Shown here piece after piece: positions 1-64,000 of a stretch of 64,000 bases of DNA. The translations under genes and the position numbers were made by a program. The DNA lies in the IMG/VR virus record IMGVR_UViG_3300049846_001037, positions 1 to 64,000 of that record; one strand, 5' to 3'. The notes beneath the pieces were generated by a model. That model was not told the origin of the DNA, made no database searches, and saw only the letters and a list, made by a program, of their open reading frames with translations. Each line of letters opens with the position of its first letter. Within the stretch, counting starts at the first letter, position 1.

Positions 1-874
1 GATAGTTTCTTGCACTAAAGTCGTTCATAGAATCGTTGTAACCAAGCTTTGCAGAAGTCACAGCGCCATTCTTTAGGTGGTCCGTAGCAATACCATCGCC
101 ACTAGTGGCTATGTTCTCTCCGCCATCGTAGACAGCGATAGCCTGAGAGTTGATAGATCCAGCCTTGAACTTTGCACCCTCAATGGTGTTGTTAGCCAAC
201 ATTCTATTCTCTATCAAACCATCTGGAATGGCAGAGGAGACGATCTTTTTGTTGGCAATATCAATAGAGCCACCGACCAAGTAATTTCTCTTGACCGATG
301 AATCAATGACCTGAATAGTGCCATTTGAAGAAACCTGACTAGTGCCAACATAATCTACCTGCAACAAGGCAAGAGGAACGCCATTGAACTTGTTGACCTC
401 AGACTTGACAATGGGATTGCTGATGACAATCGTTCCAACTGGATACTGTCTGGTAAGCACGTTCTCGCCAGTCTGTATGTTTTTAGAGGTGACTGGAGTC
501 TGGATTTGTGTTGGATCTGGGTTTGAATTGGAAGAAGCAATCTTTACGTAGACCAACAAGTAAGATGGCTGATTAGCTACTGGAATAGTCTGTGGTAGAC
601 CGGTGAATGACTGAGTTGTAAATATCTTGGCTCTTTCGCCACCGCCCAAGTTGTTTGAGTTGCTAAAGTCTCCAGTGCTGTAGAAGACACCAGGGGTGAT
701 AAGAACAGAAAGGTTGTCGATGGACTTAAATACATTTAGCCCCTCAATGACGCCTCCCAACTTACCGCTGAGGTCTATATTTGTTTGGACAATAGCATCT
801 CTGGCTCCGTCAGTAACGAAGTCAACGTCGCCCTTTCTGAGAATTTGCCCGAAAAATGTTAGTAGTTTTTTCAT
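1..874 (-). CDS. Tail fibre or baseplate-associated structural protein (partial, runs off the window)
   Basis: Not in the ORF track. Hand translation from ATG at 874 (upstream AAGGAAG) gives MKKLLTFFGQILRKGDVDFV..., open to position 1, with fibre-like repeats such as GAVTSAKL and NTIEGAKF. Confidence 0.7.
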   Translation of the reverse strand, partial: MKKLLTFFGQILRKGDVDFVTDGARDAIVQTNIDLSGKLGGVIEGLNVFKSIDNLSVLITPGVFYSTGDFSNSNNLGGGERAKIFTTQSFTGLPQTIPVANQPSYLLVYVKIASSNSNPDPTQIQTPVTSKNIQTGENVLTRQYPVGTIVISNPIVKSEVNKFNGVPLALLQVDYVGTSQVSSNGTIQVIDSSVKRNYLVGGSIDIANKKIVSSAIPDGLIENRMLANNTIEGAKFKAGSINSQAIAVYDGGENIATSGDGIATDHLKNGAVTSAKLGYNDSMNDFSARNY

Positions 875-877
875 CGA

Positions 878-1516
878 TTAGCTTCCTTGTTTTAGCAAAC
901 TAGATAGCGTTATCTTGTACATCTGTGGGATGACGGCCTGCATTGCTAGAGGATCAAGATTTCTCAAGTCTATTCTTAACTGTAAATAGTCGTGTTCTAG
1001 GTTGTTGGAGATATAGGTTGTCTTACTGTGGCGGGGCAAACTCCAATAGTTCCAAACGGCGTCTGCTGTATTTGGGATTTTAGCTGTGTTGAATGCAGTA
1101 CCCAACTCAAAGACACTATCGTTAGGTGTTGCATTTCCATTGACAACCGTTGAATTGTTGTTGCTTCCCAGTAGTGACCTAGATATCTGCCAAGTGTAAA
1201 GCTTCCCATCCACCACATCGGGAGTTTGACTCTTGATGAGAGCATTGAACTCGTCAAACGTGTACCTTAGTCCCGTTGTCGTATTCATCGGTAAGTTGTC
1301 GCCAGTTCTAACTCTTACGTCGATATCTATTCTCTGAAAAGTGTTGGTTGTCTGGTTGTCCTCCCAGCTTAGCTGGTACCAGATGTGGTTGTCTGGCTTG
1401 CGGAACAAGCGTGAGTAGTAAACACCACGATCGTTCGAAACAAGCGCATCTGCAGAAACCGACTGGTTTAAGACATAGAGACCAAGTATTGTGTTTTGTT
1501 TTCCAAGGCTCGGCAT
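878..1516 (-). CDS. Hypothetical virion protein, probable beta-sandwich
   Basis: 212 aa, GGAG RBS. Alternating beta-strand pattern (WYQLSWE, IDVRVRTG, YLQLRIDL); tiles with neighbours. Confidence 0.55.
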   Translation of the reverse strand: MPSLGKQNTILGLYVLNQSVSADALVSNDRGVYYSRLFRKPDNHIWYQLSWEDNQTTNTFQRIDIDVRVRTGDNLPMNTTTGLRYTFDEFNALIKSQTPDVVDGKLYTWQISRSLLGSNNNSTVVNGNATPNDSVFELGTAFNTAKIPNTADAVWNYWSLPRHSKTTYISNNLEHDYLQLRIDLRNLDPLAMQAVIPQMYKITLSSLLKQGS

Positions 1517-1525
1517 CTGAACTCC

Positions 1526-2248
1526 TTAGAAGTTGGTTCTTCCACCGATCACGAATACCGAGTTTCCGAAGTCTGCATAGGGCTTGCCGTAGCCACCCAT
1601 GATCTCAAGATTCTCCACCGGAATGAAGGGAATGAAGTCGTCAACATGACGAGAACCCCAGACATATGGATACTCAATAGAGCTTCCAAGACCAAGGGAG
1701 TATCTGTTGATGTAGAAAAGTTTTGCATCTAGAGCCAAGGCAACGGGTTGCTTTCCAAAGCCGCCATGATAGACACCAGCAATGCCAGGCCTGAATGTGA
1801 AGCCATACCACTGTGGAATGATGTCTGTTCCAACCTTATTCTCATTCTTTGGACCAAAGACACTGTTGATGAAGCTGTTGAGGGGGTTGGTAATCCTTGG
1901 GGCGGCCGGTGCGTTGATGCTGGCTCCATTGAAACCAGCCTTGGCGTCATACTGCTTTAGATCAATGTACTTGGTGAACTTGACTCCACCTTCTTTTGGT
2001 ATGTAGTACTCTTTGTATACAACGTTGTTCTTGGAGTCACGATAGGTGACTTTGAACTTTGTTCCCTTCAACTCAGCAATGAACTCAATGTTGTCAGGCA
2101 ACTTACCCTTTTCAATCGTAAGCGTCTGATTCTGAGTCTGGAGGTTGTTGTTTCTCCAAGTCAAGAAAGCAATGATCAAACCAAGAATCACATATGCAAA
2201 TATGTTCTTGTTGTTCCAGATGAGTTGGAGAAGACCTAGTAAGTTCAT
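1526..2248 (-). CDS. Membrane-anchored protein, putative spanin-like lysis protein
   Basis: N-terminal TM (IFAYVILGLIIAFLTW), short coiled coil, amphipathic C-terminal beta-strands ending in Phe. ATGA overlap with the holin-like gene. Confidence 0.45.
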   Translation of the reverse strand: MNLLGLLQLIWNNKNIFAYVILGLIIAFLTWRNNNLQTQNQTLTIEKGKLPDNIEFIAELKGTKFKVTYRDSKNNVVYKEYYIPKEGGVKFTKYIDLKQYDAKAGFNGASINAPAAPRITNPLNSFINSVFGPKNENKVGTDIIPQWYGFTFRPGIAGVYHGGFGKQPVALALDAKLFYINRYSLGLGSSIEYPYVWGSRHVDDFIPFIPVENLEIMGGYGKPYADFGNSVFVIGGRTNF

Positions 2249-2577
2249 TGGTTGTCTGGATCCCTGTCAACCTTGGGATCGTCCTCCGAAGCGGGTAGCT
2301 GGCTGGCAAGCATAGCTTCGTTATGCTTGCTGGTGAACCAGAATGTGTAGACAATGGTCAAGAAGCCGCCACTTACAGTGAGAGCCTTCCAGTCCAAACC
2401 ATTATGAATGACAGCATAGGCAATGTAGAAATTGAATATCCATGCCATGATCACAAGCCAATATCTTAGGCTCTTGAGGTCTCCCAAGAAGTCAACGATA
2501 ATGTCATCAATCAATGACAGGTAAACGAGTAGTTTGGCAAAAATCATTTTCACCGTGTTTGTAATCAAGTTAAGCAT
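2245..2577 (-). CDS. Putative holin
   Basis: 110 aa, 2-3 hydrophobic segments, charged C-terminal tail, AAGGAG RBS, own promoter motif upstream. Confidence 0.55.
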   Translation of the reverse strand: MLNLITNTVKMIFAKLLVYLSLIDDIIVDFLGDLKSLRYWLVIMAWIFNFYIAYAVIHNGLDWKALTVSGGFLTIVYTFWFTSKHNEAMLASQLPASEDDPKVDRDPDNQ

Positions 2578-2593
2578 TGGGACTCCTTTATTA

Positions 2594-2610
2594 TATTAAA
2601 TATTTATAAG
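2594..2610 (-). promoter_or_regulatory. Putative phage late promoter (CTTATAA-ATATT-TAATA)
   Basis: One of six intergenic copies of YTTATAA-N5-TAnTA; precedes the holin RBS. Confidence 0.65.
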
Positions 2611-2611
2611 A

Positions 2612-3148
2612 TCAGTTCAATTGCTCCAAAGTATCACTTTCAAAGATTTCACCTGGTGTCAAATAGCTTGTGTCGGTATCGCTAAATCGAATGCCCTGTT
2701 GCCAGAACAAAATGCCTATATATTCACTGCACCATATTCCGTAATTGTTAGCTCTATTTTTACCAAAAAATGTTATCACATGGCTCAAGCCGACCTTTTT
2801 CACCAAATACTTGATCAGGATTCCAAATTGACCCAAAAGATCATATTTCTCGCCGTAGAATTTGTAGGCTAGTTCTATGAGGGCATTAGCATCAAAATGA
2901 GCTTTGACTCTAGAAAGGTAAACTTCTTTGGTGGGATCGTTGAGGTAAACGCTGAGGGGTATTATTTGGACTCCCTTTCCCCTGTCTGATTCAATGATGA
3001 GTCCGTTGCCAATATACAGGGCCGTATGGTTTACATTGCTTTCAGTAACCCATCGGATTGATCTGCCTATCCAATCTTCACTTCTTACACTTACAATATC
3101 GCCAGGTCTGGCATAGTGACGGATGAAGTTCTCGTCTCTGACTGGCAT
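2612..3148 (-). CDS. Permuted papain-like amidase (YiiX/YaeF, NlpC/P60 superfamily)
   Basis: PGDIV...NHTALY (His) precedes YD...WCSEY (Cys) and a C-terminal LTPGEI: the circularly permuted NlpC/P60 signature. Confidence 0.8.
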   Translation of the reverse strand: MPVRDENFIRHYARPGDIVSVRSEDWIGRSIRWVTESNVNHTALYIGNGLIIESDRGKGVQIIPLSVYLNDPTKEVYLSRVKAHFDANALIELAYKFYGEKYDLLGQFGILIKYLVKKVGLSHVITFFGKNRANNYGIWCSEYIGILFWQQGIRFSDTDTSYLTPGEIFESDTLEQLN

Positions 3149-3160
3149 GGCAAACCCCCT

Positions 3161-3832
3161 TTAGAGCCCTATGAAGCATTGACTTGTTCCTGCTGGTTTT
3201 ACTACAAAACCGTGGTAGGCAAAGTTTGTAGATACGCTTGGATCTTCAATCATCGTATAAGATCCGCCAGTAGCAACAACCCTATATGATGTAGCTAATG
3301 TAACGTTTGTTGCTGCAGCACCACCCTCAGTACCTGTCTCAACTATCTGAGACTGGTTTACACCAGGAACAATCGCAGTACCAGCATTGTTATTCCTTAT
3401 AGAAAAAGCATCATACAACAATGTGTTCTTTACAGTTGGTGTTAGGGTTCCAGTAACCACAACAATGGTCGTTCCGCTGATTTGAAACAACGGCAACTCT
3501 ATTGGGTCCGAGGTCGCTACCCCATACATATCAAAGGCGGCGATAGCTGTTTTCGAGGAGGCTGCCAAAGTTGCAACAACATTGTTAGAACCAGTTGGTG
3601 GGTTGACCATATACCAAGATTCAACCCTTATGAGAGTGCTATTGTTGGTGCCAGTAATGTACGTTAGGTTGTTACCGCCGTAGGTTACGCTAATACCTGT
3701 AGATGTAGCCGTCCTAATTCCCAAGCTAACCAATAAAAGTTTGTTAGTGCCAGTTGGGTTTACAGTGTGGGCATACGTAACAGAACTGGCATTGAACTGA
3801 GTTGCAGTATTATTTCCAGTAGTTATAGGCAT
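3161..3832 (-). CDS. Putative fibre-tip/adhesin beta-sandwich protein (NPPTGSNNVV family)
   Basis: Shares LLLVS..SVTYGG..W.M.NPPTGSNNVV with 3832-4446 and with both halves of 15789-17066. Confidence 0.5.
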   Translation of the reverse strand: MPITTGNNTATQFNASSVTYAHTVNPTGTNKLLLVSLGIRTATSTGISVTYGGNNLTYITGTNNSTLIRVESWYMVNPPTGSNNVVATLAASSKTAIAAFDMYGVATSDPIELPLFQISGTTIVVVTGTLTPTVKNTLLYDAFSIRNNNAGTAIVPGVNQSQIVETGTEGGAAATNVTLATSYRVVATGGSYTMIEDPSVSTNFAYHGFVVKPAGTSQCFIGL

Positions 3833-4446
3833 TACTCGCCCTCCAGTCCAACTATCACTATTCCCCAGTCCGATTGCTCGCTCAGAGTATTTTCAACGTT
3901 TAGCCTATCAAACAACATGGCTATCTGAGCTGATATAGCTTCACACCTGAAACCATTGTGAGTTAAGTCCCACTCAATTCTCTGTGCGCCGAAAAGATTA
4001 TTGACATAGGAATTTGTGTTGTTAACGGCACCAATTCCAATGGTAATGCTGTTTGGTTTTGAAAAAGATGAGACACCAATCTGTGTAACCTGCTTTCCAG
4101 CTCCAGAATTGGTTCTATAGACTGGTGATGTCTGCTTGATACCATTATACACAGAGCAAAACACCGCCGCAGAAATGGAGGAGTCTGTATTTATGGAGAT
4201 GGTATGATCTCCAATCAATGGCGACTCTAACCCCCAGACCTCCATTCTCAAATTGGTTTCTATCTGAGCAACATTAATCAACGACATTTGCTGCGAACCA
4301 CATGATATAGAAGTTATTTCTTGATCTATGTCTGGGACAAAGCATACGCTAACCATCAAAAATGGGTTAGTTCCAGAAACATTACATGTTCCAGAAATGA
4401 CGGAACCTTCTCCGCTAAATACAGATGTGTTAGGTAGAGATATCAT
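3832..4446 (-). CDS. Putative fibre-tip protein, paralog of 3161-3832
   Basis: GTNPFLMVSV...RMEVWGLESPLIGDHTISI matches the family pattern; directly follows fibre 4448-7642. Confidence 0.5.
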   Translation of the reverse strand: MISLPNTSVFSGEGSVISGTCNVSGTNPFLMVSVCFVPDIDQEITSISCGSQQMSLINVAQIETNLRMEVWGLESPLIGDHTISINTDSSISAAVFCSVYNGIKQTSPVYRTNSGAGKQVTQIGVSSFSKPNSITIGIGAVNNTNSYVNNLFGAQRIEWDLTHNGFRCEAISAQIAMLFDRLNVENTLSEQSDWGIVIVGLEGE

Positions 4447-4447
4447 A

Positions 4448-7400
4448 TTAGTTCATGTAAAGCATCAATGATGCTTTGGTGACGTTGGTTGGGGTTGCAT
4501 CAATGTGGAACGTGAGAATGTCGCCAGCCGTTATACCAGACCATGTAGTTATTGATGTATCGGTGTTCTTTGATACTGATGACAATGTTGGTTTCTCTGT
4601 ACCAACAATAGACGAGTTTCCTAGAACCAAGCTGGCTTGAGACCAGTTGGCATAGGTTGTTCTTCTTACGTCTACAGAAAGAGTTCCTGTAACGTCTGCT
4701 ACCAGTACCCACTGATTCAAAGTGCATGTGAATGGAACCGTGACAAAACCTTGTGTTCCAGAGGAAAGAACTGATCCAGCGCCGTCCATGTTGAAGTTGA
4801 TCATTCTCTGGAGAGAACCGGCAGAGCTTCCTGAAATTGTAATGCCCTGACCAGCGGTGCCTGTAGATATTGTGATGATTCCAGCTCCGGCAATTGTGTT
4901 AAAGTTTAAGGAGTTGCCAGTCTTGCTTATGAATAGAGCGGTGCCATTTCCTGAGTTGTTGACGTTTGTCACAACTGCACTGCCAGATAAGTTCAATACG
5001 TTTAGGGCATTGATGGTTGGAGCAACAATAGAGGTTGTTCCAGATATTGTTGAACCAGTGAAGTTGGTGGTATTGAGTGTCGTGATAGTAGCCAACGGAG
5101 ATGTTAGAGAGGTAAGGGCAGTTAAGCTTCCTCCAACTATGGCTGTGGTTCCAGATATATTTGATCCAGTAATGTTGGTTGCATTTATGGTCGTAATGGT
5201 TGCAAGCGGCGATGTTAAGTTAGTAAGGGCTCCAACGGTTCCAGCAACCAAAGATGTGGTTCCAGATATTGTGTTTCCAGTAATATTTGTAGCACTGATA
5301 GTCGTAATAGTGGCCATCGGGCTTGTCATTGATGTTGTATTTGTCAATGTCTGAGCATTAATGGTTGAACCAGAAATGCTTGTTCCAGTCAATGTTGTGA
5401 AAAATGCTCCGTCAGCAGATGTTAACGGACCACTCAAGTTCAGCGCATTGGCATTAAGTGTGGTGCCAGAAATGGTTGTTCCAGTAATGCTCGATGCCGT
5501 CAGCGTAGTTACCGAAGCCAATGGGGTTGTGATTGATGTAAAACCATTGACTGTGGATCCAACGACAGATGTGCCGCTTACTGTTGAACCAATGACACTA
5601 GTAGCATTTACCAATGGTGAGGTAACGGAGGTAAAACCATTGACTGTTCCTGCCACTAAAGCCGTTCCACTGATGTTCGTACCAGTTATGTTCGTAGCAT
5701 TTAGGGTAGTTACAGTAGCCAAAGGAGAGGCTACTGATGTAAAGCCGTTGATGGTGCCAGCTACCAAGGCAGTACCACTTATGTTGGTGCCAGTGATATT
5801 TGTAGCATTGAGAGTTGTTACACTGGCTAATGGTGATGTGACAGAGGTAAAGCTATTGACTGTTCCACCTATGACTGATGCTCCAGTAAAGGTCGTTGCG
5901 CTGAGGGTGGCTACTCCAGCCATGTTTGAAGATGGATCAATGGTGATGGTAGTGTTTAGTAGACCACCACCGCTTGTTCCAGACCAAATTGCAATACCAG
6001 AATTATTGGTGGTTGCTGGAGTCGTTATTGAAGATCCAGGACCAGTTGAGCTGCCTGATATGGTGATCAAATTTGCGTTTGTAGTAATCGTAACACTTCC
6101 TGCACCAGCAAGAGTGTTGAAATTCAAGTCATTGCTAGTCTTTGTTCCAGCAAAAACAGACTGTCCACCGCCGAGGTTACTGCCACTGACGATGACATCA
6201 TTTCCAGACTGCCTGATCACTGTTCCAGTCAAAAGATTGGCTCCAACGGTTGCTCCAAAAACAGACGTAAAGCCGTTGACTGTTCCTGCCACTAGGGTAG
6301 TTCCACTGATGTTAGTTCCAGTTATGTTGGTGGCATTAAGTGTTGTGACCGTGGCTAAAGGAGAGGTGACAGAGGTGAATCCGTTGACGGTTGATCCAAC
6401 AACAGAGGTACCACTTATGGTTGAGCCAATGACGTTGGTGGCATTTACTAGTGGGGAGGTTACGGACGTAAATCCGTTGACAGTTCCAGCAACTAGAGCA
6501 GTTCCACTGATATTCGTGCCAGTGATGTTCGTGGCATTAAGGGTAGTTACAGTAGCCAGTGGCGTGGAGACTGACGTGAATCCATTTACAGTACCTGCAA
6601 CCAGAGCAGTGCCGCTGATATTTGTGCCGGTGATACTCGTAGCATTTAGTGTGGTGACATTGGCTAGGGGTGTAGTAATTGATGTAAAGCCACTGACTGT
6701 GCCTGCAACTAGAGTAGTTCCACTAATGTTAGTACCAGTGATATTGGTAGCATTGAGGGTGGTGACACTTGCTAGGGGCGTAGTAACTGATGTGAAGCCG
6801 TTGACGGTGGATCCAACAACAGAAGTGCCACTTACTGTTGAACCAATGACACTTGTGGCGTTTACCAATGGAGATGTAACGGATGTAAAGCCATTGATAG
6901 TGCCAGCCACCAAGGCCGTGCCGCTTATGTTGGTCCCAGTGATGTTTGTGGCATTCAATGTTGTAGTAGTTGCCAACGGCGTTGATAGAGATGTGAAAGC
7001 GTTGACCGTTCCACCAATGACCGAGTTACCAGTAAAGGTGGTAGCAGAAATGGCTGCTGCCCCATTGATATTAGAATTTGGATCAATGGTGATTGTGGTA
7101 TTGAGTAGTCCTGCTCCCGTGGTGCCAGACCAAACAGCAATGCCTGAGTTGTTGGTTGTTGTAGGGGCTGTGATGGTCGAAGCCGCAACCGAAGAACCAG
7201 AAATAGTCAAAACATTGGCAGTCGAAGAAAGAGAGATGCTTCCGACTCCAGATATTTGCTTAAACTGCAAATTATTCAATGACTTAGAGCTGAAAATTGG
7301 CTCACCAGCGCCAAGATTTGTTGCGTTCACAATGACGGCATTACCAGACAGATTCAACACATTCAAGGCATTGACAGTAGGAGCAGTCAATGAACCAGAT

Positions 7401-7642
7401 ATGGTTGTGCCTGTTAGGCTTGTAAAGCTTGCAGATTGCCCACTAAGTCCAGACTCTATGACTAGGCTTCCGCTAACGTTTCCACCATAGACTGATAGGT
7501 ATGGAAGATTGGTGGCGCTGGATGTTCCGCTAAGGTTGGTCTGTATCTGACCAGAATTTGACAAAGTGACTTCGTATGGCAAGCCATCTTGGCTTGTCAA
7601 GAAGATTTGGGTTCCAGAATCGAATACGTATTGGACTGTCAT
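4448..7642 (-). CDS. Long tail fibre protein, Thr/Ser/Gly-rich repeats
   Basis: 1064 aa with 31- and 36-aa tandem repeats, three N.G.G..F..K....L.F modules, and a C-terminal domain shared with 17606-20368. Confidence 0.75.
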   Translation of the reverse strand: MTVQYVFDSGTQIFLTSQDGLPYEVTLSNSGQIQTNLSGTSSATNLPYLSVYGGNVSGSLVIESGLSGQSASFTSLTGTTISGSLTAPTVNALNVLNLSGNAVIVNATNLGAGEPIFSSKSLNNLQFKQISGVGSISLSSTANVLTISGSSVAASTITAPTTTNNSGIAVWSGTTGAGLLNTTITIDPNSNINGAAAISATTFTGNSVIGGTVNAFTSLSTPLATTTTLNATNITGTNISGTALVAGTINGFTSVTSPLVNATSVIGSTVSGTSVVGSTVNGFTSVTTPLASVTTLNATNITGTNISGTTLVAGTVSGFTSITTPLANVTTLNATSITGTNISGTALVAGTVNGFTSVSTPLATVTTLNATNITGTNISGTALVAGTVNGFTSVTSPLVNATNVIGSTISGTSVVGSTVNGFTSVTSPLATVTTLNATNITGTNISGTTLVAGTVNGFTSVFGATVGANLLTGTVIRQSGNDVIVSGSNLGGGQSVFAGTKTSNDLNFNTLAGAGSVTITTNANLITISGSSTGPGSSITTPATTNNSGIAIWSGTSGGGLLNTTITIDPSSNMAGVATLSATTFTGASVIGGTVNSFTSVTSPLASVTTLNATNITGTNISGTALVAGTINGFTSVASPLATVTTLNATNITGTNISGTALVAGTVNGFTSVTSPLVNATSVIGSTVSGTSVVGSTVNGFTSITTPLASVTTLTASSITGTTISGTTLNANALNLSGPLTSADGAFFTTLTGTSISGSTINAQTLTNTTSMTSPMATITTISATNITGNTISGTTSLVAGTVGALTNLTSPLATITTINATNITGSNISGTTAIVGGSLTALTSLTSPLATITTLNTTNFTGSTISGTTSIVAPTINALNVLNLSGSAVVTNVNNSGNGTALFISKTGNSLNFNTIAGAGIITISTGTAGQGITISGSSAGSLQRMINFNMDGAGSVLSSGTQGFVTVPFTCTLNQWVLVADVTGTLSVDVRRTTYANWSQASLVLGNSSIVGTEKPTLSSVSKNTDTSITTWSGITAGDILTFHIDATPTNVTKASLMLYMN
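5450..7030 (-). repeat. Coding tandem repeats (NGFTSVTSPLATVTTLNATNITGTNISGTALVAGTV and a 31-aa variant), in two blocks
   Basis: Visible in the translation; DNA copies diverge at synonymous sites. Boundaries approximate. Confidence 0.85.
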
Positions 7643-7654
7643 TGTTTATCCACC

Positions 7655-10600
7655 TTAGAATATCCTGTGTATAGTAGCCCTTATTGAAGGCCTTGTTGTT
7701 GCATTGGCTCCAACTGGCGCTATTTGTGCTGCCGTTGTAGTTGCCGTCATTTGGAACTTGATGGTAGATCCACCAGTTACATTGACAAGGAATTGATTGC
7801 CAACTTCCGAGAACACGCTATTGGCTGTCAGTGTTGCGCCAACTTGACTTCCAGCTACCTCAGCGCCATCTTTAACGGCTCTTATTTCAATGGTTGAGGC
7901 TGGCGTAGATGTTCTGTTGACTGTTGCTGTGAAGTTCACCGCATAGACACCACCAACCGTGCCAGTAAACAATGTTCCTCCCGCCGTGTGAGTCCAGCCA
8001 TCCAGCAAGACATTGGTGTTAAAAGTGATATCTTGGAATGAATTAGCCACGCTGACTGTCTGGGTTGTTGTGTCGTAAGAATAGGCATAGCCTCTTGCGT
8101 TGACGCCAGATATCTCGTTAGCGAACAAGACGTTGACAGTTGAGGAAACAGATCCAATATTGCTTGTGCCAGAGTTGTTGACGACAATGTTGGCACCACT
8201 TCCCAGTGTCAGCGATGCATTTGCTGTTAGGGTGTTCCCTGTGATCGAGGTAATGTTTGCCACCTGACCAAGTATTGCTGTTCCAGAAATAGTCGTTCCA
8301 GTAATACCACCAAAGGAAGCAACCTGACCCAAGAACGAGGTTCCAGAAATCGTATTGCCAGTGATAGACGTTATGCTGGCAACTTGACCCAAGAATGATG
8401 TTCCTGAGATGATGTTTCCAGTAATCGATGTGATGTTGGCAGTTTGACCAAGTATTGAGACGCCAGAAATGCTTGTCGTTCCGGTGATGGTAGCGAACTT
8501 GGCGCTGGTGCCATTCAATCCACCAGTCATTGCATCGCCAGTGATATGAACAAACGAACCAGTAGCCACCAACTGGAATCTATTCCAATCAGTTGAGGTC
8601 AAGTAGCCATCAGTAGTCGATGTAGACTGACCAATACCAATAGTGCTGCCAGTTACTAGGATTGGGGCTGTACCAGTGATGATTATGTTCGACGTAGAGC
8701 CAGATATAGTCAGAACATTGGCTGTTGAAGATAACGTGACAGATCCAATGCCAGATATTTGCTTAAACTCCAACGTGTTCAGGTTCTTGCCAGAGAATAT
8801 TGGCTCACCAGAACCAAGGTTGCTGCCGTTTGTGACTACAGCACTACCAGACAGATTAAGCGTATCGATGGCGTTGATGTTTTTTGCTACCAGCGTATTG
8901 CCACTGATGCTTGTGCCAGTCAGGTTCGTTGCATTGAGCGTTGTAATGGTTGCAAGCGGAGACGTTAACGATGTCGTATTTGTTATCGTTTGGGCATTGA
9001 TGGTTGAGCCAGTAATGAGCGTGACGCCAGTGATGTTGGTGAAGACCGCAGTTGTACCAGTGAATATTTGACCGCCGACAACTGGAGAGAACGATGAGGT
9101 TAGAGCATTTATCGTTCCACCAACAACTGATGTAGTTCCAGATATGGTGTTGCCAGTCAAACTCGTGGCATTAATGGTGGTAGCTGTGATAAGCGGAGAA
9201 GTCAACGATGTTGTATTGGTTATCGTTTGAGCGTTGACGCTTGATCCGGTGATGTTGGTGCCAGTGATGTTGGTGAATACTGCCGTTGTGCCAGTGTGAA
9301 TCTGTCCACCAACAACGGGTGAGAATGATGATGTTAGAGCGGTTACTGTGCCGCCAACAATGGTGGTTCCACTTATGCTGGTTCCAGTGATGCTCGTGAA
9401 GTTGGCGGAAGTTCCACTCAAACCACCAGTCATGATACCACCAGCGGTATTTAGAGGGACATAGCTCGTGGCGTGATTGTGGTCGCTTCTAGCAAAACTG
9501 TTAGCTATACCACCATCATTGACAGTGTTGGTTAGATCAATGGTCGATGGCGTGGAGGTTGTGAGTGGATCAGCGCCATTAGGAAGATGTCTTGATGCAT
9601 GCCCAGATGGAACAATACCACCAACAAGGTTAACATTAGTGATGCTGTTTCCACCCATATCCAAACCACCAGTCATGGCTCTTGTGCCGTTAACTAGGAG
9701 GTATTGGGTATGGTCGTCACTTAGAAGACCCAACAATTGGTTGTGGTATGTAATACCACCGCCTCCCACAACCGATGTAGCCTTATAGGATGGCGTTGGT
9801 CTTGTGTCTTCTATTTCAATAATAGTTCCAGAGCCTTGCTGAACTATGATATCAGCAATGTGAATGATTGCATCTTTGAAGTATTCTGGTTGAGTTGGGG
9901 ATGCTGCAAGACTGGCTCCAGAAAAGCTTACATACTCGCTTTGAGCATACAAGAATAGCAAGACATCTGCACCGCCAGCATACCACATGGCATGTTTGGC
10001 GTAGTATCCAGATGTCATTGCGGTCAAGCCGCTGCTGTTGAGATCAATTTGTGTATTATTGATTTGACCAGTCAGGTTATAGTTACCGCTCCAAACTATG
10101 CCAGTACCTGCGACCGTATGGTATATTTCAGCAAAAGCAATTGGGTTTGTCTTTGGGGCTGGTTCGTACTTGTGAGTAGAGTAGTAATACTCTCCTCCGG
10201 TCATATCAAAATAGAGTCCAGATGGATTTGATATGACAAGACCATTAGAGACAATGCCACCAAAGACATCTCTTAGATACTCATCAACCTTGTTTCCAAA
10301 GTGATGGGCATCCATGCTGATATTGCCAACCGAAGTAACATAGGTTTCATTGGCTACAACTCTTCCAAGCAATATCTTTGTTACATCACCATTAATAGCG
10401 GAGGATGACTTGGAGATGTTACCATTAGCATCAACAAAGACATAGACATCATCCCAGGCTGCAATACCTGTATATGTCTGGGTTGGCCAGGTTTGTTTAA
10501 TCAGAACATCATTTGACTCAAGATATCCTATGCCAGCATTTACCTTAACAGCCAAACCAGAGCTTGCTGGCAACTGCACCATGGTTCCACTGGTTATCAA

Positions 10601-13549
10601 TCCCATTGTGGATCCGTCTTTCCAAAGCTGGGCTACCTCAGCTAGAGAGGACTGAGTTGGTCCGGCATAGTATGCGCCCACCGAGAAGGTGGAGAAGTCT
10701 TCTGGGTCTCCAGCAAGAGTTGTAACCAAAGGTGATGCAATGTTTGTCTTTTTTCTTGCAAATGTTCCCTGAAGTGATCCATAGCTTGTGGGATGCTCAA
10801 TAGAAACATCATATCCGTTGGCTATCAATGTCAGAGCATTTGCAATGAGCTGTGTTGGACCACCAGTATTGGGATTAGAGATACCGGTAGAGAATCCATC
10901 AATGAATGTATTCAACAATCTGACTTCTGAATTATTGTAGGCCGTAATAGCTGTCGAACCCGTAACTGCTGGGTAAGGTGGGTTCTGGATGATGGTATTG
11001 TCGGCCTGGAAGAAGTTTCCAGAACCATTGATGACAGCAAACCTTGTCAGTCCACCATAGACATCCGAGAACAATGAGTCCTGAACATGAATGGCATTCT
11101 GAGAACCAGAGTTCAAAACATCATTATTGATCGTGAAAGCCTGCTTGATATTGCTCAATGGAAGTGATGTTAAATTGAAGCAAGCCAAGTAGTTGGAGTT
11201 ATTGTTCTCAGGTGTTAGTTGAGCTACACCCCATGTTGCGCCAAGGTAAACCCTATACATGGACATGTAACCATTGCTTCCAGGTTCATACCAATTCAAT
11301 AGGTATGAGCCATGATCAGTGGTGCCCATGAGGGTTAAGTCTGTAAGGCTTGCTGTGGTTGTTCCGCTAAAGAGGTGCTGACCTGGGAAAGCTGCATTGA
11401 TGATGGTCGTTGAAGCATTTTCACCTCTAACGGTGACGTATGGCTTTAACGATATTGGGTTTAACTCAGTAAAGACACCAGGACCAACTTCAATGACGTA
11501 TTGGGATGTGGGACCATTGTCGGTGATAGCAGCAAGAGCAGCTTTGACGCTGGTGAAATCACCACCCTTTTGTGCAACCGTTATTATATGCTGATCTTTG
11601 TTAGCTAAGAAGAATGGTGCATTGGGGTTGATGTCATTCTTTAGATATGGAGAATAGGCAGAGAGAAATCCAGTTGCTCCTGATGATTGGACTGAGATGT
11701 TGTAAGTGTTCTCATTAAATGCAACTGCATAGCCCCTGAGGTTTGGAGCTGACCCATCCTCTGGTATGGATATACCTGTAGCCCAGTTCGAAATACCAAG
11801 AACAGGCAAGCTTACTCTAGCTCCATCCAATATCTCTAGACCCTTACCAGTTCCGTCAACTCCGATCAAAGCCGATGCTCTTGTTGTGAGGAACAAGCCT
11901 GAGCCAGATGCAACGACGCCAATGGGTGGATTGGATGCGCCTGCTATGACGTAGAAGTTCTCACAAGATACTTCTAGTGGAGTTCCGCTAACAGAAATAA
12001 ACTCAAAACCATGATCAGATGTGTTATCTTGCGTTGTGTCAGCATATTCAAAGTAGAACACGTTGGTCGTGCCGCTATTAGCAATAACCCTAGCTGCGCC
12101 GTGGCAGTTCTCAAAAGCAACCTTGTGAATGAGCGTAAAGTCACCAGGATTGGTCGAAACAAGACCATGATATCCCACTGGAACATTTTGAATGGTGAGG
12201 AAAGAGAGGGTAGTTGATTGCCCAATGTGGAAAAGGTCGTTTGATCCAGTTGGTTGTATTCTGACGGCATATTGGTCTTCACCCTGTACATATGTAAACT
12301 CTGGTACGGTTAGCTGGGGCTCGGAGTATATGCCAGGACCAACAAGAATCAAGTATCCATGATCTGCAGTAGGAGGATCAAGGTTGGTGTTGATGTAGTC
12401 AATGGCCTGATAGATGTGTTGGAAGTCCCCACCCTTCTGTGAAACTGTAACAGCATGATCCTTGCGGTACGTCATGAAGAACGTATTTGCTTCACTAATA
12501 AATTGTTTATCTAACGGAGTATAGGATATCATGTAACCCGTAGCACCAGAGCTCTGTATATACACGTCATATCCGGTGTTAAGGTTAAATGGAGTTGAGT
12601 TAAGGACTATGTTTGGGGAGCCCTCGTCCTGAGGCACATAGACACCTGTAGCCCAGTTTGAGATGCCCAATACTCCAGCATTAATATTGGCTCCGCTTTC
12701 GGTTACAACAGCATATCCAGTACCGTCAACACCCTCCATTGCGGCGGCTTTAGTTGATACGGTTAGACCAGAACCTACGGCATGTACGCCATAGTCTGGA
12801 TTTGTTACATCGCCATAGGTATAGAAGTTTTCACAAGAAACATAGCACTGAGATCCACTGACTGCTGTAAATCTGAATCCAGTTTGACCAGCATTGGCTG
12901 TGGCATCAACATACTCAAGGTAAAGTGTATTGATGTTTCCAGTATCGCAGTAAGAGTCAATGCCGTAGAAGCAGCCAGCAAATGAGACCTTATGGAGTAG
13001 ACCATACTGGTCTACATTGTTGATCTTTAGTCCAGCGTAGCCTGGATTGGAGTTCTCAATGGACATGAAGCCGATTGAGAACGGACCATTAGCCTCAAAG
13101 GTATGTCCAGTGCCTGTTGATACAACCGTAACTGCGTACTGGTCAAGACCAAGGATATGCACGTCTGTAGGAATAACGATGTCGTCTTCTTCGTATCTGC
13201 CAGGATAGACAAGCACAACCCAAGGCTCAAGAGGCGTTGGCATTTGAGTTGCAGCATAAGCGGCAGCATCTTTGATCGATGAGAACTGTCCTTGTCCTGG
13301 GTTCTTCTGGACGATAGCGGTTTTGGCCGGGCTGAGGCGTGGGTCATTGACTAGAACATTGAAGACGCCACTGCTGTCAACCGTGACAACTTGCGACCAA
13401 GCATTGCCAGATCCAAAATAGTGGAAACCGCCACCGTCTTCCCTGAGTGCTAGGGAGCCAGTAGGTGCAATAGAATTACCAGTCGTAGGAACTGCATCTA
13501 CGTCTAGGATGTGAACTTGGTTGACTGTTATTCTGCCTTGGTCGCTCAT
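7655..13549 (-). CDS. Giant tail fibre/tailspike: three pectin-lyase-like beta-helix modules, a stalk, and a C-terminal C1q/BclA-like domain
   Basis: Three copies of the beta-helix cap motif (e.g. TVAQKGGDFTSVKAAL...IEVGPGVFTE). C-terminal YAYSYDTTTQTV...ITFNT...GVYAVNF is C1q/BclA-like. Confidence 0.7.
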   Translation of the reverse strand: MSDQGRITVNQVHILDVDAVPTTGNSIAPTGSLALREDGGGFHYFGSGNAWSQVVTVDSSGVFNVLVNDPRLSPAKTAIVQKNPGQGQFSSIKDAAAYAATQMPTPLEPWVVLVYPGRYEEDDIVIPTDVHILGLDQYAVTVVSTGTGHTFEANGPFSIGFMSIENSNPGYAGLKINNVDQYGLLHKVSFAGCFYGIDSYCDTGNINTLYLEYVDATANAGQTGFRFTAVSGSQCYVSCENFYTYGDVTNPDYGVHAVGSGLTVSTKAAAMEGVDGTGYAVVTESGANINAGVLGISNWATGVYVPQDEGSPNIVLNSTPFNLNTGYDVYIQSSGATGYMISYTPLDKQFISEANTFFMTYRKDHAVTVSQKGGDFQHIYQAIDYINTNLDPPTADHGYLILVGPGIYSEPQLTVPEFTYVQGEDQYAVRIQPTGSNDLFHIGQSTTLSFLTIQNVPVGYHGLVSTNPGDFTLIHKVAFENCHGAARVIANSGTTNVFYFEYADTTQDNTSDHGFEFISVSGTPLEVSCENFYVIAGASNPPIGVVASGSGLFLTTRASALIGVDGTGKGLEILDGARVSLPVLGISNWATGISIPEDGSAPNLRGYAVAFNENTYNISVQSSGATGFLSAYSPYLKNDINPNAPFFLANKDQHIITVAQKGGDFTSVKAALAAITDNGPTSQYVIEVGPGVFTELNPISLKPYVTVRGENASTTIINAAFPGQHLFSGTTTASLTDLTLMGTTDHGSYLLNWYEPGSNGYMSMYRVYLGATWGVAQLTPENNNSNYLACFNLTSLPLSNIKQAFTINNDVLNSGSQNAIHVQDSLFSDVYGGLTRFAVINGSGNFFQADNTIIQNPPYPAVTGSTAITAYNNSEVRLLNTFIDGFSTGISNPNTGGPTQLIANALTLIANGYDVSIEHPTSYGSLQGTFARKKTNIASPLVTTLAGDPEDFSTFSVGAYYAGPTQSSLAEVAQLWKDGSTMGLITSGTMVQLPASSGLAVKVNAGIGYLESNDVLIKQTWPTQTYTGIAAWDDVYVFVDANGNISKSSSAINGDVTKILLGRVVANETYVTSVGNISMDAHHFGNKVDEYLRDVFGGIVSNGLVISNPSGLYFDMTGGEYYYSTHKYEPAPKTNPIAFAEIYHTVAGTGIVWSGNYNLTGQINNTQIDLNSSGLTAMTSGYYAKHAMWYAGGADVLLFLYAQSEYVSFSGASLAASPTQPEYFKDAIIHIADIIVQQGSGTIIEIEDTRPTPSYKATSVVGGGGITYHNQLLGLLSDDHTQYLLVNGTRAMTGGLDMGGNSITNVNLVGGIVPSGHASRHLPNGADPLTTSTPSTIDLTNTVNDGGIANSFARSDHNHATSYVPLNTAGGIMTGGLSGTSANFTSITGTSISGTTIVGGTVTALTSSFSPVVGGQIHTGTTAVFTNITGTNITGSSVNAQTITNTTSLTSPLITATTINATSLTGNTISGTTSVVGGTINALTSSFSPVVGGQIFTGTTAVFTNITGVTLITGSTINAQTITNTTSLTSPLATITTLNATNLTGTSISGNTLVAKNINAIDTLNLSGSAVVTNGSNLGSGEPIFSGKNLNTLEFKQISGIGSVTLSSTANVLTISGSTSNIIITGTAPILVTGSTIGIGQSTSTTDGYLTSTDWNRFQLVATGSFVHITGDAMTGGLNGTSAKFATITGTTSISGVSILGQTANITSITGNIISGTSFLGQVASITSITGNTISGTSFLGQVASFGGITGTTISGTAILGQVANITSITGNTLTANASLTLGSGANIVVNNSGTSNIGSVSSTVNVLFANEISGVNARGYAYSYDTTTQTVSVANSFQDITFNTNVLLDGWTHTAGGTLFTGTVGGVYAVNFTATVNRTSTPASTIEIRAVKDGAEVAGSQVGATLTANSVFSEVGNQFLVNVTGGSTIKFQMTATTTAAQIAPVGANATTRPSIRATIHRIF

Positions 13550-13553
13550 CTAA

Positions 13554-15779
13554 TTAGAGAGTCCTTTGTAATATAGTCGTTACGTGCCAGTTTATGTTGT
13601 TGTTTATTTCTCCATTGACTCTTACCAATACGTTTGGTGAAGAGGCAACAAAGGTTGCATTCCAAGCAGCTTGATCTTCATTTGTATAGCTGGCCTGAAT
13701 GGTTCCCAATGTAACAGTGCCTGCAATGTTCTTTGCCATCACCGTTCTAACATAGGTAGCTCCATCGCCTGCAGTTCCAGCTGATCCACCAGTTCTTCTT
13801 GCTACCACCCTGGACTCAATCAAACAACTTGAATCTGTAGGGATTGATATTGTCTGTAGGTCAAAGTTTGCATTGCTGGTAGTTGCCCCCGACGCCATAA
13901 TTACGCTATAAGTAACAGCGTTTGCAGACTCATTGCTATACAAATTCAGTCCGCTAGGGGTTATTATATCAATTACGTTTTGATAATTTTTTACCTGTAG
14001 GGCTGTGTTTCCTGAGATGATGTTGAAATATCCAGCATTAGCATAGGTGGCAGCAAATGGAACCAAAAGTGATCCAACATTGTTCGTATTGGCTGCTGAT
14101 GTAAGAATGTCAGCACCAGACATGGTTAGATTGCCAGTCATGCTATCGCCAGTTACATTTACATATTCACCGGCACCACCTGAGGAAACTATGTTATCCA
14201 CATAAATTGTTCCCCAATGAAGGTCTGGTGATCCCAAGTCTTGAGTTCCACTTGTTTCTGGATAGACGTTAGTGCCATTGCCTACGATAACTCCAGAAGT
14301 AGATGCAATGAGTTTGATGGTGTTGCCAGCACCGAGAGTGATGTCAGCCCCAGCGCCACCAAAGTCAACAGTAAAGTCTTGTCCGTTAGTGTTATTTGAC
14401 AGAAGAAGTTCTGGAGAACCTGGCATTGGCTCTATTTCATTCGTATAAATTAGCGTTCCTGACATTCTCAATGGACCGGTCATTGTGTCGCCAGTCACAT
14501 TGACATAGACATCCTGAACGCTCAAAAAGACCTCATCAGTTCCAGAAGAAACCGTCAGGCCGCTACCCACAAGGCTCTTGAACTGTAGGTCTACGCCGCT
14601 CTTCTGCTTGAAAACACCAACGCCAATGCCGACATTCGAAGCCGTATTGACCTCTCCCGTGTCTGTTCCACTAATGTAAACAGTGTTAGCATCTGAACTT
14701 ATGGTGATGGAACCAGAAGCAGCCAGTGTCTTTAGGTTAAGAGTGTTGGCTGTTTTGCTGGCAAAGAAGCCTTCACCGCCGCCAACGTTTGACACTGAGG
14801 CAACCACATCATTTCCATTTACCCTCAATGAACTGGCTGCTGAAATAACGTTGCCAGAGATGAAGTTGCCGCTGAAAAGATTGCCACTAAATGTAATAGC
14901 TCCAACAGAAACAAACTGAGGATTATCGTTGACCCCTATTTGTATGTCGTCCGCATTTGATCCAATGGTTATGTTGTTGCCAGAAGTTATAGTCTTGAAG
15001 GCAAGTTCTGTTCCAGTCTTTGTAAGGAACCATCCATAGCCTGTACCTGTATTGAATCCATCCGTAACCGAACCAACAGAAGATCCGCTTATCGTAATGG
15101 AGTCTGGTCCAGAAGAAAGACTGATGCTTCCAGCACCAAGCAAAGACTTGAATCTAAGGGCATTTAGCTCGATGTCGCTGTAGACCTGTTCACCTGAACC
15201 CAAACCAATGCCAGATATGATGACATCATTACCACTGAGTCTTACGATGGTACCAGAGACAACAACGGCAGTCATGTTGTTGAAGGATGGGTCGTTATTG
15301 ACACCTATCTGCAGTTCGCCAGCAGATGATCCAATGGTTATGTTGTTGCCAGAGGTTACTGACTTGAATACGAGATCGCTTCCGTCCTGATGTGAATACC
15401 AACCATAGCCAGTGCCGGTGTTTGAAGCTGTAGCCGAACCACCAGTGACACTTATTCCCTTGATGAATAGAGCGTTTGTGCCAGATTCAACAACAATGTT
15501 GCCTGATGCAATGATGGATTTGAACTGAAGGTCTTGCCCAACCTTGCTTGAGAATAAGCCAATGCCAGTTCCAATGTTTGATGCAGTAACAGAAGATGAC
15601 ACACCTGTTGTTACCAGCGTATCAACATAAAGTGTTCCTAGTGGAAAGGCAGATGATCCAATTGAGTTGTTTCCAGAAACAGCAAATAGGATATCAGCCC
15701 CAGACGCCATCGTAAGGTCGCCTAGCACTGTATCCCCAGTTCTCCTTATGTAACCACTGTTAATGTATATGTTTGCCAT
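13554..15779 (-). CDS. Tail fibre protein with six TASNxGxGxGxF..K.G.DL.FK modules
   Basis: 741 aa; repeated module plus GDTMTG fibre motifs and a C-terminal beta-sandwich. Confidence 0.7.
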   Translation of the reverse strand: MANIYINSGYIRRTGDTVLGDLTMASGADILFAVSGNNSIGSSAFPLGTLYVDTLVTTGVSSSVTASNIGTGIGLFSSKVGQDLQFKSIIASGNIVVESGTNALFIKGISVTGGSATASNTGTGYGWYSHQDGSDLVFKSVTSGNNITIGSSAGELQIGVNNDPSFNNMTAVVVSGTIVRLSGNDVIISGIGLGSGEQVYSDIELNALRFKSLLGAGSISLSSGPDSITISGSSVGSVTDGFNTGTGYGWFLTKTGTELAFKTITSGNNITIGSNADDIQIGVNDNPQFVSVGAITFSGNLFSGNFISGNVISAASSLRVNGNDVVASVSNVGGGEGFFASKTANTLNLKTLAASGSITISSDANTVYISGTDTGEVNTASNVGIGVGVFKQKSGVDLQFKSLVGSGLTVSSGTDEVFLSVQDVYVNVTGDTMTGPLRMSGTLIYTNEIEPMPGSPELLLSNNTNGQDFTVDFGGAGADITLGAGNTIKLIASTSGVIVGNGTNVYPETSGTQDLGSPDLHWGTIYVDNIVSSGGAGEYVNVTGDSMTGNLTMSGADILTSAANTNNVGSLLVPFAATYANAGYFNIISGNTALQVKNYQNVIDIITPSGLNLYSNESANAVTYSVIMASGATTSNANFDLQTISIPTDSSCLIESRVVARRTGGSAGTAGDGATYVRTVMAKNIAGTVTLGTIQASYTNEDQAAWNATFVASSPNVLVRVNGEINNNINWHVTTILQRTL

Positions 15780-15788
15780 CTAGATTCC

Positions 15789-17066
15789 TTATAGCCAAAT
15801 GAACTGAGTGTTTTTTGATCCTGCCGTGGCAGCTACATACTCTTTTATCTCATACAATATTGCTGCAACCTGGGCGGTTGCGTTGAATGATGATGTTTTG
15901 CTTCCTGCTGTCAGTCCAGGTGCGGAGACGCCTCCAAAGACGAAGTTGTTACAGTTATTGTTGTAATCTATCGGTCTTGAACTGCTGTCAATAGTAACGT
16001 TGCTACCCGCAGTTCCAGCAGCAGCAGTTCCGACAATCACGGAGTTAGCTGACACTGTTACGGTAGTTGCTGTATTTGGTGGACCCTGCGTGTCAGCAAA
16101 ACCAACGTTTCCAAAACCATTAGAATTTGTAAACGATATAGCTTCTGCATTGTAGGGATTAAAAGGCCCCGAAGCCCACGTTACTACAACGTTATTAGCG
16201 CCAGTCGGTGGATTGGCTAGACCCCACGCTTTCATTCTCATTGTGGTGGTTGTGGTAGTTTGTGTATCCAGTAGCGTCATGGATTGTCCGCCATAAGTAA
16301 CGCTTGATTCATTGGCAGCACCAGTACTTATTGCAGTTAGAACTAATAGATAGCCATTGCTTCCAGTATCCTGAGTGTGAGAAAATGTGTCAGTGGTTGA
16401 AGCTCCAGGGTTGGTCGTCCTGTTTGTTTTATTGCCAATAGTAAGAACACCGGATTGCTTGATTTCTATGGAATGCAACGAAGCATTGTTGCTCTGCTGT
16501 GAGGTGATGGTTTTTGAGCCATCAGTTAAAGCGGCCGAGTACCATCCAGCAGAGTGATAGGTTCCACCCGTACTTTCAGACGTTTTAGTGGAATCAACTC
16601 CATCAACTCTAACAAAAGACGTTCCATAGAAAGAACACCAAGTCTGATTCCAAATAATAGAGCTTGCTGCGACCCTTGAAACAGTTAAACTTGATCCAGG
16701 ATCATTGCTGAAACCAACATTGTTATCGTTTACTGTTCCTAAAGTCGCACCACCAAAAGCTTGTGCATGGAGCGAACAAGTTGTGTTTGGAGCAGAGTCA
16801 TATGTCACAACGATGTTATTGCTACCACTTGCTGGATTGTTTAAACCAAATATGTAAAACGATGTTGTTCCATCGGTAAAGGTAGTCTGCAACTGTGTCA
16901 TAGCGACACCGTTGTAGGTTACGCTAGTAATGGTCCTTGCGCTAGGCACATAGCAATACGCCAACAAAACTCGACCAGTTGAAGATCCAGTATCAAGAGC
17001 TACTGTCTTTGTTGTAGCGCCTTGGAAGAACTCTGTGTTTGTTTCGTTGCCAATTGTTACGGCCAT
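15789..17066 (-). CDS. Putative fibre-tip/adhesin with two tandem NPPTG-family domains
   Basis: Internal duplication (FGLNNPASGSNNIVV and WGLANPPTGANNVVV); C-terminus AGSKNTQFIWL resembles AGTSQCFIGL of 3161-3832. Confidence 0.5.
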   Translation of the reverse strand: MAVTIGNETNTEFFQGATTKTVALDTGSSTGRVLLAYCYVPSARTITSVTYNGVAMTQLQTTFTDGTTSFYIFGLNNPASGSNNIVVTYDSAPNTTCSLHAQAFGGATLGTVNDNNVGFSNDPGSSLTVSRVAASSIIWNQTWCSFYGTSFVRVDGVDSTKTSESTGGTYHSAGWYSAALTDGSKTITSQQSNNASLHSIEIKQSGVLTIGNKTNRTTNPGASTTDTFSHTQDTGSNGYLLVLTAISTGAANESSVTYGGQSMTLLDTQTTTTTTMRMKAWGLANPPTGANNVVVTWASGPFNPYNAEAISFTNSNGFGNVGFADTQGPPNTATTVTVSANSVIVGTAAAGTAGSNVTIDSSSRPIDYNNNCNNFVFGGVSAPGLTAGSKTSSFNATAQVAAILYEIKEYVAATAGSKNTQFIWL

Positions 17067-17067
17067 G

Positions 17068-17358
17068 TTATGCTGCCTCTGGGGAGTTCAAGTTTGTTAT
17101 CAACGGCAAGTTGTATGTGTCTGTTGAATACCAATCACCGCCATAGATGACATCTTTTCCAACGAAGAACTCTGAAACATCCTTTGTTCTGGATTGCAAT
17201 GCGGCATCGTTGGAAAAAACCCAACTTTTGAAGTCGCTAAAGCCATGCGTAGATTGGATGGTGTCCAAGTCTTCCTTTGAGACAACATAGCCAATTGGTG
17301 TTTCAGTATAGACACCATCAAGAATTTGAGCTTTCACCACTATATATGGCACGTTCAT
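17068..17358 (-). CDS. Small hypothetical protein, possible fibre assembly/adaptor
   Basis: 96 aa, AAGGAG RBS, overlapping ATGA with the upstream gene. Confidence 0.5.
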   Translation of the reverse strand: MNVPYIVVKAQILDGVYTETPIGYVVSKEDLDTIQSTHGFSDFKSWVFSNDAALQSRTKDVSEFFVGKDVIYGGDWYSTDTYNLPLITNLNSPEAA

Positions 17359-17606
17359 GCTCCTTGATTAACCGTTGTGATATCAGACCATGTAGCATCA
17401 TCTATTTCCTGCTTCTTGTTGCTCTTGATGTGCTTGGTTTCATCAACCTCTATTTTGCACGTTAGATTGTTGATGTTAAAATGTCTAACCTCAATGTCTG
17501 TTCCGGTGTCATTAAGGTCAATGTCTGGGGCATAGTAAAAATCAGAGTCTCCAGCCCCAACTTGATTGACCACAACTAGATCTATTGTATATTTCTTCTT
17601 AGCCAT
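17355..17606 (-). CDS. Small acidic hypothetical protein, possible fibre chaperone
   Basis: Start moved to the ATG at 17606 (TAATG overlap with the fibre stop): MAKKKYTIDL... Confidence 0.5.
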   Translation of the reverse strand: MAKKKYTIDLVVVNQVGAGDSDFYYAPDIDLNDTGTDIEVRHFNINNLTCKIEVDETKHIKSNKKQEIDDATWSDITTVNQGA

Positions 17607-20368
17607 TATGACCACTTCCTCAACTTAATAGACAGCGTGGCTCTAGTGATAAGGGTTGGGGTCTGATCAACATGGAAGTTCAGGATGTCACCAGCATTGA
17701 TGCCAGACCATGTGGTTAGCGATGTATCCTGACCCTTGAAGCCATTCGTTATGGTGGGCTTCTCGGTTCCAACGATGGATTGATTTCCGCTGATGAATGT
17801 TGAGCCAGTCCATGTTGCATAGGTGCTTCTTCTTACGTCAACAGATAGAGAGCCAGATATGTTGGAGGTAAGATCCCAAGAGATAGCTGAGGCATTATAT
17901 GGTATCTCAATGTGACCCTGAGATCCAGATGCAATAACGCTACCAGCACCATCAATGATGAAGTTCAACATTGTTGTATCACCAATGTAGGTGGTTCCTG
18001 AGATGGTAGTACCAGTCAAACCAGTGAAGTTACCAACATTGGCGGTAACAACACCTATATTAGCTGTTTGGTAAAGACCAGAAGTTCCTGAGACCGTAGT
18101 GCCAGTTAGTCCAGTGAAATTGCCTACGTTAGATGTAATTACACCAATGTTAGCTGTTTGGTAAAGACCAGAAGTTCCAGAGACCGTGGTGCCAGTTAAG
18201 CCTGTGAAGTTACCAACATTGGATGTAATTACACCAATGTTAGCTGTTTGGTAAAGACCAGAGGTTCCAGAGACCGTGGTGCCAGTTAGTCCAGTGAAAT
18301 TGCCTACGTTTGAGGTAATTACACCAACGTTAGCTGTTTGACCAAGCAAACTGCTTCCAGAAATTGTGGTACCGCTCAGTCCAACAATAAAGGCTGTTTG
18401 CCCCCTTAGTGAAGTTCCTGAGATGGTGGTTCCAGTCAAACCAGTGAAGTTACCTACGTTTGAGGTAATAACACCAATGTTTGCCGTTTGACCTAGTAAA
18501 CTTGATCCAGATATTGTCGTACCACTCAAACCAACAATGAAAGCGGTCTGTCCTCTCAGTGAAGTACCTGAGATGGTGGTTCCAGTTAGACCAGTGAAGT
18601 TACCTACGTTGGAGGTGATGACTCCAATGTTTGCGGTTTGGAACAAGCCTGAGTTACCAGAGACCGTGGTTCCAGTTAGACCAGTGAAGTTACCTACGTT
18701 GGAGGTGATGACTCCAATGTTTGCGGTTTGGAACAAGCCTGAGTTTCCAGAAACCGTAGTGCCAGTCAAGCCAGTGAAGTTGCCTACGTTAGAGGTGATG
18801 ACACCGATATTGGCTGTCTGTCCAAGAAGGCTATTGCCAGATACAGTAGTACCCGTTATACCAGCGGCAACAATGTTTTGAACAAATAGATTTGTGCCGC
18901 TGATAGTAGTTCCAGTTATGTTAGTAAACGAGGCTGTCGTTCCAGTGATGATTCCTACGCCAAGAGAATTCAAAAACTGAGTATTGATCACTGATAGGTT
19001 CTGGAAGATGCCATTGGTTCCAGATATAGTGGTTCCAGTTATACCAGCAGAGTTTACAACATTAGCATTGATGATAGGCGCTGTTATAGAACTGCTTGTA
19101 GTAAGATTAGTGAAGACGCCCGACAAGAATGGTTGAGCTAAAGTTCCGATTGTCTGAGATCCGCTTATTTGTGGAACAATTCCAGAACCATTGATAAGAG
19201 TGATGGCTGTATTTGCGCCAGCATTAAGAATAACACCGCTAACTCCAACCAAACTTGCAGTTCCATTAGCCTGAAAACTTGTGGTTCCAAGAGAAGTTCC
19301 AGCAAATGAACCATTAGTGATTTGACTATTTGGACCATTGAGAGTGAATCCAAAGTTGATATTCTGACCACTTATCAGGGTGCCAGTGATTCCGATTCCA
19401 TTGATGACATCACCATTAATGGTGGTTCCAGAAATGGTAGTTCCAGTCAAACCAGTGAAGTTACCAACACCGGCTGAAACCGTGGTGAATGTTGGAGTTG
19501 AGCTTCCAGACACCATGATGTTGCCAGTTGTGTGGACAATGGATATGTTATTGGTTCCAGAAATTGACTTGTATTCAGGACCATTGCCAGCGGCATTCAC
19601 ACCCAAAACTGAGTTTGCACCGTCATAACCAAGTTCCGCTGGCGGAGCCGGGGCAACCAAGATGTCAATATTTGGACCAGAAACTCTTGTAACAAATCCA
19701 ACTGGAACCACAAAATTTGGAGAAGATGGTCTAGTTGACGTAAGGTTTCCAGAAACGCTTGGGGATAAATATAGCTGAGTTCCAGCAGATACACCAGAAA
19801 CACCAATTGAAGCGGCATTGACAGTATGGACAATGCCACCTGCTGTAACGTAGCCATCGTTACCAGTCAAGATGTCGTCAGTAACCAAACCAATAAAAGC
19901 CTGATTTGCAGCTTCGTTGGCCAATGCAGCGTGAACAGTAGGCCTATTTCCTAGAGCGCCATTGATGTGAACGGCTACGCCATTAGAGAGAGTTGATCCG
20001 GTGTTGTTTCTTGCCCTAATCAACATCTCCTGTCCAACGTTTACTGTAACATTAGATGAGTCATTGTAATAAGCCAGTGTATGTTCTGTGTTGTCATAGA
20101 AAACCCTTCCCTCGGAGTAGGTTGGGTTTGCTGCCAAAATGTCAGTGTTGATGTAGTTGCCAGAGGAGAATGAGAGCGGACCAGTCAAAGTGCCACCAGC
20201 GAGCGGCAAATAGCTTCCAGATGGGCTGACAATCTCTGAGCCAGAGATGATCACATTCTGGGCATAGATTGTGCCAAAAGGATTGTTCGAAGTACCCAAA
20301 GCCTGGGCTCCGCTCACTTCTGGATAGACGACCGTTCCAGATGGTATTCTAAATGGATATGTTGACAT
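17606..20368 (-). CDS. Tail fibre protein with 30-aa tandem repeats
   Basis: 920 aa; repeats QTANIGVITSNVGNFTGLTGTTVSG; C-terminal domain homologous to that of 4448-7642. Confidence 0.75.
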   Translation of the reverse strand: MSTYPFRIPSGTVVYPEVSGAQALGTSNNPFGTIYAQNVIISGSEIVSPSGSYLPLAGGTLTGPLSFSSGNYINTDILAANPTYSEGRVFYDNTEHTLAYYNDSSNVTVNVGQEMLIRARNNTGSTLSNGVAVHINGALGNRPTVHAALANEAANQAFIGLVTDDILTGNDGYVTAGGIVHTVNAASIGVSGVSAGTQLYLSPSVSGNLTSTRPSSPNFVVPVGFVTRVSGPNIDILVAPAPPAELGYDGANSVLGVNAAGNGPEYKSISGTNNISIVHTTGNIMVSGSSTPTFTTVSAGVGNFTGLTGTTISGTTINGDVINGIGITGTLISGQNINFGFTLNGPNSQITNGSFAGTSLGTTSFQANGTASLVGVSGVILNAGANTAITLINGSGIVPQISGSQTIGTLAQPFLSGVFTNLTTSSSITAPIINANVVNSAGITGTTISGTNGIFQNLSVINTQFLNSLGVGIITGTTASFTNITGTTISGTNLFVQNIVAAGITGTTVSGNSLLGQTANIGVITSNVGNFTGLTGTTVSGNSGLFQTANIGVITSNVGNFTGLTGTTVSGNSGLFQTANIGVITSNVGNFTGLTGTTISGTSLRGQTAFIVGLSGTTISGSSLLGQTANIGVITSNVGNFTGLTGTTISGTSLRGQTAFIVGLSGTTISGSSLLGQTANVGVITSNVGNFTGLTGTTVSGTSGLYQTANIGVITSNVGNFTGLTGTTVSGTSGLYQTANIGVITSNVGNFTGLTGTTVSGTSGLYQTANIGVVTANVGNFTGLTGTTISGTTYIGDTTMLNFIIDGAGSVIASGSQGHIEIPYNASAISWDLTSNISGSLSVDVRRSTYATWTGSTFISGNQSIVGTEKPTITNGFKGQDTSLTTWSGINAGDILNFHVDQTPTLITRATLSIKLRKWS
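17998..18845 (-). repeat. 90-nt coding tandem repeat array
   Basis: 18576-18655 and 18666-18745 are identical over 80 nt; other copies are synonymously diverged. Confidence 0.9.
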
Positions 20369-20380
20369 TGTTCTCTCCGA

Positions 20381-21031
20381 TTAGGCCAACGTTACGTTGT
20401 CTAGCCTATCTCCCTTGTATGTGATTTGACTTAAATCTATGTTATATACTCCATATTGTCTGAAACCAAAATATCCAGCTCCATAGGTATATCCTGGTGT
20501 GGCTTCATCTGTTGCCGTGTAGTCACAGCTATCGACCAGAACATCGTCGATATACACTGTTAGGATAGAGCCTTCAAACAAAAGACGAACCTTACATGGA
20601 AACGAGATTGTGTGACTGACTGATTTGACTGACAAAGAAAACAAATACGGATACATCTTATACCATGTCACGGAATCTCCAGCAGCACTTATCACAACCT
20701 CGTAGCCGCCACCGGTAGTGATAGCTGCGCTTGTTGGGTCTTGTGATCTTAGAAAAATATCTAGAGTTTGTTGTCCATCGTAAATCTGGGCGTTGCTGAC
20801 GTGTAGTGTCACATCATAATGGTAGTCTGTTCTTGGAACGTAAAAGAAGGCCCATGGATCGGGTGAGGGAGTGTGTCCCTGCATTCTAAGAACATTGCTT
20901 GTTCCAGATACGAACTCACCGTTGGGTACCTCAGGAGCAACCGAGATATTGTATTGCCCAAGGCTTGTTCCTGAGTAGTTGGCCTCTGGAAGTCCACTGT
21001 AGTTGACGTTGACCAGCGTTGAGTAGCCCAT
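20381..21031 (-). CDS. Putative ConA-like/lectin-fold virion protein
   Basis: Paralog of 21232-21855 (MGYSTL.N.N.SGL, P.PDPW, L.VY...V.VD..DY, G.G.[FW]G); beta-sandwich pattern. Confidence 0.5.
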   Translation of the reverse strand: MGYSTLVNVNYSGLPEANYSGTSLGQYNISVAPEVPNGEFVSGTSNVLRMQGHTPSPDPWAFFYVPRTDYHYDVTLHVSNAQIYDGQQTLDIFLRSQDPTSAAITTGGGYEVVISAAGDSVTWYKMYPYLFSLSVKSVSHTISFPCKVRLLFEGSILTVYIDDVLVDSCDYTATDEATPGYTYGAGYFGFRQYGVYNIDLSQITYKGDRLDNVTLA

Positions 21032-21222
21032 TAGTTTTGCAAAAACTCCTCTTCTGTTATGGACGTGCCATTAAGAAGAACTTCTCCCTGTAGCGTCTTT
21101 ACTTTACATGTTTGTCCGTTAATATCGTATGACTTTGCCTCATAGTTGGTACCCAGAGGCACATCTGGTCTATATCCAAATGGAGCGTTTTCTACGATAG
21201 GAACGAGTTTGTAGTATCCCAT
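21031..21222 (-). CDS. Small protein, possible XkdX-like fibre accessory
   Basis: 63 aa, GAGGA RBS, C-terminal ITEEEF. Confidence 0.4.
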   Translation of the reverse strand: MGYYKLVPIVENAPFGYRPDVPLGTNYEAKSYDINGQTCKVKTLQGEVLLNGTSITEEEFLQN

Positions 21223-21231
21223 GATATCCTC

Positions 21232-21855
21232 TTAGAAAGCGTTGTCACGCCTGTCTGCTTTGATTGTGTAGGCATTGAACGACTGGGTGAATGGACCATA
21301 GTTCAACAAACCCCACTTGCCAGTTCCATTGACCGTATAACCAACACTGTAGTCATAGTTGTCAACAAATACATTGTTTAGATACACACTCAGAACATCA
21401 TCAACCAAAGTAATTCTCCATTTTCCTGAGTTTGGAACCGTGTAGGTTATTTGTTTTCTGGTCCCGTAGGTATCTCCCCATGTGATGAGGTTGTTGCCGC
21501 CCTGATTTGATGCAGTAATAGAGTAAGCCACAGATGGAAATGTAACAATGTCGTTGGCCCACGTTGCTCTCAAATACAAAACAAGTCCTGCTGATCCGTC
21601 GTAAAATGGATATTGACTCATATCTAATGTGAGATCAAAATGGCTCGATTCAAGTACGGACCTCATGGTGCCCCACGGATCTGGAGCTGGACTACCATTA
21701 AACCACTCCAACTTATTGTTGTTTGTCTGGATTGTGTTGTTTACGACCTGCCCAGCTTGCGAGCTCAAAATATACTGATTGAAGCTGGTTCCAGAATAAC
21801 TAACACCCGCTTGCAGTCCACTAAAATTCGTGTTGATGAGGGTTGAGTATCCCAT
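21232..21855 (-). CDS. Putative ConA-like/lectin-fold virion protein
   Basis: Paralog of 20381-21031; follows the YadA-like fibre. Confidence 0.5.
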   Translation of the reverse strand: MGYSTLINTNFSGLQAGVSYSGTSFNQYILSSQAGQVVNNTIQTNNNKLEWFNGSPAPDPWGTMRSVLESSHFDLTLDMSQYPFYDGSAGLVLYLRATWANDIVTFPSVAYSITASNQGGNNLITWGDTYGTRKQITYTVPNSGKWRITLVDDVLSVYLNNVFVDNYDYSVGYTVNGTGKWGLLNYGPFTQSFNAYTIKADRRDNAF

Positions 21856-21856
21856 T

Positions 21857-24800
21857 TTAGTATTGGTAGTTAGCTATGATAATGCTTCCAGATGCAGGAG
21901 CCGAAACCGTATTGATGGTCGATCCAGACAACCAGAAGTCAAATGATGGAGCGCCAATTCCAGATGGAGCCTGATACAATCCATTGATGTAGAGCTGAAT
22001 GCTCCATGCATCGTAAGGAGCATTGCCCAATGAGAAGACTGTGTTGCTGTTGTTAATAGCACCGGCAGGAATCTCATTCCATACAATACTTCTTGTTGCG
22101 TTTCCATTGATAGTTTGAACCTGTATGTTGGCATATGGTTTTGCAATAGTTCCAAGATCATCAGTGCCTGAGGCAGTTGGAACAAAGTCTCCCTGCGTGG
22201 CAATCGTTCCAGACCCAGCCAGAATGCTAATCTTCTTTCCACCAGCGCCAGAAGTTCCAGAAATGGTAATGTTGCCAGCGACAGATGCCTTGAGGATGAT
22301 GTCACCAGTTCCACCCTGACCACCATCCAAGATGATGCCGCCACTGCCTACTCCAGAGACAACGAGCAATTCCGAACCACCAAAGTCCATGATGCCTTGG
22401 TTGGTGTAGAAGTTTACGCTACTGCCGCTTATTCCTACTCTCTTACCATTGGTATAGCCATTAAGGTTGATTCCCTGACCCTGTGCTGTTAGATTGATTC
22501 CACCGCCACCGCTCAAGATATTGACGCTCTGGCCTCCACCTTGAATGGTAATTGGACCAGATCCACCATTGATACCGATATTTCCAGCGCCACCTTGCAA
22601 TGTTATATTGCCAGCCGAGCCATTGATGGTTGCGCCAGATGATGGGTTGATAACAATTGATTGTCCAGCCTGAGCAGAACCAATATAGAACGTCGGAGAA
22701 TCAGCAACAATGTCTGTTCCGCTCGTATAGAAGACATCCCCACGGAATCTTAGATAGAGTCTGTCATCAACCGTTCCAGTATATAGGCTTTCCTGCTGTC
22801 CGTCCGTTAGGATCATTGTTCCCGACCCCTCAGCGACAGCATAGCTACCTATGACACGGGAGTAGATTCCGGTAGCTGTGTTGTTTCGACCCAAAGCAAT
22901 CGTATTTGTGCCAGACAACGTGTTATACATGCCAGCAGCAAACGACTGTGAAGCATCGTTGTAGGCAGTATTCAACAGACCAAACACAGCCGTCATAGTG
23001 CCAGAGTTTGCGTTTGTGTTACCTGCTGTTAGCGAAGCATAGGCATCAGCAAAGTTGCTGCCACCAAAGACAACGGCAGTGGCACCATTGGTTCCTATCT
23101 TGTTTGAGTCACCAAATGCAACGGTAGCATAAGCCTCGACACGATTGCCTTGACCACCAACCATAGCATAGCTAGAGTTTGATGTGGTTGTGTTGCTGCC
23201 ACCAACAACAGTTCCAAAGTTGCCAAAGTTGTGGTTATTATTACCTACCGTCAAGCTGAATACGGATGTTGTTTCGTTGTTGGAACCAGCCATCAAGGTA
23301 TATGGATTTCCAGTAGAAGCATTTTGGTATCCAAAGACTGCATGGAAAGACGTGCCACTTATGAGATTCTGGTAACCGGCTATAATTGACTGTCCACCAT
23401 TGTATATCTTGTTGTCGTTACCAAAGGCAGCGACAGCAATTGAAGAGCTATCAACAAAGTTGTATTGTCCGTAAATAATTGAGTTGTTGGAGTTGTTGGT
23501 TCCAGAGTTGTAAGTACCACCAATAAAGTTTCTTGATGCACTACCAGAAGCCATATTGCTGTCGCCAATCAACATTGAGTTGGATGAACCATCCAATATC
23601 TGATTGTTGTAGCCAGCAATTATGCTGTAATAGTTTGAATTGTCATTAATTAAGTTATATGCACCACCAACAATGTGATAATAACCACCAACGTAGTTGT
23701 TGTAACCACCAAGGAGGTGATATCCAGAGTTGCTGAAAATAACGTTTTGGTATCCGCCAACAATGCTGTAGTTATTGTTGCCGCTCAAATAGTTCTGACT
23801 ACCGCCAACAATGCTTTGATAGGCGCTAATGACTCGATTGGCGTTACCGACAACCAGATTGTCTCCACCATTCTCAACACTATTTAAAGTGCCAGCAACA
23901 ACCATCTGGTTGCCAGTTACAGCATTGCCATAACCAGCTACGAGGTTTTGGTTGTTGTTACCACTGACGCTGTTGTTGGATCCAAAGACAGCCGAGGAGT
24001 TTGCGTAGACAGAGTTCTGATCACCAGCAACAATAGACTGATAGCTGTTTGTTGTAAAGTTATTTGCTCCCAAAACGGTGGTGGAATCGCTAGAGACCAA
24101 CTTGTTTTGATATCCAGCGATGAGGTTTTGGTATCCACCGTTGATAGAGTTTGCATTTCCAAGCGCCGTGTTGTAGGATGCAAAAGAACTTACAAAGTTT
24201 CCATATCCAGCTAACAAAGAGTAATCGCTGCTGGTTGAGTTGTTGAATCCAAACAAGGCATTTTGGTTTCCAGTTGAAACCAAGTTAATACCAGCAGCAA
24301 TAGAGCCACCCTGGGCCGTGCCTAGATTATTTCCCTCACCAGCAATGATGTTGCCAGCAGAACCCATTGTATTACCATTGGAGGATGTTTCAACAATTAG
24401 CGAAGCACCAGAAATCCTGAGATTTCCGGTCATGGTGTCACCGCTTACGTGGACATAAGATCCACCCGTTCCACTGGTAACGATATTGTCAACATAGAGG
24501 GTTGTTCCTGAGTCTAGCCAGACGCCGCCTGCAAATCTCATCAATAGAGAGTTGGCGACATTGTTTGTTGAACTTGCTCCAGTATCACCGCCCTCAGCAA
24601 GAACCCAAGAGCCAGAGGCATTTGCTATTCCACTATAACCAATTGCTACCGAAGTGAATCCATTTGCTTCTGAATATCGGCCGCCAGCAAACGAATAGTC
24701 ACCAGAAGCAACCGTTGAAAGTCCTTGTGCGTGAGATCCACCTCCATATGTTTTTGTGGAAACACCCTCAGCGTGAGAGTTTCCGCCGAAGGATTGAGTG

Positions 24801-27022
24801 CTGTTACCTTCAGCGTGAGAATTGTCTGCAAAAGCCAGTGTAGATGCACCCTCTGAGTGTGAACCATATCCATTTGATACTGTTGAAACACCCTCTGCAT
24901 GAGAGGCTACCCCTGATGCTATTGTGCTAAAGCCCTCAGCATGGGACTCTTGTCCATAAGATACCGTGCTCCAACCCTCTGCGTGAGAATAATCACCTAA
25001 TGCAACAGAAGAAAGACCCTCAGCGTGTGAAACGTTTCCGCTGGCGAGCGTAGAAGCACCTTCAGCATGTGCTTCAAAACCATAAGCTACCGTGCTCCAA
25101 CCCTCTGAGTGAGAATAATCCCCAAGAGCCTTGGTATCATAACCCTCAGCATGAGAAGTTGTTCCAGATGCAACTGACAACTCACCCTCAGCGTGAGAGA
25201 TGTCTCCATATGTTTTTGTTTGGCTTCCCTCAACATGAGAGTAGTTTCCGTATGCTTCGGTCGTATCTCCTTCAGCATGGGAACCAAATGCATATGTTCT
25301 TGTTAGGCTTCCCTCTGCGTGAGAGGCATTTCCAGAAGCTATTGTTGTGCTTCCTTCCGAGTGAGATGCCTGTTCCCATGCCTTGGTACCAATACCTTCG
25401 GCGTGAGACACTTGTCCATGAGCCTGATTGCTGGCTCCCTGTGCGAAGCTCGACTGTCCTGATGCAATGTTGTTTGCACCAACAGCCATAGCCCATTGTC
25501 CTGAAACAGTGTGGGCCACGCCGACCGACATTGAATACTGTCCATCGGTTATGTTGCTTGCGCCAATTGATAGAGGGCCGGTCATGGTGTCGCCAGTGAT
25601 GTGGACGAACATGCCAGCACCCATGCCAGTTGAAACAACATTTTGTGCGTAGATGGTCGCCCAAGGCCTATCTGCCGTACCTAGAGTCTGCGTTCCGCTA
25701 TCCTCAGGCATCAAGTTCTTGCCAGTTTGGATGATGACACCAGAAGGGGCTCCGAGATACAGCATGTCCGCTTCTGTGCCAGTAACCATATGACCAACAA
25801 CCATCGTGCTAAGTCCGCTGACGGTGTTTCTAACACCGAAAGCTATACCACTTGCCTCATTGATGTTGTTGTATGCGCCAAAAGCAAAAATTCCAGTACC
25901 GTTAGTTATTGTGTTGTAAGCACCAAAGGCTATAGATGGATCATTGTAGTTGTTAGTTCCACTGACTACGTTTCCAAATCCCATTGATAAAGAGTTAAGA
26001 GCGTAGTTCTTGTTGTTAATACCAAACATTTGAACGTGCCACGCATGACCCTCATTGCCAGCACCAAAAACATAGGGGTAATTTAGTCCGGAAACCGTGT
26101 TTCCGAATCCCATCACACGTCCACCCTGCGTGTTATATACAATGTTATCGCTACCAAATGCGGTAGAATCAAATGCCTGCACTGTGTTATTTACACCAAA
26201 TGCAGCACCATTGAATGCTAGAACGTAATTGTCTTTACCAATAGCAATAGCTGGGAAAAGTGGATTTGAGCCACTGGCAAAATTATTGCGACCAATAGCA
26301 GTGGCATTTGAATCTGCTGCTTGGTTCAAGAAACCAACAGCCACAGCACCACTTCCATCAGCAAGATTCTGGTGTCCTACAGCAGTGGCTAGTAGATCCT
26401 CTGATGTGTTATTTGTTCCAAGGTTGATTGGACCCATGCTGATGATGGTACCAGAGTCCATAGTGAGATTGCCGTACATGCTGTCGCCGCCACGGAAAAC
26501 GAAATCTCCAGATGGCGAAGTTACGTTGAGGGCAAAAATCTTTCTGAATGGCTTGGCAGCAGTTCCGAGATCGTTGGCACCAGAAATGTCTGGGAAGAAG
26601 TCAACACCAGAAGCTAGAACAATGTCGCCTGTGATGGTATCGCCAGTGATGTGAACATAGGGTCCGTCAAACTGAACACCATTCAAGGAAAGGTTGTTTG
26701 TAAATACGGTATTGAATGGAGCAGATGGACTTCCGATGTTGTTGATACCAGAGCCAGCAGTCAAGACATTAGCACCAGTACCCATCGTGAGAGAGCCAGT
26801 CATGCTATCGCCAGAAGACCTTACGAATCCAGTGGATCCCTCTACGAACAAACCAGTGACATAAAGATTCTTGGCGTATGCAGAAAGGAATGGCGATGCT
26901 GCAGAACCAAGGTTGCTGGTTCCAGATGCCTCAGCCAAAAGATGGATACCCGATCCGAGAGTGATGTTCTCTCCGACTAGTGGCTTCTTGATATCGACAT
27001 TATTGATTCTAGTTTGACTCAT
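21857..27022 (-). CDS. Tail fibre with YadA/trimeric autotransporter head-like beta-roll repeats
   Basis: 1721 aa; A.A.G..N repeats, about 17 SHAEG 14-aa repeats, G..N ~15-aa repeats, and a C-terminal NEIP.G..N..N..F adaptor-like domain. Confidence 0.75.
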   Translation of the reverse strand: MSQTRINNVDIKKPLVGENITLGSGIHLLAEASGTSNLGSAASPFLSAYAKNLYVTGLFVEGSTGFVRSSGDSMTGSLTMGTGANVLTAGSGINNIGSPSAPFNTVFTNNLSLNGVQFDGPYVHITGDTITGDIVLASGVDFFPDISGANDLGTAAKPFRKIFALNVTSPSGDFVFRGGDSMYGNLTMDSGTIISMGPINLGTNNTSEDLLATAVGHQNLADGSGAVAVGFLNQAADSNATAIGRNNFASGSNPLFPAIAIGKDNYVLAFNGAAFGVNNTVQAFDSTAFGSDNIVYNTQGGRVMGFGNTVSGLNYPYVFGAGNEGHAWHVQMFGINNKNYALNSLSMGFGNVVSGTNNYNDPSIAFGAYNTITNGTGIFAFGAYNNINEASGIAFGVRNTVSGLSTMVVGHMVTGTEADMLYLGAPSGVIIQTGKNLMPEDSGTQTLGTADRPWATIYAQNVVSTGMGAGMFVHITGDTMTGPLSIGASNITDGQYSMSVGVAHTVSGQWAMAVGANNIASGQSSFAQGASNQAHGQVSHAEGIGTKAWEQASHSEGSTTIASGNASHAEGSLTRTYAFGSHAEGDTTEAYGNYSHVEGSQTKTYGDISHAEGELSVASGTTSHAEGYDTKALGDYSHSEGWSTVAYGFEAHAEGASTLASGNVSHAEGLSSVALGDYSHAEGWSTVSYGQESHAEGFSTIASGVASHAEGVSTVSNGYGSHSEGASTLAFADNSHAEGNSTQSFGGNSHAEGVSTKTYGGGSHAQGLSTVASGDYSFAGGRYSEANGFTSVAIGYSGIANASGSWVLAEGGDTGASSTNNVANSLLMRFAGGVWLDSGTTLYVDNIVTSGTGGSYVHVSGDTMTGNLRISGASLIVETSSNGNTMGSAGNIIAGEGNNLGTAQGGSIAAGINLVSTGNQNALFGFNNSTSSDYSLLAGYGNFVSSFASYNTALGNANSINGGYQNLIAGYQNKLVSSDSTTVLGANNFTTNSYQSIVAGDQNSVYANSSAVFGSNNSVSGNNNQNLVAGYGNAVTGNQMVVAGTLNSVENGGDNLVVGNANRVISAYQSIVGGSQNYLSGNNNYSIVGGYQNVIFSNSGYHLLGGYNNYVGGYYHIVGGAYNLINDNSNYYSIIAGYNNQILDGSSNSMLIGDSNMASGSASRNFIGGTYNSGTNNSNNSIIYGQYNFVDSSSIAVAAFGNDNKIYNGGQSIIAGYQNLISGTSFHAVFGYQNASTGNPYTLMAGSNNETTSVFSLTVGNNNHNFGNFGTVVGGSNTTTSNSSYAMVGGQGNRVEAYATVAFGDSNKIGTNGATAVVFGGSNFADAYASLTAGNTNANSGTMTAVFGLLNTAYNDASQSFAAGMYNTLSGTNTIALGRNNTATGIYSRVIGSYAVAEGSGTMILTDGQQESLYTGTVDDRLYLRFRGDVFYTSGTDIVADSPTFYIGSAQAGQSIVINPSSGATINGSAGNITLQGGAGNIGINGGSGPITIQGGGQSVNILSGGGGINLTAQGQGINLNGYTNGKRVGISGSSVNFYTNQGIMDFGGSELLVVSGVGSGGIILDGGQGGTGDIILKASVAGNITISGTSGAGGKKISILAGSGTIATQGDFVPTASGTDDLGTIAKPYANIQVQTINGNATRSIVWNEIPAGAINNSNTVFSLGNAPYDAWSIQLYINGLYQAPSGIGAPSFDFWLSGSTINTVSAPASGSIIIANYQY
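24740..25410 (-). repeat. 14-aa SHAEG repeat array (42-nt period)
   Basis: About 17 copies counted in the translation; boundaries approximate. Confidence 0.85.
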
Positions 27023-27034
27023 AAATCATTCCTT

Positions 27035-30000
27035 TTAGAACGCAAGTCTTTCGTAGTCTATGAGAATATTGGTTCCAGTTGGTGGAGCCACTGTAAATGT
27101 GACCATGTTTCCTGAGGCCTCATAGTCAAATGAAGCACCAGGGGTCATCCTCAAACCGCCCCTGTAGACCCTTTGTGTTCCCGTAACCATTGGATAGGTG
27201 GTTGTAAATGTGTTGGTAATGCCATTAACAAACTCAGGCGGTATTTCATTGTAGACCTGATAGGTTGCTGGCTGTCCATTGATGTTCTTGAAGTAAGACC
27301 CGCTGAACGGCAATGCGGCTGTTCCAATGCTGTAGTTGCCAGAGGTAGCTGTGGTTATGTTTCCAGAAATTCTCACTCCGATAGTTGAGCTGTTTGTAAC
27401 CGTCAAACTGTTTCCAGCCGTTAGATTCTCCAACAACAAACCATTGGTATCTATTGAGAAGTGATTTCCAATACCTACAGAGCCATGATAAATATCAAAT
27501 ACGGCAAAAGAACCACCAGTGAATGAAACACTACTTGAATTTATGGTCTGCCTATAGCTTGATCCACCACCGCCAGTGAACGAGTAAAAGGTTATGTCTG
27601 GATCTAATGCGTCTGTTGCACCAATAGATATGTAGCCATAGTGAGGTGTTCCAGCACTGTAATAGTTTAGGGAGGTGCCAGTGTACTTGGCATCTACATT
27701 GGTATATGCACCAACACCGCTAGAGGCAGATATGACCAGTCCACTAAAGCTGTTTGTTCCAGATATGAATGCAGTTCTGAGAGCCGATGAAGAAAGTGTC
27801 AGGTCTCCCGTCATCGTATCGCCAGTTATGTGAACAAAGGCACCAGAGCCACCCACATATAAGTTGTCGGCATAAATGGCATTGAGTGGGCTGGATGGAG
27901 AACCAATATCTGAGGTTCCAGACTGGTTGAGCGTGATGCCCACACCACTCAAGAACGTCAAGTCGCCGCTCATGCTATCGCCAATCTTTAGAACAAAGCT
28001 ACCAGTTCCAGAGACACCTACGGGGACGATGTAGTTGGCATAGATGGCATCCCAAGGCTTTTCAATTGTGCCCAAGCTGTGAGTTCCGCTTGAGTCTGGA
28101 GTGATGTTGAAGTAAGACTCTGTTCCAGAGTTATTTAGAACGATGGTTGGAGCAGAGTTGACCAACAACTGCAATTCCGTGTTGGCATCAACAATGACAG
28201 GACCAGTCAAGCTTGTGATATTGACCTGTTGGGCTGAGTGGTAGATTTGGCTACCAGTCATCGTTATGATGCCCATGGCGCTGATGTCAAGAGTTCCAGT
28301 TGACAATAGTTCTGGTAGAGTCAAGGCTCCCGTCATCAAATCGCCAGTGACGTTTACGTACATGTCATCCAAGCCAGGTGAAACAATGCCCGTGGCAAAG
28401 ATCATTCCCATTGGATTAGATGGCGAGCCTATGTTGTTTACACCAGAACCAGAAGCGGTAATGCTTGAGCCCGTGCCAAGATTGAGGACACCAAGCATTG
28501 TGTCGCCAAACTTACTGATGAAGTTTCCAGTTGACTCTGCAGTTACAATGCTTGTTGCATAGATGGTTCCGAATGGGCTACCTGGGCTACCAATGTTGAT
28601 TGTGCCTGACGAGCTGTTTCCAAGTGATGAACCAGCCTCAAAAGTCATTGCTCCAGTTACGGATACATTGCCAAGTACGGCATCCTCAATGGTTACTCCA
28701 GAGCCAATGGCATTCATGTAGATGTTGTCGGCATAGACAGCTCTGTAGTGGAGCGTTGGAGATCCCAAGTCAATGGTTCCGCTTTCGGCTGGAAGAACAT
28801 CATCGTTTACATAGATGTTTGAAAGACCGATCTCCATCTTCTGAACGCCACTGGGGCTGATGGCAAAGCGAATGTTGTTTATTGCATTGACATTGAACTC
28901 GCCAGCATTGAAAGTCATGCCGCCAGATGGAACGAGCGAATTCAATGTTTCAACATTGATGTCTGAGCCAAAGCCCATCGTCAAGTCACCAAACATGGTG
29001 TCGCCAGAGAGTCTGACGAACATGCCTGAGGCTACAGCTCCCTCGATGTTATCAACATAGAGGTTTGCAAAGTGATTGCTTGATGATCCCAAATTGAACG
29101 TGCTCGGCGTGGCTGGTACGATGTCTGCATTGTTTGTGATAACAAAAGGACTTGCGCTAAGAACACCGTTGAGGTCAACGTTGTTTGACGTAACAGTAAG
29201 GATGTTGCTGTTTAGGTTGATGTCGGCAGCAGAGGTGATGGTTAGGTCGCTTGAGGCATTGTTGATGCTGTCAGTGCGAAGGCTGGCCCCTGTTGACATG
29301 ATAAGGTCGCCAGTCATTGTGTCGCCCGTGGTGCGGACGAATGGACCAGAAGTGATGCTTACTTCATCTGCCCAAACCTTTCTCCATCTGTTGGTGGTGG
29401 AGCCAAGATCGAAGGTGCTGCTGGCGCTTGGAACAGTGTGTCCTGCGACAACTACACCTGCGACATCTGAAATGATGCTGACGCCAGAGTTCTTGGCAAA
29501 GATGGTTACTGTGTTCAAGCCGCTTAGGGTAACGTTGTTGTTGCTGACGAGTTGGGCTGTAGAGTTACCGCTAACGATGATGCTTGCGCCAAGTCTAATG
29601 GAGTCATTGCCGTTGACTGAAACAATGTTGTTGGTGTGAACATTGTTTGAGTACATGTGGGCAAATGGAGCCGAGTTCGTGCCTATTTGGTTGGTTCCAG
29701 ATGATGCTGTCTGTAGGTTTCCACCAGAAAGAGTGATGGAGCCGTTTACAGTAGCGCCGGTGACAGGGACATAGTTTCCAGAGATGCCAAGACCGCTTAC
29801 AATGAAGTTTTCGATGCTTACAACTGAGGTCTGTAGGCTATTGAACCATTCGGCTACAATGTTGTCTCCAGCCGTTGTGAACGTAACATTCAGGGCATTA
29901 CCACCGTTGAAGGCGCTGAACATGACCGAGCCAGCTCCAGTTCCGCTATAGTTGACTTGGAATTGGTTTGGGCTGGGCAGTCCCGTTACTTCCGTAAAGC

Positions 30001-30184
30001 CAGGAATGATGATGTTGGACGGGTTGCTTAGCTGGGGAATATGAGATAGGGAAATCGTGTATGGGTTAGAGAGTGGTACGACATGAGCCTCGCCGCTGAT
30101 GATAACGCCAGCGTCGATTTTCGTGGAGTACACGTCGATTCCCGGAGGGAAGTTAAGGATTGCGCCTGATGGTTCGGATGCCAT
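27035..30184 (-). CDS. Proximal tail fibre, probably baseplate-anchored
   Basis: Directly after the baseplate wedge; N-terminal anchor-like AEWFNSLQTSVVSIE, many GD.M.G.L and S...D[LI]GS...[PW] motifs, C-terminal adaptor-like domain. Confidence 0.7.
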   Translation of the reverse strand: MASEPSGAILNFPPGIDVYSTKIDAGVIISGEAHVVPLSNPYTISLSHIPQLSNPSNIIIPGFTEVTGLPSPNQFQVNYSGTGAGSVMFSAFNGGNALNVTFTTAGDNIVAEWFNSLQTSVVSIENFIVSGLGISGNYVPVTGATVNGSITLSGGNLQTASSGTNQIGTNSAPFAHMYSNNVHTNNIVSVNGNDSIRLGASIIVSGNSTAQLVSNNNVTLSGLNTVTIFAKNSGVSIISDVAGVVVAGHTVPSASSTFDLGSTTNRWRKVWADEVSITSGPFVRTTGDTMTGDLIMSTGASLRTDSINNASSDLTITSAADINLNSNILTVTSNNVDLNGVLSASPFVITNNADIVPATPSTFNLGSSSNHFANLYVDNIEGAVASGMFVRLSGDTMFGDLTMGFGSDINVETLNSLVPSGGMTFNAGEFNVNAINNIRFAISPSGVQKMEIGLSNIYVNDDVLPAESGTIDLGSPTLHYRAVYADNIYMNAIGSGVTIEDAVLGNVSVTGAMTFEAGSSLGNSSSGTINIGSPGSPFGTIYATSIVTAESTGNFISKFGDTMLGVLNLGTGSSITASGSGVNNIGSPSNPMGMIFATGIVSPGLDDMYVNVTGDLMTGALTLPELLSTGTLDISAMGIITMTGSQIYHSAQQVNITSLTGPVIVDANTELQLLVNSAPTIVLNNSGTESYFNITPDSSGTHSLGTIEKPWDAIYANYIVPVGVSGTGSFVLKIGDSMSGDLTFLSGVGITLNQSGTSDIGSPSSPLNAIYADNLYVGGSGAFVHITGDTMTGDLTLSSSALRTAFISGTNSFSGLVISASSGVGAYTNVDAKYTGTSLNYYSAGTPHYGYISIGATDALDPDITFYSFTGGGGSSYRQTINSSSVSFTGGSFAVFDIYHGSVGIGNHFSIDTNGLLLENLTAGNSLTVTNSSTIGVRISGNITTATSGNYSIGTAALPFSGSYFKNINGQPATYQVYNEIPPEFVNGITNTFTTTYPMVTGTQRVYRGGLRMTPGASFDYEASGNMVTFTVAPPTGTNILIDYERLAF

Positions 30185-30212
30185 TTTTACCTCATTTTAT
30201 ATATCTTTTATG

Positions 30213-30229
30213 TAATACTTTTTTATAAA
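30213..30229 (-). promoter_or_regulatory. Putative phage late promoter (TTTATAA-AAAAG-TATTA)
   Basis: Motif copy at the head of the fibre cluster. Confidence 0.65.
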
Positions 30230-30242
30230 TTATGGGCTGCTT

Positions 30243-33200
30243 TTAAATGCCCGATCCGCTTATGGTGATATAGCCTGGAAGATCCAAGGTGGGCTGGACA
30301 TTCTGACCTGTGGAATTAATGATAATATTGTTCATGATATTACCCGTTTCCCAGTCGGTTCCAGTATTGGAGATGATTGGAACCAATGTCGTGGTGTCCA
30401 AAACCTGCTCTTTTTCAAAGACAGATGTAGCGATGGTATGCGCTGGTTTTAGTTTTTCGATGATCTTGTTCATAATGAAAATAAATGACTCGTCCAAGCC
30501 CTTAATCAAAACATTGAACTGGAAGTTGGGCTGAGGATCTAACTCAAAAAACTTGTTATCAACAATGGTGCTATCAGAAAGGGATGAACCAGCCCAATCT
30601 TCCTGCAAGTTTATGGCCACCTGATAATTGGGTAGCGTTGAACTAGAATCGTAATAGGAAACCTTAATGTTATCGAAATAGCTGAATTCAGACTCAGGGT
30701 AGTATGTATCACTATTTAGAGAGATGCCACTGACGGGTGTGATGTGTCCCGCAAAACCAATAGTGCCGGTTCCGTAGAAAAGATTCTCTCCCAAATAGGC
30801 ATTGAGACCAGAGTAGTTGGTGCCAAAATCAACCTTGAGACGATTCCAACCGAAGGTTCTTGGGTATTGGATTAAGTATTGTTTTTGAGCAATGTCGTTG
30901 TTGGGGTCGGTAAAGATCTGATAGTAGTAGGGCAACGTAGTGGTCGAGATGCCACTAAAGTTGGCAACCGTCGCATAGAACTGAGTCTTCAATGCTTGAT
31001 TTGAAACCTCGTAGTGATAGACCTCGGTTCCGGTAGATGCAAGTATCATCAACGACTTAGGATCTCCATAGTTGCCATTGATACCGAGATCTCCCCATCT
31101 CAACCCAGGATTGTCTAGCGAACCAAGTGAACCATAGAAGACACCATCAACATAAATACCACTACCCTTGATGAACTCAATAGTCGATATGCCAGTGGAG
31201 ACAGGTATGGTTGAGACACCGCCATTCGTCAGTGGCGTGAATGTTTCCGTATTCGGATCAAATGAGTTCGTATTTGATGAGATGTACCAGAAGGGGGCAG
31301 TGTTTGTTGCGAACATGCTGAATGTTTCCTGATTGTAGAATGGAACACTCGTGATGTTTCCAGTGCCATACAGCTTCCAATTTGAAATCACAAATGACGT
31401 ATAGATTCCCATCTTAAACTGAATCGATAGCTTATCCGAGTTTCCTACAATGCTATTGGAGGCGTTGGGGAAAGCAGCGACATCTCCAGTTGTCATGATG
31501 GATGTGTTTGAGAACAAGATATTTGGATTGGTGCCTGTCGTATAGACGTATGGGTTTAGGATGCCATCAGTAACACCCGAAACAACAACTGCCCTTGTTG
31601 TAGAAACAGTGCTGTCGAAATAGGTCTCAACAAAACCAAAATCCTTGCTGATAGCAAATGGGTCTGATGTCGTGAACTCGAACTCGGCTGTGTCTGTATC
31701 AATGCCAAATCTGAACTTGTTGTATTCTCCACTTGTGCCGGTTCTGATAACATCTATGTAAGTTGCAGTCCCAGAGTTTAGACTGTCAAGGAAGTCAACC
31801 TCAACATGGTTGGCCGCTGCCAAGACTCCAGAATTCAATATGGGAGAAGCAGATACATTTACCCCAGAGGCGGGGCAAATGATCATGAGACAATCCTCTT
31901 TGTCTGTCAGGGGAACGCCAACTAGATCGCTGATTCTAACCCCATCCGAGTAGGTGGATGATATCTTATTGAGATTTCCTGCACTAAAGTTTTCTAAGAA
32001 AAGGACGTTTTCGTGCAGGCTAAACTCTCTTTGATAGACGTTTTCGTTGCTTAGAATGTATCTACCGTCAACGTTTTCTACGTTCACCCAGATGTTCTTT
32101 GTGCCAGATCCAAACAAATCATTGACATCAAAGCTGTCATTCTTCTCAAAGAAGTCAAGCGTACCGAAGTTCTGAGAGGCAAACTCTATGCTCCTGTATT
32201 TCTTTAGGAACTTTGGCATAGCTCCAGTAAATTGACTCAATGCAACGTTTGGTCCACTGTTATTGTTGCTATACCTCACATAGTAGTCTGTGAAGTTCGC
32301 AGAAACATCCGTGTAATAGTTTAGAGGAATGTCGCTAAACGTCACGTCTGGATTATCTGCGCTGACCGTGTTGATGTCGTAGGCAAGACCTGAATTGTTG
32401 TAGAACTCAATGGTCCTAGTCAAAACATTGTCATTGTTGAATGGTGAAATGAACTGGATAGTCTTCTCAGGAAGTCTCCAAGCCAATGACGACTCTGTTC
32501 TGTTTAGCGAGAACTCATCAATGACTACGCCTTGACCATCAGCATTGTAGGTGTTCCACCAATAGCTGAACTGAGGATCGTTGAAGGTCGGAATGGTTCC
32601 ACTACGTAGAGCCAATGGAGATGTTCTTACCTCAGTCGAGTCGGTTGTGTTGATCCAGTTAGTTCCACGGTAAGATGTGTTGTCTCTGCTATAGATGATC
32701 TGATACTGAACACCAGTGTTGACAGTTCCAGTAAAGCTTATTATTCTGCTGTCGTCATTGTAGTTGGTAACAATTAGGTCGGATGGGAAGAAGATGATGT
32801 CCGATGGATCAGCAACACCAATGACAAAATCGCCAGATGTCTTGACGGCATTCCATGTAAGTTCAACCTGATTGTCTACAGACAACAGATTTGTGTAGTT
32901 GATGACCGTAACAGCATCTTCGGTTCTTGGGTCAATGGTTAGGAACGAGGCGGCCGTATCCAGAGCCAAGTTCATAGACGCATTGGTTGAGCCGCTTTGG
33001 AAAACCCTGAACATGGCTCTAAGCATTGACCTATAGATCTCATCACCGTTTGTGAGTGTGTTTAGGCGTGGAGGCTTCGGGAAGTCAATCAAAATACCAA
33101 AGTTGTCCTCAAGAGCATCAGGCGAGGCAGTATTGATGTATCTATTGTTAGCTATCTGGTCGTATTTTCTCTTGGCGTCAGCAAAAACTTCACCATAGGC

Positions 33201-33305
33201 ACCAATGAAGGTGTACAGGTTGGAGTGAACCATTCCATCGTCTTTACGATAGATGGAGCTGAGTCCGTCAAATAACGAGTCAATAGATGGATTGCCTGAG
33301 TTCAT
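30243..33305 (-). CDS. Baseplate wedge protein (P2 gpI/Mu gp48-like) with large insertion
   Basis: N-terminal YINTA..DALEDNFG.L...YR.ML and C-terminal IIEKLKPAHT motifs; follows baseplate J. Confidence 0.7.
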   Translation of the reverse strand: MNSGNPSIDSLFDGLSSIYRKDDGMVHSNLYTFIGAYGEVFADAKRKYDQIANNRYINTASPDALEDNFGILIDFPKPPRLNTLTNGDEIYRSMLRAMFRVFQSGSTNASMNLALDTAASFLTIDPRTEDAVTVINYTNLLSVDNQVELTWNAVKTSGDFVIGVADPSDIIFFPSDLIVTNYNDDSRIISFTGTVNTGVQYQIIYSRDNTSYRGTNWINTTDSTEVRTSPLALRSGTIPTFNDPQFSYWWNTYNADGQGVVIDEFSLNRTESSLAWRLPEKTIQFISPFNNDNVLTRTIEFYNNSGLAYDINTVSADNPDVTFSDIPLNYYTDVSANFTDYYVRYSNNNSGPNVALSQFTGAMPKFLKKYRSIEFASQNFGTLDFFEKNDSFDVNDLFGSGTKNIWVNVENVDGRYILSNENVYQREFSLHENVLFLENFSAGNLNKISSTYSDGVRISDLVGVPLTDKEDCLMIICPASGVNVSASPILNSGVLAAANHVEVDFLDSLNSGTATYIDVIRTGTSGEYNKFRFGIDTDTAEFEFTTSDPFAISKDFGFVETYFDSTVSTTRAVVVSGVTDGILNPYVYTTGTNPNILFSNTSIMTTGDVAAFPNASNSIVGNSDKLSIQFKMGIYTSFVISNWKLYGTGNITSVPFYNQETFSMFATNTAPFWYISSNTNSFDPNTETFTPLTNGGVSTIPVSTGISTIEFIKGSGIYVDGVFYGSLGSLDNPGLRWGDLGINGNYGDPKSLMILASTGTEVYHYEVSNQALKTQFYATVANFSGISTTTLPYYYQIFTDPNNDIAQKQYLIQYPRTFGWNRLKVDFGTNYSGLNAYLGENLFYGTGTIGFAGHITPVSGISLNSDTYYPESEFSYFDNIKVSYYDSSSTLPNYQVAINLQEDWAGSSLSDSTIVDNKFFELDPQPNFQFNVLIKGLDESFIFIMNKIIEKLKPAHTIATSVFEKEQVLDTTTLVPIISNTGTDWETGNIMNNIIINSTGQNVQPTLDLPGYITISGSGI

Positions 33306-33306
33306 A

Positions 33307-34914
33307 TTAGACTGATTCCACTGTGATTAGGTCGGATTCAAAGTACTGGTTTGGAGCGCTTGTTTCGTCAGTGATCTGCTGCTGGGCAACGTCAAAGAGT
33401 TCAGACCTCTTCTTGGTAATTCTGACGCTGTTTACAATTACGTTATCGACACCCTCGACATTGTGAGCAGCCTGAATTAGATCAGACTCTTCAACAGTGT
33501 TTCCTAGCTGAGTGTTGTTGATGGCTGACCTTATGGCATCCTCAACATTGGCAATAGTGGTCTGCTCGGTAACAGCAGTTTCCTTGAACTGCTTGTAGAG
33601 AACAACATCCATATCAACGTCCACCAAAATCTTCTGAGCCTCTTTGACCAAGACATCGGCGGTAATGATGTGTCTATCGTCAGCATCAACTACGCCCTGA
33701 ACAGTGTTGATGGTCTGATTGTAGGAATAGGCAATGTTGACCGACAAAATGTTTCCACTGTAAGGTGTTCCACTTGGGTTGAATGTTCTCAAGTATTCCA
33801 TCTCATCGGGGTTCCACAAGATGTAGTCGTTTGCCCGTACCGAGTGGGCAGTCTCGTTGTCGTCGGCTATGAAGGCCGTATAGTGGTATCTTGCTCCACT
33901 TGGATTGACGTAATCGACCCCCGAAGGAGCTGGAGACCTAGATTCGTAAAGCAATACGTTGGTTATGTTTCCGCTTGGAGATGTTGAAGCTGTAACTGTC
34001 AGTGGTGAGTTTGCGTCCACGGGCAGAAGTGGGAAATTGTATTCGAAACCTCTTGTGAACTGGTCAGCATAGTTCCAGTTAGCAATGATGGTATCTGGGT
34101 TGTTATCTGGACTCTGCTGCACGTAAGAGATGGGCGAGGTCACTGTCCAGATGTCAACCTTTCCACCAAAGCCACCGTCTCTTGTCATGAGCGGGTCTCC
34201 AGGACCAACCACAAGGGCATCCAATACGCTGTCTTGGCTTAGTACTGTTCCCTCGTAGCCAGTCTTAGTTCCAACGTTGCTTCCCAAGAGGATGTTTAGA
34301 GCCCTGATGGCTAGATCGTTGTTTGACTCCTGATCAACGCCACCTGTCGTTGAGTTCTGGTTGGTGACATTGAATGGGAAGTTGCCATTGCGCACCTTTG
34401 TAATGGTGTAGGGACCAACATTACCTTCTGTGCCAGGATTGTCTGAAACAATGTCAACAGTGATCTCATAATTGCCGGTATTTGGATTGAAGTAGACACC
34501 CTCAAGAGCTGGGTCAAATACGGCATCCGTTCTTGTGGAGAATGTGATTTCCTTAGAAGTTACACCAATGTTTGTTCCCAAGCTGGTGCCCTGAGGAATC
34601 CTTACAATGCTCGACGGAACCGTTGGAGTGTAGAAGGTGACTTGTCCAAAAGCCTTCTGTGAGCCTCTGCGGGTGATGCCATAATTTGAAACAAGATCAT
34701 CCAACTCTTGAGTTGTCATCAAGTTGGCGTTGGCAATAGATTGTGATAGGCTCAATCTATCCAACTGATTGTAGAGATTTTCAAACTCTGCAGACGGAGA
34801 GTTGACAACGATATCTCTAATGACTTGACCAGGGAATGTGTCGGCCTGCTCAGACGATCTAAGTATGTTGGTTATAAGGTCTAAGACGACCTCATCTCTA
34901 GTTCTTGTTGCCAT
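33307..34914 (-). CDS. Baseplate J-like wedge protein
   Basis: LDDLVSNYGITRR...A.GQVTF, IPQGT, PGTEGNV, TGGVDQESNNDL..R, GT..GY, G.VDIW motifs. Confidence 0.9.
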   Translation of the reverse strand: MATRTRDEVVLDLITNILRSSEQADTFPGQVIRDIVVNSPSAEFENLYNQLDRLSLSQSIANANLMTTQELDDLVSNYGITRRGSQKAFGQVTFYTPTVPSSIVRIPQGTSLGTNIGVTSKEITFSTRTDAVFDPALEGVYFNPNTGNYEITVDIVSDNPGTEGNVGPYTITKVRNGNFPFNVTNQNSTTGGVDQESNNDLAIRALNILLGSNVGTKTGYEGTVLSQDSVLDALVVGPGDPLMTRDGGFGGKVDIWTVTSPISYVQQSPDNNPDTIIANWNYADQFTRGFEYNFPLLPVDANSPLTVTASTSPSGNITNVLLYESRSPAPSGVDYVNPSGARYHYTAFIADDNETAHSVRANDYILWNPDEMEYLRTFNPSGTPYSGNILSVNIAYSYNQTINTVQGVVDADDRHIITADVLVKEAQKILVDVDMDVVLYKQFKETAVTEQTTIANVEDAIRSAINNTQLGNTVEESDLIQAAHNVEGVDNVIVNSVRITKKRSELFDVAQQQITDETSAPNQYFESDLITVESV

Positions 34915-34917
34915 GAC

Positions 34918-36033
34918 TTAACTCCCTGAAATTAAGGATACCGTAGAGCCTATCTGCTCTATTTTTCCTGATTTTGATAGCACTTCAATTCTCACTGATA
35001 TATCTGTTGGGCTTATGGATCTAACTTCAATGTTGTTTATTTGAGCAATTTGCTCTGCCAAGCTTATGTTTTGAATGCCCTGCTGGTTTCTTTGCTTCTG
35101 TCTTATGGCAAACAGGAGATTTACAACTTCCGCTTGCACCAAAGACTGCATCAAAAGTCCATCGCCCTTCGCAATACCGACCATAGTGGGTAGATTAGTG
35201 CCATCGGTAGCGTCGAATGGATTTGAACCCTTCTCCGTGTAGAGTCTCTTGAAGTAGTCTTGAATCAACTTGGAGAAGTCATAGACCAGTTGCAGCCTTC
35301 CAGACCTATCAATATTAAGGTCATTGAGTTGTCCAACACCCAAACACTTGGGGCAGTTTGGCTGTGTTGTCCTGTAGCGAACAAAGAGAGTGGGACGTGT
35401 GCTAAGAAGGGCTCTTCCATAAAGCCTAAAGACACCCTGATTTTTGTTGTTCATCCCAACGAACTCATAATTGATCGTCTTGTCTAGGTTCACAGCATTG
35501 ATGCGTTTCTTGTCAGCATAGTAACTAAAGATAATGGTGGATCCAACATCGGCCACGTTTGTAAACTCTATCTGTCCATATAGCTGATAGAGGTTGTATC
35601 GAGTGAATGGCTGATAGACTATCTCATCGTTTGACAGAACTATCTTCTGTTTAGCTGTGACACTGTTGGTTTTGGGTGGAAACTTAAGGCTCACCAAGTT
35701 GGAGACTGGAGAGGTTACTATGATTTCTTCTGTGATTGGAGTTGCTATATTCAACACAACCGACTGGGACATGCTGAAACTACCATCGTTAACATATGGG
35801 AAATTGGTGGTGAAAGTTACAGATGCTTCTGGGTCAATCTGTCCCGCATACGAGGCAATGTTGTAGGTCACATGATTGCCGCTGACCGGGGTGTTTGTTA
35901 GAAGAGAGATGACATCAAGGTTTACCTGTTCGTCACGTATTCTGTGGTCACATGGAGTGTCCAACAACCTTAGATCAAGGCTGCTGTTGGGTGACGGTTC
36001 TGCATTGAAGTTAATGTCATCAAATAGACCCAT
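34918..36033 (-). CDS. Baseplate gp25/gpW-like sheath initiator with N-terminal extension
   Basis: C-terminal KLIQD..K.LYTEKGSNPF....GT.L motif preceded by CPKCLG; position before J. Confidence 0.7.
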   Translation of the reverse strand: MGLFDDINFNAEPSPNSSLDLRLLDTPCDHRIRDEQVNLDVISLLTNTPVSGNHVTYNIASYAGQIDPEASVTFTTNFPYVNDGSFSMSQSVVLNIATPITEEIIVTSPVSNLVSLKFPPKTNSVTAKQKIVLSNDEIVYQPFTRYNLYQLYGQIEFTNVADVGSTIIFSYYADKKRINAVNLDKTINYEFVGMNNKNQGVFRLYGRALLSTRPTLFVRYRTTQPNCPKCLGVGQLNDLNIDRSGRLQLVYDFSKLIQDYFKRLYTEKGSNPFDATDGTNLPTMVGIAKGDGLLMQSLVQAEVVNLLFAIRQKQRNQQGIQNISLAEQIAQINNIEVRSISPTDISVRIEVLSKSGKIEQIGSTVSLISGS

Positions 36034-36034
36034 G

Positions 36035-37855
36035 TTACTTTACGGCTCCTGAATTTATCAAATCGAGTAGCGATTGCTTTTGAGCTTGTAGTTCTTTTTG
36101 TTCGTTGGCAATAGACTCTGCGCTTGATATCTTTTCGTTGACAGATCTTGCCGCCAATTCTGCTTCATTTTTAATGCTATCAACACTATTCTTCGTGTCA
36201 TTGCCTGGGTTCTGCATGTTCTTCTTCAATGCACTGAGGGTCGGGCACTTAGATAGCGTTTTGGTGTCAACGTTCTTTAGGACTGCATTGAAGTCCACGG
36301 CGTTCATATTCTTGTTGACCATGCCCAAAACGGTGGCTTTTGCATTGCTTATGAGATCATTCCCAGTGGCCACGACCTGTCCATACTCAGAACTTATCTC
36401 TTTCACAGTCAAATCCTTGACGCTCTTTATGCCTTCTACAAGTCCGTTTTTAATGGATGCAAAGTCAATGTCAGGAAAAGACAGATTGGGATTTGAAAAA
36501 TCTACTCCACCGAAACCTGAGAATGCTGCCATGAACTGGAACCCGCCACTGCTCTGCATCTTCTTTAGATCAATCATATTCTTTAGCATGGAGGTATTGT
36601 TGGCCGTTATTTTGTCATCAATTGACTTGATCATGTTCTGGATATCAGTGGCGCTGAACTTTGACAAAAGTTCCTTACATACACTAGTATCATCTTGGTT
36701 TGGTAAAGATCCAGAGCCAGTAGTTGTCTTTACGTTGATGTGTTTTTCCTTGAAGTTTGAGATCGATTCCTCTGACCTCAAAACATCAAGAATGGACGTG
36801 GCCTTATCAAGCCCAACAGTTCTGGTAAATTCATTGGCCCCCGTAGCAGGCGCTAGTTCAATGATTTGGTTCTCTACTAACTGCTTTTCACGCAGAGCCT
36901 CTTGGGTTTGCTTGGCTTTATCAACAGCCAAACCAGACCTTACGGCGTCTTGTCTTTCTTGCCTCAACTTGTCGTTTTGCTTCTTTTTCTCGGTGGCCTT
37001 TGCTTCATCTGGCTCAACCGCATCATACACAGCCATGATAGTGCTTTTGAAATCACCAACGAACTTGTTGATGTTCAACTCTAACTTGGACGCACCGGCT
37101 TTTATGGGGGTGGCAAGTTTCTTCTTGACCTCGACGCTTGTCTTGTAAAACGTTATCTTGTCGTTCTTCTTGTTTATCTCCGCCTGAGCTGCATTCTTCT
37201 CATTCGGTGAAGCAAAGGTGTTGTCGATGACTTTCTCTAATTCCTTTATCTCAGACTTTAACTTTTCAATTTCACTATTGTCGTCAGAAATTGAGTTGTC
37301 TACTCCATGAGCAAATGAAAACTGAGGATAGACTTCAACGGCTGTGGCAAGAGTATCAATGAAGGCGTTGACTTCGGATTCAACATCAGACCTTCTCTTG
37401 CCGATAAACTTTGCTATGTTGATCTGTTTGACAAGAATATTGACTTGTTCTTGGGTGATGGGCTTGATGAAAGAAAACTCTTGTGGACCTACCTTAATGT
37501 CCGGATCAACCTTTGGGTCCGCTGCCCACTCAGGCTTAACTGTCACAATAACTTTTATGTCTGTGATGTCATCAAGCGACTGATTGTAGCTGTATATCAG
37601 TATTACTGTGTTGTTTTTGCTGTATATGTATGCGAGCTGGTCAAGAACTCCAAACTTAGCCTGCAGGGCTGGTTGGGCTGAGATAGAGGTGCTTGATGGA
37701 TTTCCAGGCACACCGGCTATCTTGTAGGCAGCTCTATTGGAGTTGCTTAAACCAACCTTGACGCTACCTAAATACTCTTGCTTCCATTCAGAGTCTTGTA
37801 TGGGTCCGTAGGTTGAGCCCTGAGCTTGGACTGCAAAGAATCTATTGTCTGCCAT
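36035..37855 (-). CDS. Hypothetical coiled-coil protein in the baseplate cluster
   Basis: 606 aa, Lys/Glu-rich helical; tiles with neighbours. Confidence 0.6.
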   Translation of the reverse strand: MADNRFFAVQAQGSTYGPIQDSEWKQEYLGSVKVGLSNSNRAAYKIAGVPGNPSSTSISAQPALQAKFGVLDQLAYIYSKNNTVILIYSYNQSLDDITDIKVIVTVKPEWAADPKVDPDIKVGPQEFSFIKPITQEQVNILVKQINIAKFIGKRRSDVESEVNAFIDTLATAVEVYPQFSFAHGVDNSISDDNSEIEKLKSEIKELEKVIDNTFASPNEKNAAQAEINKKNDKITFYKTSVEVKKKLATPIKAGASKLELNINKFVGDFKSTIMAVYDAVEPDEAKATEKKKQNDKLRQERQDAVRSGLAVDKAKQTQEALREKQLVENQIIELAPATGANEFTRTVGLDKATSILDVLRSEESISNFKEKHINVKTTTGSGSLPNQDDTSVCKELLSKFSATDIQNMIKSIDDKITANNTSMLKNMIDLKKMQSSGGFQFMAAFSGFGGVDFSNPNLSFPDIDFASIKNGLVEGIKSVKDLTVKEISSEYGQVVATGNDLISNAKATVLGMVNKNMNAVDFNAVLKNVDTKTLSKCPTLSALKKNMQNPGNDTKNSVDSIKNEAELAARSVNEKISSAESIANEQKELQAQKQSLLDLINSGAVK

Positions 37856-37856
37856 C

Positions 37857-38354
37857 TTATCCGCCTATATTGACCGTCGAGCTGCCGCTTGTGATCTTTC
37901 CAGAAATAAGGACTGGGTAAGGACTAATGCTAAGAGCTGTTGAAACAGAAACTATCCAAGCCAAGAAGGCTGGATCGCTTATTAGTATGTCATCGCCAAC
38001 CCTAGCTGCAGGTGAGACCGTAGCCGTGTTCAGGTTGATGAGCGGTGCGTTCATGTTGACGTTTTGTGATTCGACAACGATCTGTTGTCCAGGAGCATTG
38101 ACGGGACCAGATGAGATCTGACCAGTAGCCTGAAGGGCTGTGAGTGTGTCCACAATGGACTTGGCTATAGCATCCCTAAAATTCTGATAGTTAATGGGGA
38201 TTTGGATGACCTGCCCATTGACCTCTACAACCGTTTTCCATGTTTTTTCAAGATCCATGGTCACGCCATTGGCAACCACCTCTCCGCCAAGGTTGTTGTC
38301 TCGCATGGCTTTTTCAACTATGATTCTGGCTGTATTTAGGTCTATGCTTGCCAT
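37857..38354 (-). CDS. Spike-tip-like protein with one PAAR-like motif
   Basis: C-terminal SPAARVGDD...GKITSGSSTVNIGG; follows the spike gene. Confidence 0.55.
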   Translation of the reverse strand: MASIDLNTARIIVEKAMRDNNLGGEVVANGVTMDLEKTWKTVVEVNGQVIQIPINYQNFRDAIAKSIVDTLTALQATGQISSGPVNAPGQQIVVESQNVNMNAPLINLNTATVSPAARVGDDILISDPAFLAWIVSVSTALSISPYPVLISGKITSGSSTVNIGG

Positions 38355-38366
38355 TGGGTTCCTCTA

Positions 38367-38383
38367 TATTAGTTTTTTATAAA
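38367..38383 (-). promoter_or_regulatory. Putative phage late promoter (TTTATAA-AAAAC-TAATA)
   Basis: Motif copy overlapping the spike stop codon, upstream of a GAGGA RBS. Confidence 0.6.
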
Positions 38384-39597
38384 GAGTTGTTATTATTTTC
38401 CTGGGCTTCCTTAGACTTATCTAAGCTGCCTATGAAAACATCGTTGCTGCCTTGGGTTATCTCGCCCACAAGCCTGTTGTCTACACCCGCTGGAACAAAG
38501 AAACATGGTCCCATGATGGTGTAAAACATCGAGGCAATTTGGAACATTTGAGTCTGATTAAATGTAGCTTTTGTGAGCAATCCAGGATGGTCTATTTGAG
38601 ATTGAGTGGGAGTAGTTATAGGTATAACAACTCTGTCACCCTCTCTGGCTGCACGTTGCTGGGCGGTATTGGTGAACTTGACATCAGACGGCTGGCTTAG
38701 TCCATCAGTGGGTGGAACGACAACTTCGGTTGGCTTCAACATATTGCCTTCGTTGAAGTTGATCTTTCCCTTCTTGTCGATTTGAACTAGAGCTCCAGAT
38801 GCCAGTTTAATCTCACAAACTATCTCGTTTCCAGCTTGGTTGAGAACCTTCTTGCCATCCTCATTGACAACCGTGCCTATGGTAACATCAGCTATTTTGG
38901 TGTTGTCAGAGTCTCCAAAAAGAGTTCCATCAGCAAACTCATTGACAGTTATCTTTAGCTCAGTTAGAGCATTGCCGCCATTAGTGGTGATGGGATCTTT
39001 GCCATCGTCTGTGATGATCTTTTCTTTTCCATCAACACTTCTTTTGACCATGCCCATATGAAGGTCGCCAGCCTCGTTGCTGACATAGAACTCCAATGAG
39101 TCAATGAGGATGGAGCCATCTTCTGGATTGATGACAATCTTGTTTAGGTTCTTGTCTCTAATCGTGACTTGTTCGCTAAGGTAGATCTCTGAATCCTGAA
39201 TGCTGTTTAGCGAGATCTCTCCGATATCCATTTGACGAATTCTAGATGGCTTGCCCGTCGAGTCTGGCATGGCATTGAGCAAGTTCTCATAGTCAGACGG
39301 CATCAGATAGGAGAGCATAACCATCTGATTAAAGGCATATCCTATGATGACGATAGAGCCGACCTCAGGAACAAAGTGAATGCCGCTTCTAAAACCAATG
39401 TAGGGACGACCAATGCTAACCTTATCAGCACCACCACGAATAGGCCACAACCACTCCAAGTCAACTGTGTTTTCCTTTGGATAGACGTTGCGTATCTTGG
39501 CGATCTTCATCGACAAACGCCTAGTGATACCCTTGACGTTATCAAGGACTCCCTGGCTGTTGCCTACGTCTAGTTTTGACTTTGGTTTACCGTTCAT
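38377..39597 (-). CDS. Baseplate central spike (gp5/gpV-like)
   Basis: OB-fold-type GIHFVPEVGSIVIIGY, beta-repeat middle, C-terminal AAREGD...GEITQGSNDVFIG. Start set at ATG 39597. Confidence 0.75.
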   Translation of the reverse strand: MNGKPKSKLDVGNSQGVLDNVKGITRRLSMKIAKIRNVYPKENTVDLEWLWPIRGGADKVSIGRPYIGFRSGIHFVPEVGSIVIIGYAFNQMVMLSYLMPSDYENLLNAMPDSTGKPSRIRQMDIGEISLNSIQDSEIYLSEQVTIRDKNLNKIVINPEDGSILIDSLEFYVSNEAGDLHMGMVKRSVDGKEKIITDDGKDPITTNGGNALTELKITVNEFADGTLFGDSDNTKIADVTIGTVVNEDGKKVLNQAGNEIVCEIKLASGALVQIDKKGKINFNEGNMLKPTEVVVPPTDGLSQPSDVKFTNTAQQRAAREGDRVVIPITTPTQSQIDHPGLLTKATFNQTQMFQIASMFYTIMGPCFFVPAGVDNRLVGEITQGSNDVFIGSLDKSKEAQENNNNSL

Positions 39598-39606
39598 GTC
39601 CAACCT

Positions 39607-42600
39607 TTAGAGACCGAAGTCTCCTGGAATGTATTGCGAAGTATTAGGCGTCTCTTGTGCCTGCTTTTGTGCAGCAGCTATCTGTTTAGCAAAAGTAGTC
39701 TGAACCTGAGTCTTGGTCAGGTTAGACTTGTCAGCCACATTACCCTTTGCTTTAATTGCCTTTTCTTGAGCCTTCTTTAGATTCTGCTCGTCTGTGCTTG
39801 CTTGTATTATATTAAATTGATTTACAGCCAAACGATTACTTTCTATGATCAAGGTCTTGCCATAGTCCAAGTAAGCAGGCAATTCTCTTCCGTCATTATC
39901 CGTATATTGCCTATAGTCGTAGTTTGTGTCCAAACTAGCTATCAATTGATTGAAGGCTAGACAGGCAGCGCCGATTTGCTTTTTGATGGCAGTCGTCTTA
40001 ACTGCCTGATCTGAAAGGAATCCGAATATGCCAGTTGGATTTTGTGTCTCTATGGTAGCTTTAGAGTCAGCCAAAAACTTGATGATGAACGCTTCTTTCT
40101 TGCCGATAGTAAAGAGATCCTTGCTGGTTATGCCATAGTTTTCGCAAAACAACTTAAAACTTGACCTGATAAAGCCTAATGCATATCCAAGATCTTCCTT
40201 ATTTATGTTCAGGTCTTTTGCGGACAGTGGAAAGTTGGTCTCGTTTACACCATTGATGAGGTCATAGTTTGCCTTATTGATCTCAGAAATAGTGTTACTA
40301 TTCAAGTCAACAATAAGTCCAATGAGTTCTGGGTTTACGTGAGACGTTATCTGATAGACGTTTCTTAGAATACGAGGGACATTAGATGGATCATTGCTGG
40401 TTGTTGCCTGAGACGTGTCATCTGTGAATCCAAAGGCTGTTCTAGATGCTTGTATTGTCGTTGAAGCATCAGCTCTGATAAATTCTCCCGTTGACGTGTC
40501 CCTTATGGGTTCGCCCGTCTCTGGGTCTCTCAAGACAATATCTTCTAGGGCTTGCTGATTAAGCGAGCTGGTTAGGACATAGTAGTGGGTGGCAACCTTT
40601 GATGTCTCAGCCCCTACAACTTGATTAGTCTTTTGATCAACAACAAACCTGTTGACTCCCAATGTAGCTGGGAATCCAGTGACGATCCTTCTGCCACCAA
40701 CGAGAGTTAGGGTTGTTTTGAATTCACCACCAGCAGAAATCTCGTGAGATATCTCTTTGATGTAGAAAACAATGTCCCTTGGCTTGATGTAGATAGAGCA
40801 TCCAAGTCTGAGTTCGGGTCTTCCAACAATGGTCAACGAAGCACTTAGGAGTTCCATGTTGTTCTTGGTCATGTAGGCCTTGCCGAAGTCTCTGCAGTCA
40901 GCAAAACTATGCAAGAACATCCTGTTGGATATCTCGTGTGCATGGAATCCATAGTCACGAATGAGGGTTAGATCTTGGTGGATGTTGTAGATCTGAGCCT
41001 TCTCAAGCGTAACGTTAGCTGCCTCAGCATAGTCTCCAGTAACACCAATGCGGGTTATGATGCCCTCGGCCGAGTCATTGATATTGAGAGAAACCAAGTC
41101 AATATCTTCAACAATGTAGTTTGTGTCGTTGAGAGGAATTCCAATGTTGTAAAGTGGTGGCTTTAGAACAAAGTGACCATTGGTGTCCATGTAGAACTCG
41201 TACATGAGGCTTTCTGCCACCATGCGAGCAAGATCAGCTTTGGCAACATAGTCTCCATCCATAGAGGCCTCAGGGGCTCTGATGTCCCACTTGAATGGGT
41301 AAACCATGTTGAGGAAGTTTTCTTGATCAAGAACCTCAAGGATGTTCTGGGAGAATATCTGCTTCCAGTGATCCATGATGCCAGTTCTCTTTAGAATTTC
41401 TTCCCTACCAGCCTTGGTAAGCTTTGCGATGGTATTCTGGGCCTCGATTTTGTTTGTTGAGACAGCCTCTTTACTGGCTTTGAAGTCTGGCAATTCTTCT
41501 ATCTTTTCCCTTACACTACTGATGTCTCTTTGAAGTTGTTCCTTCTGGCTTAGTACTGGTTGTAGGGCAATGTCTCTTCTTTTCTCAGCAACAACTCTAT
41601 CTTCGGCGGTTGAATTAGCTATGATAGTTGCATAGTTGTCTCTAATTGACTCTTCCTGTGTCTGAACAGTCTTCAATTTGGACTGCAAAGAGGCATGATC
41701 AGCGCCGAGCTTTTTCCACCTATCGCTTGGAGCAGGTTGACCGTCAAAAACGACTGCATTATAGAGGTTGGCTTCTTGAACATCCAGATTAGTCAATTGC
41801 TTGACTGGGGACGGAAATGTGTTGTAAATAACATTGCCGTTCTCATCTGTGCATGGATCGCCGTATTCATTTAGCACAGGCTTGCTTAGATAGGAGCTGA
41901 GAGCTAATTGGCTTTGGGTTGTTCCAATGACACCGAGGTTGAAGTCAGAGACAGTCAAAAGGTCGTCGGTGCTATATCTGATCAAGTCCTTAAAGATGTC
42001 CAAGGCATGACTCTGTGCATATCTGTTGGCTGTCGCAGACAACTCCACGTTGTTGGCTACTGTCTCAAATCCACCAGGAAAGATGTTGACCTTGGAAGCT
42101 TCCATCCAATAACCATTGGTCTTACCAGATAAGTTGATGGAGAGCGATGATCCAGGTGAGATGTTCTGGGAAACATTGAGGATGACTCCCAAAAATATTC
42201 TTTGATAGAAGGAGTCTAGCACTGGAATCTTGATTGGTTGCTTTAGAATGGATTCCCAGCGAGCTGCGCCCTCTGGAGTTGTCGTGTCGGGATTATCAAA
42301 ATCCTCTTTTTTTAGAGATATCTTGCTCGTGACAGATATGGGTGTAATGTAGTCGATGACTGTTTTGATACCAGGGTCATCTGCATTGTCTGGTATAAAC
42401 CGACATTCACTGAGTCCGTCAGAGACTATCTTTGATGGTATGACAACAAGCCCCTTGTTTCCCTTACTTGTGTCATAAAAAGCAAATGTAACACCAAAGT
42501 CTGATATAGAACTTCCGCCTCCGAATGGCTTGAGTGTTGATGAGAACTGCTGTGCAACACTAACCTTGTCAATCTTGTAGCCGCCCTGAGCTGAGTTTAT

Positions 42601-43044
42601 TCCAGTGTTTAAGGCAATCATGTCGGACTGAATCTTTACTTTCTCAGTCTCATTGGCTGTTGGAAAATAGGTATCAATGACCTCTCTTAAATTTTTGGTG
42701 CCCGCAGGTATGGCTACTGATCCATCAACTGCTGGGGCCTTCTCAGATGCCGTAGACGTTTTTGGTTGCAGAGACTTTACAAAGATCTCAACCGAGCTCA
42801 TCTTCTTGATAAAGCAATATCCGAATCTGTCAACATACCTGTCGTTAGTATTGTCAATGGTGATGTTGAAGCTTCCAGCAATGCTGTCAGTAGAATGGCT
42901 AGTCGTAGCAGAAATCACATCGTTGGTGATGTCCTGCTCGAACTTGCTCCCCCTATTGAGTATGATAATGGCGTCTGGCGCATCGTACGTGTAGTTAAAG
43001 TACTGCGGGATAGACGAGCCATTAAACTTACTTAGGTCTGCCAT
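39607..43044 (-). CDS. Baseplate hub protein (gp27/gpD-like), enlarged
   Basis: GSFNITI, IFLGVI, YEFYMDTNGHFVLKPPLYN and ASLTIVGRPELRLG...FYIKEISH...FKTTLTL hub motifs. Confidence 0.75.
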   Translation of the reverse strand: MADLSKFNGSSIPQYFNYTYDAPDAIIILNRGSKFEQDITNDVISATTSHSTDSIAGSFNITIDNTNDRYVDRFGYCFIKKMSSVEIFVKSLQPKTSTASEKAPAVDGSVAIPAGTKNLREVIDTYFPTANETEKVKIQSDMIALNTGINSAQGGYKIDKVSVAQQFSSTLKPFGGGSSISDFGVTFAFYDTSKGNKGLVVIPSKIVSDGLSECRFIPDNADDPGIKTVIDYITPISVTSKISLKKEDFDNPDTTTPEGAARWESILKQPIKIPVLDSFYQRIFLGVILNVSQNISPGSSLSINLSGKTNGYWMEASKVNIFPGGFETVANNVELSATANRYAQSHALDIFKDLIRYSTDDLLTVSDFNLGVIGTTQSQLALSSYLSKPVLNEYGDPCTDENGNVIYNTFPSPVKQLTNLDVQEANLYNAVVFDGQPAPSDRWKKLGADHASLQSKLKTVQTQEESIRDNYATIIANSTAEDRVVAEKRRDIALQPVLSQKEQLQRDISSVREKIEELPDFKASKEAVSTNKIEAQNTIAKLTKAGREEILKRTGIMDHWKQIFSQNILEVLDQENFLNMVYPFKWDIRAPEASMDGDYVAKADLARMVAESLMYEFYMDTNGHFVLKPPLYNIGIPLNDTNYIVEDIDLVSLNINDSAEGIITRIGVTGDYAEAANVTLEKAQIYNIHQDLTLIRDYGFHAHEISNRMFLHSFADCRDFGKAYMTKNNMELLSASLTIVGRPELRLGCSIYIKPRDIVFYIKEISHEISAGGEFKTTLTLVGGRRIVTGFPATLGVNRFVVDQKTNQVVGAETSKVATHYYVLTSSLNQQALEDIVLRDPETGEPIRDTSTGEFIRADASTTIQASRTAFGFTDDTSQATTSNDPSNVPRILRNVYQITSHVNPELIGLIVDLNSNTISEINKANYDLINGVNETNFPLSAKDLNINKEDLGYALGFIRSSFKLFCENYGITSKDLFTIGKKEAFIIKFLADSKATIETQNPTGIFGFLSDQAVKTTAIKKQIGAACLAFNQLIASLDTNYDYRQYTDNDGRELPAYLDYGKTLIIESNRLAVNQFNIIQASTDEQNLKKAQEKAIKAKGNVADKSNLTKTQVQTTFAKQIAAAQKQAQETPNTSQYIPGDFGL

Positions 43045-43052
43045 ACTTCTCC

Positions 43053-43874
43053 TTAGAAGAGTCTTCTGCTCAGTGCTGTGCCAGCATTCAAGATGCTTGC
43101 GTCAAGGCCAGCCTCTCTGGTGATGCCAGGGATGTCATCTAACTGTATGTTGTTTAAGAATCGGAAGCTAAAGCTATACTTTATGGTATGAGGCGTGTCT
43201 TCGGATTCTGTGTACTCCAGATTCTCGAAGTAGCCCTCATATTGATTCTTGTCAAAGATGCAGACTGCGATGGGAGCAAACGAGGCTTGTAGACTGATCC
43301 TGCTTGCTGTTGAGGGATTAGAAAGGTAGGCAACTCCATTCGTTCTGTAGATATTGATCAATTTCCTGAACCCTCTCCATGCCGCTGAATCCTTCAAGTC
43401 CCTGTTATACCTCTCCAACATATTGCCGATGACGCCATCTGCACGTAAAGTTCCCATATCTGGATACCAATATTGCACTCTCCAGCCGCCCAATGTTCTG
43501 ATTGGAACAACGGTCTTCGGTGGTTCTGTAATAGATAGATTGCTTGGGTTGACAAACATCTTAAAGAAGTAGCCGTCCTTGAAGTTGTCAACGGAACCAG
43601 CAGGTGGTTTAAGAAGCTGTCCATCCCTGTTCTTCAACATGAAAGACACTGGCTTCTTGTATGGGAATGAAGACTGCTGTTGAACAATGTCAGCAAGTCC
43701 AGGAATGCCCGTTTGCCCAGCTAGCTTCTGAACTTCCGTAATGATGGGGTTGCTGCCTATCTGTCCTGCAGCAGCACCAGCACGACTAGACAATACTGGT
43801 GGCAGATTATCTGCAACCTCGCCTAGAAGTTCGGGTCCACCGTTTAGTAAGTTGATCGGATTAATGCTGGCCAT
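43053..43874 (-). CDS. Tail tube initiator/baseplate protein (gp48/gp54-like)
   Basis: MFVNPSNLSI...RTLGGW..QYW...YEGYFENLEYTESEDTP..IKYSFSF; lies between tape measure and hub. Confidence 0.65.
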   Translation of the reverse strand: MASINPINLLNGGPELLGEVADNLPPVLSSRAGAAAGQIGSNPIITEVQKLAGQTGIPGLADIVQQQSSFPYKKPVSFMLKNRDGQLLKPPAGSVDNFKDGYFFKMFVNPSNLSITEPPKTVVPIRTLGGWRVQYWYPDMGTLRADGVIGNMLERYNRDLKDSAAWRGFRKLINIYRTNGVAYLSNPSTASRISLQASFAPIAVCIFDKNQYEGYFENLEYTESEDTPHTIKYSFSFRFLNNIQLDDIPGITREAGLDASILNAGTALSRRLF

Positions 43875-43891
43875 TGGATTCTCTTATTCTA

Positions 43892-45853
43892 TCAAAAGTT
43901 ACCCTTTTGCTGTTTGTGTAACAAATCAAGGGTTTGTTGTTCCATTTGCATAAACTTCTTGTGTAAAGACTTCTCATCAATCATAACATTAAATGACAGG
44001 TTGACTCCGCCACCGGCTCCACCAGCTCTCATTCTGTCCTTAAAGGGTTGGGCTTTTGCCATTGGAACAACCTGATTGCCAGCGTGGACCATCATCAAAC
44101 CACTGCGGGTAACATCAGAACCAATAGCGCTATGACGTATTCCGCTAGTTTTTTCTTGTGGCTGATCAACCTTGTCGAATGCATCGCCCATCTTTTTGGC
44201 AGCTTCCTTTTCCTTGTCTGTGCCTTTCCATCGAGCCAGAAGCTTCCATATAAAAAGTATGGGTTTGGCAATCATGCCGACCAAGATTTCCTTGAGCATG
44301 TCAAACATTCCCTTAGTTGACATATTGTTGTCGATGGCGGCTTTGTGTATCTTTTCCAAGTCACTCTTTGCCGCACCTTCATCCATGCCACCAGACATGA
44401 GTCTTTGGAAGACCTGCGTGGTTTGCGTGTCCATGCCGACCTGCTGACCCATCTTTTCAATCATCAACTGCTTGGTCATTGGATCAGAGATGCCACCAGT
44501 TGTAGCGTTCAACATTCCTCTGAATGATTGAATTGTCTTGCCAGCATCAAACTTACCAGCGCCAGGCAAAGCAAAGTCAGAACCTCTTTGCTGCATCTGG
44601 AACAACGTCTGAGCATAACCACCGGACATTCCCGACAACTTGCCCATGAAGACCTGCCAGCCCTCTGAGGCTTTGGTGATGCCCAAGATACCAGAAGCAA
44701 TCCTATTGATGTCGGCTGCATTGGCAGCAAACTTCAAACTCTTTAGAGCGCCAGTCATTCCATTGACAACTCTAACAACGCTGTCAGCAGACATACCAAC
44801 GTCTTTGAATGCTTCGCCAAGAGAAAAGACCGTACTAACCAACTCAGACATCTTGCCAAAGCCAGCGTCAGCAGCCTTTGAAGCTACTGTAAAGATCTTG
44901 TTATAGGTATCGGTTAGTTGTTTAGCATTCCTCGAATCTTTGCCAAACGTCCTGACGATCTGAGCATATTGTTCTGCAACTTGGGCAGTGCTCTGATTGG
45001 TGGCCTTAGCAAATGACATTACATCAAGAGCAAGGTTATTAAGTGCGTCCCCTGTCTGCGGAATTACTCCAAGAGCCTCAAGACCAGTTGATTTCAGTTC
45101 TCCATAGATCTGACCAGCTTCCTTAACGGTTAAACCATATCTAGTCATCAACTCTATCTGATTACTAAATAGATTCTGAGACTCTTTCCTTGTGTTCTCA
45201 AATGAATCGGCAAACTTTCCACTCTCAGCAGAAGCCTTGTGCAGCTCACCACCCATCATCCTTACGCCGTCGATGATGTCAGCAATAAAACCTATGATAA
45301 TACCCCAAGGACCAAGCGCCTGAAGCATTTGCTTTGGGTCTTGAGCAATACCTATGCCTCCGGCTCCTGTTTTTGCAGTACCCTGAGCGACAGAGGTTGC
45401 GGTTGTGTGCCCACTTTCGGTTTGGAAGGCTCGCTTTGCACTGAGCTTAAGATCAGAAAGATAAGCCCTTAACATCTGACCTTTCTTTCTCATGATGTCT
45501 AGTTCTTGATCTTGAATCTTTCTAGCCTTTTCATTTTGAAGATTGATGTTGTTTAGGATTGATTCCTGCTTCTCTAACTCAACATCCATATTAACGAGAG
45601 TCTTTAACCTCTGAGCCTCAATGGAAGCCAAAGCCTTGTTGGTCTCAGCAATCTTCTTCAGAGCAGCGTATTCTGTTGCATACGTCTTCATCACCTGCTG
45701 TCTTAGACCCAAAACAGCATTTGCTTCTGATTTAGTGTTTTTTGTAGCCAAGTAAACTAGCTGAGCTTTCTTAGAAAGATCTACAGAAATCTTAAGCGCC
45801 TTTTGATAGGCGTCAGCTAGCTCTTTGGCTTGAGCTGGTGTTAAGTCGGCCAT
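43892..45853 (-). CDS. Tape measure protein
   Basis: 653 aa, Ala/Lys/Gly-rich helical, hydrophobic patches, C-terminal HSAIG..V..SGL.MVHAG..VVP; position after the chaperone. Confidence 0.8.
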   Translation of the reverse strand: MADLTPAQAKELADAYQKALKISVDLSKKAQLVYLATKNTKSEANAVLGLRQQVMKTYATEYAALKKIAETNKALASIEAQRLKTLVNMDVELEKQESILNNINLQNEKARKIQDQELDIMRKKGQMLRAYLSDLKLSAKRAFQTESGHTTATSVAQGTAKTGAGGIGIAQDPKQMLQALGPWGIIIGFIADIIDGVRMMGGELHKASAESGKFADSFENTRKESQNLFSNQIELMTRYGLTVKEAGQIYGELKSTGLEALGVIPQTGDALNNLALDVMSFAKATNQSTAQVAEQYAQIVRTFGKDSRNAKQLTDTYNKIFTVASKAADAGFGKMSELVSTVFSLGEAFKDVGMSADSVVRVVNGMTGALKSLKFAANAADINRIASGILGITKASEGWQVFMGKLSGMSGGYAQTLFQMQQRGSDFALPGAGKFDAGKTIQSFRGMLNATTGGISDPMTKQLMIEKMGQQVGMDTQTTQVFQRLMSGGMDEGAAKSDLEKIHKAAIDNNMSTKGMFDMLKEILVGMIAKPILFIWKLLARWKGTDKEKEAAKKMGDAFDKVDQPQEKTSGIRHSAIGSDVTRSGLMMVHAGNQVVPMAKAQPFKDRMRAGGAGGGVNLSFNVMIDEKSLHKKFMQMEQQTLDLLHKQQKGNF

Positions 45854-45871
45854 GTTGGTCTCTTTTGGTTA

Positions 45872-47152
45872 TTAGTTTTTGGTGCTAGGAGGGGTATTTT
45901 TTAGGCTCTGCACCAATTTGGTGAAGATGTTAAGGGGGTGGTGGTTCTTGCTTGCATAAAGGTTGGCAAGTTCAAGAATTTGTTTCTTGTACTGATTTGC
46001 TACCTGTGGATTCTGCAGAGCTTCCATAGGAATTTTCTTCCACTCAAAATCTCTTTCTAAAGATTCCTTTTGAGCTGTCTCGACCTTCTTCAAAATAACA
46101 TCGACCTTTCTTGCTGTAGGGATGTTTTGCTTTTGAAGCTCTTCTCTCAACCTGATCAATTGAGGATAGTAGTTTATGGCAGTATCCAAATCAGCAAATG
46201 CTTCATTTGGAATTCCAAGTTTTTGAACTATTTCTTTCTGTGTGTTCCTTTGTTTTTGTAGAGATTCCTTTTGTTTTTGTTTATCTTCGGGACTCTCAAC
46301 TCCAAAGAATTTTTTATCTTCAGCAGACATCCATTCAAGATCGTCTTCCTTCTCTTCTTCAAAAGCATCAAAAATGGCTTTTGGAACAGCCAGATCTGTT
46401 TTGGATAGACCTGTTGCACTCTTTGGATTCTTACCAACAAGAAAGATTGTGTCATCCTTGGCTGTGTCAAAAACAATGTATTTGCCATTGATGGGCTTTA
46501 TTTGTTCAAGTTGTTCAACTATCTTTGCATGAAGTTTTGGATTTGCTTTCTTTAGGTCTTCAAGTCTTTCTTGGTTAATGGTGACGAGCTCTTTTTTCTG
46601 AAAAGCGGTCTTTGTAAAAGAGGTGAGTTTTCCAAATCGATATCCCTGCTGTTGAGATACGAGTTCAGGCACAGCCTCCTCAATACTTGAGCCGGTTCTT
46701 CTCTTGTACTCAAGATTCATGGCTCTATATTCGGCTGGATACTCAACTCTGATCTTCTCGTAGATTTGCTTAACAGGAACGTTTACGGTGCAATAGTCGA
46801 GAAGTTCTTCTATTACAACTCCAATGGTTGCGTTGTTCTTTTCTCCAATATCCTCCGCCATTTGTTTGACAGCCCTTTGGACGGAGGCAATGAGGTCTTC
46901 GCTTGGAGAAAAAGTGTCGCCAGCAAACTCTGTCTCAAGTGTTCCGCTGAACGAAACAGTTGTTTTGTTGATTCGAACTACCACACCAACACTGATCGTA
47001 TTCTTTATTACTACAGGAGGCTCATAGGCAAGCAGGAGATTTCCATCCCAAGCAAGACCATAATCTTGTAGGTTTTGAGCCAATGGAATACCGCCAGGAT
47101 GCTCTATCTTGACAGCCTGACGAAAACTCATGATTTTAAATGGTTTTTCCAA
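45872..47152 (-). CDS. Hypothetical charged protein with IMSFRQA leader-like motif (candidate internal virion protein)
   Basis: Long ORF. Start uncertain: TTG 47173, TTG 47152 (behind GAGGT) or ATG 47131. Confidence 0.55.
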   Translation of the reverse strand: MEKPFKIMSFRQAVKIEHPGGIPLAQNLQDYGLAWDGNLLLAYEPPVVIKNTISVGVVVRINKTTVSFSGTLETEFAGDTFSPSEDLIASVQRAVKQMAEDIGEKNNATIGVVIEELLDYCTVNVPVKQIYEKIRVEYPAEYRAMNLEYKRRTGSSIEEAVPELVSQQQGYRFGKLTSFTKTAFQKKELVTINQERLEDLKKANPKLHAKIVEQLEQIKPINGKYIVFDTAKDDTIFLVGKNPKSATGLSKTDLAVPKAIFDAFEEEKEDDLEWMSAEDKKFFGVESPEDKQKQKESLQKQRNTQKEIVQKLGIPNEAFADLDTAINYYPQLIRLREELQKQNIPTARKVDVILKKVETAQKESLERDFEWKKIPMEALQNPQVANQYKKQILELANLYASKNHHPLNIFTKLVQSLKNTPPSTKN

Positions 47153-47166
47153 AGTATCACTACCTC

Positions 47167-47195
47167 TTGACAAGTATTGGTTTGGGTGTTATAGT
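47167..47195 (+). promoter_or_regulatory. Host sigma70-type promoter
   Basis: TTGACA (47167-72), 17-nt spacer, TATAGT (47190-95) with extended -10 TG, 35 nt upstream of the ATG at 47230. Confidence 0.8.
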
Positions 47196-47229
47196 TGTCT
47201 CATAAATCGAAACTTTCTTGGAGGCCGCC

Positions 47230-47547
47230 ATGAAGTTCTGGGAAAAGTGGTATTGGGCAACCTACATCCGAGGCGAGAACCCCATACTTTCTTTTATCGG
47301 GGGACTCATCAAGGGGTTTTGGATCCCCATCGTCGTCTCGGCCATCTTCTGCCTGCTCACGGACCCTCAGTTCAAGAGCCATAGCCTGAACCAGTTCGAT
47401 GTGGGAGCCTACGTGGCTTACTACTGCTACTTCTGGAAGGTGGTGTTCTACGCCATCTACAAGCATACCGTTGGATATCTGGTGTATGCGTGGCAGCACT
47501 GGGATGAGGTTGTGAACTTCGTCAGGCGAGTGCTCTGGCTCGATTAG
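47230..47547 (+). CDS. Small membrane protein on the opposite strand (moron-like)
   Basis: GGAGG RBS then ATG AAG TTC TGG; 105 aa, aromatic-rich, about 2 TM segments, G/C-ending codons; fills a gap in the minus-strand tiling. Confidence 0.75.
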   Translation: MKFWEKWYWATYIRGENPILSFIGGLIKGFWIPIVVSAIFCLLTDPQFKSHSLNQFDVGAYVAYYCYFWKVVFYAIYKHTVGYLVYAWQHWDEVVNFVRRVLWLD

Positions 47548-48415
47548 AACTCGATGGTGTCGAACTCAACAGGCCCGTCAGTGGGATCTTGAATGCCCCC
47601 ATTGACGGGCTTTTCCATTGCACGTTGTATGTACTCTAGGTCATCAACTTTAGGCGTGTACATCTCAACCGCCTTGGCATCTTCTGGTCTTTCGTTGAAC
47701 AAGGCCTTCAAGTCGGCAAGAGCCTGATCTCCACCCTCTGCAGCAATAGCATCAAAGAATGTCGTGTTCCTATGGTCGTCGTGGAACAACTTGAGGTCGT
47801 CAGTATTGACCTGCTCACCATTGCGGATCTTCTCAAGGTTGGACATCTTATGACGTTGCTCGATAGCCTTGATGGTTTCCTTTGGATGTGGTGAGACCAA
47901 AGTAGCCAAATACTCAATATAACCCATCATGAGCTCATGTTGATCATTCTGACGATTTACATTGTGCCTCGTCAAGATGTTCCACTGCTCATTGGTTAGA
48001 TTGAGATACTTGTCTTCGTTGGGGACTCCGCCTAACTCGAAAACGACATCGAGTTTACTTGTAATAGCGAAGTCCTTTTTTAGTTTTTTAGTTCTTGCTC
48101 CGTGACATCGCCACCAATTGAAGCCTTAGTGAATATCTCGCTAATGTATTTCTGCTCAAGATTCAGCAAGAACTCTTTGGCGTCTTCCTTGCCCTCTGAC
48201 TTCTCACCATCAACTGAAACAATGATGGATGAAAGAATGTCAATGGTGCTTGTCAACATGGTCTTGATGTCAGCTTTTTCATCGCCAAGAGCCGACATAT
48301 CGACTTCTAGGCCCAAAGTATCACGAGTTGTAAGCTTACGGACAACGATCTTGTGTCCCCCTACCTCGATCTCCTTCTCTACGTCCTTCGAAAATACTAT
48401 TTTTGAGATTGCCAT
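47544..48415 (-). CDS. Tail assembly chaperone, frameshifted long form (gpGT-like)
   Basis: The -1 frame from the slippery site reads LKKDFAITSKLDVVFELGGVPNEDKYLNLTNEQWNILTRHNV... without a stop into ORF 47544-47975. Confidence 0.8.
48080..48415 (-). CDS. Tail assembly chaperone, short form (gpG-like)
   Basis: 111 aa from MAISKIVF (strong GGAGAGGAAGG RBS), ends ELKN*, directly after the tube gene. Confidence 0.8.
   Translation of the reverse strand: MAISKIVFSKDVEKEIEVGGHKIVVRKLTTRDTLGLEVDMSALGDEKADIKTMLTSTIDILSSIIVSVDGEKSEGKEDAKEFLLNLEQKYISEIFTKASIGGDVTEQELKN
48083..48089 (-). promoter_or_regulatory. -1 programmed frameshift slippery heptamer A AAA AAC
   Basis: CTA AAA AAC TAA at the end of gpG; X XXY YYZ pattern with an open -1 frame. 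Confidence 0.8.
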
Positions 48416-48458
48416 GTCCTTCCTCTCCTTGTGGTTATGGGGTTCCATTCATTATATT

Positions 48459-48499
48459 AAAACTGAAGGGCTCAGGCTCGATGGCCGTGAGCCCTTCAG
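48459..48499 (-). terminator. Intrinsic terminator after the tail tube gene
   Basis: 12-bp stem CTGAAGGGCTCA/TGAGCCCTTCAG followed by TTTT on the minus strand. Confidence 0.7.
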
Positions 48500-48522
48500 A
48501 GTAGTGCTATTTACTTGTGATA

Positions 48523-49017
48523 TTAAACATTGACTGCAACATCGTAGTCAAATGGCGAGTTCTGGCCATCATCAACGGATGTTACGTCAAAGGCTGCTGT
48601 TTCTGAAACTATGATTTCTCCAGTGATCGTCTTAGGATCAGAGTAGCTGGTCATGTAGCAACCACGATAGACAGTTGTTCTGATGTTGGTTCCGTCAGGA
48701 AGCAACAAGATCTCCTGAATATCAATGGGTACCCTCAACTGAGCCAACATTCTGAATGTATCAGCATAGCCGAAGAGATTGATCATCTTCTTCTTGAAAA
48801 GAGCCATCTTGGTTACATTCAACTTGTAGTCAGTCAATTGCCAGATACGGGAAATGATACGGTCGCCAATACCAATTCCTCTGACTGGGGTTGTTGCTCT
48901 GTCCTGAGATGGTTCTAGGGACTGAACAACACCGATGAGGCTTCCATTGACCAAAATCTGGGCCGCAGTGGAAACCGCAATTTGCTGTTGGTTTTGTAGT
49001 ACGTCTGTTAATGCCAT
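48523..49017 (-). CDS. Tail tube protein
   Basis: 164 aa right after the sheath; IGVVQSL.P.Q.R....VRGIG and YRGCYMTSYS pattern. Confidence 0.85.
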   Translation of the reverse strand: MALTDVLQNQQQIAVSTAAQILVNGSLIGVVQSLEPSQDRATTPVRGIGIGDRIISRIWQLTDYKLNVTKMALFKKKMINLFGYADTFRMLAQLRVPIDIQEILLLPDGTNIRTTVYRGCYMTSYSDPKTITGEIIVSETAAFDVTSVDDGQNSPFDYDVAVNV

Positions 49018-49037
49018 GTTAGCGTCTCCTGTTTAGA

Positions 49038-50849
49038 TTATAGCTGCGTCCTGATTGTGAACGTGACTTTGATCCTGTTCAATGGGAAGACAGGAACATA
49101 CTGGACCGTTGACAAAATCTCAGTGGGGTTAGACGGGTTAACTGTAACCGTGATGGCCCCGATTGAGCTGATGATGTTGTCTTGAGCCAATTGCTGCATT
49201 GTTGCAAGGATGGTTGACTTGACTGCTGGAACAACAATTGCAGGAATCAACTTCTTGCCGATGTATTGCTCAGTTGTGTATCTGACAGCCTGTGAAACGA
49301 AGTCTGTCAAGGTAACGACTGAGAACTCACCGACTGCTGGATTGGACTGGTCAGTAGTTAGCTGATGTCTGACAAATATGTTGGATCCCAATTTGTCGAT
49401 AACGCAAACACCAGCGCCACCCAAAATGTCCTTCTCAATTTCGAGATAGGTATCGTTGGGGTGTTCCGTTGTCGCAGCGGAGATGTTAACGAAGTTAGAC
49501 AACCTCTGGCGAGTCAATGGTGTAGCAACGTCAGATAGAGGATTGCAGGACAAAGCACCGAAGGCGGTAGCCAAGAATGCGCTATCGACAACGATGTTCT
49601 GGAACCTGCCGTTTGGATCCTGAATCTGGACGGTGCACTTGCCAGGAGCAATGAGCGTTGATCTCTTGTCGTGTAGTGAGTTTTGAGCTTCGAAAACGTA
49701 GGTGTCAACAGTGTCATTGTCACCAACGTTAGCAACACCTAGCGAACCAACAGAAACTCTTTCCTTCTTGTTCTGTGGGCTCGACATGGTTTCGCAGTGC
49801 AACAAAACAGCCTGAAGGATAAGCGACTTCTCAGAAGTCGTTATCTCGTTCAAGCTGGCTCCGCTGCCGACTGTCAAAGGAACAATGATGTCAACCGTTG
49901 AACCCTGCAACTGATTGAGCGAAGCCTGGAAGTCACCAGTTGTTGTTCCAACTCCAGACATCTGAGTTAGGTTAACAACTGAGGCTCCGTTGGCAAAAGC
50001 CAATCTTGCGCCCAAAGTCAATGGGTTCAAATGGTTTAGAACGTAGTTACCCTGACCGGCTCCAGAGGCGATCAAAGTCCACTCAGCCTCAGGACCGTAT
50101 TCCTGAACCACAAGGCTGTAGTCAACAAAGTTCTTTGGAGCATAGTCAGAACCGCTCTTAGCGTAGGTGTAGTCAACAAAGTAGGTTCCCGATAGAGCAG
50201 GAACGGTTGCATATGAATAGCCATAGGCAGTTGATGGAACAGCACCCCATAGCAATGTGCCGCTTGGGCTTAGAACATAGCCGCTGTTGTCTCTTCCAAA
50301 GCCAAGTGAATCAACTCCAGAGACAGTGCCAGAAGCAGGATAGACATAGCCGCTCGTACCAGTGACCGAAACAATGGTCACGCCAGAGTATGAAAGAGCT
50401 ACGTCATGGTTAGAGGTCTGAGTTACCAACTCTCCTTGAACGAGAGTATACATTCCAGTACCAGCTAAGCTTCCCGTGTAGGTCACGTAGAATGAAGCTC
50501 CAACTGCTGGGGTGGTGGAAGCGGGGTATTGGTTGGCGGCCGTGGACCAAACGATTTGGTCGCCAGAAAGGAAGTATCCGCCACCATAAGCACCAGTGCC
50601 CGTTGTGGGCCAATCAACTCTTGCGCCACCAGCGCCTGAGTAATCGTAAACAGAATTGATTGATGTTATTCCTGAGTGTGCTAATGTGTCAGATACTCTG
50701 GAGATCGGTTGAAAGACTGACTCACCAAAGGTGTCTTTGGTGGTGCGGCCCAAGCCGATCAAAGATAGAATGCGAGTACCACCAGGTAGCTGAACGATAT
50801 TGCTATCGATTTCAACTTCGGTGGTTACTCCCGGAGGGGTATAAGCCAT
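49038..50849 (-). CDS. Tail sheath protein
   Basis: N-terminal Y.PPGV..E; HCETMSS..NKKER; VRHQLTTD; C-terminal YVPVFPLNRIKVTF. Confidence 0.93.
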   Translation of the reverse strand: MAYTPPGVTTEVEIDSNIVQLPGGTRILSLIGLGRTTKDTFGESVFQPISRVSDTLAHSGITSINSVYDYSGAGGARVDWPTTGTGAYGGGYFLSGDQIVWSTAANQYPASTTPAVGASFYVTYTGSLAGTGMYTLVQGELVTQTSNHDVALSYSGVTIVSVTGTSGYVYPASGTVSGVDSLGFGRDNSGYVLSPSGTLLWGAVPSTAYGYSYATVPALSGTYFVDYTYAKSGSDYAPKNFVDYSLVVQEYGPEAEWTLIASGAGQGNYVLNHLNPLTLGARLAFANGASVVNLTQMSGVGTTTGDFQASLNQLQGSTVDIIVPLTVGSGASLNEITTSEKSLILQAVLLHCETMSSPQNKKERVSVGSLGVANVGDNDTVDTYVFEAQNSLHDKRSTLIAPGKCTVQIQDPNGRFQNIVVDSAFLATAFGALSCNPLSDVATPLTRQRLSNFVNISAATTEHPNDTYLEIEKDILGGAGVCVIDKLGSNIFVRHQLTTDQSNPAVGEFSVVTLTDFVSQAVRYTTEQYIGKKLIPAIVVPAVKSTILATMQQLAQDNIISSIGAITVTVNPSNPTEILSTVQYVPVFPLNRIKVTFTIRTQL

Positions 50850-50982
50850 CTGTTTGCTCCTTAGTTGCTTGTCGTAAATTTTTTGACTTCGGTTGAGCCG
50901 AGTTTCACTTTTTTGAGACAGTTGTTAACTAGGAAAAACATAAAAATACAATAGAAAAACAGGTGTATTTCTGAATCTACAA

Positions 50983-50999
50983 TACTAGATTTTTATAAA
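50983..50999 (-). promoter_or_regulatory. Putative phage late promoter (TTTATAA-AAATC-TAGTA)
   Basis: Motif copy about 135 nt upstream of the sheath start. Confidence 0.65.
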
Positions 51000-51021
51000 A
51001 TAATGAGCTTTTCCCAATGAG

Positions 51022-52197
51022 TTATATATTGATTTGAGGAGTTATATTTAACACGTTGGGAACAACTGGATTTGTAAAGGCCAAATTGGTGTAAACCGCT
51101 GGGGCCATGTAGGGGTAGATGGGATAGTTGCCCGATGGAATGGCTGTTCCAGAGGCAGAAGTAATGATATCTACGCTCCTGTAATCAGTCCAGAATATGA
51201 AGCCATCGCAGCTAACAGAAGTGGAGAAGATGTGGTCGTTGATGTAGTCTTCCTCTCCCTGCCCGCCCTGAGCCCACGAAGTAAAATTGAAACCAGCAGA
51301 GTCATAAGGCTTTTTCTTCTTTTCTACCAAAAACCTCTCTACTAAGTCTCCAAGTTCCTGAGCCTCAATTGTCGATCCAGCATAGCATTCAAACTGAATA
51401 GACATCTCATAAATGCCACCATAAGTAGCATAAGTCATCTGGTCCTGGTAGTAGGTTTGAACCTGATATTGATCTCCAGCCCAAAGAACATCGTTCAACT
51501 TGATGACGGTTCCTGTTAGTCCAGGCACAAGGCCGCTGGCATTCACAATGAATTGGTCTGGCTCAACTGCCTGTATGACGGTTCCTGTGATGCTGGTTCC
51601 ACTGTAAATGAGATAGAACTGGTCTTGGTTTGCGCTGATGGCTACACCAATTGTGTGGATGCCTGTGCCAGATGGAGTAATTGGATTTGGAGTTCCATCT
51701 TCTCTGGGACATTCTAAAGCATAGATGAGCGAAGATGGGTCGTAGGTGTTTGGTGGCGGAAGCGTTATGATGATGCCAGTTGAGACTCCGCTATTGAAGT
51801 TGACACCCGTTCCACTAGTAAAAATGGCTTGAGTGATGTCTGTTCCAGTTGGGTATCCAATGGTGGGGTCAAGAGCCCAACGTGGATCATAGTCAAGTGT
51901 GTCGGGTAGATTTGTCCTCTGTAGATTGTCGCCAACCAGATCGTTGTCTGCCTGTATTGGGATCAACTGGACTCTTCCATAAATGTCTTGAATGAAGTCG
52001 TCGTAATGAATACGCCTCTGGTTGTTGCTTACATTCTTAACGATGATGGATGGAATACGTGCAGCCTCAAGACTGAACCTGTCAGAGACCTGTGTCTGCT
52101 GATACAGTCGGCTCTTACGTGCTTCCTTCCTGATGAAGTCAACCAAAAGGTCGATGATCTTCTTGGTGACGACTGAATGGTTTAGAATGAAAGACAT
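51022..52197 (-). CDS. Tail terminator/completion protein (gp15-like) with insertion
   Basis: RIPSIIVK...YEMSIQFECYAGSTIEAQELGDLV; immediately upstream of the sheath. Confidence 0.65.
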   Translation of the reverse strand: MSFILNHSVVTKKIIDLLVDFIRKEARKSRLYQQTQVSDRFSLEAARIPSIIVKNVSNNQRRIHYDDFIQDIYGRVQLIPIQADNDLVGDNLQRTNLPDTLDYDPRWALDPTIGYPTGTDITQAIFTSGTGVNFNSGVSTGIIITLPPPNTYDPSSLIYALECPREDGTPNPITPSGTGIHTIGVAISANQDQFYLIYSGTSITGTVIQAVEPDQFIVNASGLVPGLTGTVIKLNDVLWAGDQYQVQTYYQDQMTYATYGGIYEMSIQFECYAGSTIEAQELGDLVERFLVEKKKKPYDSAGFNFTSWAQGGQGEEDYINDHIFSTSVSCDGFIFWTDYRSVDIITSASGTAIPSGNYPIYPYMAPAVYTNLAFTNPVVPNVLNITPQINI

Positions 52198-52751
52198 TAC
52201 TTGGACGCCCCTATGATTTTAGATATGTCCCCGATGTTATGCTTTGTCTGCTGGTCCTTGTTCTCTTGGTCATACAAGAAAGTTACCACTTCCCTGTTGG
52301 TCACAACGACAATGAAGTTTGGAAGCAGTCTTATGCCCTGACTATTGTCTCCAGATATACGCTGGCCAAGGTTTAACTTTTTCAACAACTCAAACAACTG
52401 TTCTCTGGTCAAATATGGCGAGAACCTTTGGTTGTATCTGTCCTGAGCATGAACCGACATCGAAAAGCCAAACTTATCCTTTTCATCTTGGATGTAGTCA
52501 AAGCTAGTGAAACTTGACTTCATGCTTTCAATGTCCAACTTCATCTCAGCGGCCTCTTGCTTTAGCTGCTGGATGTACTTCTCTATCTTTCTGTACTCGT
52601 CTTCACTAGAAGCATTCTGTAGATAGTTCTGCTGTATCTCAATGGCTTGAGTTACATAGCGATACCTCTTCTGCGTATCCTTTAGCTTGTCCTCAAGCGT
52701 CTTATACTTTGGGTCAAGCGCAATGATGCTTCTGAATGAGATGATGATCAT
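52197..52751 (-). CDS. Coiled-coil protein with C-terminal RelE/DUF4258-like domain
   Basis: SVHAQDRYNQRF...FIVVV...VVTFLY; N-terminal ISFRS leader variant. Confidence 0.45.
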   Translation of the reverse strand: MIIISFRSIIALDPKYKTLEDKLKDTQKRYRYVTQAIEIQQNYLQNASSEDEYRKIEKYIQQLKQEAAEMKLDIESMKSSFTSFDYIQDEKDKFGFSMSVHAQDRYNQRFSPYLTREQLFELLKKLNLGQRISGDNSQGIRLLPNFIVVVTNREVVTFLYDQENKDQQTKHNIGDISKIIGASK

Positions 52752-53521
52752 GATAGGAAGTTTGGCAGAGCAAAGATCTTCTGGGCAAGGCCAGGATCGG
52801 CTCTGGTCACATCAAATTCAAGGTGTAGTAACTTGTTTGAGTCAACCAAGCTGTAGCTTACGTTTGTGGCAATGTAGCGTCCGAGTTCTCTAACGGGAAC
52901 ACCCGTCTCAGGGTCGAACATATAGCGTATCATGATATCTCTGTCACTAATGATGTTGACATATTCTCCATTGCAATTTCTGATTGGAACAGTCCAGAAG
53001 TGCATGTTGTGTTCGATCATCAAGCCCTTGTCCTTGGAGGCCAACTTCTGGGCAGTCATGCCCTCATTGACAAAGAACATCTTGTCATCCCTTTCTGGAT
53101 TCATGAGAAGTTCATAGCCGCCAAGTACTGGAATATTGGGGTCTCTCTTGGTGATACCAAAACCATTGCAGATGGGACAGTTGCTACGGGCTTGCTGGCG
53201 TACCTTGTCCCAGCAAAATGCGCAGCGCTTGTAGCCTGGGTCGGCATCCTTGTCTGGAATGATGAGTTCCCTGTAAAGTATTACTAGCTCACCAAGCGAC
53301 TCCAATAACTGCTTTTCCCTATTGATCTGCTCATCCCAAACCGTTATTGGCAGACCAGTAATGGGGTCAGTGCCAAGGCGTGACCTGATGAAGCAATTGT
53401 CAAAAGACGCCTTCATTGGATTCTCGAAGCAATCCATGTAAGAACGGTGCTTTCCTCTGATTGGGTTATCAGGGATAGGGTTGCCGTTGCCGTCTGTTAT
53501 TTTGCAATTACTAGGAGCCAT
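52748..53521 (-). CDS. Neck/head closure protein with Zn-ribbon
   Basis: LGELVILYR, CAFCWD...CPICNGFG, FWT, RY....V; position between adaptor and terminator. Confidence 0.65.
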   Translation of the reverse strand: MAPSNCKITDGNGNPIPDNPIRGKHRSYMDCFENPMKASFDNCFIRSRLGTDPITGLPITVWDEQINREKQLLESLGELVILYRELIIPDKDADPGYKRCAFCWDKVRQQARSNCPICNGFGITKRDPNIPVLGGYELLMNPERDDKMFFVNEGMTAQKLASKDKGLMIEHNMHFWTVPIRNCNGEYVNIISDRDIMIRYMFDPETGVPVRELGRYIATNVSYSLVDSNKLLHLEFDVTRADPGLAQKIFALPNFLS

Positions 53522-53770
53522 TTAGTCCTCGAATGATATCTTTATGGTGATGGGTATCTTGGTTTCAACCATAGATCTAACTTTGTCTTCAATGTCCTTT
53601 CTCTTTATCTCAGGATCTTTTCTCATCATGTCCTGAATAATAGTGTTCACAATGGAGGACTTGACCGTGTTTAGATCGGCAACAAAGTCCTGCATGGCGT
53701 ACGTAATGTATTGCTGATGAGACTGGATATGCCTATTGCATATCTTGTCAATCTCTTTCTCGTTTATCAT
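53522..53770 (-). CDS. Hypothetical protein
   Basis: 82 aa, GAGG RBS, tiles with neighbours. Confidence 0.55.
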   Translation of the reverse strand: MINEKEIDKICNRHIQSHQQYITYAMQDFVADLNTVKSSIVNTIIQDMMRKDPEIKRKDIEDKVRSMVETKIPITIKISFED

Positions 53771-54869
53771 GTGGTGGCCTCTTTTTGCTACGAATTAGGT
53801 CTCTGTATTTTCTAACCCTATTCTGCCACTCTGGCCCATTCATCTCGTTTGAGTAGTCGTAGTTCTGCCTCAGGGGATTGGGAACACCGCTCCCCTCTAT
53901 TTGCTTTACCTTTTCATAGTATTCTGGGTCTTCAATGAGATGGTCTTTGGCTATCTCTTTTGCCAGACCTCTGTCATTTGTGTGTTCCATTTCATGGTCA
54001 GCGCCTTCTTGCAATTTCTTAGAGTCGAACTTACTGTCAGGCATCCCATCAGCAGCCCCGCCATGTAGACGGTCAACTGAGCCGGTTGACTCTAAGCCAC
54101 CTGAATTTCTGCCGAAAGAAGATATGACTTCCTGTATCGTGACAGTCTCCAGAGACCCGTCTTGGTCATGAACAACCGATATCTCTTTGTTGGATGGAAA
54201 ATTCTTGTCCTCCAAAAAAGCGGCTAGGAGAGGCATCTGTGAATCAGAGTACATCTCACAAACGAACCCAGAAACCCTAACCCAACCCTCTGTTATTAGG
54301 TAGGCTAAGAAGGCTGGCACGTCGCTGCTTAATTGCATTGCCATTCTCTTCTCTTTCTCACCCAATATGTCGGTCTGATTGATGATCCACTCTCCGTGAT
54401 GGATGTCGTCTGGTACCTCAAATGCTTGTCCATACTTATTTATCCAATAGCGTCCCATGTCTATTTTGACTGGCTGAAGTTGGCTGATGATCCTTATGGA
54501 GCCCTCACGCCTAACCTTCTCCATCTCTTCTTCTCTCAAAGACCTCGCATTGGGATCTTCTTCAAGATCTCTTTGGGCATGCCAGTCATCCACCTTCTTT
54601 TGCTCATAATATGGTATAGCCTTCTCTAATTCATTCATGGTCTTACGAAGTATCTCTATCTTCTGGTAGGTGGAAAAACCTGGACCAAGCCTATAGCCAC
54701 TCTTGGACACGTAGTATCTGTCAAGCAAATAGTGTAGCTGTTTGAACTGTGGCTCAAGCAACATGGAACCAGCGGAATCAAGCTTACGCCAGGTGTTGAG
54801 GTCTTGATCATAGTTGTTTTCATACCAACGAGGATTAAGCACGATTCCACCTTTCTCCATGAGTATCAA
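53748..54869 (-). CDS. Multidomain protein with DUF5661-like domain
   Basis: EGADHEMEHT....AKEIAKDHLIEDPEYYEK matches the DUF5661 pattern. The true start may be the GTG near 54842. Confidence 0.65.
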   Translation of the reverse strand: MILMEKGGIVLNPRWYENNYDQDLNTWRKLDSAGSMLLEPQFKQLHYLLDRYYVSKSGYRLGPGFSTYQKIEILRKTMNELEKAIPYYEQKKVDDWHAQRDLEEDPNARSLREEEMEKVRREGSIRIISQLQPVKIDMGRYWINKYGQAFEVPDDIHHGEWIINQTDILGEKEKRMAMQLSSDVPAFLAYLITEGWVRVSGFVCEMYSDSQMPLLAAFLEDKNFPSNKEISVVHDQDGSLETVTIQEVISSFGRNSGGLESTGSVDRLHGGAADGMPDSKFDSKKLQEGADHEMEHTNDRGLAKEIAKDHLIEDPEYYEKVKQIEGSGVPNPLRQNYDYSNEMNGPEWQNRVRKYRDLIRSKKRPPHDKRERD

Positions 54870-55386
54870 AGTATATTACTTCTGGACAACCAGCTGATCC
54901 AGAGGGGGTAATTTTGTAGTAATCAAAATTGCCGTCAGAATATATTGCTGGAGCGCTCATATCTATTACACCAAAATAAGCAACCGACCCGTTGATTTGG
55001 TTTTCCTCAGCGCCTTCAAACTGAAAGGTTCTATTAGTGTCTAACTGTTCTTTTGCCGACTGTCTAGCTTCTCGTGATGAGAAAGCCAGACCACCTGGAC
55101 CCGATAACAAGATGAATGCTGGCTTAATGTCCTTGTAAGATCTCACCTCATTATCATACATAGCCTTAGCCCAACTGATGACACCACACCTTTCAAGGTC
55201 TTCGACTTTGATATCTGGAAACTCTCTAGCAAGGTTTCTCTTGAACCTATCTGGGTTGATGCTGGCGTCCATCAAGATGGCAAAGAGCTGACTGCTGATC
55301 TTCTCGTGAAAAGGGGTCAGTCGTAAACATGGGTTGTTTACTGTTTCGAATGTTTGGAAGAGGTCAGCTTGTCTGTATGAAATCAT
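54835..55386 (-). CDS. Orphan protein with MISYRQADL leader
   Basis: 183 aa; leader shared with 56602-56991 and 61902-62309. Confidence 0.65.
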   Translation of the reverse strand: MISYRQADLFQTFETVNNPCLRLTPFHEKISSQLFAILMDASINPDRFKRNLAREFPDIKVEDLERCGVISWAKAMYDNEVRSYKDIKPAFILLSGPGGLAFSSREARQSAKEQLDTNRTFQFEGAEENQINGSVAYFGVIDMSAPAIYSDGNFDYYKITPSGSAGCPEVIYFDTHGERWNRA

Positions 55387-55387
55387 C

Positions 55388-55894
55388 TTAGAAGAATCTT
55401 CTAGACCTTAGGTGTCTCATACGGACAAAGTTTGGATTTGGAACAAGCGTTCTTGTGCTGCCGATTCCAAGCAGAGCTGGTCTCTCATTGGCTTTGATTC
55501 TCTCTTTCTCGGCCTGATACTTGGCTTCGTTCTGCTGGGCAATATTCATCATGTGGCCAGGAAGGTCTGGCGGATTGTAGTTGATGCCCTGATCGCCGAC
55601 CGTGAAGTTTCTTGCCTTCTCTGTGATGCTCTGAGCCTGTAAAGCAAAGACATAGGCTCCCAAGATGATGACGTTGATCCAATCTCTTGGTACAGTATCG
55701 AGGGTGTAGAATGTCTTGGTAGGATGTGAGTTGACATCCTGCAAAGCCAAATCAATGTAGGCAAACAATTGAGCGTCGTCAAAAATTTGGCAAGCCTCAT
55801 CGGTGTCATTCAAGACACTCCTGAGGTAGCTGATCATGTGATTTTCTCTATCTGAGTAGAGGTCATCACTGAGAGGAAATAGAATTGTGGGCAT
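55388..55894 (-). CDS. Head-tail adaptor (neck) protein
   Basis: LRSVLND....IFDDAQL...IDLALQDVN..P, helical; F...DQGI.Y motif; AAGGAG RBS. Confidence 0.7.
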   Translation of the reverse strand: MPTILFPLSDDLYSDRENHMISYLRSVLNDTDEACQIFDDAQLFAYIDLALQDVNSHPTKTFYTLDTVPRDWINVIILGAYVFALQAQSITEKARNFTVGDQGINYNPPDLPGHMMNIAQQNEAKYQAEKERIKANERPALLGIGSTRTLVPNPNFVRMRHLRSRRFF

Positions 55895-55904
55895 CTGTGG
55901 CTCC

Positions 55905-56591
55905 TTAGATTACCTTTCTGAATTCACGCATTTCTTTTAAGCCGAGACCTTTGTAGGTAAAGACATATTCTCCCGGCGATAGTGTCATCTTCCAAACTCC
56001 GTTGTCGTCAGTAATAGCAGACGATATCTTTACGTTGTTTGGGCTCTTGGGCATGAATGTGTTCTTCTCAAACACATTGACATGAACACCAGCAAGTGGC
56101 TTGTTGAACACGTCCACCACTACATCCTCAACCTCAATTCTTCCATTAGATCTCTTGGGTTGGTCTATCTTAAAGTTCTTGATGTCAAAACTTTCTGGGA
56201 TATGGTCCTCTGCAGGCTTCTCAGCAGCAGGGCTTGGCGTTGGTGGAAGGTCTTCTTTGATGGCATTTGATGTTATAGCTGAGTTCTCTATGACCTCAAA
56301 TGTCTCAGTAGCTTCCGTGACATTGCTAATGCTACCAGGATGTTTCGCCTGAATGTGAACCACATAATTGCCAGGTTGGGCATGGGGCGGTATTGTAAAC
56401 TCATACAAATACTTTCCAGTGCCAACTTGCTTCATGGGCGTCTCGTTCAAGATATTCAAAAGCTCTCGATGGCTCTTGTCAAAGAACTGAATGTCAACTC
56501 TGACGTTATCCATCTCAACAGCTTTTTGATGGCTATCTTGAAAGGCGGCCGGTATCTTTACTACCATTCCATTTGAAAATCTTCCTAGCAT
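55905..56591 (-). CDS. Ig-like/carboxypeptidase-regulatory-like domain virion protein
   Basis: GTGKYLYEFTIP...PGNY and PLAGVHV...TDDNGVW...L.PGEY motifs. Confidence 0.6.
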   Translation of the reverse strand: MLGRFSNGMVVKIPAAFQDSHQKAVEMDNVRVDIQFFDKSHRELLNILNETPMKQVGTGKYLYEFTIPPHAQPGNYVVHIQAKHPGSISNVTEATETFEVIENSAITSNAIKEDLPPTPSPAAEKPAEDHIPESFDIKNFKIDQPKRSNGRIEVEDVVVDVFNKPLAGVHVNVFEKNTFMPKSPNNVKISSAITDDNGVWKMTLSPGEYVFTYKGLGLKEMREFRKVI

Positions 56592-56601
56592 TTCCCTCTC
56601 C

Positions 56602-56991
56602 TTATCTAAACCCGAATCTTAGTCTGATCTCCTTGATCTTTGTTGATGGAACCCATCCTACATCGTTCTCGGCATAGTCAACTCCCACTTCTCCCCTGAG
56701 AGCCTTAAAGAACTTAAAGTAGGCCATTTCGGCATCAGCCATACTTTGCAAATCCTCTGTGGTAAACTTGCCGGGCGCTGGCTCAGAAAAACCACAAGAC
56801 GAAAGAACGGAAGCCAAAAGATCTTTTACATTCCCCTTTGCCTCTGGTTTATCACACTCTAAAGTGGAAAGGTCAACAGAGGCATGGAATGGGCCAGCAT
56901 TAGCGGGTCTACCCATACGACACTTGACAGAGCAATTTGACTGAGATATCTCAAGTGTCCTAAAGAGATCGGCTTGTCTATAGCTTATCAT
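56602..56991 (-). CDS. Orphan protein with MISYRQADL leader
   Basis: 129 aa; ATGA overlap with the upstream gene. Confidence 0.65.
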   Translation of the reverse strand: MISYRQADLFRTLEISQSNCSVKCRMGRPANAGPFHASVDLSTLECDKPEAKGNVKDLLASVLSSCGFSEPAPGKFTTEDLQSMADAEMAYFKFFKALRGEVGVDYAENDVGWVPSTKIKEIRLRFGFR

Positions 56992-57905
56992 ATCAAAAAG
57001 TTATACTGAGATGTGCCTAGGTAACGGAAGTTAGACGAAGAAGCGCTGGCAAAGGCAGAGTCAACGTCAATGTCGTAGGCAGTCTTGTATACCTTGTTAT
57101 CCTGCTGAGTTCCCTCAACCAACAATACGTATGTTCCTGGGTTGGCTGTCATCGTGAAGGTTCCACTGACATTTGTGTATGCAATCTCTATTGCATCGGC
57201 TGTGGTTAGAGTTCTAGCACCCTTCTCAAATAGTGAAATTCTCATGCCAGACAAACCAACACCATACTCAGTTGTGTAAGTATCAGAAATTACAAGTGAT
57301 CCATTGTTGACCTGAACAAGCGTAATGTCACCGAAGTTGAATGTTGGGTTGCCGCTTGGAACTGTTTTAGCCACCGTATTGGACAGGTATCCAGAGGCGC
57401 TATAGGTGGCATAGTAGTCACCTGGATTGAGATAGACCGTGTAAAGGCCACTGACAGTCACGGTAGAAGCAACCACGTTGTTGGTGCCACCAAAGGCAGC
57501 AATTGAAACCGCAGCATTGTTGATGCCCGATCCACTCGTGTTGATGACGTTGCCAGAGACGATGACTGATCCAGGTATGTTAACAGAAGCACCCGAAAGC
57601 AAGGGAAGAACACTGAACGAATCAGTGTACTCTAGCGAGTTGCCGCTGTACATGGCTCTGTAGTCAACAACTCTGTTTGTTATCGTGGCGTTAGGTGAAA
57701 CTGAATAGAGATAATAGAATCTATTGAGGTTGTCTGGATCTTGAGTCATTGTTCCAGAGGTAACATCAAAAACCTTAGTGCCAGCACCGATATAGTAGTA
57801 GACATCAAGCGATGCGCCAGACACACCAACGTTGATGGGGTTTCCATCGGCGTCTAGGAAGTTGGCAAAAAGTGTTACTTGAGTTCCTTGGAAGAAGTCT
57901 GACAT
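56988..57905 (-). CDS. Virion protein with tandem Ig-like/carboxypeptidase-regulatory-like domains
   Basis: VSGNV....G.GI..A.V...GLYTV.LNPGDY....SASGY, repeated; SG-rich. Confidence 0.65.
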   Translation of the reverse strand: MSDFFQGTQVTLFANFLDADGNPINVGVSGASLDVYYYIGAGTKVFDVTSGTMTQDPDNLNRFYYLYSVSPNATITNRVVDYRAMYSGNSLEYTDSFSVLPLLSGASVNIPGSVIVSGNVINTSGSGINNAAVSIAAFGGTNNVVASTVTVSGLYTVYLNPGDYYATYSASGYLSNTVAKTVPSGNPTFNFGDITLVQVNNGSLVISDTYTTEYGVGLSGMRISLFEKGARTLTTADAIEIAYTNVSGTFTMTANPGTYVLLVEGTQQDNKVYKTAYDIDVDSAFASASSSNFRYLGTSQYNFLI

Positions 57906-57914
57906 TGTTCCCTC

Positions 57915-59132
57915 TTAGAATATGAATTTCGTCTGGAGTTTCTTGCCGTTAATATCAACGATGTAGTGTCCTTTGTTCCATGCGGTTCCCTCAACGGCCC
58001 TGATGGTTCCAAATAGGTGTATCTTATCTGCGTCTACCAGCATGCTGTATATGGTCGGCGGCTGAAATGATTGAAACGGTGTTGGTGGAATGTAGTAAAT
58101 GGTAGACCAATTGCTGAGTTGAATGAAGTCTCCAACTGGGTTTCCACTTGTATCAAACGCAGCAAAGCTATGTCTCGGCACCCTACTCTGAGCTCCGCTT
58201 ATGTTTTTGACATCCGTGAACATTCCACATATATAAACCCTATCATTATTGAATATCATCTGAAAAATCCTATTGTCACCAATGAACTGATTTTTCATGA
58301 TACTAAAGTTTGGGGTCGTAATGGCAGCACCGGTGATGTAGTTTGTAGCTAAGGGAGAATAGTTACTCATTGATAATCCAGCTATCGTTGCGCCTTGTCC
58401 AGCAGAAACATACACTCTTGAATTGTTGTAAAAAACAAAGTCTGGTTGAGTGTTTGCAGAAACAGTCCAAGAGTATTGGGTTATGGAGCTTGGATTTGAA
58501 ACATTGAACGACTGCAAATACGTTGGGTAAATGAATGTACTAACATAAAGAATGCTAGTCGAAGGATTGAGGCTCATAGAGAGTATTCTTCCAGATATAT
58601 AGTTCGTCGGCGTTGAAGTGGGCGACATCTGGTAAAAATACGAGGTTAAATTTGTTAGGTTCACACCTATAAAATGGTAAATGTTAGTAGAGCCATTATA
58701 CAGAATGAACATGCCTCCAGCCCAAACCGTGTTGGTGTTGCTGTCATACTCAAGACAAGATATGACTGGAAATGGCATTGCAGATGCAACTATTGAGTAT
58801 TGGTTCTCAGGTAACAGTGCTGTAAATGTGTCTGTTGAGATTTGATAGAGAGTCATGAAGAGATTTGGTGATCCATCTACCTTCTTGAAAGCACCACCAA
58901 GAACTATCAGATCTCCTGATATCTGCTTGATGACACTGATTTGTCCGTCAAACGTATGCGATATTGGATCAAGGTTTCCAGAAACGAGATCGATGACGGC
59001 AAAATTAGACCTTGGTTGTCCATTAATTGACACAAAGTTACCGCCAAGGAATGCCTTGTCCCCTACTTTAATAGAGGAAAAAACAGACCCTACGATGCCA
59101 TTAATGCCTTTTATGTCCAACTGGTTTATCAT
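57915..59132 (-). CDS. Beta-propeller protein (fibre-associated adhesin candidate)
   Basis: Repeated blades LGGNF..ING..R..FA, LGGAF..VDG, AGGMF, ICGMF. Start moved to ATG 59132 (TAAT-ATG). Confidence 0.6.
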   Translation of the reverse strand: MINQLDIKGINGIVGSVFSSIKVGDKAFLGGNFVSINGQPRSNFAVIDLVSGNLDPISHTFDGQISVIKQISGDLIVLGGAFKKVDGSPNLFMTLYQISTDTFTALLPENQYSIVASAMPFPVISCLEYDSNTNTVWAGGMFILYNGSTNIYHFIGVNLTNLTSYFYQMSPTSTPTNYISGRILSMSLNPSTSILYVSTFIYPTYLQSFNVSNPSSITQYSWTVSANTQPDFVFYNNSRVYVSAGQGATIAGLSMSNYSPLATNYITGAAITTPNFSIMKNQFIGDNRIFQMIFNNDRVYICGMFTDVKNISGAQSRVPRHSFAAFDTSGNPVGDFIQLSNWSTIYYIPPTPFQSFQPPTIYSMLVDADKIHLFGTIRAVEGTAWNKGHYIVDINGKKLQTKFIF

Positions 59133-59133
59133 A

Positions 59134-60522
59134 TTAGTAGATGTAGAATCCCGCAACTGGAGCTGTTGTTGGTGCATACATGCTTCCAGTTAAGAACAAC
59201 GATGTTCCAGATATGACATACTGTGTTGCTGGAAGAATCAATATGCCGCTAACAAAAATCATTGCACTTGTGGGGGCGTTGGCGAAGTAGAAGTGCTTGT
59301 TCACTCCGTCAGTAGTTCCCGTCAATGATTCATTGAAAATGAAGTTTGTTGGAGTTCTATCATTGATGGTTTTGACATAGAGATTTGCAAATGGAGTTCC
59401 CGAAGCACCAATGTTTCCTACTCCAGAAACGGAGGTGGAAATGTTTGAGCCGCTTTCAAGAACTATGCTTGCATTTCCACTGAATGTAAGGTCTCCAAAG
59501 ATGTCCGAACCAGACTTGGCTACTATGGCATTGAGGTCTAGTCCACTTACACCTACGAGATTGTTTGCATAGATGGTATCCACAGGATTGGATAGGCTAC
59601 CTATGGATATGCCTGAGCTAAACTCAAGATCAGAAAGCACCGTAATTGGAGACATGCCAGTGATGTTGGTTGCGTGGAGCGTTTTGGTATAGATGTCGCC
59701 AAATGGATTTGTGTCGTCGCCAATCTGGTTTATGCCAGATACAGAGTTTAGAATGGACGCACCACTTCCAAAGGTAAGGTTTCCACTCATGGTGGAACCA
59801 CTGGTTGAAACTAGTCCGTTTAGAGATGAGATACCTGTTCCAGACGAAATGACACTATTTGCATAGATGGTGCTGTAGTATACTCCCGTGGTTCCAATGT
59901 CAAACACATTGTCTAGCTCAGGAACAAAGTTTCCGCTAACAAGTATGTAGCCCTGCGAAGCTAATCTAAGCAAGCCAGAGCCTTCAAGATTTGCATATAG
60001 ACCAGTGATTCCAACTGCATATGAAGATATACCTACCGAGAAACCACCTATTTGATATGAGAAACTGGAAATATTGCGGGCAAACACGCTCTCAGTTACG
60101 CTTCCGTTTGATGATATGGTGGAGTTTCCAGACATCACCCAATTCAACCCAGAAGAAACTACATCGGTGATATTAAGGGTTGCGCCAGACTCTATGGTAA
60201 GTGGTCCTGTAACCGTGTCGCCAGTTATGTGGACAAATGCAGAAGCACCAAAGGATGTTCCTGTGGTTAAGAACTGAAGCCTCTCAGCGACATCGTTGAA
60301 ATTACCAGCAGGATCAGTTCCCAACACTCTCTCTATCTGATCAAGAACAGTGTAAGCAACGTTTACATCATAGGCTACAACCTTGTTTCCCGACTGAGTG
60401 ACAACGCCATTGCTATCCCTGATCTCATCCAACACATAGAGAAGTGTTGAATTGGTACCAGAGCCGCTAGGATTAAGATCGAAGTCACTAGGATAGTTGC
60501 TTGTTCCAGTGATGTATGCCAT
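59134..60522 (-). CDS. Head/neck fibre protein
   Basis: N-terminal SNYP..FD...N.....QIE..LGT.P.G....V..RL anchor-like segment; same stalk and C-terminal motifs as the tail fibres, but located in the head module. Confidence 0.6.
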   Translation of the reverse strand: MAYITGTSNYPSDFDLNPSGSGTNSTLLYVLDEIRDSNGVVTQSGNKVVAYDVNVAYTVLDQIERVLGTDPAGNFNDVAERLQFLTTGTSFGASAFVHITGDTVTGPLTIESGATLNITDVVSSGLNWVMSGNSTISSNGSVTESVFARNISSFSYQIGGFSVGISSYAVGITGLYANLEGSGLLRLASQGYILVSGNFVPELDNVFDIGTTGVYYSTIYANSVISSGTGISSLNGLVSTSGSTMSGNLTFGSGASILNSVSGINQIGDDTNPFGDIYTKTLHATNITGMSPITVLSDLEFSSGISIGSLSNPVDTIYANNLVGVSGLDLNAIVAKSGSDIFGDLTFSGNASIVLESGSNISTSVSGVGNIGASGTPFANLYVKTINDRTPTNFIFNESLTGTTDGVNKHFYFANAPTSAMIFVSGILILPATQYVISGTSLFLTGSMYAPTTAPVAGFYIY

Positions 60523-60525
60523 TGC

Positions 60526-60786
60526 TTACCCCTTTTTCTTTTTGAAGTATTTGATGAAAAGCATGCAAAAGAGCATGTATGCTTGAGATATCAGTATGAC
60601 GTAATGGTTGTGAGCGCTGAAATACAAAACCAATGCGAAAAAGTGAAAGATTAAAGAGCTCGTTGCAAGCAAACTGTAACCATTAACTTTTTTGGATCCC
60701 TCCCTCAGTTGCGAAAAAATCTTGAAAAAGTTTGACACAAAGAGTAGGGTTATGATGATGTAGATGGCAGAAATTATAGTTTCCAA
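60526..60786 (-). CDS. Small 3-TM membrane protein
   Basis: Three hydrophobic segments, basic C-terminus, AAGGAG RBS before TTG. Confidence 0.6.
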   Translation of the reverse strand: METIISAIYIIITLLFVSNFFKIFSQLREGSKKVNGYSLLATSSLIFHFFALVLYFSAHNHYVILISQAYMLFCMLFIKYFKKKKG

Positions 60787-60801
60787 AATGATCTCCTTAG
60801 A

Positions 60802-60990
60802 TCAATCGTTGATGTTGAAGGCCTCGTTATAGGAAGAGGCCAGCATGTCGGCGCATTTCTTTTTGTTGTCCTTGAGTTTGGAGGCTATTTCCCTTGTCGT
60901 CTCTCCCCTCTTCGTAGACACCTTGCTTCCTATTGTTTCAATAGACCTTATCATTTCCTGCACTTTCTTTGCAGCCGGTTCTTGCTTCAT
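60802..60990 (-). CDS. Small hypothetical protein
   Basis: Start moved to ATG 60990 (TAAGGAG RBS): MKQEPAAKK... Confidence 0.55.
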   Translation of the reverse strand: MKQEPAAKKVQEMIRSIETIGSKVSTKRGETTREIASKLKDNKKKCADMLASSYNEAFNIND

Positions 60991-61000
60991 TTGATGCTCC

Positions 61001-61558
61001 TTAGGCAAAAAGCTTTTTGGCCATCTCAATGATGATGCTTACAGCATCGGGACCAAAAAAGATTGAAGTGATTAGGATGACAATGAGTAAAACGACCATC
61101 ACAATGACCCTTAGGTTGTTGAGCCCAGAGATCAACTCTTGCAGGAACGCAAGAGGTTTCCACTTCTTCTTTTCGACAGGAGCCTTTTCCTTCAACGCAT
61201 CTTTTGTTTGCTCAATTGTTTTTAACTCAGACAGGTTGGTGTTTAACTGTTGAAGGGCATACTTAATTTCTTTTAGGTCGTCATCCTTATTTAGTAGTCT
61301 TGTTTCTGTTTGTAGTATCTTGATCTGGTTTCCAAGTTCAATGATCTTCTCTGCGTCTCTGTTCTTCTGTACATGCAAATTCTTTAACATCTCACCCATG
61401 ATGGTGATGTTGTCGCTCAATGCGCTTAGGGCTTCGGCCTGATCTATTGACTCTCTTTCAAAGTTCTTAAGAGATGCTTGCGTGGAAGCAATGAGGTCTA
61501 TTAGGAACTCAATCGAAACAGGCTCACTCTTTTTAGTTGTTCTCTTTTTTAGGGGCAT
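61001..61558 (-). CDS. Coiled-coil protein with C-terminal TM (XhlA/holin-like architecture)
   Basis: Start moved to ATG 61558 (AAGGA RBS); heptad region followed by VIVMVVLLIVILITSIFFG. Confidence 0.55.
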   Translation of the reverse strand: MPLKKRTTKKSEPVSIEFLIDLIASTQASLKNFERESIDQAEALSALSDNITIMGEMLKNLHVQKNRDAEKIIELGNQIKILQTETRLLNKDDDLKEIKYALQQLNTNLSELKTIEQTKDALKEKAPVEKKKWKPLAFLQELISGLNNLRVIVMVVLLIVILITSIFFGPDAVSIIIEMAKKLFA

Positions 61559-61817
61559 TGGCTTTCCTTTGGTCCAAAATCTTCGCAGACATATCAAGGA
61601 TGACGGCGGAAGAATTCTTCTGCTTCTTCTGCCCAACCATCTTACCTCCAACCATGACCCAACCATTCTCGACAACTACTTGACGAGCTGGGTCTACTTT
61701 GATGGGGTCAACAGGATCCTGTGTCAGATCCGGGTTGTGCAAATGCTGACCGCCTACGCCCGTAAAGCGCAGTTTGCCCTTGGCTTGATCAAAGTATTGT
61801 TGGTATTTGTCATCCAT
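61533..61817 (-). CDS. Hypothetical protein
   Basis: 94 aa, GAGGA RBS, directly behind a promoter motif. Confidence 0.6.
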   Translation of the reverse strand: MDDKYQQYFDQAKGKLRFTGVGGQHLHNPDLTQDPVDPIKVDPARQVVVENGWVMVGGKMVGQKKQKNSSAVILDMSAKILDQRKANAPKKENN

Positions 61818-61834
61818 ATGATAGTCCTCTATAT

Positions 61835-61851
61835 TATTACTTATTTATAAA
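61835..61851 (-). promoter_or_regulatory. Putative phage late promoter (TTTATAA-ATAAG-TAATA)
   Basis: Motif copy fused to the U-tract of a terminator. Confidence 0.65.
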
Positions 61852-61879
61852 AGAAGGAGAGTTCTTGCGAACTCTCCTT
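61849..61879 (-). terminator. Intrinsic terminator (possibly bidirectional)
   Basis: 11-bp stem AAGGAGAGTTC/GAACTCTCCTT, GCAA loop on the minus strand, T-rich on both sides. Confidence 0.8.
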
Positions 61880-61901
61880 TGTTTGTATAACTTTAATTGT
61901 C

Positions 61902-62309
61902 TTAAATTGGTTTGATTTTTAGTCTGATGACCCATTCATATCTACCAACTGAATGTCCATTTGAGACTGGCGGGGTGTCGCTTATGGCAGCAAGAAGATC
62001 CATATATTCATTCCTAACCCTTCTAGAGAAGTCATCAAAGGTCTCATCTTCTTCGGAATATATATCTGCCCATAGACCGTTGCCACCGATGGCCTCTTCA
62101 ATCCTTTTTACTATTTTATCAGTAATCTCCGTAGCAGAAGCAGGCACCTTTATGTGAACATTGGTAACAGCATAGTACCTGCCATTCTTTCTACCATGAG
62201 CATTTCCATTGTGTTCTGTTGGAAAAAGGATGGTGAAGTCCACGTCCACTGGTGGCACAATGGATTTCTGCAGTGAAGGTAGAAGGTCTGCCTGCCTAAA
62301 AGATATCAT
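61902..62309 (-). CDS. Orphan protein with MISFRQADL leader
   Basis: 135 aa; ATGA overlap with 62306-62485. Confidence 0.65.
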   Translation of the reverse strand: MISFRQADLLPSLQKSIVPPVDVDFTILFPTEHNGNAHGRKNGRYYAVTNVHIKVPASATEITDKIVKRIEEAIGGNGLWADIYSEEDETFDDFSRRVRNEYMDLLAAISDTPPVSNGHSVGRYEWVIRLKIKPI

Positions 62310-62485
62310 TTCAAGATGTTGTCGATGAATGTATCTGGCTGAGTATATCTGATGTTTGTCTTTATAGATGGTCTCTCTGAGCCATCAACGCCACCAACGA
62401 CATGATCAAGTCTTCCGCTCTTGTCGGATGTGACAGCTTGGTTTAGTTCATCTGCTTTGAAATCGGGTGCATTCTCAGTGCTCAT
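62306..62485 (-). CDS. Small hypothetical protein (59 aa, below the ORF-track cutoff)
   Basis: GAGGAG RBS; MSTENAPDFKADELNQAVTSDKSGRLDHVVGGVDGSERPSIKTNIRYTQPDTFIDNILK. Confidence 0.7.
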   Translation of the reverse strand: MSTENAPDFKADELNQAVTSDKSGRLDHVVGGVDGSERPSIKTNIRYTQPDTFIDNILK

Positions 62486-62516
62486 TTTTATCTCCTCAGG
62501 GCAATAGCCTCTGTGC

Positions 62517-62533
62517 TATTACTTTATTATAAA
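62517..62533 (-). promoter_or_regulatory. Putative phage late promoter (TTTATAA-TAAAG-TAATA)
   Basis: Motif copy fused to the capsid terminator U-tract. Confidence 0.65.
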
Positions 62534-62562
62534 AAAAGACCCCAGGTTTTACCCTGGGGTCT
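62531..62562 (-). terminator. Intrinsic terminator after the major capsid gene
   Basis: GACCCCAGG/CCTGGGGTC stem followed by T7 on the minus strand. Confidence 0.9.
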
Positions 62563-62587
62563 CTTCACTCAATCTAATCAGTTAAGA

Positions 62588-63574
62588 TTAGGCAGAGGCG
62601 AGAGTGTACTTGGCAACGCCACGAGCGTTAGCAACGGCGATACCAATGATCTCGTTAACAACCCAGCCCAACTTCAACTGCTTGGGCTCGTCGGCTGGTA
62701 GAACTTCGATGTCCTGACGGATTGGCATTGGGCCAACGAAGTCAGCATCGGCAACAGCGTAAATCGTACGAGCAGGAACAACCTTCGATACGATTACGTC
62801 TGCGGTCCACAAACGGCCGAACAAGCCCGTCTGGAGGACTTCACGCTGAGTAACTGGATCGAACGAGGTCTGATCGAAGGTACGGAAGCCAGCGAAGGTA
62901 CGGATGTTCATGAAGATTCTGGCTGTGATCAAATCCCACTGGTCAACTTCAGAGTACAAGTCGGCCAACTTGTTCTTCTCAAGAACGGTGCCGGTCGTTG
63001 GGGTTCCGGTGACGGCTACGTTCTCCAAGGTCGAAGCGAATTCCAAAGCGGCGAAGATGTTGGCATCTTCCTGAGCCTGGATTTCCTGACGAGCCTTCTG
63101 CTGAGCACGGTCAATGACGTTGAACCTGCGTCTCTTGACTTCTGAGATACGGACGGTTGGGTTTGAAACAACCTCGAACTCAGGAACCGAGATACGGTCG
63201 CCCTTGATTCTGCTCTCTGGTACTGCGCCATTGCTTGAGACAACGATGGCGTTTACGTCGATATCCTTGTCGTAAACGGCCAAAGCGCCCTGAGGAAGTG
63301 GGTCAACACGGAGAGCCTTACGGCCAACTCCCTGGTAGTCCAAGTTCCTACGGATTGGGTTTGCCATTGCCTGAGCGAGAGCGATCTTGCCACGCTCGTT
63401 GGAAAGAGCCTTGATCAAAAGGGCTTCTTTCTCGGCATCTGTTGGCTGAACTTCAGGGTTTGCTTTGCCAGCTTCTGGGTTAGCAAGGGCCTGAGCGTAA
63501 GCCAATAGCTGTTCCAATGAGTCTTTCTTTGTGTAGGCGTTCATTACTCCGCCATTGTTAAACATTGTTGCCAT
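62588..63574 (-). CDS. Major capsid protein (HK97 fold)
   Basis: 328 aa; LAQAMANPIRRNLDYQG, VPEFEVVSNP, QAQED..IF.AL, G.FG.LW...VIVS, LGWVVNEIIG. Strong TAAGGAG RBS, biased codons, followed by a terminator. Confidence 0.9.
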   Translation of the reverse strand: MATMFNNGGVMNAYTKKDSLEQLLAYAQALANPEAGKANPEVQPTDAEKEALLIKALSNERGKIALAQAMANPIRRNLDYQGVGRKALRVDPLPQGALAVYDKDIDVNAIVVSSNGAVPESRIKGDRISVPEFEVVSNPTVRISEVKRRRFNVIDRAQQKARQEIQAQEDANIFAALEFASTLENVAVTGTPTTGTVLEKNKLADLYSEVDQWDLITARIFMNIRTFAGFRTFDQTSFDPVTQREVLQTGLFGRLWTADVIVSKVVPARTIYAVADADFVGPMPIRQDIEVLPADEPKQLKLGWVVNEIIGIAVANARGVAKYTLASA

Positions 63575-63588
63575 TGATTTGTTTCTCC

Positions 63589-63768
63589 TTATTTAATTTT
63601 TTTGACGTAGTTCAATCTAAGCGTCAATGGATTTGTGCAAATAACTTTTGCTTTCTTTTTCTTGATAAGAATACGTGCTTTCCCTGGTCTTACCGGAGTC
63701 AGCTCAATCATATTGCCGTTAAAAACGGGAATAGATTTTTGTTCACTTGCAGGAAAGAAATTAGGCAT
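63589..63768 (-). CDS. Stand-alone PLMP (RRXRR N-terminal)-like domain microprotein
   Basis: GAGGT RBS 8 nt before ATG 63768. IPVFNGNMIELTPVRPGKARILIKKKKAKVICTNPLTLRLNY follows the IscB N-terminal pattern VxVlxxxGxPLMPxxxxxARxLLKxGKAxVxxxxPFTIxLxY. Confidence 0.7.
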   Translation of the reverse strand: MPNFFPASEQKSIPVFNGNMIELTPVRPGKARILIKKKKAKVICTNPLTLRLNYVKKIK

Positions 63769-63810
63769 CTCAGCCAACCTCATCGAACTTTATCTAGATG
63801 GTTATAGCAA

Positions 63811-64000
63811 TTAAGCTACTCTGTATGGGTCGTTCTTTAGGTAGAAATGCAAGAACGGATTGCCAGCCGAAGGTGACTTTGTTACGTAACCAACGACCGT
63901 GAGGCCTGAAGTGCTGGCAGGTGCACCAGCGACTGAAGCCGTCAACTTCGAGTTTGCAGAGCAATACAACGGAGCGCCAACTGTGTAAGCCTGAGCGCCC
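63811..64000 (-). CDS. Capsid decoration/cement protein (3' part only)
   Basis: Hand translation ...AYTVGAPLYCSANSKLT...VVGYVTKSPSAGNPFLHFYL...*; typical of the decoration gene upstream of an MCP. Confidence 0.6.
   Translation of the reverse strand, partial: GAQAYTVGAPLYCSANSKLTASVAGAPASTSGLTVVGYVTKSPSAGNPFLHFYLKNDPYRVA

What the first reader, a model, noticed from the sequence alone, without database searches (positions are those of the whole stretch)
3161..60522. Pervasive Ser-Gly/Thr-Gly motif across exterior virion proteins: possible glycosylation sequon
Seen: xSG and xTG recur far beyond the repeat stalks. I count about 22 SG in the 462-aa head fibre (59134-60522), and they are dense in the sheath insertion (VTGTSGYVYPASGTVSG), tail terminator, baseplate J and I, the Ig-like protein 56988-57905, an MCP loop (VTGTPTTGT) and all fibres. 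They are sparse in the charged orphans (45872-47152, 52197-52751, 53748-54869); the tape measure is intermediate. Known: Ser-Gly is an O-glycosylation acceptor in other systems, and glycosylated phage virions exist. Inference: a short motif selected in many non-homologous surface proteins suggests a phage-encoded modification giving a glycan-coated particle. No glycosyltransferase lies in this window.
Basis: partly seen in the sequence, partly recalled or inferred. Interest (0 to 1): 0.6.

Follow-up and report, generated by a model that had tools for sequence, protein, structure and literature searches.

The report
Ser-Gly-rich outer proteins, jumbo phage
The outward-facing tail, fibre and decoration proteins of this uncultured 205-kb freshwater phage carry about twice as many Ser-Gly pairs as chance allows, a trait seen only in its own clade, and because the clade also keeps a four-enzyme glycosyltransferase cluster, sugar attachment to those serines is plausible but unproven.

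Summary
The Ser-Gly (SG) excess is real. The 36 proteins of 3161-60522 hold 362 SG against 188 expected (z about 14), the strongest of all 400 dipeptides. GS is 1.16, NG and DG are depleted, and the rest of the genome is 0.99. TG is not enriched outside the fibres. The excess survives repeat collapsing and removal of the fibres, and it acts on the protein, not the DNA. It is specific to this clade: T4 virion proteins give 1.08 and 55 other myovirus loci have a median of 1.12. The sites are conserved, Ser is replaced mainly by Thr, and they sit at strand ends in a [I/V]-S-G-[T/N/S] context. Sheath, a 391-aa tail protein and a decoration protein share the excess without detectable homology. The true major capsid protein (62588-63574) has no SG.

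The genome does encode glycosyltransferases, outside the window: a GT4-GT4-GT9-GT2 cluster at 132-138 kb. It kept its gene order on the three relatives' contigs I fetched around a GT9 homolog. Two other phages place GT9-like, GT2 and methyltransferase genes beside collagen-like (Gly-X-Ser/Thr)n fibre genes. O-glycosylation of SG serines is my leading explanation (about 0.4). A purely structural turn motif is close behind (about 0.35). Only mass spectrometry can decide.

The parts
4448..7642 (-). Fibre protein, 1064 aa, with repeats of the NITGTNISGT type. SG 40 against 17.0 expected.
   Evidence: (p 1.4e-6). The C-terminal domain matches phrog_10330. It shares modules with the other fibres.
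7655..13549 (-). Giant fibre protein, 1964 aa. SG 39 against 21.6 expected.
13554..15779 (-). Fibre protein, 741 aa. SG 29 against 12.2 expected.
17606..20368 (-). Fibre protein, 920 aa, with repeats of the GLTGTTVSGNSG type. SG 40 against 16.0 expected. Its G001 homologs carry collagen-like (G-X-S/T)n stalks.
21857..27022 (-). Giant fibre protein, 1721 aa. SG 52 against 32.9 expected.
27035..30184 (-). Fibre protein, 1049 aa. SG 34 against 16.2 expected.
   Evidence: Of its 34 SG, 16 are kept as SG in the G001 ortholog.
30243..33305 (-). SG 18 against 7.3 expected. No BLAST similarity to the fibres.
   Evidence: No Pfam or PHROG match.
33307..34914 (-). Baseplate J-like wedge protein. SG 5 against 2.7 expected, a mild excess that is not significant on its own.
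   Evidence: PF04865 E 1.9e-16; phrog_6 E 1.8e-35.
49038..50849 (-). Tail sheath, 603 aa. It has 14 SG, all in residues 59-330 (N-terminal and inserted domains), and none in the conserved C-terminal core.
   Evidence: Family matches. The 39 homologs have 10-29 SG each against 5-8.6 expected, with 23 conserved SG columns. AF2 model with pLDDT 82.9. SG lie in loops touching strands. The fold matches phi812 and CIS sheaths.
51022..52197 (-). 391-aa protein just upstream of the sheath. It is not the capsid protein. It is probably a neck or tail protein of unknown role. SG 7 against 2.1 expected.
   Evidence: Family members have 6-14 SG against 1.3-5.2 expected. The AF2 model is poor (pLDDT 56.8).
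56988..57905 (-). 305-aa beta-sandwich decoration-type protein with a CarboxypepD_reg-like domain. SG 12 against 3.2 expected.
   Evidence: In the family alignment A5, S29-G30 is invariant. In S87-G88, S117-G118 and S247-G248 the Gly is invariant and the Ser is kept in at least 90% of sequences.
59134..60522 (-). SG 22 against 7.7 expected. It shares modules with the tail fibres.
62588..63574 (-). True major capsid protein, 328 aa. It serves as an internal contrast, with SG 0 against 0.7 expected. It holds the VTGTPTTGT loop.
   Evidence: phrog_2522 E 8.5e-75.
39607..43044 (-). 1145-aa tail protein. It serves as a contrast, with SG 1 against 5.4 expected.
48523..49017 (-). Tail tube, 164 aa. 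It serves as a contrast, with SG 0 against 0.6 expected.
   Evidence: Orthologs in relatives match PF26461 Phi812_tail_tube.

Best explanation
The Ser-Gly excess is a real trait at the protein level, and it is under selection. It affects the outward-facing virion parts of one clade of uncultured freshwater jumbo myoviruses: the fibres, the outer domains of the sheath, a baseplate-distal protein, a 391-aa tail protein and a beta-sandwich decoration protein.

My leading explanation is as follows. The serines stand at the exposed end of a beta-strand in the context [V/T/I]-x-[I/V]-S-G-[T/N/S]-x-[I/L/V]. They serve as acceptors for O-glycosylation in the host cytoplasm. The enzymes would be the phage's own soluble glycosyltransferases, the conserved GT4-GT4-GT9-GT2 cluster at 132.4-138.1 kb of the same genome. 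Assembled particles would then carry short glycans on their fibres, sheath and decoration proteins.

Shown here: the enrichment, its clade specificity, its conservation, its sequence context, and the presence and synteny of the transferases. Inferred: that these enzymes act on these serines. The sugar and its function (for example shielding, stability or adhesion) are unknown.
For: 1. Size and specificity of the signal.
- SG 362 against 188 expected, z about 14. GS 1.16, NG 0.75, DG 0.90, so this is not a generic x-Gly turn effect.
- [IV]SG[TNS] occurs 79 times against 8.8 expected.

2. The selection acts on the protein, not the DNA.
- The Ser codon skew before Gly is a general NNT|GGN codon-pair effect seen for all amino acids and all genes.
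- The SG hexamers are enriched only in frame 0 of the structural genes.

3. It is clade-specific.
- T4 virion proteins give 1.08.
- 55 distinct myovirus loci have a median of 1.12 and a maximum of 1.51.
- The relatives G001, L019, L095 and L096 give 1.5-2.0.

4. It recurs in unrelated families.
- Sheath, the 391-aa protein and the beta-sandwich protein each carry about 2.4-3.7 times the expected SG in this phage. Their homologs show the same excess.
- They show no profile-profile similarity (hhalign probability below 1%).

5. The hydroxyl group appears to be what is conserved.
- At 23 conserved SG columns of the sheath, Ser is replaced by Thr 84 times, Gly 32, Ala 31, Asn 10 and Asp 10.
- Between G000 and G001, 52 of 109 SG are kept as SG, while other Ser residues are 35% conserved.

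6. Topology.
- All sheath SG lie in the non-core domains, in loops abutting strands.
- The alternating hydrophobic pattern before the Ser puts its side chain on the outward face (this is an inference).

7. The enzymes.
- The genome has five glycosyltransferases.
- The SbcC-GT4-GT4-x-GT9-(GT2)-nuclease-sigma-RNR order is kept in three relatives. One of them lies on the same 364-kb contig as a sheath ortholog. One is expanded with further transferases, methyltransferases and sugar dehydratases or epimerases.
- GT9 was found in only 2 of 52 other myovirus records whose sheath loci show no or only mild SG excess: 1 of the 50, and G005 but not G003.

8. Gene neighbourhood in other phages.
- In G001 a collagen-like fibre (SGFSGYSGPTGT repeats, 60 SG in 350 aa) lies one gene away from GT9, GT2-methyltransferase and GT4-GT2 genes, inside the structural module.
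- In the distant phage L029 (sheath 28% identical) a QSGYSGYTG collagen-like fibre is followed directly by GT2-methyltransferase-GT17 and GT2-GT9-like genes.
- Such stalks occur in no other of the 1832 ORFs screened.

9. Precedent.
- The GT9-related enzyme TibC heptosylates serines in loops of a beta-helix, for example Ser-313 in N-S-G-G (PMC4358343).
- Phage virion glycosylation is known (described in PMC12619734; PMC5852040).

10. Other targets look less likely.
- No thymidylate-synthase-family hydroxymethylase was found, so the usual route to glycosylated DNA is missing.
- No Bac_transf or WecA-type initiating transferase was found.
Against: - There is no chemical evidence of any modification.
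- The SG sites are old, conserved positions at strand boundaries. In the sheath the excess lies in mid- and high-frequency columns, not in recent gains.
- At least one site (S117-G118 of 56988-57905) corresponds, in my reading from memory of the family consensus, to the usual strand-start Ser/Thr-Gly motif of the CarboxypepD_reg fold. That motif also exists in proteins not known to be glycosylated.
- The capsid protein and the tail tube are the glycosylated proteins in mycobacteriophages, and here they have no SG.
- In this genome the transferase cluster sits among replication and repair genes, not among virion genes.
- Three other relatives show no transferase within 10 kb upstream of the sheath.
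- Two phages with a GT9 gene show no SG excess.
- The GT9 protein is closer to LPS heptosyltransferases than to TibC: 3tov 1.3e-15, WaaF 6.8e-11, TibC 3.2e-5.
- About 70% of the SG sit in paralogous fibre modules.
- Relatedness makes the clade a single evolutionary observation.
Confidence: 0.4

Rival explanations
1. The motif is purely structural. In this clade the outer beta-sandwich and beta-helical domains use Ser-Gly to end or start strands, with Gly taking the turn conformation and Ser capping the backbone. The excess then reflects a lineage-specific building habit and fibre paralogy, and the glycosyltransferases serve something else, such as host envelope modification.
For: - The SG sites are positionally conserved and lie 0-2 residues from strand ends in the sheath model.
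- The flanks alternate hydrophobic and polar residues, as in strand-turn-strand.
- One SG matches, in my reading, the usual first-strand Ser/Thr-Gly motif of the CarboxypepD_reg fold.
- Eight fibre-like proteins share modules.
- There is no excess of recent SG gains in the sheath.
- Helical inner proteins lack the motif.
- The transferase cluster lies in the replication region.
Against: - T4 and 55 other myoviruses also have beta-rich outer domains but show O/E of about 1.1.
- NG and DG, the usual turn pairs, are depleted rather than enriched.
- Ser is replaced by Thr far more often than by the structurally equivalent Asn or Asp.
- Three enriched families show no detectable common ancestry.
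- The rival does not explain why a rare GT9-containing cluster is conserved in the same clade, or why (G-X-S/T)n fibres sit beside transferases in two phages.
Confidence: 0.35
2. The SG serines are selected for another chemistry or property of long-lived extracellular particles. Examples are a different modification of Ser (phosphorylation, acylation) or avoidance of the deamidation-prone Asn-Gly and Asp-Gly pairs at exposed turns, with Ser-Gly as the safe replacement.
For: - NG (0.75) and DG (0.90) are below expectation while SG is high.
- In the sheath family NG is 0.84 and DG 0.63.
- The excess is confined to virion proteins.
Against: - Many control myovirus loci show equally low NG and DG without any SG excess.
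- The SG surplus (+174) is much larger than the NG and DG deficits together (-45).
- I looked for no kinase or acyltransferase linked to the virion genes.
Confidence: 0.1
3. The excess is an artefact of composition, internal repeats or a DNA-level signal.
For: - Ser and Gly are both abundant in these proteins.
- The fibres are repetitive.
- Ser codons before Gly are skewed to TCT.
Against: - Expectations were computed per protein and checked with shuffles.
- The reverse pair GS is only 1.16.
- The excess holds without the fibres (z 6.4), and 301 distinct sites remain after collapsing repeats.
- The codon skew is a general NNT|GGN effect, and the hexamers are enriched only in frame.
Confidence: 0.02

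Closest known systems
Bacterial autotransporter heptosyltransferases (TibC, AAH) acting on TibA and AIDA-I
   Same: - A GT9-type GT-B enzyme works in the cytoplasm and adds sugars to many serines in short loops between strands of a beta-helical surface protein.
- One mapped site is Ser in N-S-G-G (PMC4358343).
- The phage GT9 family is homologous to TibC's catalytic C-lobe (E 3.2e-5).
- It has four invariant C-terminal cysteines, roughly where TibC bears its Cys4 iron finger.
   Different: - The phage enzyme is 314 aa and is too short to hold TibC's N-terminal beta-barrel.
- It scores better against LPS heptosyltransferases.
- The cysteine spacing differs, and HMMER does not align that region.
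- The donor sugar and oligomeric state are unknown.
- The proposed substrates are virion proteins of several folds, not an adjacent autotransporter.
Mycobacteriophage virion glycosylation (Freeman et al. 2023, as described in PMC12619734)
   Same: - Phage-encoded transferases decorate virion proteins with O-linked glycans in the host cytoplasm.
- In the sister phage G001 the transferase genes lie inside the structural module.
   Different: - In mycobacteriophages the glycans sit at the C-termini of the capsid and tail tube subunits. Here those two proteins lack the motif.
- Here the candidate sites are dispersed SG pairs in fibres, sheath and decoration proteins.
- In the window's genome the transferases are about 70 kb from the virion genes.
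BclA-type collagen-like glycoproteins of Bacillus spores (from my own knowledge; related papers listed)
   Same: A (Gly-X-Thr)n collagen-like stalk is O-glycosylated on the residue before each Gly. The transferase and sugar-synthesis genes lie nearby. G001 and L029 show the same layout with (G-X-S/T)n fibres.
   Different: The window itself has no collagen-like repeat. The system is a phage fibre, not a spore nap. No glycan has been demonstrated.
Eukaryotic proteoglycan Ser-Gly xylosylation
   Same: The acceptor dipeptide is Ser-Gly.
   Different: - That motif is flanked by acidic residues, which are depleted around the phage SG (Asp 0.45 at -2 and 0.56 at +2, Glu 0.62 at -1).
- None of the five transferases found here matched a xylosyltransferase family.
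- The resemblance is nominal only.
'Moraphages', large freshwater phages with four core glycosyltransferase groups (PMC12619734)
   Same: They come from freshwater, have genomes of 200 kb or more, carry chaperone genes, have four conserved putative glycosyltransferases, and have predicted Bacteroidota hosts. The GroEL of this phage is nearest to Cytophagales and Planctomycetota at 52-57% identity.
   Different: Membership was not tested. That paper used a family B polymerase as a marker, whereas this genome shows DnaE-type polymerase III domains. The paper does not report an SG excess.

Membership tests
BAHT (TibC/AAH) protein heptosyltransferases | GT9-type GT-B catalytic domain | tested here: met
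   PF01075 E 1.9e-14. The family profile hits TibC at E 3.2e-5, but it hits 3tov (1.3e-15) and WaaF (6.8e-11) better.
BAHT (TibC/AAH) protein heptosyltransferases | N-terminal beta-barrel domain of about 97 residues and a beta-hairpin thumb (dodecamer assembly) | tested here: not met
   The protein is 314 aa. The alignment to LPS heptosyltransferases starts at residue 1-2, which leaves no room for an extra N-terminal domain.
BAHT (TibC/AAH) protein heptosyltransferases | Cys4 iron-finger insertion in the C-lobe | tested here: inconclusive
   Four invariant cysteines (C276, C281, C285, C293) lie in about the corresponding place. The spacing differs from TibC (339, 342, 358, 370) and the region is not aligned by HMMER.
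BAHT (TibC/AAH) protein heptosyltransferases | Gene adjacent to its beta-helical substrate gene | tested here: not met
   In G000 the GT9 gene is flanked by other transferases and by repair genes. A different GT9 gene of G001 does lie one gene from a collagen-like fibre.
BAHT (TibC/AAH) protein heptosyltransferases | Transfers heptose from ADP-heptose to Ser of a protein | not testable with these tools
   This needs an enzyme assay or mass spectrometry.
Phage virion O-glycosylation (mycobacteriophage type) | Phage-encoded glycosyltransferases next to the virion genes | tested here: inconclusive
   Not in G000, where the cluster is at 132-138 kb. Yes in G001 and L029. No in three other relatives within 10 kb.
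Phage virion O-glycosylation (mycobacteriophage type) | Glycans on the capsid and tail tube subunits | not testable with these tools
   The candidate motif is absent from both proteins (SG 0). The chemistry cannot be tested here.
N-linked glycosylation sequon N-x-S/T | Sequon enriched in the target proteins | tested here: not met
   295 observed against 285 expected, O/E 1.03.
Bacteroidota general O-glycosylation | D-(S/T)-(A/I/L/V/M/T) motif enriched | tested here: not met
   66 observed against 65.7 expected, O/E 1.00. That system also acts in the periplasm, not where virions assemble (my own knowledge).
Proteoglycan-type Ser-Gly xylosylation | Acidic residues flanking Ser-Gly | tested here: not met
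   Asp and Glu are depleted at positions -2, -1 and +2 around the SG.
Collagen-like (G-X-S/T)n glycoprotein stalks (BclA type) | Long Gly-X-Y repeat with Ser/Thr at Y, with transferase genes nearby | tested here: not met
   The window has none: the longest G-x-x run is 5 triplets. The feature is met in G001 and L029.
Glycosylated-DNA phages | Thymidylate-synthase-family pyrimidine hydroxymethylase or hydroxylase | tested here: not met
   No PF00303 match in the 205-kb record, which is 90% complete.

The most novel reading that the evidence does not exclude
A clade of freshwater jumbo phages coats its fibres, sheath and decoration proteins with O-glycans. The glycans would be attached in the cytoplasm to serines of a readable sequon, roughly [I/V]-S-G-[T/N/S] at strand ends. 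The enzymes would be a conserved phage GT4-GT4-GT9-GT2 set. Sister phages would extend the system to collagen-like (G-X-S/T)n fibres served by transferases in the structural module. This would be the first sequence-predictable glycan coat covering most outer parts of a tailed phage.
Probability: 0.35. Interest if true: 0.8.

Novelty: new variant of a known kind. Interest (0 to 1): 0.6.

Why it matters
Glycosylation of phage particles has rarely been documented (PMC5852040). The known cases have no simple acceptor motif. If the SG serines are glycosylated, glycosites on phage particles could be predicted from sequence alone. A whole uncultured clade would be shown to shield or functionalise its adsorption apparatus with sugars. 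The many unexplained glycosyltransferases of large phages would gain a testable role, and a GT9-type enzyme would be recruited from LPS synthesis to protein modification a second time. Even if the motif proves purely structural, it is unusual for one dipeptide to be enriched two- to three-fold across unrelated outer domains of a single clade, and that pattern would be useful for recognising such domains.

Tried and rejected
- Cultured relatives. Megablast and tblastn of the sheath region and the neighbouring 391-aa protein against cultured phages found nothing. A single-protein locus search also found nothing, so relatives had to be reached through protein clusters and a profile.
- DNA-level cause: rejected.
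- Repeats and composition: rejected.
- N-x-S/T and the Bacteroidota motif: no enrichment.
- Common descent of the SG-rich domains of sheath, the 391-aa protein and the beta-sandwich protein: hhalign probabilities below 1%.
- Shared late promoter between the virion genes and the transferase cluster: the genes are packed too tightly and there are too few intergenic regions to derive a motif.
- Structure of the 391-aa protein: pLDDT 56.8, too poor to search or map.
- Family-pooled O/E values can mislead. The non-virion GT9 family pools to 2.29 from a few conserved SG. I therefore rely on per-protein counts.
- GT9 presence as a correlate. GT9 was found in 2 of 52 other myovirus records whose sheath loci show no or only mild SG excess, and in both informative enriched genomes. 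The enriched genomes are related, so this counts as one event.
- Host: GroEL gives only flat 52-57% identity to Cytophagales and Planctomycetota, so the host stays unresolved.
- Solvent exposure of the SG serines could not be computed because the tools return no coordinates.
- Complex prediction and read laying were not used. No RNA run holds the phage.
No genetic code other than table 11 was needed.

Full report
**What the window is.**
The window is the first 64 kb of a 205,426-bp IMG/VR virus record that is about 90% complete. It comes from freshwater sediment. Nearly all genes lie on the minus strand. The window holds a myovirus structural module:
- baseplate J (33307-34914) and the tail sheath (49038-50849);
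- the tail tube (48523-49017);
- a chain of giant fibre genes (4448-30184);
- the true major capsid protein at 62588-63574 (phrog_2522, E 8.5e-75).

The phage is far from cultured phages, with no megablast or tblastn hit. I first took the 391-aa protein at 51022-52197 for the capsid protein. It is not, and its role is unknown.

Yes for Ser-Gly. The 36 proteins of 3161-60522 (18,475 aa) contain 362 SG against 188 expected from each protein's own composition. This is the largest deviation among all 400 dipeptides. Within-protein shuffles give 188.7 +/- 11.7, z 14.8.
- The reverse pair GS is the natural control for regional Ser/Gly richness, and it is only 1.16.
- The usual turn pairs NG (0.75) and DG (0.90) are depleted.
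- The 211 ORFs of the rest of the genome give SG 0.99.
- All 11 ORFs with a significant excess lie at 4448-60522.
- Leaving out the seven giant fibre proteins still gives 110 against 64.8, z 6.4.
- Collapsing near-identical repeat contexts leaves 301 distinct sites.

TG is not a partner. It is 1.22 overall and not significant outside the fibres. The quoted 'MCP loop' is a Thr-Gly stretch in a protein that has no SG at all.

**Protein level or DNA level?**
Ser codons before Gly are skewed to TCT and AGT. The same NNT|GGN preference holds for Thr, Ala, Val, Pro, Gly, Leu and Arg, and in non-structural genes as well. The SG-encoding hexamers are enriched only in frame 0 of the structural genes. 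The selection therefore acts on the protein.

**Is it generic to phage tails?**
No.
- Twenty-four T4 virion proteins, including gp34, gp37, gp12, gp18 and Hoc, give SG 77 against 71.2 expected, O/E 1.08.
- A profile of the sheath family fetched 64 myovirus loci of about 20 kb from IMG/VR.
- The 55 distinct loci outside the clade have a median SG O/E of 1.12, an interquartile range of 1.04-1.20 and a maximum of 1.51.
- The two close relatives reach 1.82 and 1.68.
- Further relatives from other collections give 1.5-1.7 around the sheath, against 0.9-1.3 in their replication loci.
- In the 127-kb sister record G001 the structural half gives 2.04, or 1.73 without its collagen-like fibres. The rest gives 1.20.

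**Anatomy of the sites.**
- The context is [V/T/I] at -3, [I/V] at -1, S, G, [T/N/S] at +2 and [I/L/V] at +4. Gly is frequent at -4, -6 and +6. This reads as strand, short turn, strand.
- The alternation puts the Ser side chain on the face opposite the hydrophobic residues. This is an inference.
- [IV]SG[TNS] occurs 79 times against 8.8 expected.
- In a confident sheath model (pLDDT 82.9) all 14 SG lie in loops that abut strands in residues 59-330.
- The conserved C-terminal core (PF17482 region) has none. Its fold matches phi812 and contractile-injection-system sheaths (mapping). That the core forms the inner layer rests on general knowledge of sheath architecture, not on a test made here.

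**Conservation.**
- The 39 sheath homologs (46-77% identity) each carry 10-29 SG against 5-8.6 expected, and they share 23 conserved SG columns.
- Those columns are more conserved than their flanks (0.78 against 0.55).
- Ser is replaced by Thr 84 times, Gly 32, Ala 31, Asn 10 and Asp 10. This points to the hydroxyl group rather than to a generic turn former.
- Between G000 and G001, 52 of 109 SG are retained and 11 become TG. Other Ser residues are 35% conserved and other Gly residues 68%.
- In the beta-sandwich family, S29-G30 is invariant. In three further SG pairs the Gly is invariant and the Ser is kept in at least 90% of sequences.
- One of these pairs matches, in my reading from memory of the family consensus, the usual first-strand Ser/Thr-Gly motif of the CarboxypepD_reg fold. 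That is a point for a structural role.
- The sheath excess lies in mid- and high-frequency columns, not in rare ones. The sites are therefore old rather than still accumulating.

**One family or several?**
The fibres and the 462-aa protein form a network of shared modules. The sheath, the 391-aa protein, the beta-sandwich protein and the 1020-aa baseplate-distal protein have no BLAST similarity to that network or to each other. Profile-profile comparison of the three families with alignments gives probabilities below 1%. The same dipeptide with the same flanks has thus been favoured in at least four or five unrelated lineages of outer proteins of one clade. Inner or helical proteins do not share it: the 1145-aa tail protein has 1 against 5.4, the tube 0 and the capsid protein 0.

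**Glycosyltransferases.**
The window has none, but the genome has five.
- A minus-strand cluster holds GT2 (132.4-133.3 kb), GT9 (133.6-134.5 kb), a 176-aa unknown, GT4 (135.0-136.1 kb) and GT4 (136.8-138.1 kb).
- The cluster lies between a PD-(D/E)XK nuclease, sigma factor and ribonucleotide reductase on one side and SbcC on the other.
- A lone GT4 lies at 91.5-92.6 kb. A mannose-6-phosphate-isomerase-type cupin lies at 110.7 kb.

The GT9 protein defines a family of about 45 metagenomic proteins at 47-77% identity. The gene order SbcC-GT4-GT4-x-GT9-(GT2)-nuclease-sigma-RNR is kept on three relatives' contigs.
- One is the same 364-kb contig that carries a sheath ortholog.
- Another adds GT2, GT4, methyltransferases, a sugar C-methyltransferase and three dehydratase or epimerase genes.

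Variable glycan gene content around a conserved core is what surface-glycan loci usually look like. GT9 is otherwise rare here: it was found in 1 of 50 other myovirus records, plus one 355-kb phage. The genome lacks a thymidylate-synthase-family enzyme, which is the usual entry to glycosylated DNA bases (compare PMC13326640). It also lacks Und-P initiating transferases. Both absences make DNA and self-made envelope polymers less likely targets. Modification of the host LPS core remains possible.

**Neighbourhood evidence from other phages.**
- In G001, three transferases sit inside the structural module on the same strand: GT9, GT2 fused to a methyltransferase, and GT4 fused to GT2. They lie between a fibre pair and the ortholog of 56988-57905.
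- The fibre there is a collagen-like (G-X-S/T)n stalk of SGFSGYSGPTGT units with 60 SG in 350 aa.
- G001 also has a sugar-nucleotide locus at 69-78 kb.
- In L029, a phage whose sheath is only 28% identical, a QSGYSGYTG collagen-like fibre is followed directly by GT2-methyltransferase-GT17 and GT2-GT9-like genes. These lie a few kb from the sheath.
- No other of the 1832 ORFs in my loci has such a stalk.

This repeated pairing resembles the Bacillus BclA arrangement (my own knowledge). It suggests that Ser/Thr before Gly is what such enzymes decorate. It does not prove the same for the dispersed SG of the window, which has no collagen-like repeat.

**Comparison with known systems.**
The nearest mechanistic precedent is the BAHT family. 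TibC has a GT9-like fold and heptosylates many serines in loops of the TibA beta-helix, including Ser-313 in N-S-G-G (PMC4358343).
- The phage GT9 family is homologous to TibC's C-lobe, but it scores better against LPS heptosyltransferases.
- At 314 aa, with its alignment to LPS heptosyltransferases starting at residue 1-2, it has no room for TibC's N-terminal barrel.
- It has four invariant C-terminal cysteines, roughly where TibC has its iron finger, but with different spacing and no alignment.
- I do not file it as a BAHT.

Virion glycosylation itself is known in mycobacteriophages (as described in PMC12619734). Glycoproteins were also detected in the jumbo phage XacN1 (PMC5852040). Neither case involves an SG motif. 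N-x-S/T and the Bacteroidota D-S/T-x motif are not enriched. The flanks are unlike the acidic proteoglycan motif.

**Verdict.**
It remains an inference. I put O-glycosylation of SG serines at about 0.4, a purely structural strand-end motif at about 0.35, other selection on exposed serines or against NG and DG at about 0.1, and artefact at about 0.02. The remainder is for causes not considered here. The decisive test is mass spectrometry of virion proteins, or of fragments co-expressed with the four transferases.

Noticed in passing
window 62588-63574: This is the true major capsid protein (phrog_2522, E 8.5e-75).
   Followed up: yes
whole genome (window and G000 64-205 kb): There is a strong codon-pair bias. 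Before any GGN codon the preceding codon ends in T (about 60-75% in the structural genes and 40-70% in the rest). C is mostly rare there, for example 1-2% for Ser and Pro, although not for Gly. This holds for all amino acids and looks like CpG or CCGG avoidance across codon borders.
   Followed up: partly
G000 132.4-138.1 kb (outside the window; loci L005, L006): A conserved GT2, GT9, 176-aa unknown, GT4, GT4 cluster lies between a PD-(D/E)XK nuclease with sigma factor and RNR on one side and SbcC on the other. The order is kept in relatives L097, L098 and L099. L098 is expanded with methyltransferases and three sugar dehydratase or epimerase genes.
   Followed up: yes
G000 GT9 protein, L005:18562-19503 (-), residues 276-293: Four cysteines (C-x4-C-x3-C-x7-C) are invariant across 33 family members. 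They probably form a metal-binding knuckle, placed about where TibC has its iron finger. I did not test whether ordinary LPS heptosyltransferases share this feature.
   Followed up: partly
L088 (G001) 2-1054 and G001 44449-45393; L029 1-765: These are collagen-like fibre stalks made of Gly-X-Ser/Thr triplets with aromatic X (SGFSGYSGPTGT; QSGYSGYTG). In G001 and L029 they lie beside multi-domain glycosyltransferase and methyltransferase genes within the structural module.
   Followed up: partly
G000 64-171 kb: The phage carries GroEL (101.7-103.3 kb) and GroES, DnaJ, bacterial-type RecA, DnaE-type polymerase III alpha with a PHP domain, peptide deformylase, at least two sigma-70-like factors, an S49 peptidase and two N6/N4 DNA methylases. 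GroEL is nearest to Cytophagales and Planctomycetota at only 52-57% identity, so the host is unresolved.
   Followed up: partly
G000 92.6-93.1 kb (L003:11595-12101, -): A P-loop kinase lies next to the lone GT4 gene. It gives a weak, sub-threshold match to the 5-hmdU DNA kinase family (PF18748, 23 bits against a cut-off of 27). No hydroxymethylase was found, so this is probably a generic P-loop similarity.
   Followed up: no
window 39607-43044: This 1145-aa tail protein is depleted in SG (1 against 5.4 expected) although GS is normal (6). This is the opposite of its neighbours.
   Followed up: no
window 57915-59177 and 59134-60522: The two ORFs overlap by 44 bases. The 420-aa product gives weak beta-propeller matches (Rax2 and DUF5122, below the cut-offs) and a PHROG of unknown function.
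   Followed up: no
L020-L025 (for example G005, a 355-kb phage with terminal repeats): A 730-746-aa homolog of G001's GT2-methyltransferase lies 7-9 kb from the sheath gene on the opposite strand. These phages show no SG excess (O/E 1.12-1.22).
   Followed up: no

What the first reader, a model, noticed from the sequence alone, without database searches (positions are those of the whole stretch)
54835..62309. Shared N-terminal leader MIS[YF]RQADL on unrelated orphan proteins: candidate capsid-targeting/processing signal
Seen: 54835-55386 and 56602-56991 both begin MISYRQADLF, and 61902-62309 begins MISFRQADLL, after which they diverge. The DNA differs at synonymous sites (Ser is TCA, AGC, TCT; Ala is GCT, GCC, GCA), so selection acts on the peptide and this is not a DNA repeat. 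Variants occur in 45872-47152 (IMSFRQAV, plus internal LTSFTKTA) and 52197-52751 (IISFRSIIA). All are interleaved singly among conserved virion genes. Known: T4 internal proteins share a ~10-aa N-terminal capsid targeting sequence removed by the prohead protease. Inference: a new address label for packaging, and possibly injecting, cargo proteins, with possible cleavage after Ala.
Basis: partly seen in the sequence, partly recalled or inferred. Interest (0 to 1): 0.8.

Follow-up and report, generated by a model that had tools for sequence, protein, structure and literature searches.

The report
Conserved N-terminal tag, hypervariable phage family
Three small genes among the virion genes of an uncultured 205-kb phage share a selected 10-14-residue opening peptide, but it is the conserved first segment of a large, fast-evolving phage protein family, not a portable label on unrelated proteins, and whether it sends them into the capsid is untested.

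Summary
Three minus-strand ORFs start MIS[YF]RQADL (3 matches to the degenerate pattern, 0 in shuffles) and use different Ser, Arg and Ala codons.

The window is bases 1-64000 of a 205-kb relative of Bacillus phage G. The same genome has a four-gene array near 167-169 kb; three of those genes carry the motif. Metagenomes hold about 80 more such ORFs, up to 14-15 in tandem. A profile search finds 71 cluster representatives.

The consensus is M-I-S-[YF]-R-[QKR]-[AS]-D-L-L-D-x-φ-K; conservation then vanishes. In 21 of 71 representatives, proteins of 2-4 units, the ADL core recurs about every 130 residues. MIS[YF]R is kept almost only at true N-termini. Two AF2 models whose bodies show no sequence similarity have the same strand/helix order, with the leader a low-confidence helix outside the globule. 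So this is probably one hypervariable domain family, with no Pfam or PHROG match.

The arrays sit behind the terminator-promoter cassette that otherwise precedes mostly virion genes. All copies in a genome share one helix variant (DLLD, DLID or DIFK), which suggests docking to one partner. Capsid targeting is plausible (about 0.3) but unshown, and no cleavage motif is visible.

The parts
54835..55386 (-). Family member A, 183 aa, starts MISYRQADLFQTFE. It is an accessory gene in a variable slot between the neck-region genes 55388-55894 and 53748-54869.
   Evidence: No Pfam or PHROG hit. The slot is empty in relative L093 and holds an unrelated 394-aa MISFRK... gene in L009. Public gene calls start it at residue 39 and so miss the leader.
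55345..55386 (-). Leader segment of A (first 14 codons)
   Evidence: Pattern match; profile score 30.8 bits.
56602..56991 (-). Family member B, 129 aa, starts MISYRQADLFRTLE. Its start overlaps the stop of 56988-57905 (ATGA).
   Evidence: Orthologues L090, L093 (same slot) and L105 are only 20-40% identical overall but keep the leader. AF2: pLDDT 80, leader helix 4-15 at pLDDT 50-67, then a b-b-a-b-b-a-b-b globule.
56950..56991 (-). Leader segment of B
61902..62309 (-). Family member C, 135 aa, starts MISFRQADLLPSLQ. It is the second gene of a two-gene unit just downstream of the major capsid gene, with an ATGA overlap onto the 59-aa ORF 62306-62485.
   Evidence: Three paralogues fill the same post-capsid slot in L111. 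AF2: pLDDT 80, leader at pLDDT 50-59, then b-b-a-b-a-b-b.
62268..62309 (-). Leader segment of C
62306..62485 (-). 59-aa ORF, first gene of the unit that contains C
   Evidence: No family hit. Absent at this place in L111.
62517..62533 (-). Promoter-like motif TTTATAATAAAGTAATA, directly after a strong hairpin plus U-run (about 62538-62561) that ends the capsid gene
   Evidence: Motif scan: 4 sites in the window against 0.34 in shuffles. Hairpin -26.1 kcal/mol, z = -6.0.
61832..61851 (-). Second terminator-promoter cassette, just downstream of C (terminator 61854-61879)
52197..52751 (-). ISFR-type start without the ADL part (MIIISFRSIIALD), 184 aa, coiled-coil-like; a variable slot before the 51022-52197 gene and the sheath gene
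   Evidence: Relative L093 has a 124-aa MNKISFRQ... gene in this slot and L009 has none.
45872..47131 (-). ISFR-type start (MSFRQAVKIEH), 419 aa, just upstream of the tape-measure-like gene. Weak variant; link to the family unproven.
   Evidence: No relatives found in IMG/VR.
62588..63574 (-). Major capsid protein (context)
   Evidence: phrog_2522, E = 8.5e-75. 56% identical to Bacillus phage G gp27.
50983..50999 (-). Same promoter-like motif upstream of the tail sheath gene (context; shows the motif class precedes virion genes)

Best explanation
The three ORFs belong to a large, fast-evolving protein family private to a clade of phage-G-like jumbo phages from freshwater sediment, wetland and soil.

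Its unit is about 130 aa: a short conserved first segment ([QKR]-[AS]-D-L-[LIF]-[DK]-x-φ-[KR], modelled as a helix) followed by a hypervariable, mostly acidic alpha/beta domain that may be ferredoxin-like. Units occur in three forms: single genes slipped into variable slots of the virion gene cluster; translationally coupled tandem arrays; and 2-4 units fused in one polypeptide. In the fused form the ADL segment restarts each unit. MIS[YF]R is added, and strongly conserved, almost only at true N-termini.

Shown: peptide-level selection; position specificity; the repeat-unit structure; absence from Pfam and PHROGs; and shared terminator-promoter cassettes with mostly virion genes.

Inferred: the conserved segment is a docking element that ties every variable unit to one common partner. 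This would explain why all copies in a genome carry the same variant while their bodies have diverged beyond recognition. The variable domains would be a repertoire of binders or inhibitors shaped by an arms race.

The leading candidate destination is the assembling virion, either the prohead interior as for T4 internal proteins or the surface. That step is a hypothesis: about 0.3 for internal cargo and about 0.15 for surface attachment.
For: - Pattern: 3 hits against 0 in shuffles. Similarity among the three is confined to the first 10-20 aa.
- 84 unique motif ORFs in 225 kb of related DNA; 81 sit on a start codon. Six of the 84 lie in non-phage contigs and are chance matches, leaving about 78 true members, 6 of them in this genome.
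- Logo and codon table: Ser uses TCN and AGY, Arg uses CGN and AGR, and conservation ends after position 14.
- 47 bodies fall into 35 BLAST clusters. hhalign probability between two body clusters is 0.3%.
- 0 of 67 members hit Pfam or PHROGs. Of 71 representatives, one has a marginal DUF5395 hit in Pfam.
- The profile search finds 71 representatives at E <= 1e-3, nearly all matched from residue 1.
- Internal ADL cores are spaced mostly 80-159 aa apart, median about 132.
- The same unit is first in P0002 and second in P0011.
- Two AF2 models share the strand/helix order and have low-pLDDT leaders. Both weakly hit the same PDB folds.
- The promoter-like motif sits upstream of the protease, scaffold and sheath genes, a gene in the tail/baseplate region, the post-capsid unit and the 94-aa gene 61533-61817. 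It occurs once in about 59 kb of non-structural DNA, directly in front of the array. It also precedes arrays in L111 and L113.
- Genome-specific variants: DLID in 6 of 7 copies in L089, DIFK in 7 of 9 in L124, DLLD elsewhere.
- A sister lineage, L007, has five tandem genes in the same post-capsid slot with a different shared start, MNYR[HY]LIAYLGQSR, which resembles the start of its own post-portal gene.
Against: - No partner has been identified and there are no virion proteomics for any member.
- The common fold rests on two models built from 4-5 sequences each, which could not be superposed.
- The helix is only weakly amphipathic (hydrophobic moment 0.16-0.35) and is modelled at low confidence.
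- Large arrays lie in non-structural DNA, for example next to a DNA-ligase-like gene in L109.
- In L091, the homologue of this genome's array has no recognisable promoter motif in front.
- 'Late' timing is inferred only from which genes the motif precedes.
- Genome-specific variants could partly reflect local expansion or gene conversion.
- The member set was gathered with the motif itself, so its invariance is partly circular.
Confidence: 0.6

Rival explanations
1. One reading: a portable T4-like capsid-targeting sequence on unrelated cargo. It binds the prohead core, is cut off by the prohead protease, and the cargo is injected.
For: - A conserved N-terminal peptide on highly diverse small proteins, as reviewed for T4 internal proteins (PMC3012670).
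- The genes lie inside head, neck and tail operons and behind the promoter type that precedes mostly virion genes.
- The conserved gene after the portal gene, in the position of T4 gp67/gp68 (from my knowledge of the T4 map), has an ISFR-like start in all relatives.
- Late expression of an arms-race-like family makes most sense if the products are pre-packaged.
Against: - The carriers appear to be one repeat-unit family, not unrelated proteins.
- The ADL core also occurs internally, so it is not purely an N-terminal signal.
- No conserved cleavage motif follows it.
- The protease is at most weakly S78-like, not T4 gp21-like.
- The bodies are acidic, median pI 5.3.
- Arrays of 9-15 genes would be an unusually large cargo set.
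Confidence: 0.22
2. There is no targeting. The ADL segment is simply the most constrained structural element of a rapidly diverging domain. MIS[YF]R is kept because it gives good initiation or early elongation and N-terminal stability in ATGA-coupled gene arrays.
For: - The core recurs at each unit start, like part of a domain.
- 78 of 79 starts read xTGA, which fits stop-start coupling and fixes an A as the first base of codon 2.
- MIS[YF]R is lost when a unit becomes internal.
Against: - Both AF2 models place the segment outside the confident globule.
- Residues I, S, Y/F and R are kept through GC-rich synonymous codons, so RNA-level or AU-richness explanations fail.
- Genome-specific variants shared by all copies are not expected for a purely internal structural element.
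Confidence: 0.2
3. The free N-terminus MIS[YF]R is a recognition tag, a degron or an adaptor-like signal, for the phage's own ClpX-type unfoldase.
For: - The genome encodes a 421-aa protein with ClpX zinc-finger, AAA_2 and ClpB_D2-small domains, next to another AAA protein and a DnaJ.
- ClpX is known to read short N-terminal motifs (my knowledge: Flynn et al. 2003).
- This would explain why MIS[YF]R is conserved almost only at true N-termini.
Against: - The motif does not fit the published E. coli N-motif classes well (by eye).
- No ClpP was seen in the 142 kb of the genome that was read.
- It does not explain conservation of the internal ADL cores.
- Co-occurrence of ClpX with the family in relatives was not tested.
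Confidence: 0.08
4. QADLF/QADLL is a sliding-clamp-binding motif, like QL[SD]LF and the QADMF of DnaE.
For: The three window copies and one array copy resemble the pentapeptide consensus. That consensus is from my own knowledge, not from a tool.
Against: The position corresponding to the key Gln is Q in only 39 of 84 copies and K, R or H in 44. In lineage L124 the motif reads ADIFK.
Confidence: 0.02

Closest known systems
T4 internal proteins (IPI, IPII, IPIII and others) with the N-terminal capsid-targeting sequence
   Same: A short conserved N-terminal peptide on small proteins whose remainder is highly diverse. The genes are phage-encoded and scattered or clustered. The proposed role of the variable part is in host-phage conflict (PMC3012670).
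   Different: - There is no sequence similarity to the T4 CTS as I recall it.
- The core also recurs internally at each repeat unit.
- No cleavage motif follows it.
- The protease is not gp21-type.
- The bodies are acidic.
- Copy numbers reach 9-15 per array.
- Virion location is not shown.
Hypervariable tandem arrays of small binder or immunity domains in conflict systems (for example SUKH-type immunity arrays of polymorphic toxin systems)
   Same: Tandem arrays of very divergent paralogues of one small alpha/beta domain, sometimes fused in one chain. The pattern is typical of diversifying selection on a binding surface (my knowledge; PMC3482391 surfaced but I did not read it).
   Different: No Pfam match to any such family. 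The arrays lie in lytic jumbo-phage genomes behind virion-type promoters. There is a sharply conserved N-terminal peptide, which those families lack.
Cargo-loading peptides of encapsulins and coat-binding ends of phage scaffolding proteins and proteases
   Same: A short terminal peptide that docks otherwise unrelated cargo onto the inner face of an HK97-fold shell. This is the mechanism the docking hypothesis would most resemble (my knowledge).
   Different: Here the peptide is N-terminal and is unlike the conserved scaffold C-terminus (...LS.LNWK) or the motif shared by protease and scaffold. No binding has been tested.
Bacillus phage G (closest cultured relative)
   Same: Capsid protein 56% identical over residues 43-325. 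It has many small orphan genes after the capsid gene and its own recurring start, MKRLIKK[AS], on several proteins.
   Different: No MIS[YF]R/ADL family was seen in the 31 kb read. The phage G paper searched mentions no N-terminal signal.

Membership tests
T4-type capsid-targeting sequence / internal proteins | Short conserved N-terminal peptide on otherwise diverse small proteins | tested here: met
   With the qualification that the carriers seem to be one divergent family and the core also occurs internally.
T4-type capsid-targeting sequence / internal proteins | The peptide ends in a prohead-protease site and is removed | tested here: inconclusive
   No conserved residue pattern follows position 14. 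The specificity of this phage's protease, weakly S78-like, is unknown. Cleavage itself cannot be tested in silico.
T4-type capsid-targeting sequence / internal proteins | The proteins are present inside proheads and virions and are ejected | not testable with these tools
   The phage is uncultured, there are no proteomes, and no RNA runs hold it. The only indirect evidence is location among virion genes and the shared promoter type.
T4-type capsid-targeting sequence / internal proteins | Sequence relatedness to the T4 CTS and a gp21-type (S77) protease | tested here: not met
   No resemblance to the T4 CTS sequence as I recall it (MKTYQEFIAE; the sequence is from memory, not). Pfam gives only a sub-threshold Peptidase_S78 hit for the 529-aa protease candidate.
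Beta-clamp-binding motif (QL[SD]LF type) | Near-invariant Gln at the first motif position | tested here: not met
   Q in 39 of 84 copies; K 23, R 18, H 3.
Sec/Tat signal peptide or membrane anchor | Hydrophobic core of 10 or more residues after a basic N-region | tested here: not met
   No hydrophobic run of 16 or more residues in any of 67 members. The leader contains D8 and usually D11.
DNA repeat or mobile-element end | Conservation at the nucleotide level | tested here: not met
   At the Ser and Arg codons, 76-78% of pairs differ synonymously, including TCN/AGY and CGN/AGR switches.
Any described protein family (Pfam-A, PHROGs) | Significant profile match | tested here: not met
   0 of 67 members in Pfam and in PHROGs. 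Among 71 representatives, one marginal DUF5395 hit in Pfam.
ClpX N-terminal recognition signals | Match to a known N-motif class and presence of the unfoldase | tested here: inconclusive
   A ClpX-like gene is present. The motif fit is poor by eye. Binding is not testable here.

The most novel reading that the evidence does not exclude
A clade of phage-G-like jumbo phages uses a genome-specific address helix (MIS[YF]R-x-ADLLD, ADLID or ADIFK) to load a large, rapidly diversifying arsenal of small acidic alpha/beta effector units into the capsid for co-injection. The units may be single, in arrays, or strung 2-4 per chain. The address co-evolves with one receptor in the prohead. This would be an internal-protein system independent of T4's and far larger.
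Probability: 0.3. Interest if true: 0.8.

Novelty: new variant of a known kind. Interest (0 to 1): 0.55.

Why it matters
If the conserved segment is a docking address, it gives a sequence handle for finding every accessory protein that these uncultured jumbo phages route to one destination. It would also give a second, independent example of the T4 'conserved tag, hypervariable cargo' principle and a possible tag for loading foreign proteins into very large capsids.

Whatever the destination, the family is an undescribed, strongly diversifying domain, up to 15 genes in a row with no Pfam or PHROG match. It is therefore a good candidate for anti-defence or host-interference functions.

There is also a practical point. 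Public gene calls for two of the three window genes start at internal methionines and miss the leader. Families like this are therefore under-detected in protein databases.

Tried and rejected
- Megablast of the region against GenBank phages: no match.
- The search for homologous proteins with the 129-aa protein returned only the protein itself, in a version truncated at an internal Met.
- The L001 hit of the first pattern scan is an internal chance match. L092, L103, L100, L101 and L104 from the metagenome scan are chance matches in non-phage contigs.
- I first took L092/L103 for a post-portal-type protein carrying the ADLL leader, and dropped that after reading the context.
- Clamp-binding motif: rejected on Gln variability.
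- Resemblance of the leader to the scaffold C-terminus (DL..RL.KL): rejected. The scaffold end is conserved in L007, whose family start differs, so there is no co-variation.
- hhalign between two body clusters: no signal.
- Foldseek against PDB and BFVD: only weak hits, TM about 0.5 or below, to KCTD C-terminal-like and kinetoplastid ring proteins. The ESM Atlas suggests a Cas2/VapD-like ferredoxin fold, as a lead only.
- Pattern scans for R at position 6 in IMG/VR: nothing.
- Relatives of the 45872 gene: none found.
- The phage G proteomics paper has no supplements held and no mention of N-terminal signals.
- No usable RNA run exists.
- The genome was read only over 1-83.5 kb and 137.7-196.7 kb. 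The strict DNA patterns did cover the whole contig.


Full report
**1. The observation**

All genes in the window lie on the minus strand. ORFs 54835-55386 (183 aa) and 56602-56991 (129 aa) begin MISYRQADLF. ORF 61902-62309 (135 aa) begins MISFRQADLL. A back-translated pattern for M-I-S-[YF]-R-Q-A-D-L hits exactly these three start sites and none of 100 dinucleotide-preserving shuffles. BLASTP among the proteins finds similarity only in the first 10-20 residues.

**2. Where the window comes from**

A scan of IMG/VR with the pattern shows that the window is bases 1-64000 of IMGVR_UViG_3300049846_001037, a 205,426-bp contig. The region holds:
- a major capsid protein (62588-63574, phrog_2522);
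- a tail sheath, a tube protein and a gene I take to be the tape measure (from its position and size only; it has no family hit);
- fibre-like and Ig-like proteins.

Upstream of the capsid gene lie, in order: a GpA-type terminase, the portal, a 129-aa Zn-ribbon 'post-portal' gene, a protease candidate (sub-threshold S78), a 687-aa scaffold-like protein and a decoration-like protein. The closest cultured relative is Bacillus phage G, whose capsid protein is 56% identical. Hundreds of uncultured relatives exist. Sequencing runs that hold the locus come from freshwater sediment, wetland and soil.

**3. More copies in the same genome and in relatives**

The same contig has a tandem, translationally coupled array at about 166.7-169.3 kb:
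- MLSSRHADLL (131 aa)
- MITISLRSL (273 aa)
- MISYRQADLL (195 aa)
- MIISFRRADLL (251 aa)

A slightly relaxed pattern scan of JGI metagenomes returned 29 loci. Five of them are chance hits in non-phage DNA. The rest carry one to many motif ORFs: 14-15 consecutive genes in 6.3 kb in L096, six in L089, six in L109 and five each in L088 and L095. Most of these array members were not themselves matched by the DNA pattern.

In all I counted 84 unique motif ORFs. Six of them lie in the non-phage contigs, which leaves about 78 true members, 6 of them in this genome. Of the 84, 81 sit exactly on a start codon.

The consensus is M-I-S-[YF]-R-[QKR]-[AS]-D-L-L-D-x-φ-K, after which conservation drops to background. 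Ser uses both TCN and AGY codons and Arg uses both CGN and AGR. A profile of the first 34 residues finds 71 cluster representatives at E <= 1e-3 among 1.84 billion proteins, nearly all matched from residue 1.

**4. What the carriers are**

None of 67 members hits Pfam or PHROGs, and the 71 representatives give only one marginal Pfam hit. The bodies fall into 35 BLAST clusters out of 47 distinct sequences. A profile-profile comparison of two clusters without the leader is negative. Four lines of evidence point the other way.

(i) Lengths peak sharply at 120-140 aa.

(ii) AF2 models of the B and C clusters have pLDDT about 80 and pTM 0.67-0.70. Both show the same order of elements: a low-confidence N-terminal helix (pLDDT 50-67), then beta-beta-alpha-beta-alpha-beta-beta. 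Both weakly retrieve the same PDB folds. The ESM Atlas suggests a ferredoxin-like fold of the Cas2/VapD kind, as a lead only.

(iii) Of the 71 representatives, 21 contain two to four copies of the core [KRQT]-A-D-[LI]-[LIF]-x-x-φ-[KR]. Most spacings are 80-159 residues, with a median of about 132, which is the single-gene length.

(iv) The same unit is first in one protein, where it starts MISFRKADLLD, and second in another, where it starts ...MQRQADLFERIK (P0002 and P0011).

Most internal copies lack MIS[YF]R. A few fusions that I take to be recent still read ...AS-ISYRKADL....

My reading is that this is one hypervariable domain family. Its unit begins with the ADL segment, and MIS[YF]R caps only true N-termini. 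The 183-aa protein A has no recognisable relatives and was not modelled, so its place in the family rests on the leader alone.

**5. Evidence on function**

(a) Gene position. Members occupy variable slots between conserved virion genes.
- After the capsid gene: C in this genome, three paralogues in L111, and five genes with a different shared start in L007.
- After the post-portal gene: in L099 and L087.
- Between the Ig-like genes 56988-57905 and 55905-56591: B and its L093 orthologue.

In L093 the flanking structural genes are 51-86% identical to the window's, while the B orthologue is 20% identical overall yet keeps the leader.

(b) Regulation. A motif TTTATA[AG][AT]-N3-7-TA[AG]TA, usually abutting a strong terminator hairpin, occurs four times in the window (0.34 expected). 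The sites are upstream of the unit containing C, the 94-aa gene 61533-61817, the sheath gene and a gene in the tail/baseplate region. It occurs twice more in the head module, upstream of the protease and scaffold genes. In about 59 kb of non-structural DNA of the same genome it occurs once, directly in front of the motif-gene array. It also precedes the arrays in L111 and L113. The family is therefore probably co-transcribed with virion genes. That this promoter class is 'late' is an inference.

(c) Genome-specific variants. All copies in a genome share the same form of the segment even though their bodies are unalignable: DLID in L089, DIFK in L124 and DLLD in most others. Synonymous sites are saturated, so this pattern fits co-evolution with one partner better than recent duplication.

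(d) Related starts. The post-portal gene of every relative begins with a related ISFR-type sequence. Examples are MIISARQINAYIG here, MISFRTIKSYMGQ in L009 and MIKLSFRDRVGYIGQ in L011. The alternative family start in L007 resembles the start of its own post-portal gene.

(e) Properties of the bodies. They are soluble and mostly acidic, with a median pI of 5.3.

(f) Other genes. The genome encodes a ClpX-like unfoldase, a second AAA protein, DnaJ, a tubulin and NusG.

**6. Interpretation**

The best-supported account is a hypervariable repeat-unit family whose conserved first segment docks each unit to a common partner and which is expressed with the virion genes. The destination may be the prohead interior, as for T4 internal proteins, or the virion surface.

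Points in favour of a virion destination are location, the shared promoter and the logic that a late-made arms-race repertoire is useful mainly if it is pre-packaged. Points against the strict T4 model are the internal copies, the lack of any visible cleavage motif, the acidic bodies, a protease that is not gp21-like, and arrays of 9-15 genes.

Rival readings are a purely structural segment combined with an initiation-friendly N-terminal cap, and a ClpX recognition tag. Neither is excluded. A clamp-binding motif and a DNA repeat are rejected (section 3).

**7. Novelty and verdict**

I found no description of this family or of such a tag in phage-G-like phages. In kind, it is a new variant of 'conserved terminal tag plus hypervariable body'.

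**Limits**

- The member set was collected with the motif itself.
- Only two structures were modelled, from shallow alignments.
- 31% of the genome was not read, apart from the strict pattern scans.

Noticed in passing
window 62517-62533, 61832-61851, 50983-50999, 38367-38383 (all minus strand); L005 5179-5198 and 6840-6856; L002 2769-2785: A phage-specific promoter-like motif, TTTATA[AG][AT]-N3-7-TA[AG]TA, usually placed right after a terminator hairpin. It precedes mostly virion genes and the motif-gene array. In L002 and L111 it lies only 5-8 nt before the ATG, which suggests leaderless or near-leaderless mRNAs.
   Followed up: partly
L005 6560-6700 (C-terminal part of the protease candidate) and L005 7060-7160 (N-terminal part of the scaffold-like protein); this is contig DNA just beyond the window: The protease C-terminal half and the scaffold N-terminus share a motif, ...PGVGDVRD[VY]EQKAFE..A.EGPSG..., conserved in relatives. 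It may be a common capsid-docking or processing element. It is unrelated to the MISYR leader.
   Followed up: partly
L085 (Bacillus phage G, record positions 8295-39131): Phage G has its own recurring N-terminus, MKRLI[KS]K (MKRLISKTA, LKRLIKKSN, MKRLIKKAS, MKRLVKAEQ), on several small orphan proteins around the head genes. It also has a run of small CxxC proteins after the capsid gene.
   Followed up: no
L007 11096-13934; L108 53-2143; L102 92-352; L124 649-4052: Other shared N-termini occur on small tandem genes in related phages. One is MNYR[HY]LIAYLGQSR: five genes after the capsid gene of L007, one of them a two-unit fusion with an internal copy. The other is an MNR[YF]x[FYL] family, many members of which have CxxC motifs.
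   Followed up: partly
L119 10980-17690 (contig about 150.9-157.6 kb): The phage encodes a ClpX-like protein (421 aa, with the ClpX zinc finger), a 595-aa AAA protein, DnaJ, a tubulin-family protein and a NusG homologue in a row. No ClpP was seen in the 142 kb read.
   Followed up: partly
window 56602-56991 and 54835-55386: Public protein collections hold these two genes only from internal methionines (residues 26 and 39), so automatic gene calling missed the conserved leader.
   Followed up: yes
L097 595-1458: A 287-aa ORF fuses an N-terminal domain carrying an HEMAH motif (it looks SprT-like or zincin-like by eye; not profiled) to an internal ISYRQSDLLD leader plus a unit.
   Followed up: no
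L111 1774-2334: A 186-aa ORF starting MMNIYGLFDPRDGSLKYIGKT (it looks like a GIY-YIG homing endonuclease by eye) sits between the protease and scaffold genes of a close relative and is absent here.
   Followed up: no
window 62588-63574 (residues 1-42): The capsid protein has a conserved 42-residue N-terminal extension (M..[LM]FN..G.[ML]NA...) that the phage G capsid protein lacks. It may be a propeptide.
   Followed up: no
window 63589-63783: A 64-aa ORF directly upstream of the capsid gene is conserved in all close relatives (..PVFNGNM..L.PVRPGKA..) and has a weak RRXRR Pfam hit on record.
   Followed up: no
L117 13528-14172 (contig about 164 kb): A 214-aa gene starting MSKIISARP lies just upstream of a VWA-domain gene. 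It has the same IISAR start as the post-portal gene.
   Followed up: no

What the first reader, a model, noticed from the sequence alone, without database searches (positions are those of the whole stretch)
63589..63768. Stand-alone IscB-type PLMP domain encoded between the decoration and major capsid genes
Seen: a 59-aa basic ORF with its own RBS, whose TAA is part of the capsid RBS (TAAGGAG). It follows, almost residue for residue, the N-terminal PLMP domain consensus of IscB/IsrB as I recall it (ELTP for PLMP, then ARILIK..KAKV....PLTL.L.Y). It stops where RuvC-I (GIDPG) would begin, and only about 42 nt separate it from the upstream gene, so there is no room for an omega-RNA or transposon ends. 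Known: PLMP is an RNA-contacting domain of OMEGA nucleases. Inference: a domesticated RNA-binding module in the head operon, possibly a translational regulator of capsid synthesis or a partner for a phage ncRNA. I know of no described capsid-linked stand-alone PLMP.
Basis: partly seen in the sequence, partly recalled or inferred. Interest (0 to 1): 0.85.

Follow-up and report, generated by a model that had tools for sequence, protein, structure and literature searches.

The report
Stand-alone IscB-type PLMP mini-protein before capsid gene
A clade of uncultivated giant phages keeps a 59-residue protein that is only the N-terminal "PLMP" domain of IscB-type RNA-guided nucleases, wedged before the major capsid gene and preceded by a small conserved RNA hairpin over its own ribosome-binding site. 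It is a natural minimal system for learning what this poorly understood domain does.

Summary
On the minus strand, 63589-63768 encodes a 59-aa protein (pI 10.6). It lies 42 nt after the putative decoration gene and 14 nt before the major capsid gene.

It is a genuine PLMP domain. Pfam RRXRR scores above its gathering cut-off, the NCBIfam IscB model matches, and a family-only profile hits the PLMP of a solved IscB (E 2e-7). The nine best fold matches are all IscB/IsrB PLMP. It has no RuvC, bridge helix or HNH, and no omega-RNA.

It is not a scar. The order decoration gene, mini-ORF, capsid gene holds wherever flanks exist among 38 loci. Carriers form one capsid-tree split (99/94). Non-synonymous change is far below saturated synonymous change, as in the capsid gene.

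New here: the 42-nt leader holds a covarying hairpin that occludes the ORF's Shine-Dalgarno sequence. This mirrors the omega-RNA terminal hairpin that PLMP contacts in IsrB.

Best guess, inferred only: a small RNA-hairpin-binding protein that autoregulates its translation and may tune capsid-gene translation.

Stand-alone PLMP minis also occur elsewhere, including in conjugation operons between the pilin gene and traC, so this family is not unique, though I found no published description. Function is untested. Interest is moderate to high.

The parts
63589..63768 (-). Stand-alone PLMP mini-protein gene: 59 codons plus TAA, basic (pI 10.6)
   Evidence: ORF listing. Pfam RRXRR 27.4-27.7 bits on profile positions 1-42/174. 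NCBIfam guided_IscB positions 3-44. Family profile against PDB IscB PLMP, E 2e-7. AF2 model pLDDT 87.7, and the top 9 Foldseek PDB hits are all IscB/IsrB PLMP. pN 0.09-0.38 against pS 0.63-0.99.
63776..63803 (-). Leader hairpin occluding the mini-ORF's Shine-Dalgarno. 5' arm A-ACC-ATC (63803-63797), 12-nt loop, 3' arm GAT (63784-63782), bulged GA (63781-63780), then GGT-T (63779-63776). The SD GAGG is 63781-63778.
   Evidence: Compensatory arm variants ATC/GAT, GTC/GAC, ACT/AGT, GTT/AAC and ATT/AAT across 28 leaders. 97.6% of cells paired, 2 of 5 scored pairs changed on both sides, slid controls 20-41% paired. It is the only such hairpin in the window. The MFE of the single sequence is unremarkable (z -0.88), so the support comes from covariation, not energy.
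63769..63777 (-). Nearly invariant spacer (T)TGGCTGAG between SD and ATG
   Evidence: Invariant or nearly invariant columns in 28 leaders, although synonymous sites of the ORF are saturated. The motif is unique in the window. No consistent long-range pairing partner was found. It remains unexplained.
63575..63588 (-). 14-nt junction carrying the capsid gene's GGAG ribosome-binding site, directly after the mini-ORF's TAA
   Evidence: Sequence. In relatives the junction varies: TAAATG, ATGA overlap, a 17-nt overlap, and 7, 13, 20 or 73 nt.
62588..63574 (-). Major capsid protein gene (328 aa)
   Evidence: PHROG 2522 major head protein, E 8.5e-75, and Pfam Phage_capsid just under its cut-off. DNA similarity to the Bacillus phage G major head protein gp27.
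63811..64000 (-). 3' end of the upstream 227-aa gene (putative decoration protein). It continues beyond the window end.
   Evidence: Full ORF seen in L002 3081-3764. Similarity to the phage G decoration protein gp26 is weak (pairwise E 2e-4), so the 'decoration' label is tentative. The position matches gp26 before gp27 in phage G.

Best explanation
Shown: The ORF is a real, vertically inherited gene for a free-standing PLMP domain. PLMP is the N-terminal, IF3-N-like domain of IscB/IsrB OMEGA nucleases. The gene entered once between the decoration-like gene and the major capsid gene in the ancestor of a clade of phage-G-related jumbo phages from sediment and soil. It has been kept under purifying selection about as strong as that on the capsid gene. 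It has lost everything that makes IscB a nuclease: RuvC, bridge helix, HNH and omega-RNA. Its own ribosome-binding site sits in a small hairpin whose stem covaries.

Inferred: The protein still does what PLMP does in IsrB, namely clamp the base of an RNA hairpin that carries a Shine-Dalgarno sequence. By binding its own leader hairpin it would repress its own translation and hold itself at a low set level. The gene abuts or overlaps the capsid start (14 nt, TAAATG, ATGA, 17-nt overlap). Ribosome traffic through it, or the protein itself, may therefore also tune capsid-gene translation relative to the upstream head genes.
For: Identity:
- Pfam, NCBIfam and PDB-profile matches.
- All 133 proteins aligned from the representative search, the window ORF and 132 of its hits, are RRXRR. 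The nearest full-length ones are IscB with HNH and with HEARO RNA upstream.
- The AF2 model has pLDDT 87.7. The Foldseek top 9 are all IscB/IsrB PLMP (TM 0.68-0.74, rmsd 0.8-2.2 A), followed by IF3-N at TM about 0.47.

Real gene:
- pN 0.09-0.38 against pS 0.63-0.99, giving dN/dS about 0.07-0.26 where it can be calculated. The capsid gene gives 0.06-0.16.
- 37 homologs of 41-74 aa share invariant K-A-R and K-A-K and a nearly invariant RLNYVK.

Single old insertion:
- The gene order holds wherever flanks are present among 38 loci.
- The 22 distinct carriers form one split of the capsid tree (99/94), needing one change.
- Outgroups and phage G have the two head genes 9-25 nt apart.

RNA element:
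- A covarying SD-occluding hairpin.
- It is the only one of its kind in the window.

Precedent:
- In IsrB the PLMP domain stabilises the base of the omega-RNA terminal hairpin and contacts the SD just upstream of the isrB start. The authors suggest this autoregulates expression (PMC9581776).
- In IscB, PLMP binds the terminal hairpins mainly in a sequence-independent way (PMC9640706).

Circumstantial:
- Two stand-alone PLMP genes in conjugation operons also have stable hairpins over their start sites (z -3.5 and -2.5).
Against: - No binding, expression or phenotype data exist. RNA binding by an isolated PLMP has never been shown. In IscB and IsrB the domain is buttressed by RuvC and TI.
- The PLMP motif itself is altered (ELTP/ELSP).
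- The hairpin is short, 6-7 bp with a bulge. It is thermodynamically unremarkable in a single sequence (z -0.88). SD-occluding hairpins are common and need no dedicated protein.
- No second copy of the hairpin was found in the 64-kb window, so no regulon is visible.
- The junction with the capsid gene is not conserved in form (0 to 73 nt, or overlapping). That argues against one fixed coupling mechanism.
- The confident AF2 model used an alignment that included IscB PLMP segments. The family-only alignment gave pLDDT 59.7.
- Other stand-alone PLMP genes lack leader hairpins.
Confidence: 0.4

Rival explanations
1. Structural or assembly role. The small basic protein is a virion or procapsid component encoded in the head module. 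It could be a cement or chaperone for the capsid or decoration protein, or an internal nucleic-acid-condensing protein packaged with the DNA.
For: The position between the decoration-like and capsid genes is invariant wherever flanks exist among 38 loci. The gene lies inside one long minus-strand structural operon with no nearby promoter or terminator. It is tightly coupled to the capsid start. It is very basic. In conjugation operons the analogous minis also sit beside the major structural subunit gene, the pilin.
Against: Phage G and all sampled sister lineages build related capsids without it. No PHROG structural family matches. The only documented activities of the fold are RNA-hairpin contact and support of RuvC (PMC9581776, PMC9640706). 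An SD-occluding hairpin implies low or regulated synthesis, which is unusual for a stoichiometric capsid component.
Confidence: 0.25
2. Trans-acting subunit of a split nuclease. The PLMP domain is supplied in trans to a PLMP-less RuvC and/or HNH protein encoded elsewhere in the roughly 205-kb genome, such as a packaging-associated HNH or a homing endonuclease.
For: PLMP normally works in contact with RuvC-I (PMC9581776). PLMP+HNH proteins (IshB) exist (PMC10734217). These phages carry homing endonucleases, with LAGLIDADG insertions in the capsid gene of some relatives.
Against: No RRXRR/RuvC-like ORF occurs in the 64-kb window or in any of the 80 capsid loci. The PLMP motif that contacts RuvC is degenerate (ELTP/ELSP). 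Linkage is to the capsid gene, not to any nuclease gene. Only 67.5 kb of the 205-kb contig could be inspected, so this rival is not excluded.
Confidence: 0.1
3. Decoy or inhibitor. A free PLMP competes for the terminal hairpins of host or rival-element omega-RNA or tracrRNA-like guides. It thereby blunts IscB/IsrB-type nucleases or related guide-dependent systems.
For: It is homologous to the RNA-contacting domain of OMEGA nucleases. Phages often deploy fragments of host machinery as inhibitors (general knowledge).
Against: IscB is not an established anti-phage system. PADLOC gives no hit. A late structural operon is an odd place for a counter-defence gene, which is usually expressed early. 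The conserved cis hairpin points to a self-directed RNA target.
Confidence: 0.07
4. Non-functional remnant of an IscB/IS or HNH homing-endonuclease insertion, or an upstream ORF whose translation matters only in cis for capsid translation while the peptide is irrelevant.
For: The ORF corresponds exactly to the 5' end of an iscB gene. It is AT-richer than its neighbours (GC 0.32-0.42 against 0.46-0.53). The capsid gene region attracts mobile endonucleases.
Against: Amino-acid sequence is strongly conserved while synonymous sites are saturated. ORF length and frame are kept in every locus where the ORF is complete, across decoration-protein divergence down to 50% identity. No locus shows a decayed RuvC or HNH tail. 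The low GC is largely explained by Lys, Asn and Ile richness.
Confidence: 0.04

Closest known systems
PLMP domain of IscB / IsrB OMEGA RNA-guided nucleases (PDB 9k30, 7xht/8csz, 7utn, 8dmb)
   Same: The two are homologous in sequence (family profile E 2e-7) and in predicted fold (TM 0.68-0.74). They share the same core, beta strands plus one helix, with K-A-R..L..K-A-K-V..P.T..L.Y. A hairpin carrying the SD lies immediately upstream of the coding start, as with omega-RNA SL7 in IsrB.
   Different: The protein ends before RuvC-I. It has no bridge helix, HNH, WED or TI domain and no omega-RNA or HEARO. It shows no transposon context and is fixed in a phage head operon. The PLMP motif reads ELTP/ELSP. 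A family-specific invariant RLNYVK tail is present.
IshB (PLMP + HNH, about 180 aa; PMC10734217)
   Same: It is a reduced architecture that keeps PLMP without RuvC, showing that PLMP can function away from RuvC.
   Different: IshB keeps a nuclease domain. This protein has none.
[quoted passage not shown]
   Same: Hirano et al. reported this fold class as the remote homolog of PLMP (PMC9581776). It is the next-best structural match after IscB/IsrB. It is a small alpha/beta RNA-machinery domain acting at translation start sites.
   Different: The structural match is weak (TM 0.46-0.49, probability 0.35-0.63). There is no sequence-profile match to the IF3_N family. There is no IF3 C-terminal domain.
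Phage translational operator systems: MS2 coat protein with the replicase start hairpin, and T4 RegA or gp32 autoregulation (general knowledge)
   Same: This is a works-like analogy. A small phage protein binds an RNA element at a ribosome-binding site to set translation levels, including its own.
   Different: There is no homology, and binding is not demonstrated here.
Other stand-alone PLMP mini-proteins (database entries named 'RRXRR domain-containing protein')
   Same: They share the 50-75 aa, PLMP-only architecture. They occur in phage-like contigs and in conjugative operons, for example TraV, pilin, PLMP mini, TraC.
   Different: They form different sequence families (at most about 45% identity) in different operons. 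None that I sampled lies beside a capsid gene. The library searched holds no publication on them.

Membership tests
IscB / IsrB OMEGA nuclease | N-terminal PLMP domain | tested here: met
   Pfam RRXRR positions 1-42. NCBIfam guided_IscB positions 3-44. PDB profile hit on IscB PLMP, E 2e-7. Foldseek top 9 are IscB/IsrB PLMP.
IscB / IsrB OMEGA nuclease | Split RuvC nuclease domain with catalytic Asp/Glu/His/Asp | tested here: not met
   The ORF stops 5 residues after the last PLMP strand. Full-length relatives continue into G-x-D-x-G. No RRXRR-like ORF occurs elsewhere in the window or in the 80 capsid loci.
IscB / IsrB OMEGA nuclease | Arg-rich bridge helix (the RRXRR motif itself) | tested here: not met
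   Only profile positions 1-42 of 174 are matched.
IscB / IsrB OMEGA nuclease | HNH domain (IscB, IshB) | tested here: not met
   No HNH Pfam hit for the ORF. 13 of the 132 relatives aligned in A2 do have one.
IscB / IsrB OMEGA nuclease | Cognate omega-RNA (HEARO, RF02033) upstream of the gene | tested here: not met
   No Rfam hit in the window at gathering threshold or in L002 at E up to 0.1. The leader is only 42 nt. Positive controls: HEARO at 85.3 bits upstream of P0062 and 49.9 bits upstream of P0043.
IscB / IsrB OMEGA nuclease | IS200/IS605-type mobile context (TnpA, transposon ends, patchy distribution) | tested here: not met
   Position is fixed wherever flanks exist among 38 loci, and carriers form a single split on the capsid tree. 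Transposon ends were not searched for specifically.
Pfam PF14239 (RRXRR) | Score at or above the gathering cut-off | tested here: met
   27.4 and 27.7 bits against a cut-off of 25. This is a partial match to the first quarter of the model, so membership is formal only.
IF3 N-terminal domain (IF3_N) | Sequence-profile match and the same fold | tested here: inconclusive
   No Pfam IF3_N hit at E up to 10. Fold matches are at TM 0.46-0.49 with probability 0.35-0.63. Remote homology is claimed in PMC9581776.
Decayed homing-endonuclease or IS remnant (pseudogene) | Relaxed selection, variable truncation, sporadic presence | tested here: not met
   dN/dS is about 0.07-0.26 with saturated dS. The ORF is intact in every locus where it is not cut by a contig end. 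Presence needs only one change on the tree.
Autoregulatory RNA-binding translational repressor | Operator structure at its own ribosome-binding site | tested here: met
   A covarying hairpin occludes GAGG.
Autoregulatory RNA-binding translational repressor | Protein binds that operator and represses translation | not testable with these tools
   Needs EMSA or reporter assays.

The most novel reading that the evidence does not exclude
Stand-alone PLMP mini-proteins are a widespread, undescribed class of RNA-hairpin and Shine-Dalgarno binding regulators in mobile elements. They sit beside the gene of the major structural subunit, the capsid protein in these phages and the pilin in F-type conjugation operons. 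There they set translation stoichiometry through a cis hairpin. They may represent the free-living form of the module that RuvC nucleases recruited when IsrB and IscB became omega-RNA-dependent. That would make the origin and function of PLMP directly testable in a 59-residue protein plus a 28-nt RNA.
Probability: 0.15. Interest if true: 0.8.

Novelty: new variant of a known kind. Interest (0 to 1): 0.6.

Why it matters
The function of PLMP in OMEGA nucleases, the ancestors of Cas9, is still called unclear (PMC10734217). [quoted passage not shown]

Here nature has isolated the domain. It is 59 residues, under strong selection, with a covarying SD hairpin next to it. It has no nuclease and no 200-300-nt omega-RNA to complicate experiments. 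If it binds that hairpin, this gives a minimal model for PLMP-RNA recognition. It would also be a new type of phage late-gene translational control and a possible small orthogonal RNA-protein pair.

The finding also shows that pieces of RNA-guided nucleases can be exapted into virion-gene operons of giant phages, and apparently into conjugation operons.

Tried and rejected
- tblastn of the mini-protein against 50,697 GenBank phage records gave no match, so no cultured phage carries it.
- PADLOC gave no hit. The only PHROG hit was a marginal one to an HNH family's N-terminus (E 0.075).
- Representative bacterial and archaeal genomes (GTDB) hold no relative, so this is not a prophage gene in that set.
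- An exact-pattern scan of IMG/VR for the leader motif returned almost only chance matches and added no new family members.
- A long-range pairing partner for the invariant GGCTGAG spacer was not found consistently.
- Further copies of the hairpin type in the window: none.
- The family-only AF2 model was too poor to use (pLDDT 59.7).
- The BFVD fold search gave only unnamed viral proteins of about 160 aa and giant-virus exonuclease N-termini, which is not informative.
- Metatranscriptome evidence is a single 190-nt contig and cannot show transcription boundaries.
- The idea that the leader hairpin is a sequence-level vestige of an omega-RNA terminal hairpin could not be supported. The termini upstream of the two IscB relatives look different. 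It stands as a functional analogy only.
- In-frame read-through from the mini-ORF into the capsid gene is ruled out. The TAA plus the 14-nt junction makes 17 nt, which puts the two genes in different frames.

Full report
**What is there**

The feature lies on the minus strand. An ORF runs from ATG 63768 to TAA 63591-63589 and encodes MPNFFPASEQKSIPVFNGNMIELTPVRPGKARILIKKKKAKVICTNPLTLRLNYVKKIK. It has 59 aa, pI 10.6, and 13 basic against 2 acidic residues.

It follows a 227-aa gene whose stop is at 63811, leaving a 42-nt spacer. The major capsid gene (62588-63574) begins 14 nt after its TAA, and that TAA is followed directly by GGAG. The capsid protein matches PHROG 2522 (E 8.5e-75) and is related to Bacillus phage G gp27.

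The upstream protein resembles the phage G decoration protein gp26 only weakly (E 2e-4). It does occupy the same position, and upstream of it lies a 687-aa Ala/Glu-rich gene.

The window equals bases 1-64000 of a 205-kb IMG/VR contig from freshwater sediment. It is essentially one long minus-strand structural operon. No sigma-70-like promoter or terminator lies near the mini-ORF.

**Is it a PLMP domain?**

Yes.
- Pfam RRXRR (PF14239) scores 27.4-27.7 bits against a cut-off of 25. The match covers profile positions 1-42 of 174, which is the part preceding RuvC-I.
- The NCBIfam 'RNA-guided endonuclease IscB' model matches positions 3-44.
- A profile built only from the mini-protein family hits the PLMP domain of TbaIscB (9k30) at E 2e-7 and five other IscB sequences at about 0.003-0.005.
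- An exhaustive HMMER search of 1.84 billion representatives found four clusters of the family itself, then a score gap (88 to 50 bits), then 130 further proteins. All of the hits aligned and scanned are Pfam RRXRR proteins.
- The nearest full-length hits are RRXRR+HNH proteins of 415-518 aa.
- Two full-length relatives were inspected in their contigs, and both have HEARO/omega-RNA matches just upstream (85.3 and 49.9 bits). They are canonical IscB loci.
- An AF2 model from the family-only alignment was poor (pLDDT 59.7).
- With 129 sequences, including PLMP segments of full-length proteins, the model reached pLDDT 87.7, above 90 for residues 11-59.
- Foldseek against the PDB returned nine IscB/IsrB chains as the top nine hits (TM 0.68-0.74, rmsd 0.8-2.2 A). 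IF3 N-terminal domains followed at TM 0.46-0.49. This echoes the published PLMP/IF3-N relationship (PMC9581776).
- Caveat: the better alignment biases the model towards PLMP. The sequence statistics stand independently.

**What it lacks**

There is no RuvC, bridge helix or HNH. No other RRXRR-type ORF occurs in the window or in the 80 capsid loci. Rfam gives no match in the window or in L002. The window has no tRNA genes. It is therefore not an IscB, IsrB or IshB, only their N-terminal domain.

The eponymous motif is altered to ELTP/ELSP. The K-A-R and K-A-K basic pairs are invariant, and a family-specific RLNYVK is nearly invariant.

**Is it a scar?**

No.
- The large protein database holds 37 homologs of 41-74 aa.
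- In 38 loci from IMG/VR, JGI metagenomes, Logan assemblies and one NCBI assembly, the gene order is always decoration-like gene, mini-ORF, capsid gene wherever flanks exist. Meanwhile the decoration-like protein diverges to 50% identity and the capsid protein to 70%.
- In seven loci, pairwise pN is 0.09-0.38 while pS is 0.63-0.99, which is saturated. That gives dN/dS of 0.07-0.26 where it can be calculated. The capsid gene gives 0.06-0.16 on the same loci.
- On a maximum-likelihood capsid tree of 75 distinct sequences, the 22 carriers form one split (UFboot/SH-aLRT 99/94). That requires a single change.
- Phage G and those sister-lineage loci that have a decoration homolog directly upstream show the two head genes 9-25 nt apart.
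- The simplest history is one insertion of about 220-260 nt, leader plus ORF, followed by long retention.
- Caveat: a few 'non-carrier' loci have little upstream flank.

The 42-nt leader is not featureless. Across 28 distinct leaders there is a hairpin: 5'-(A/C)ACC-NNN, a loop that is mostly 4-12 nt, N'N'N'-GA-GGT(T/G)-3'. The inner three pairs change in a compensatory way: ATC/GAT, GTC/GAC, ACT/AGT, GTT/AAC, ATT/AAT.

On a MAFFT alignment, the five unambiguously aligned pairs are paired in 97.6% of cells. Two pairs show double changes (A-U to G-C in 5 sequences, U-A to C-G in 2). Controls with the partner slid by 1-3 columns pair in only 20-41% of cells.

The 3' arm is the Shine-Dalgarno GAGG(T) of the mini-ORF (window 63781-63777), so the hairpin occludes the ribosome-binding site.

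The single-sequence folding energy is unremarkable (-9 kcal/mol, z -0.88), so the evidence is covariation, not stability.

The spacer (T)GGCTGAG(A) between the SD and the ATG is almost invariant and unexplained. The hairpin type and the motif are each unique in the window.

**Junction with the capsid gene**

The junction is always tight but differs in form:
- 14 nt with GGAG in the window.
- 20 nt, 13 nt and 7 nt in three other loci.
- TAAATG.
- ATGA overlap.
- A 17-nt overlap.
- One case of 73 nt.

C-terminal tails vary. A 1-nt deletion variant at 63597, seen in other samples, extends the ORF through the capsid ribosome-binding site.

**Mechanism (inferred)**

Structural work on IsrB shows that PLMP contacts the 3'-terminal hairpins of the omega-RNA. 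[quoted passage not shown] The authors suggest this regulates IsrB expression (PMC9581776). In IscB, PLMP recognises the terminal hairpins mainly in a sequence-independent way (PMC9640706).

The phage element reproduces that local geometry in miniature: an SD-bearing hairpin, then a PLMP coding sequence. I therefore favour a small RNA-hairpin-binding protein that feeds back on its own translation, with possible effects on capsid-gene translation through the tight junction.

I put this at about 0.4. The identity and 'real gene' parts are near certain, and the RNA-binding and regulatory parts are untested. The rivals are:
- a virion or assembly role (0.25);
- a trans subunit for a PLMP-less nuclease encoded elsewhere, given that only about 67.5 of 205 kb could be inspected (0.1);
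- a decoy against guide-RNA systems (0.07);
- a functionless remnant or a cis-only upstream ORF (0.04, contradicted by dN/dS).

**Wider context**

Stand-alone PLMPs are not confined to this locus.
- ESM Atlas returned 65 hits whose clusters carry only the RRXRR family. The three shown are 61-72 aa, and two of them are commonest in Uroviricota.
- Sampling more distant short hits showed complete small genes in two contigs of uncertain origin, one carrying a Cpn10 gene.
- They also occur in conjugative elements. Twice independently the order is TraV, TrbC/VirB2 pilin, PLMP mini, TraC. A TrbL/CagX/ArdC element carries two copies.
- Tandem double and triple PLMP proteins exist, as do PLMP fused to unknown C-terminal regions.
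- Two of the conjugation-linked genes have stable hairpins over their start codons (z -3.5 and -2.5), while four others do not.
- Full-text searches found no paper describing stand-alone PLMP proteins. Reviews still call PLMP's function unclear (PMC10734217).

**Verdict**

This is a new variant of a known kind: a known domain in a new, free-standing and domesticated form, with an associated cis RNA element. Interest is 0.6.

Noticed in passing
L009 2570-3450; L084 6434-7336; L085 3476-4357; probably L220: In some clade members the major capsid gene is split after residue 71 by an insertion of about 0.9 kb. The insertion carries a 214-aa LAGLIDADG homing endonuclease ORF and is probably a group I intron. 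L084 has a second LAGLIDADG match inside the 702-aa gene downstream of the capsid gene. The mini-ORF is present with or without the insertion.
   Followed up: partly
window 63588-63778: A soil metatranscriptome run (X16) holds a single 190-nt contig that covers exactly the mini-ORF plus 10 nt of leader. It has 1 mismatch and a 1-nt deletion at 63597. Nothing in that run lies on the capsid gene. This may hint at a discrete or abundant RNA, but it is one low-depth contig, and DNA carry-over cannot be excluded.
   Followed up: partly
L090 5001-5189; L237 1582-1773; L235 4001-4192 and 8020-8181: Unrelated-in-detail stand-alone PLMP mini-genes occur in conjugative-transfer operons. Twice the order is TraV, TrbC/VirB2 pilin, PLMP mini, TraC ATPase, and one of these minis overlaps the traC start. 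A TrbL/CagX/ArdC element carries two copies. As in the phage, the mini sits beside the major structural subunit gene.
   Followed up: partly
window 63769-63777 (minus strand) and the homologous positions in 28 loci: The spacer (T)GGCTGAG(A) between the Shine-Dalgarno and the start codon is nearly invariant, although synonymous sites in the ORF are saturated. No pairing partner was found. It could be a protein-binding site.
   Followed up: partly
proteins P0051, P0122, P0046, P0056: PLMP occurs in other unusual architectures: three tandem repeats (191 aa), two tandem repeats (103 aa), and a single PLMP fused to C-terminal regions of about 240 aa with no Pfam match.
   Followed up: no
window 63597: A 1-nt deletion variant is present in a wetland DNA run and in the soil RNA run. 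It shifts the last codons so that the mini-ORF reads through the capsid ribosome-binding site (tail ...KKINKEN, as in homolog P0001). C-terminal tails of the family are generally variable (0-20 extra residues).
   Followed up: partly
window 1-64000: Nearly all ORFs of 180 aa or more lie on the minus strand in one uninterrupted array, including giants of 1964, 1721, 1145, 1064, 1049 and 1020 aa. PHROG searches of five ORFs downstream of the capsid gene and three upstream (the latter read from L002) gave no family. No tRNA genes and no Rfam matches occur in the window. The long plus-strand ORF 5361-7490 lies inside the 1064-aa minus-strand ORF and is probably spurious.
   Followed up: no
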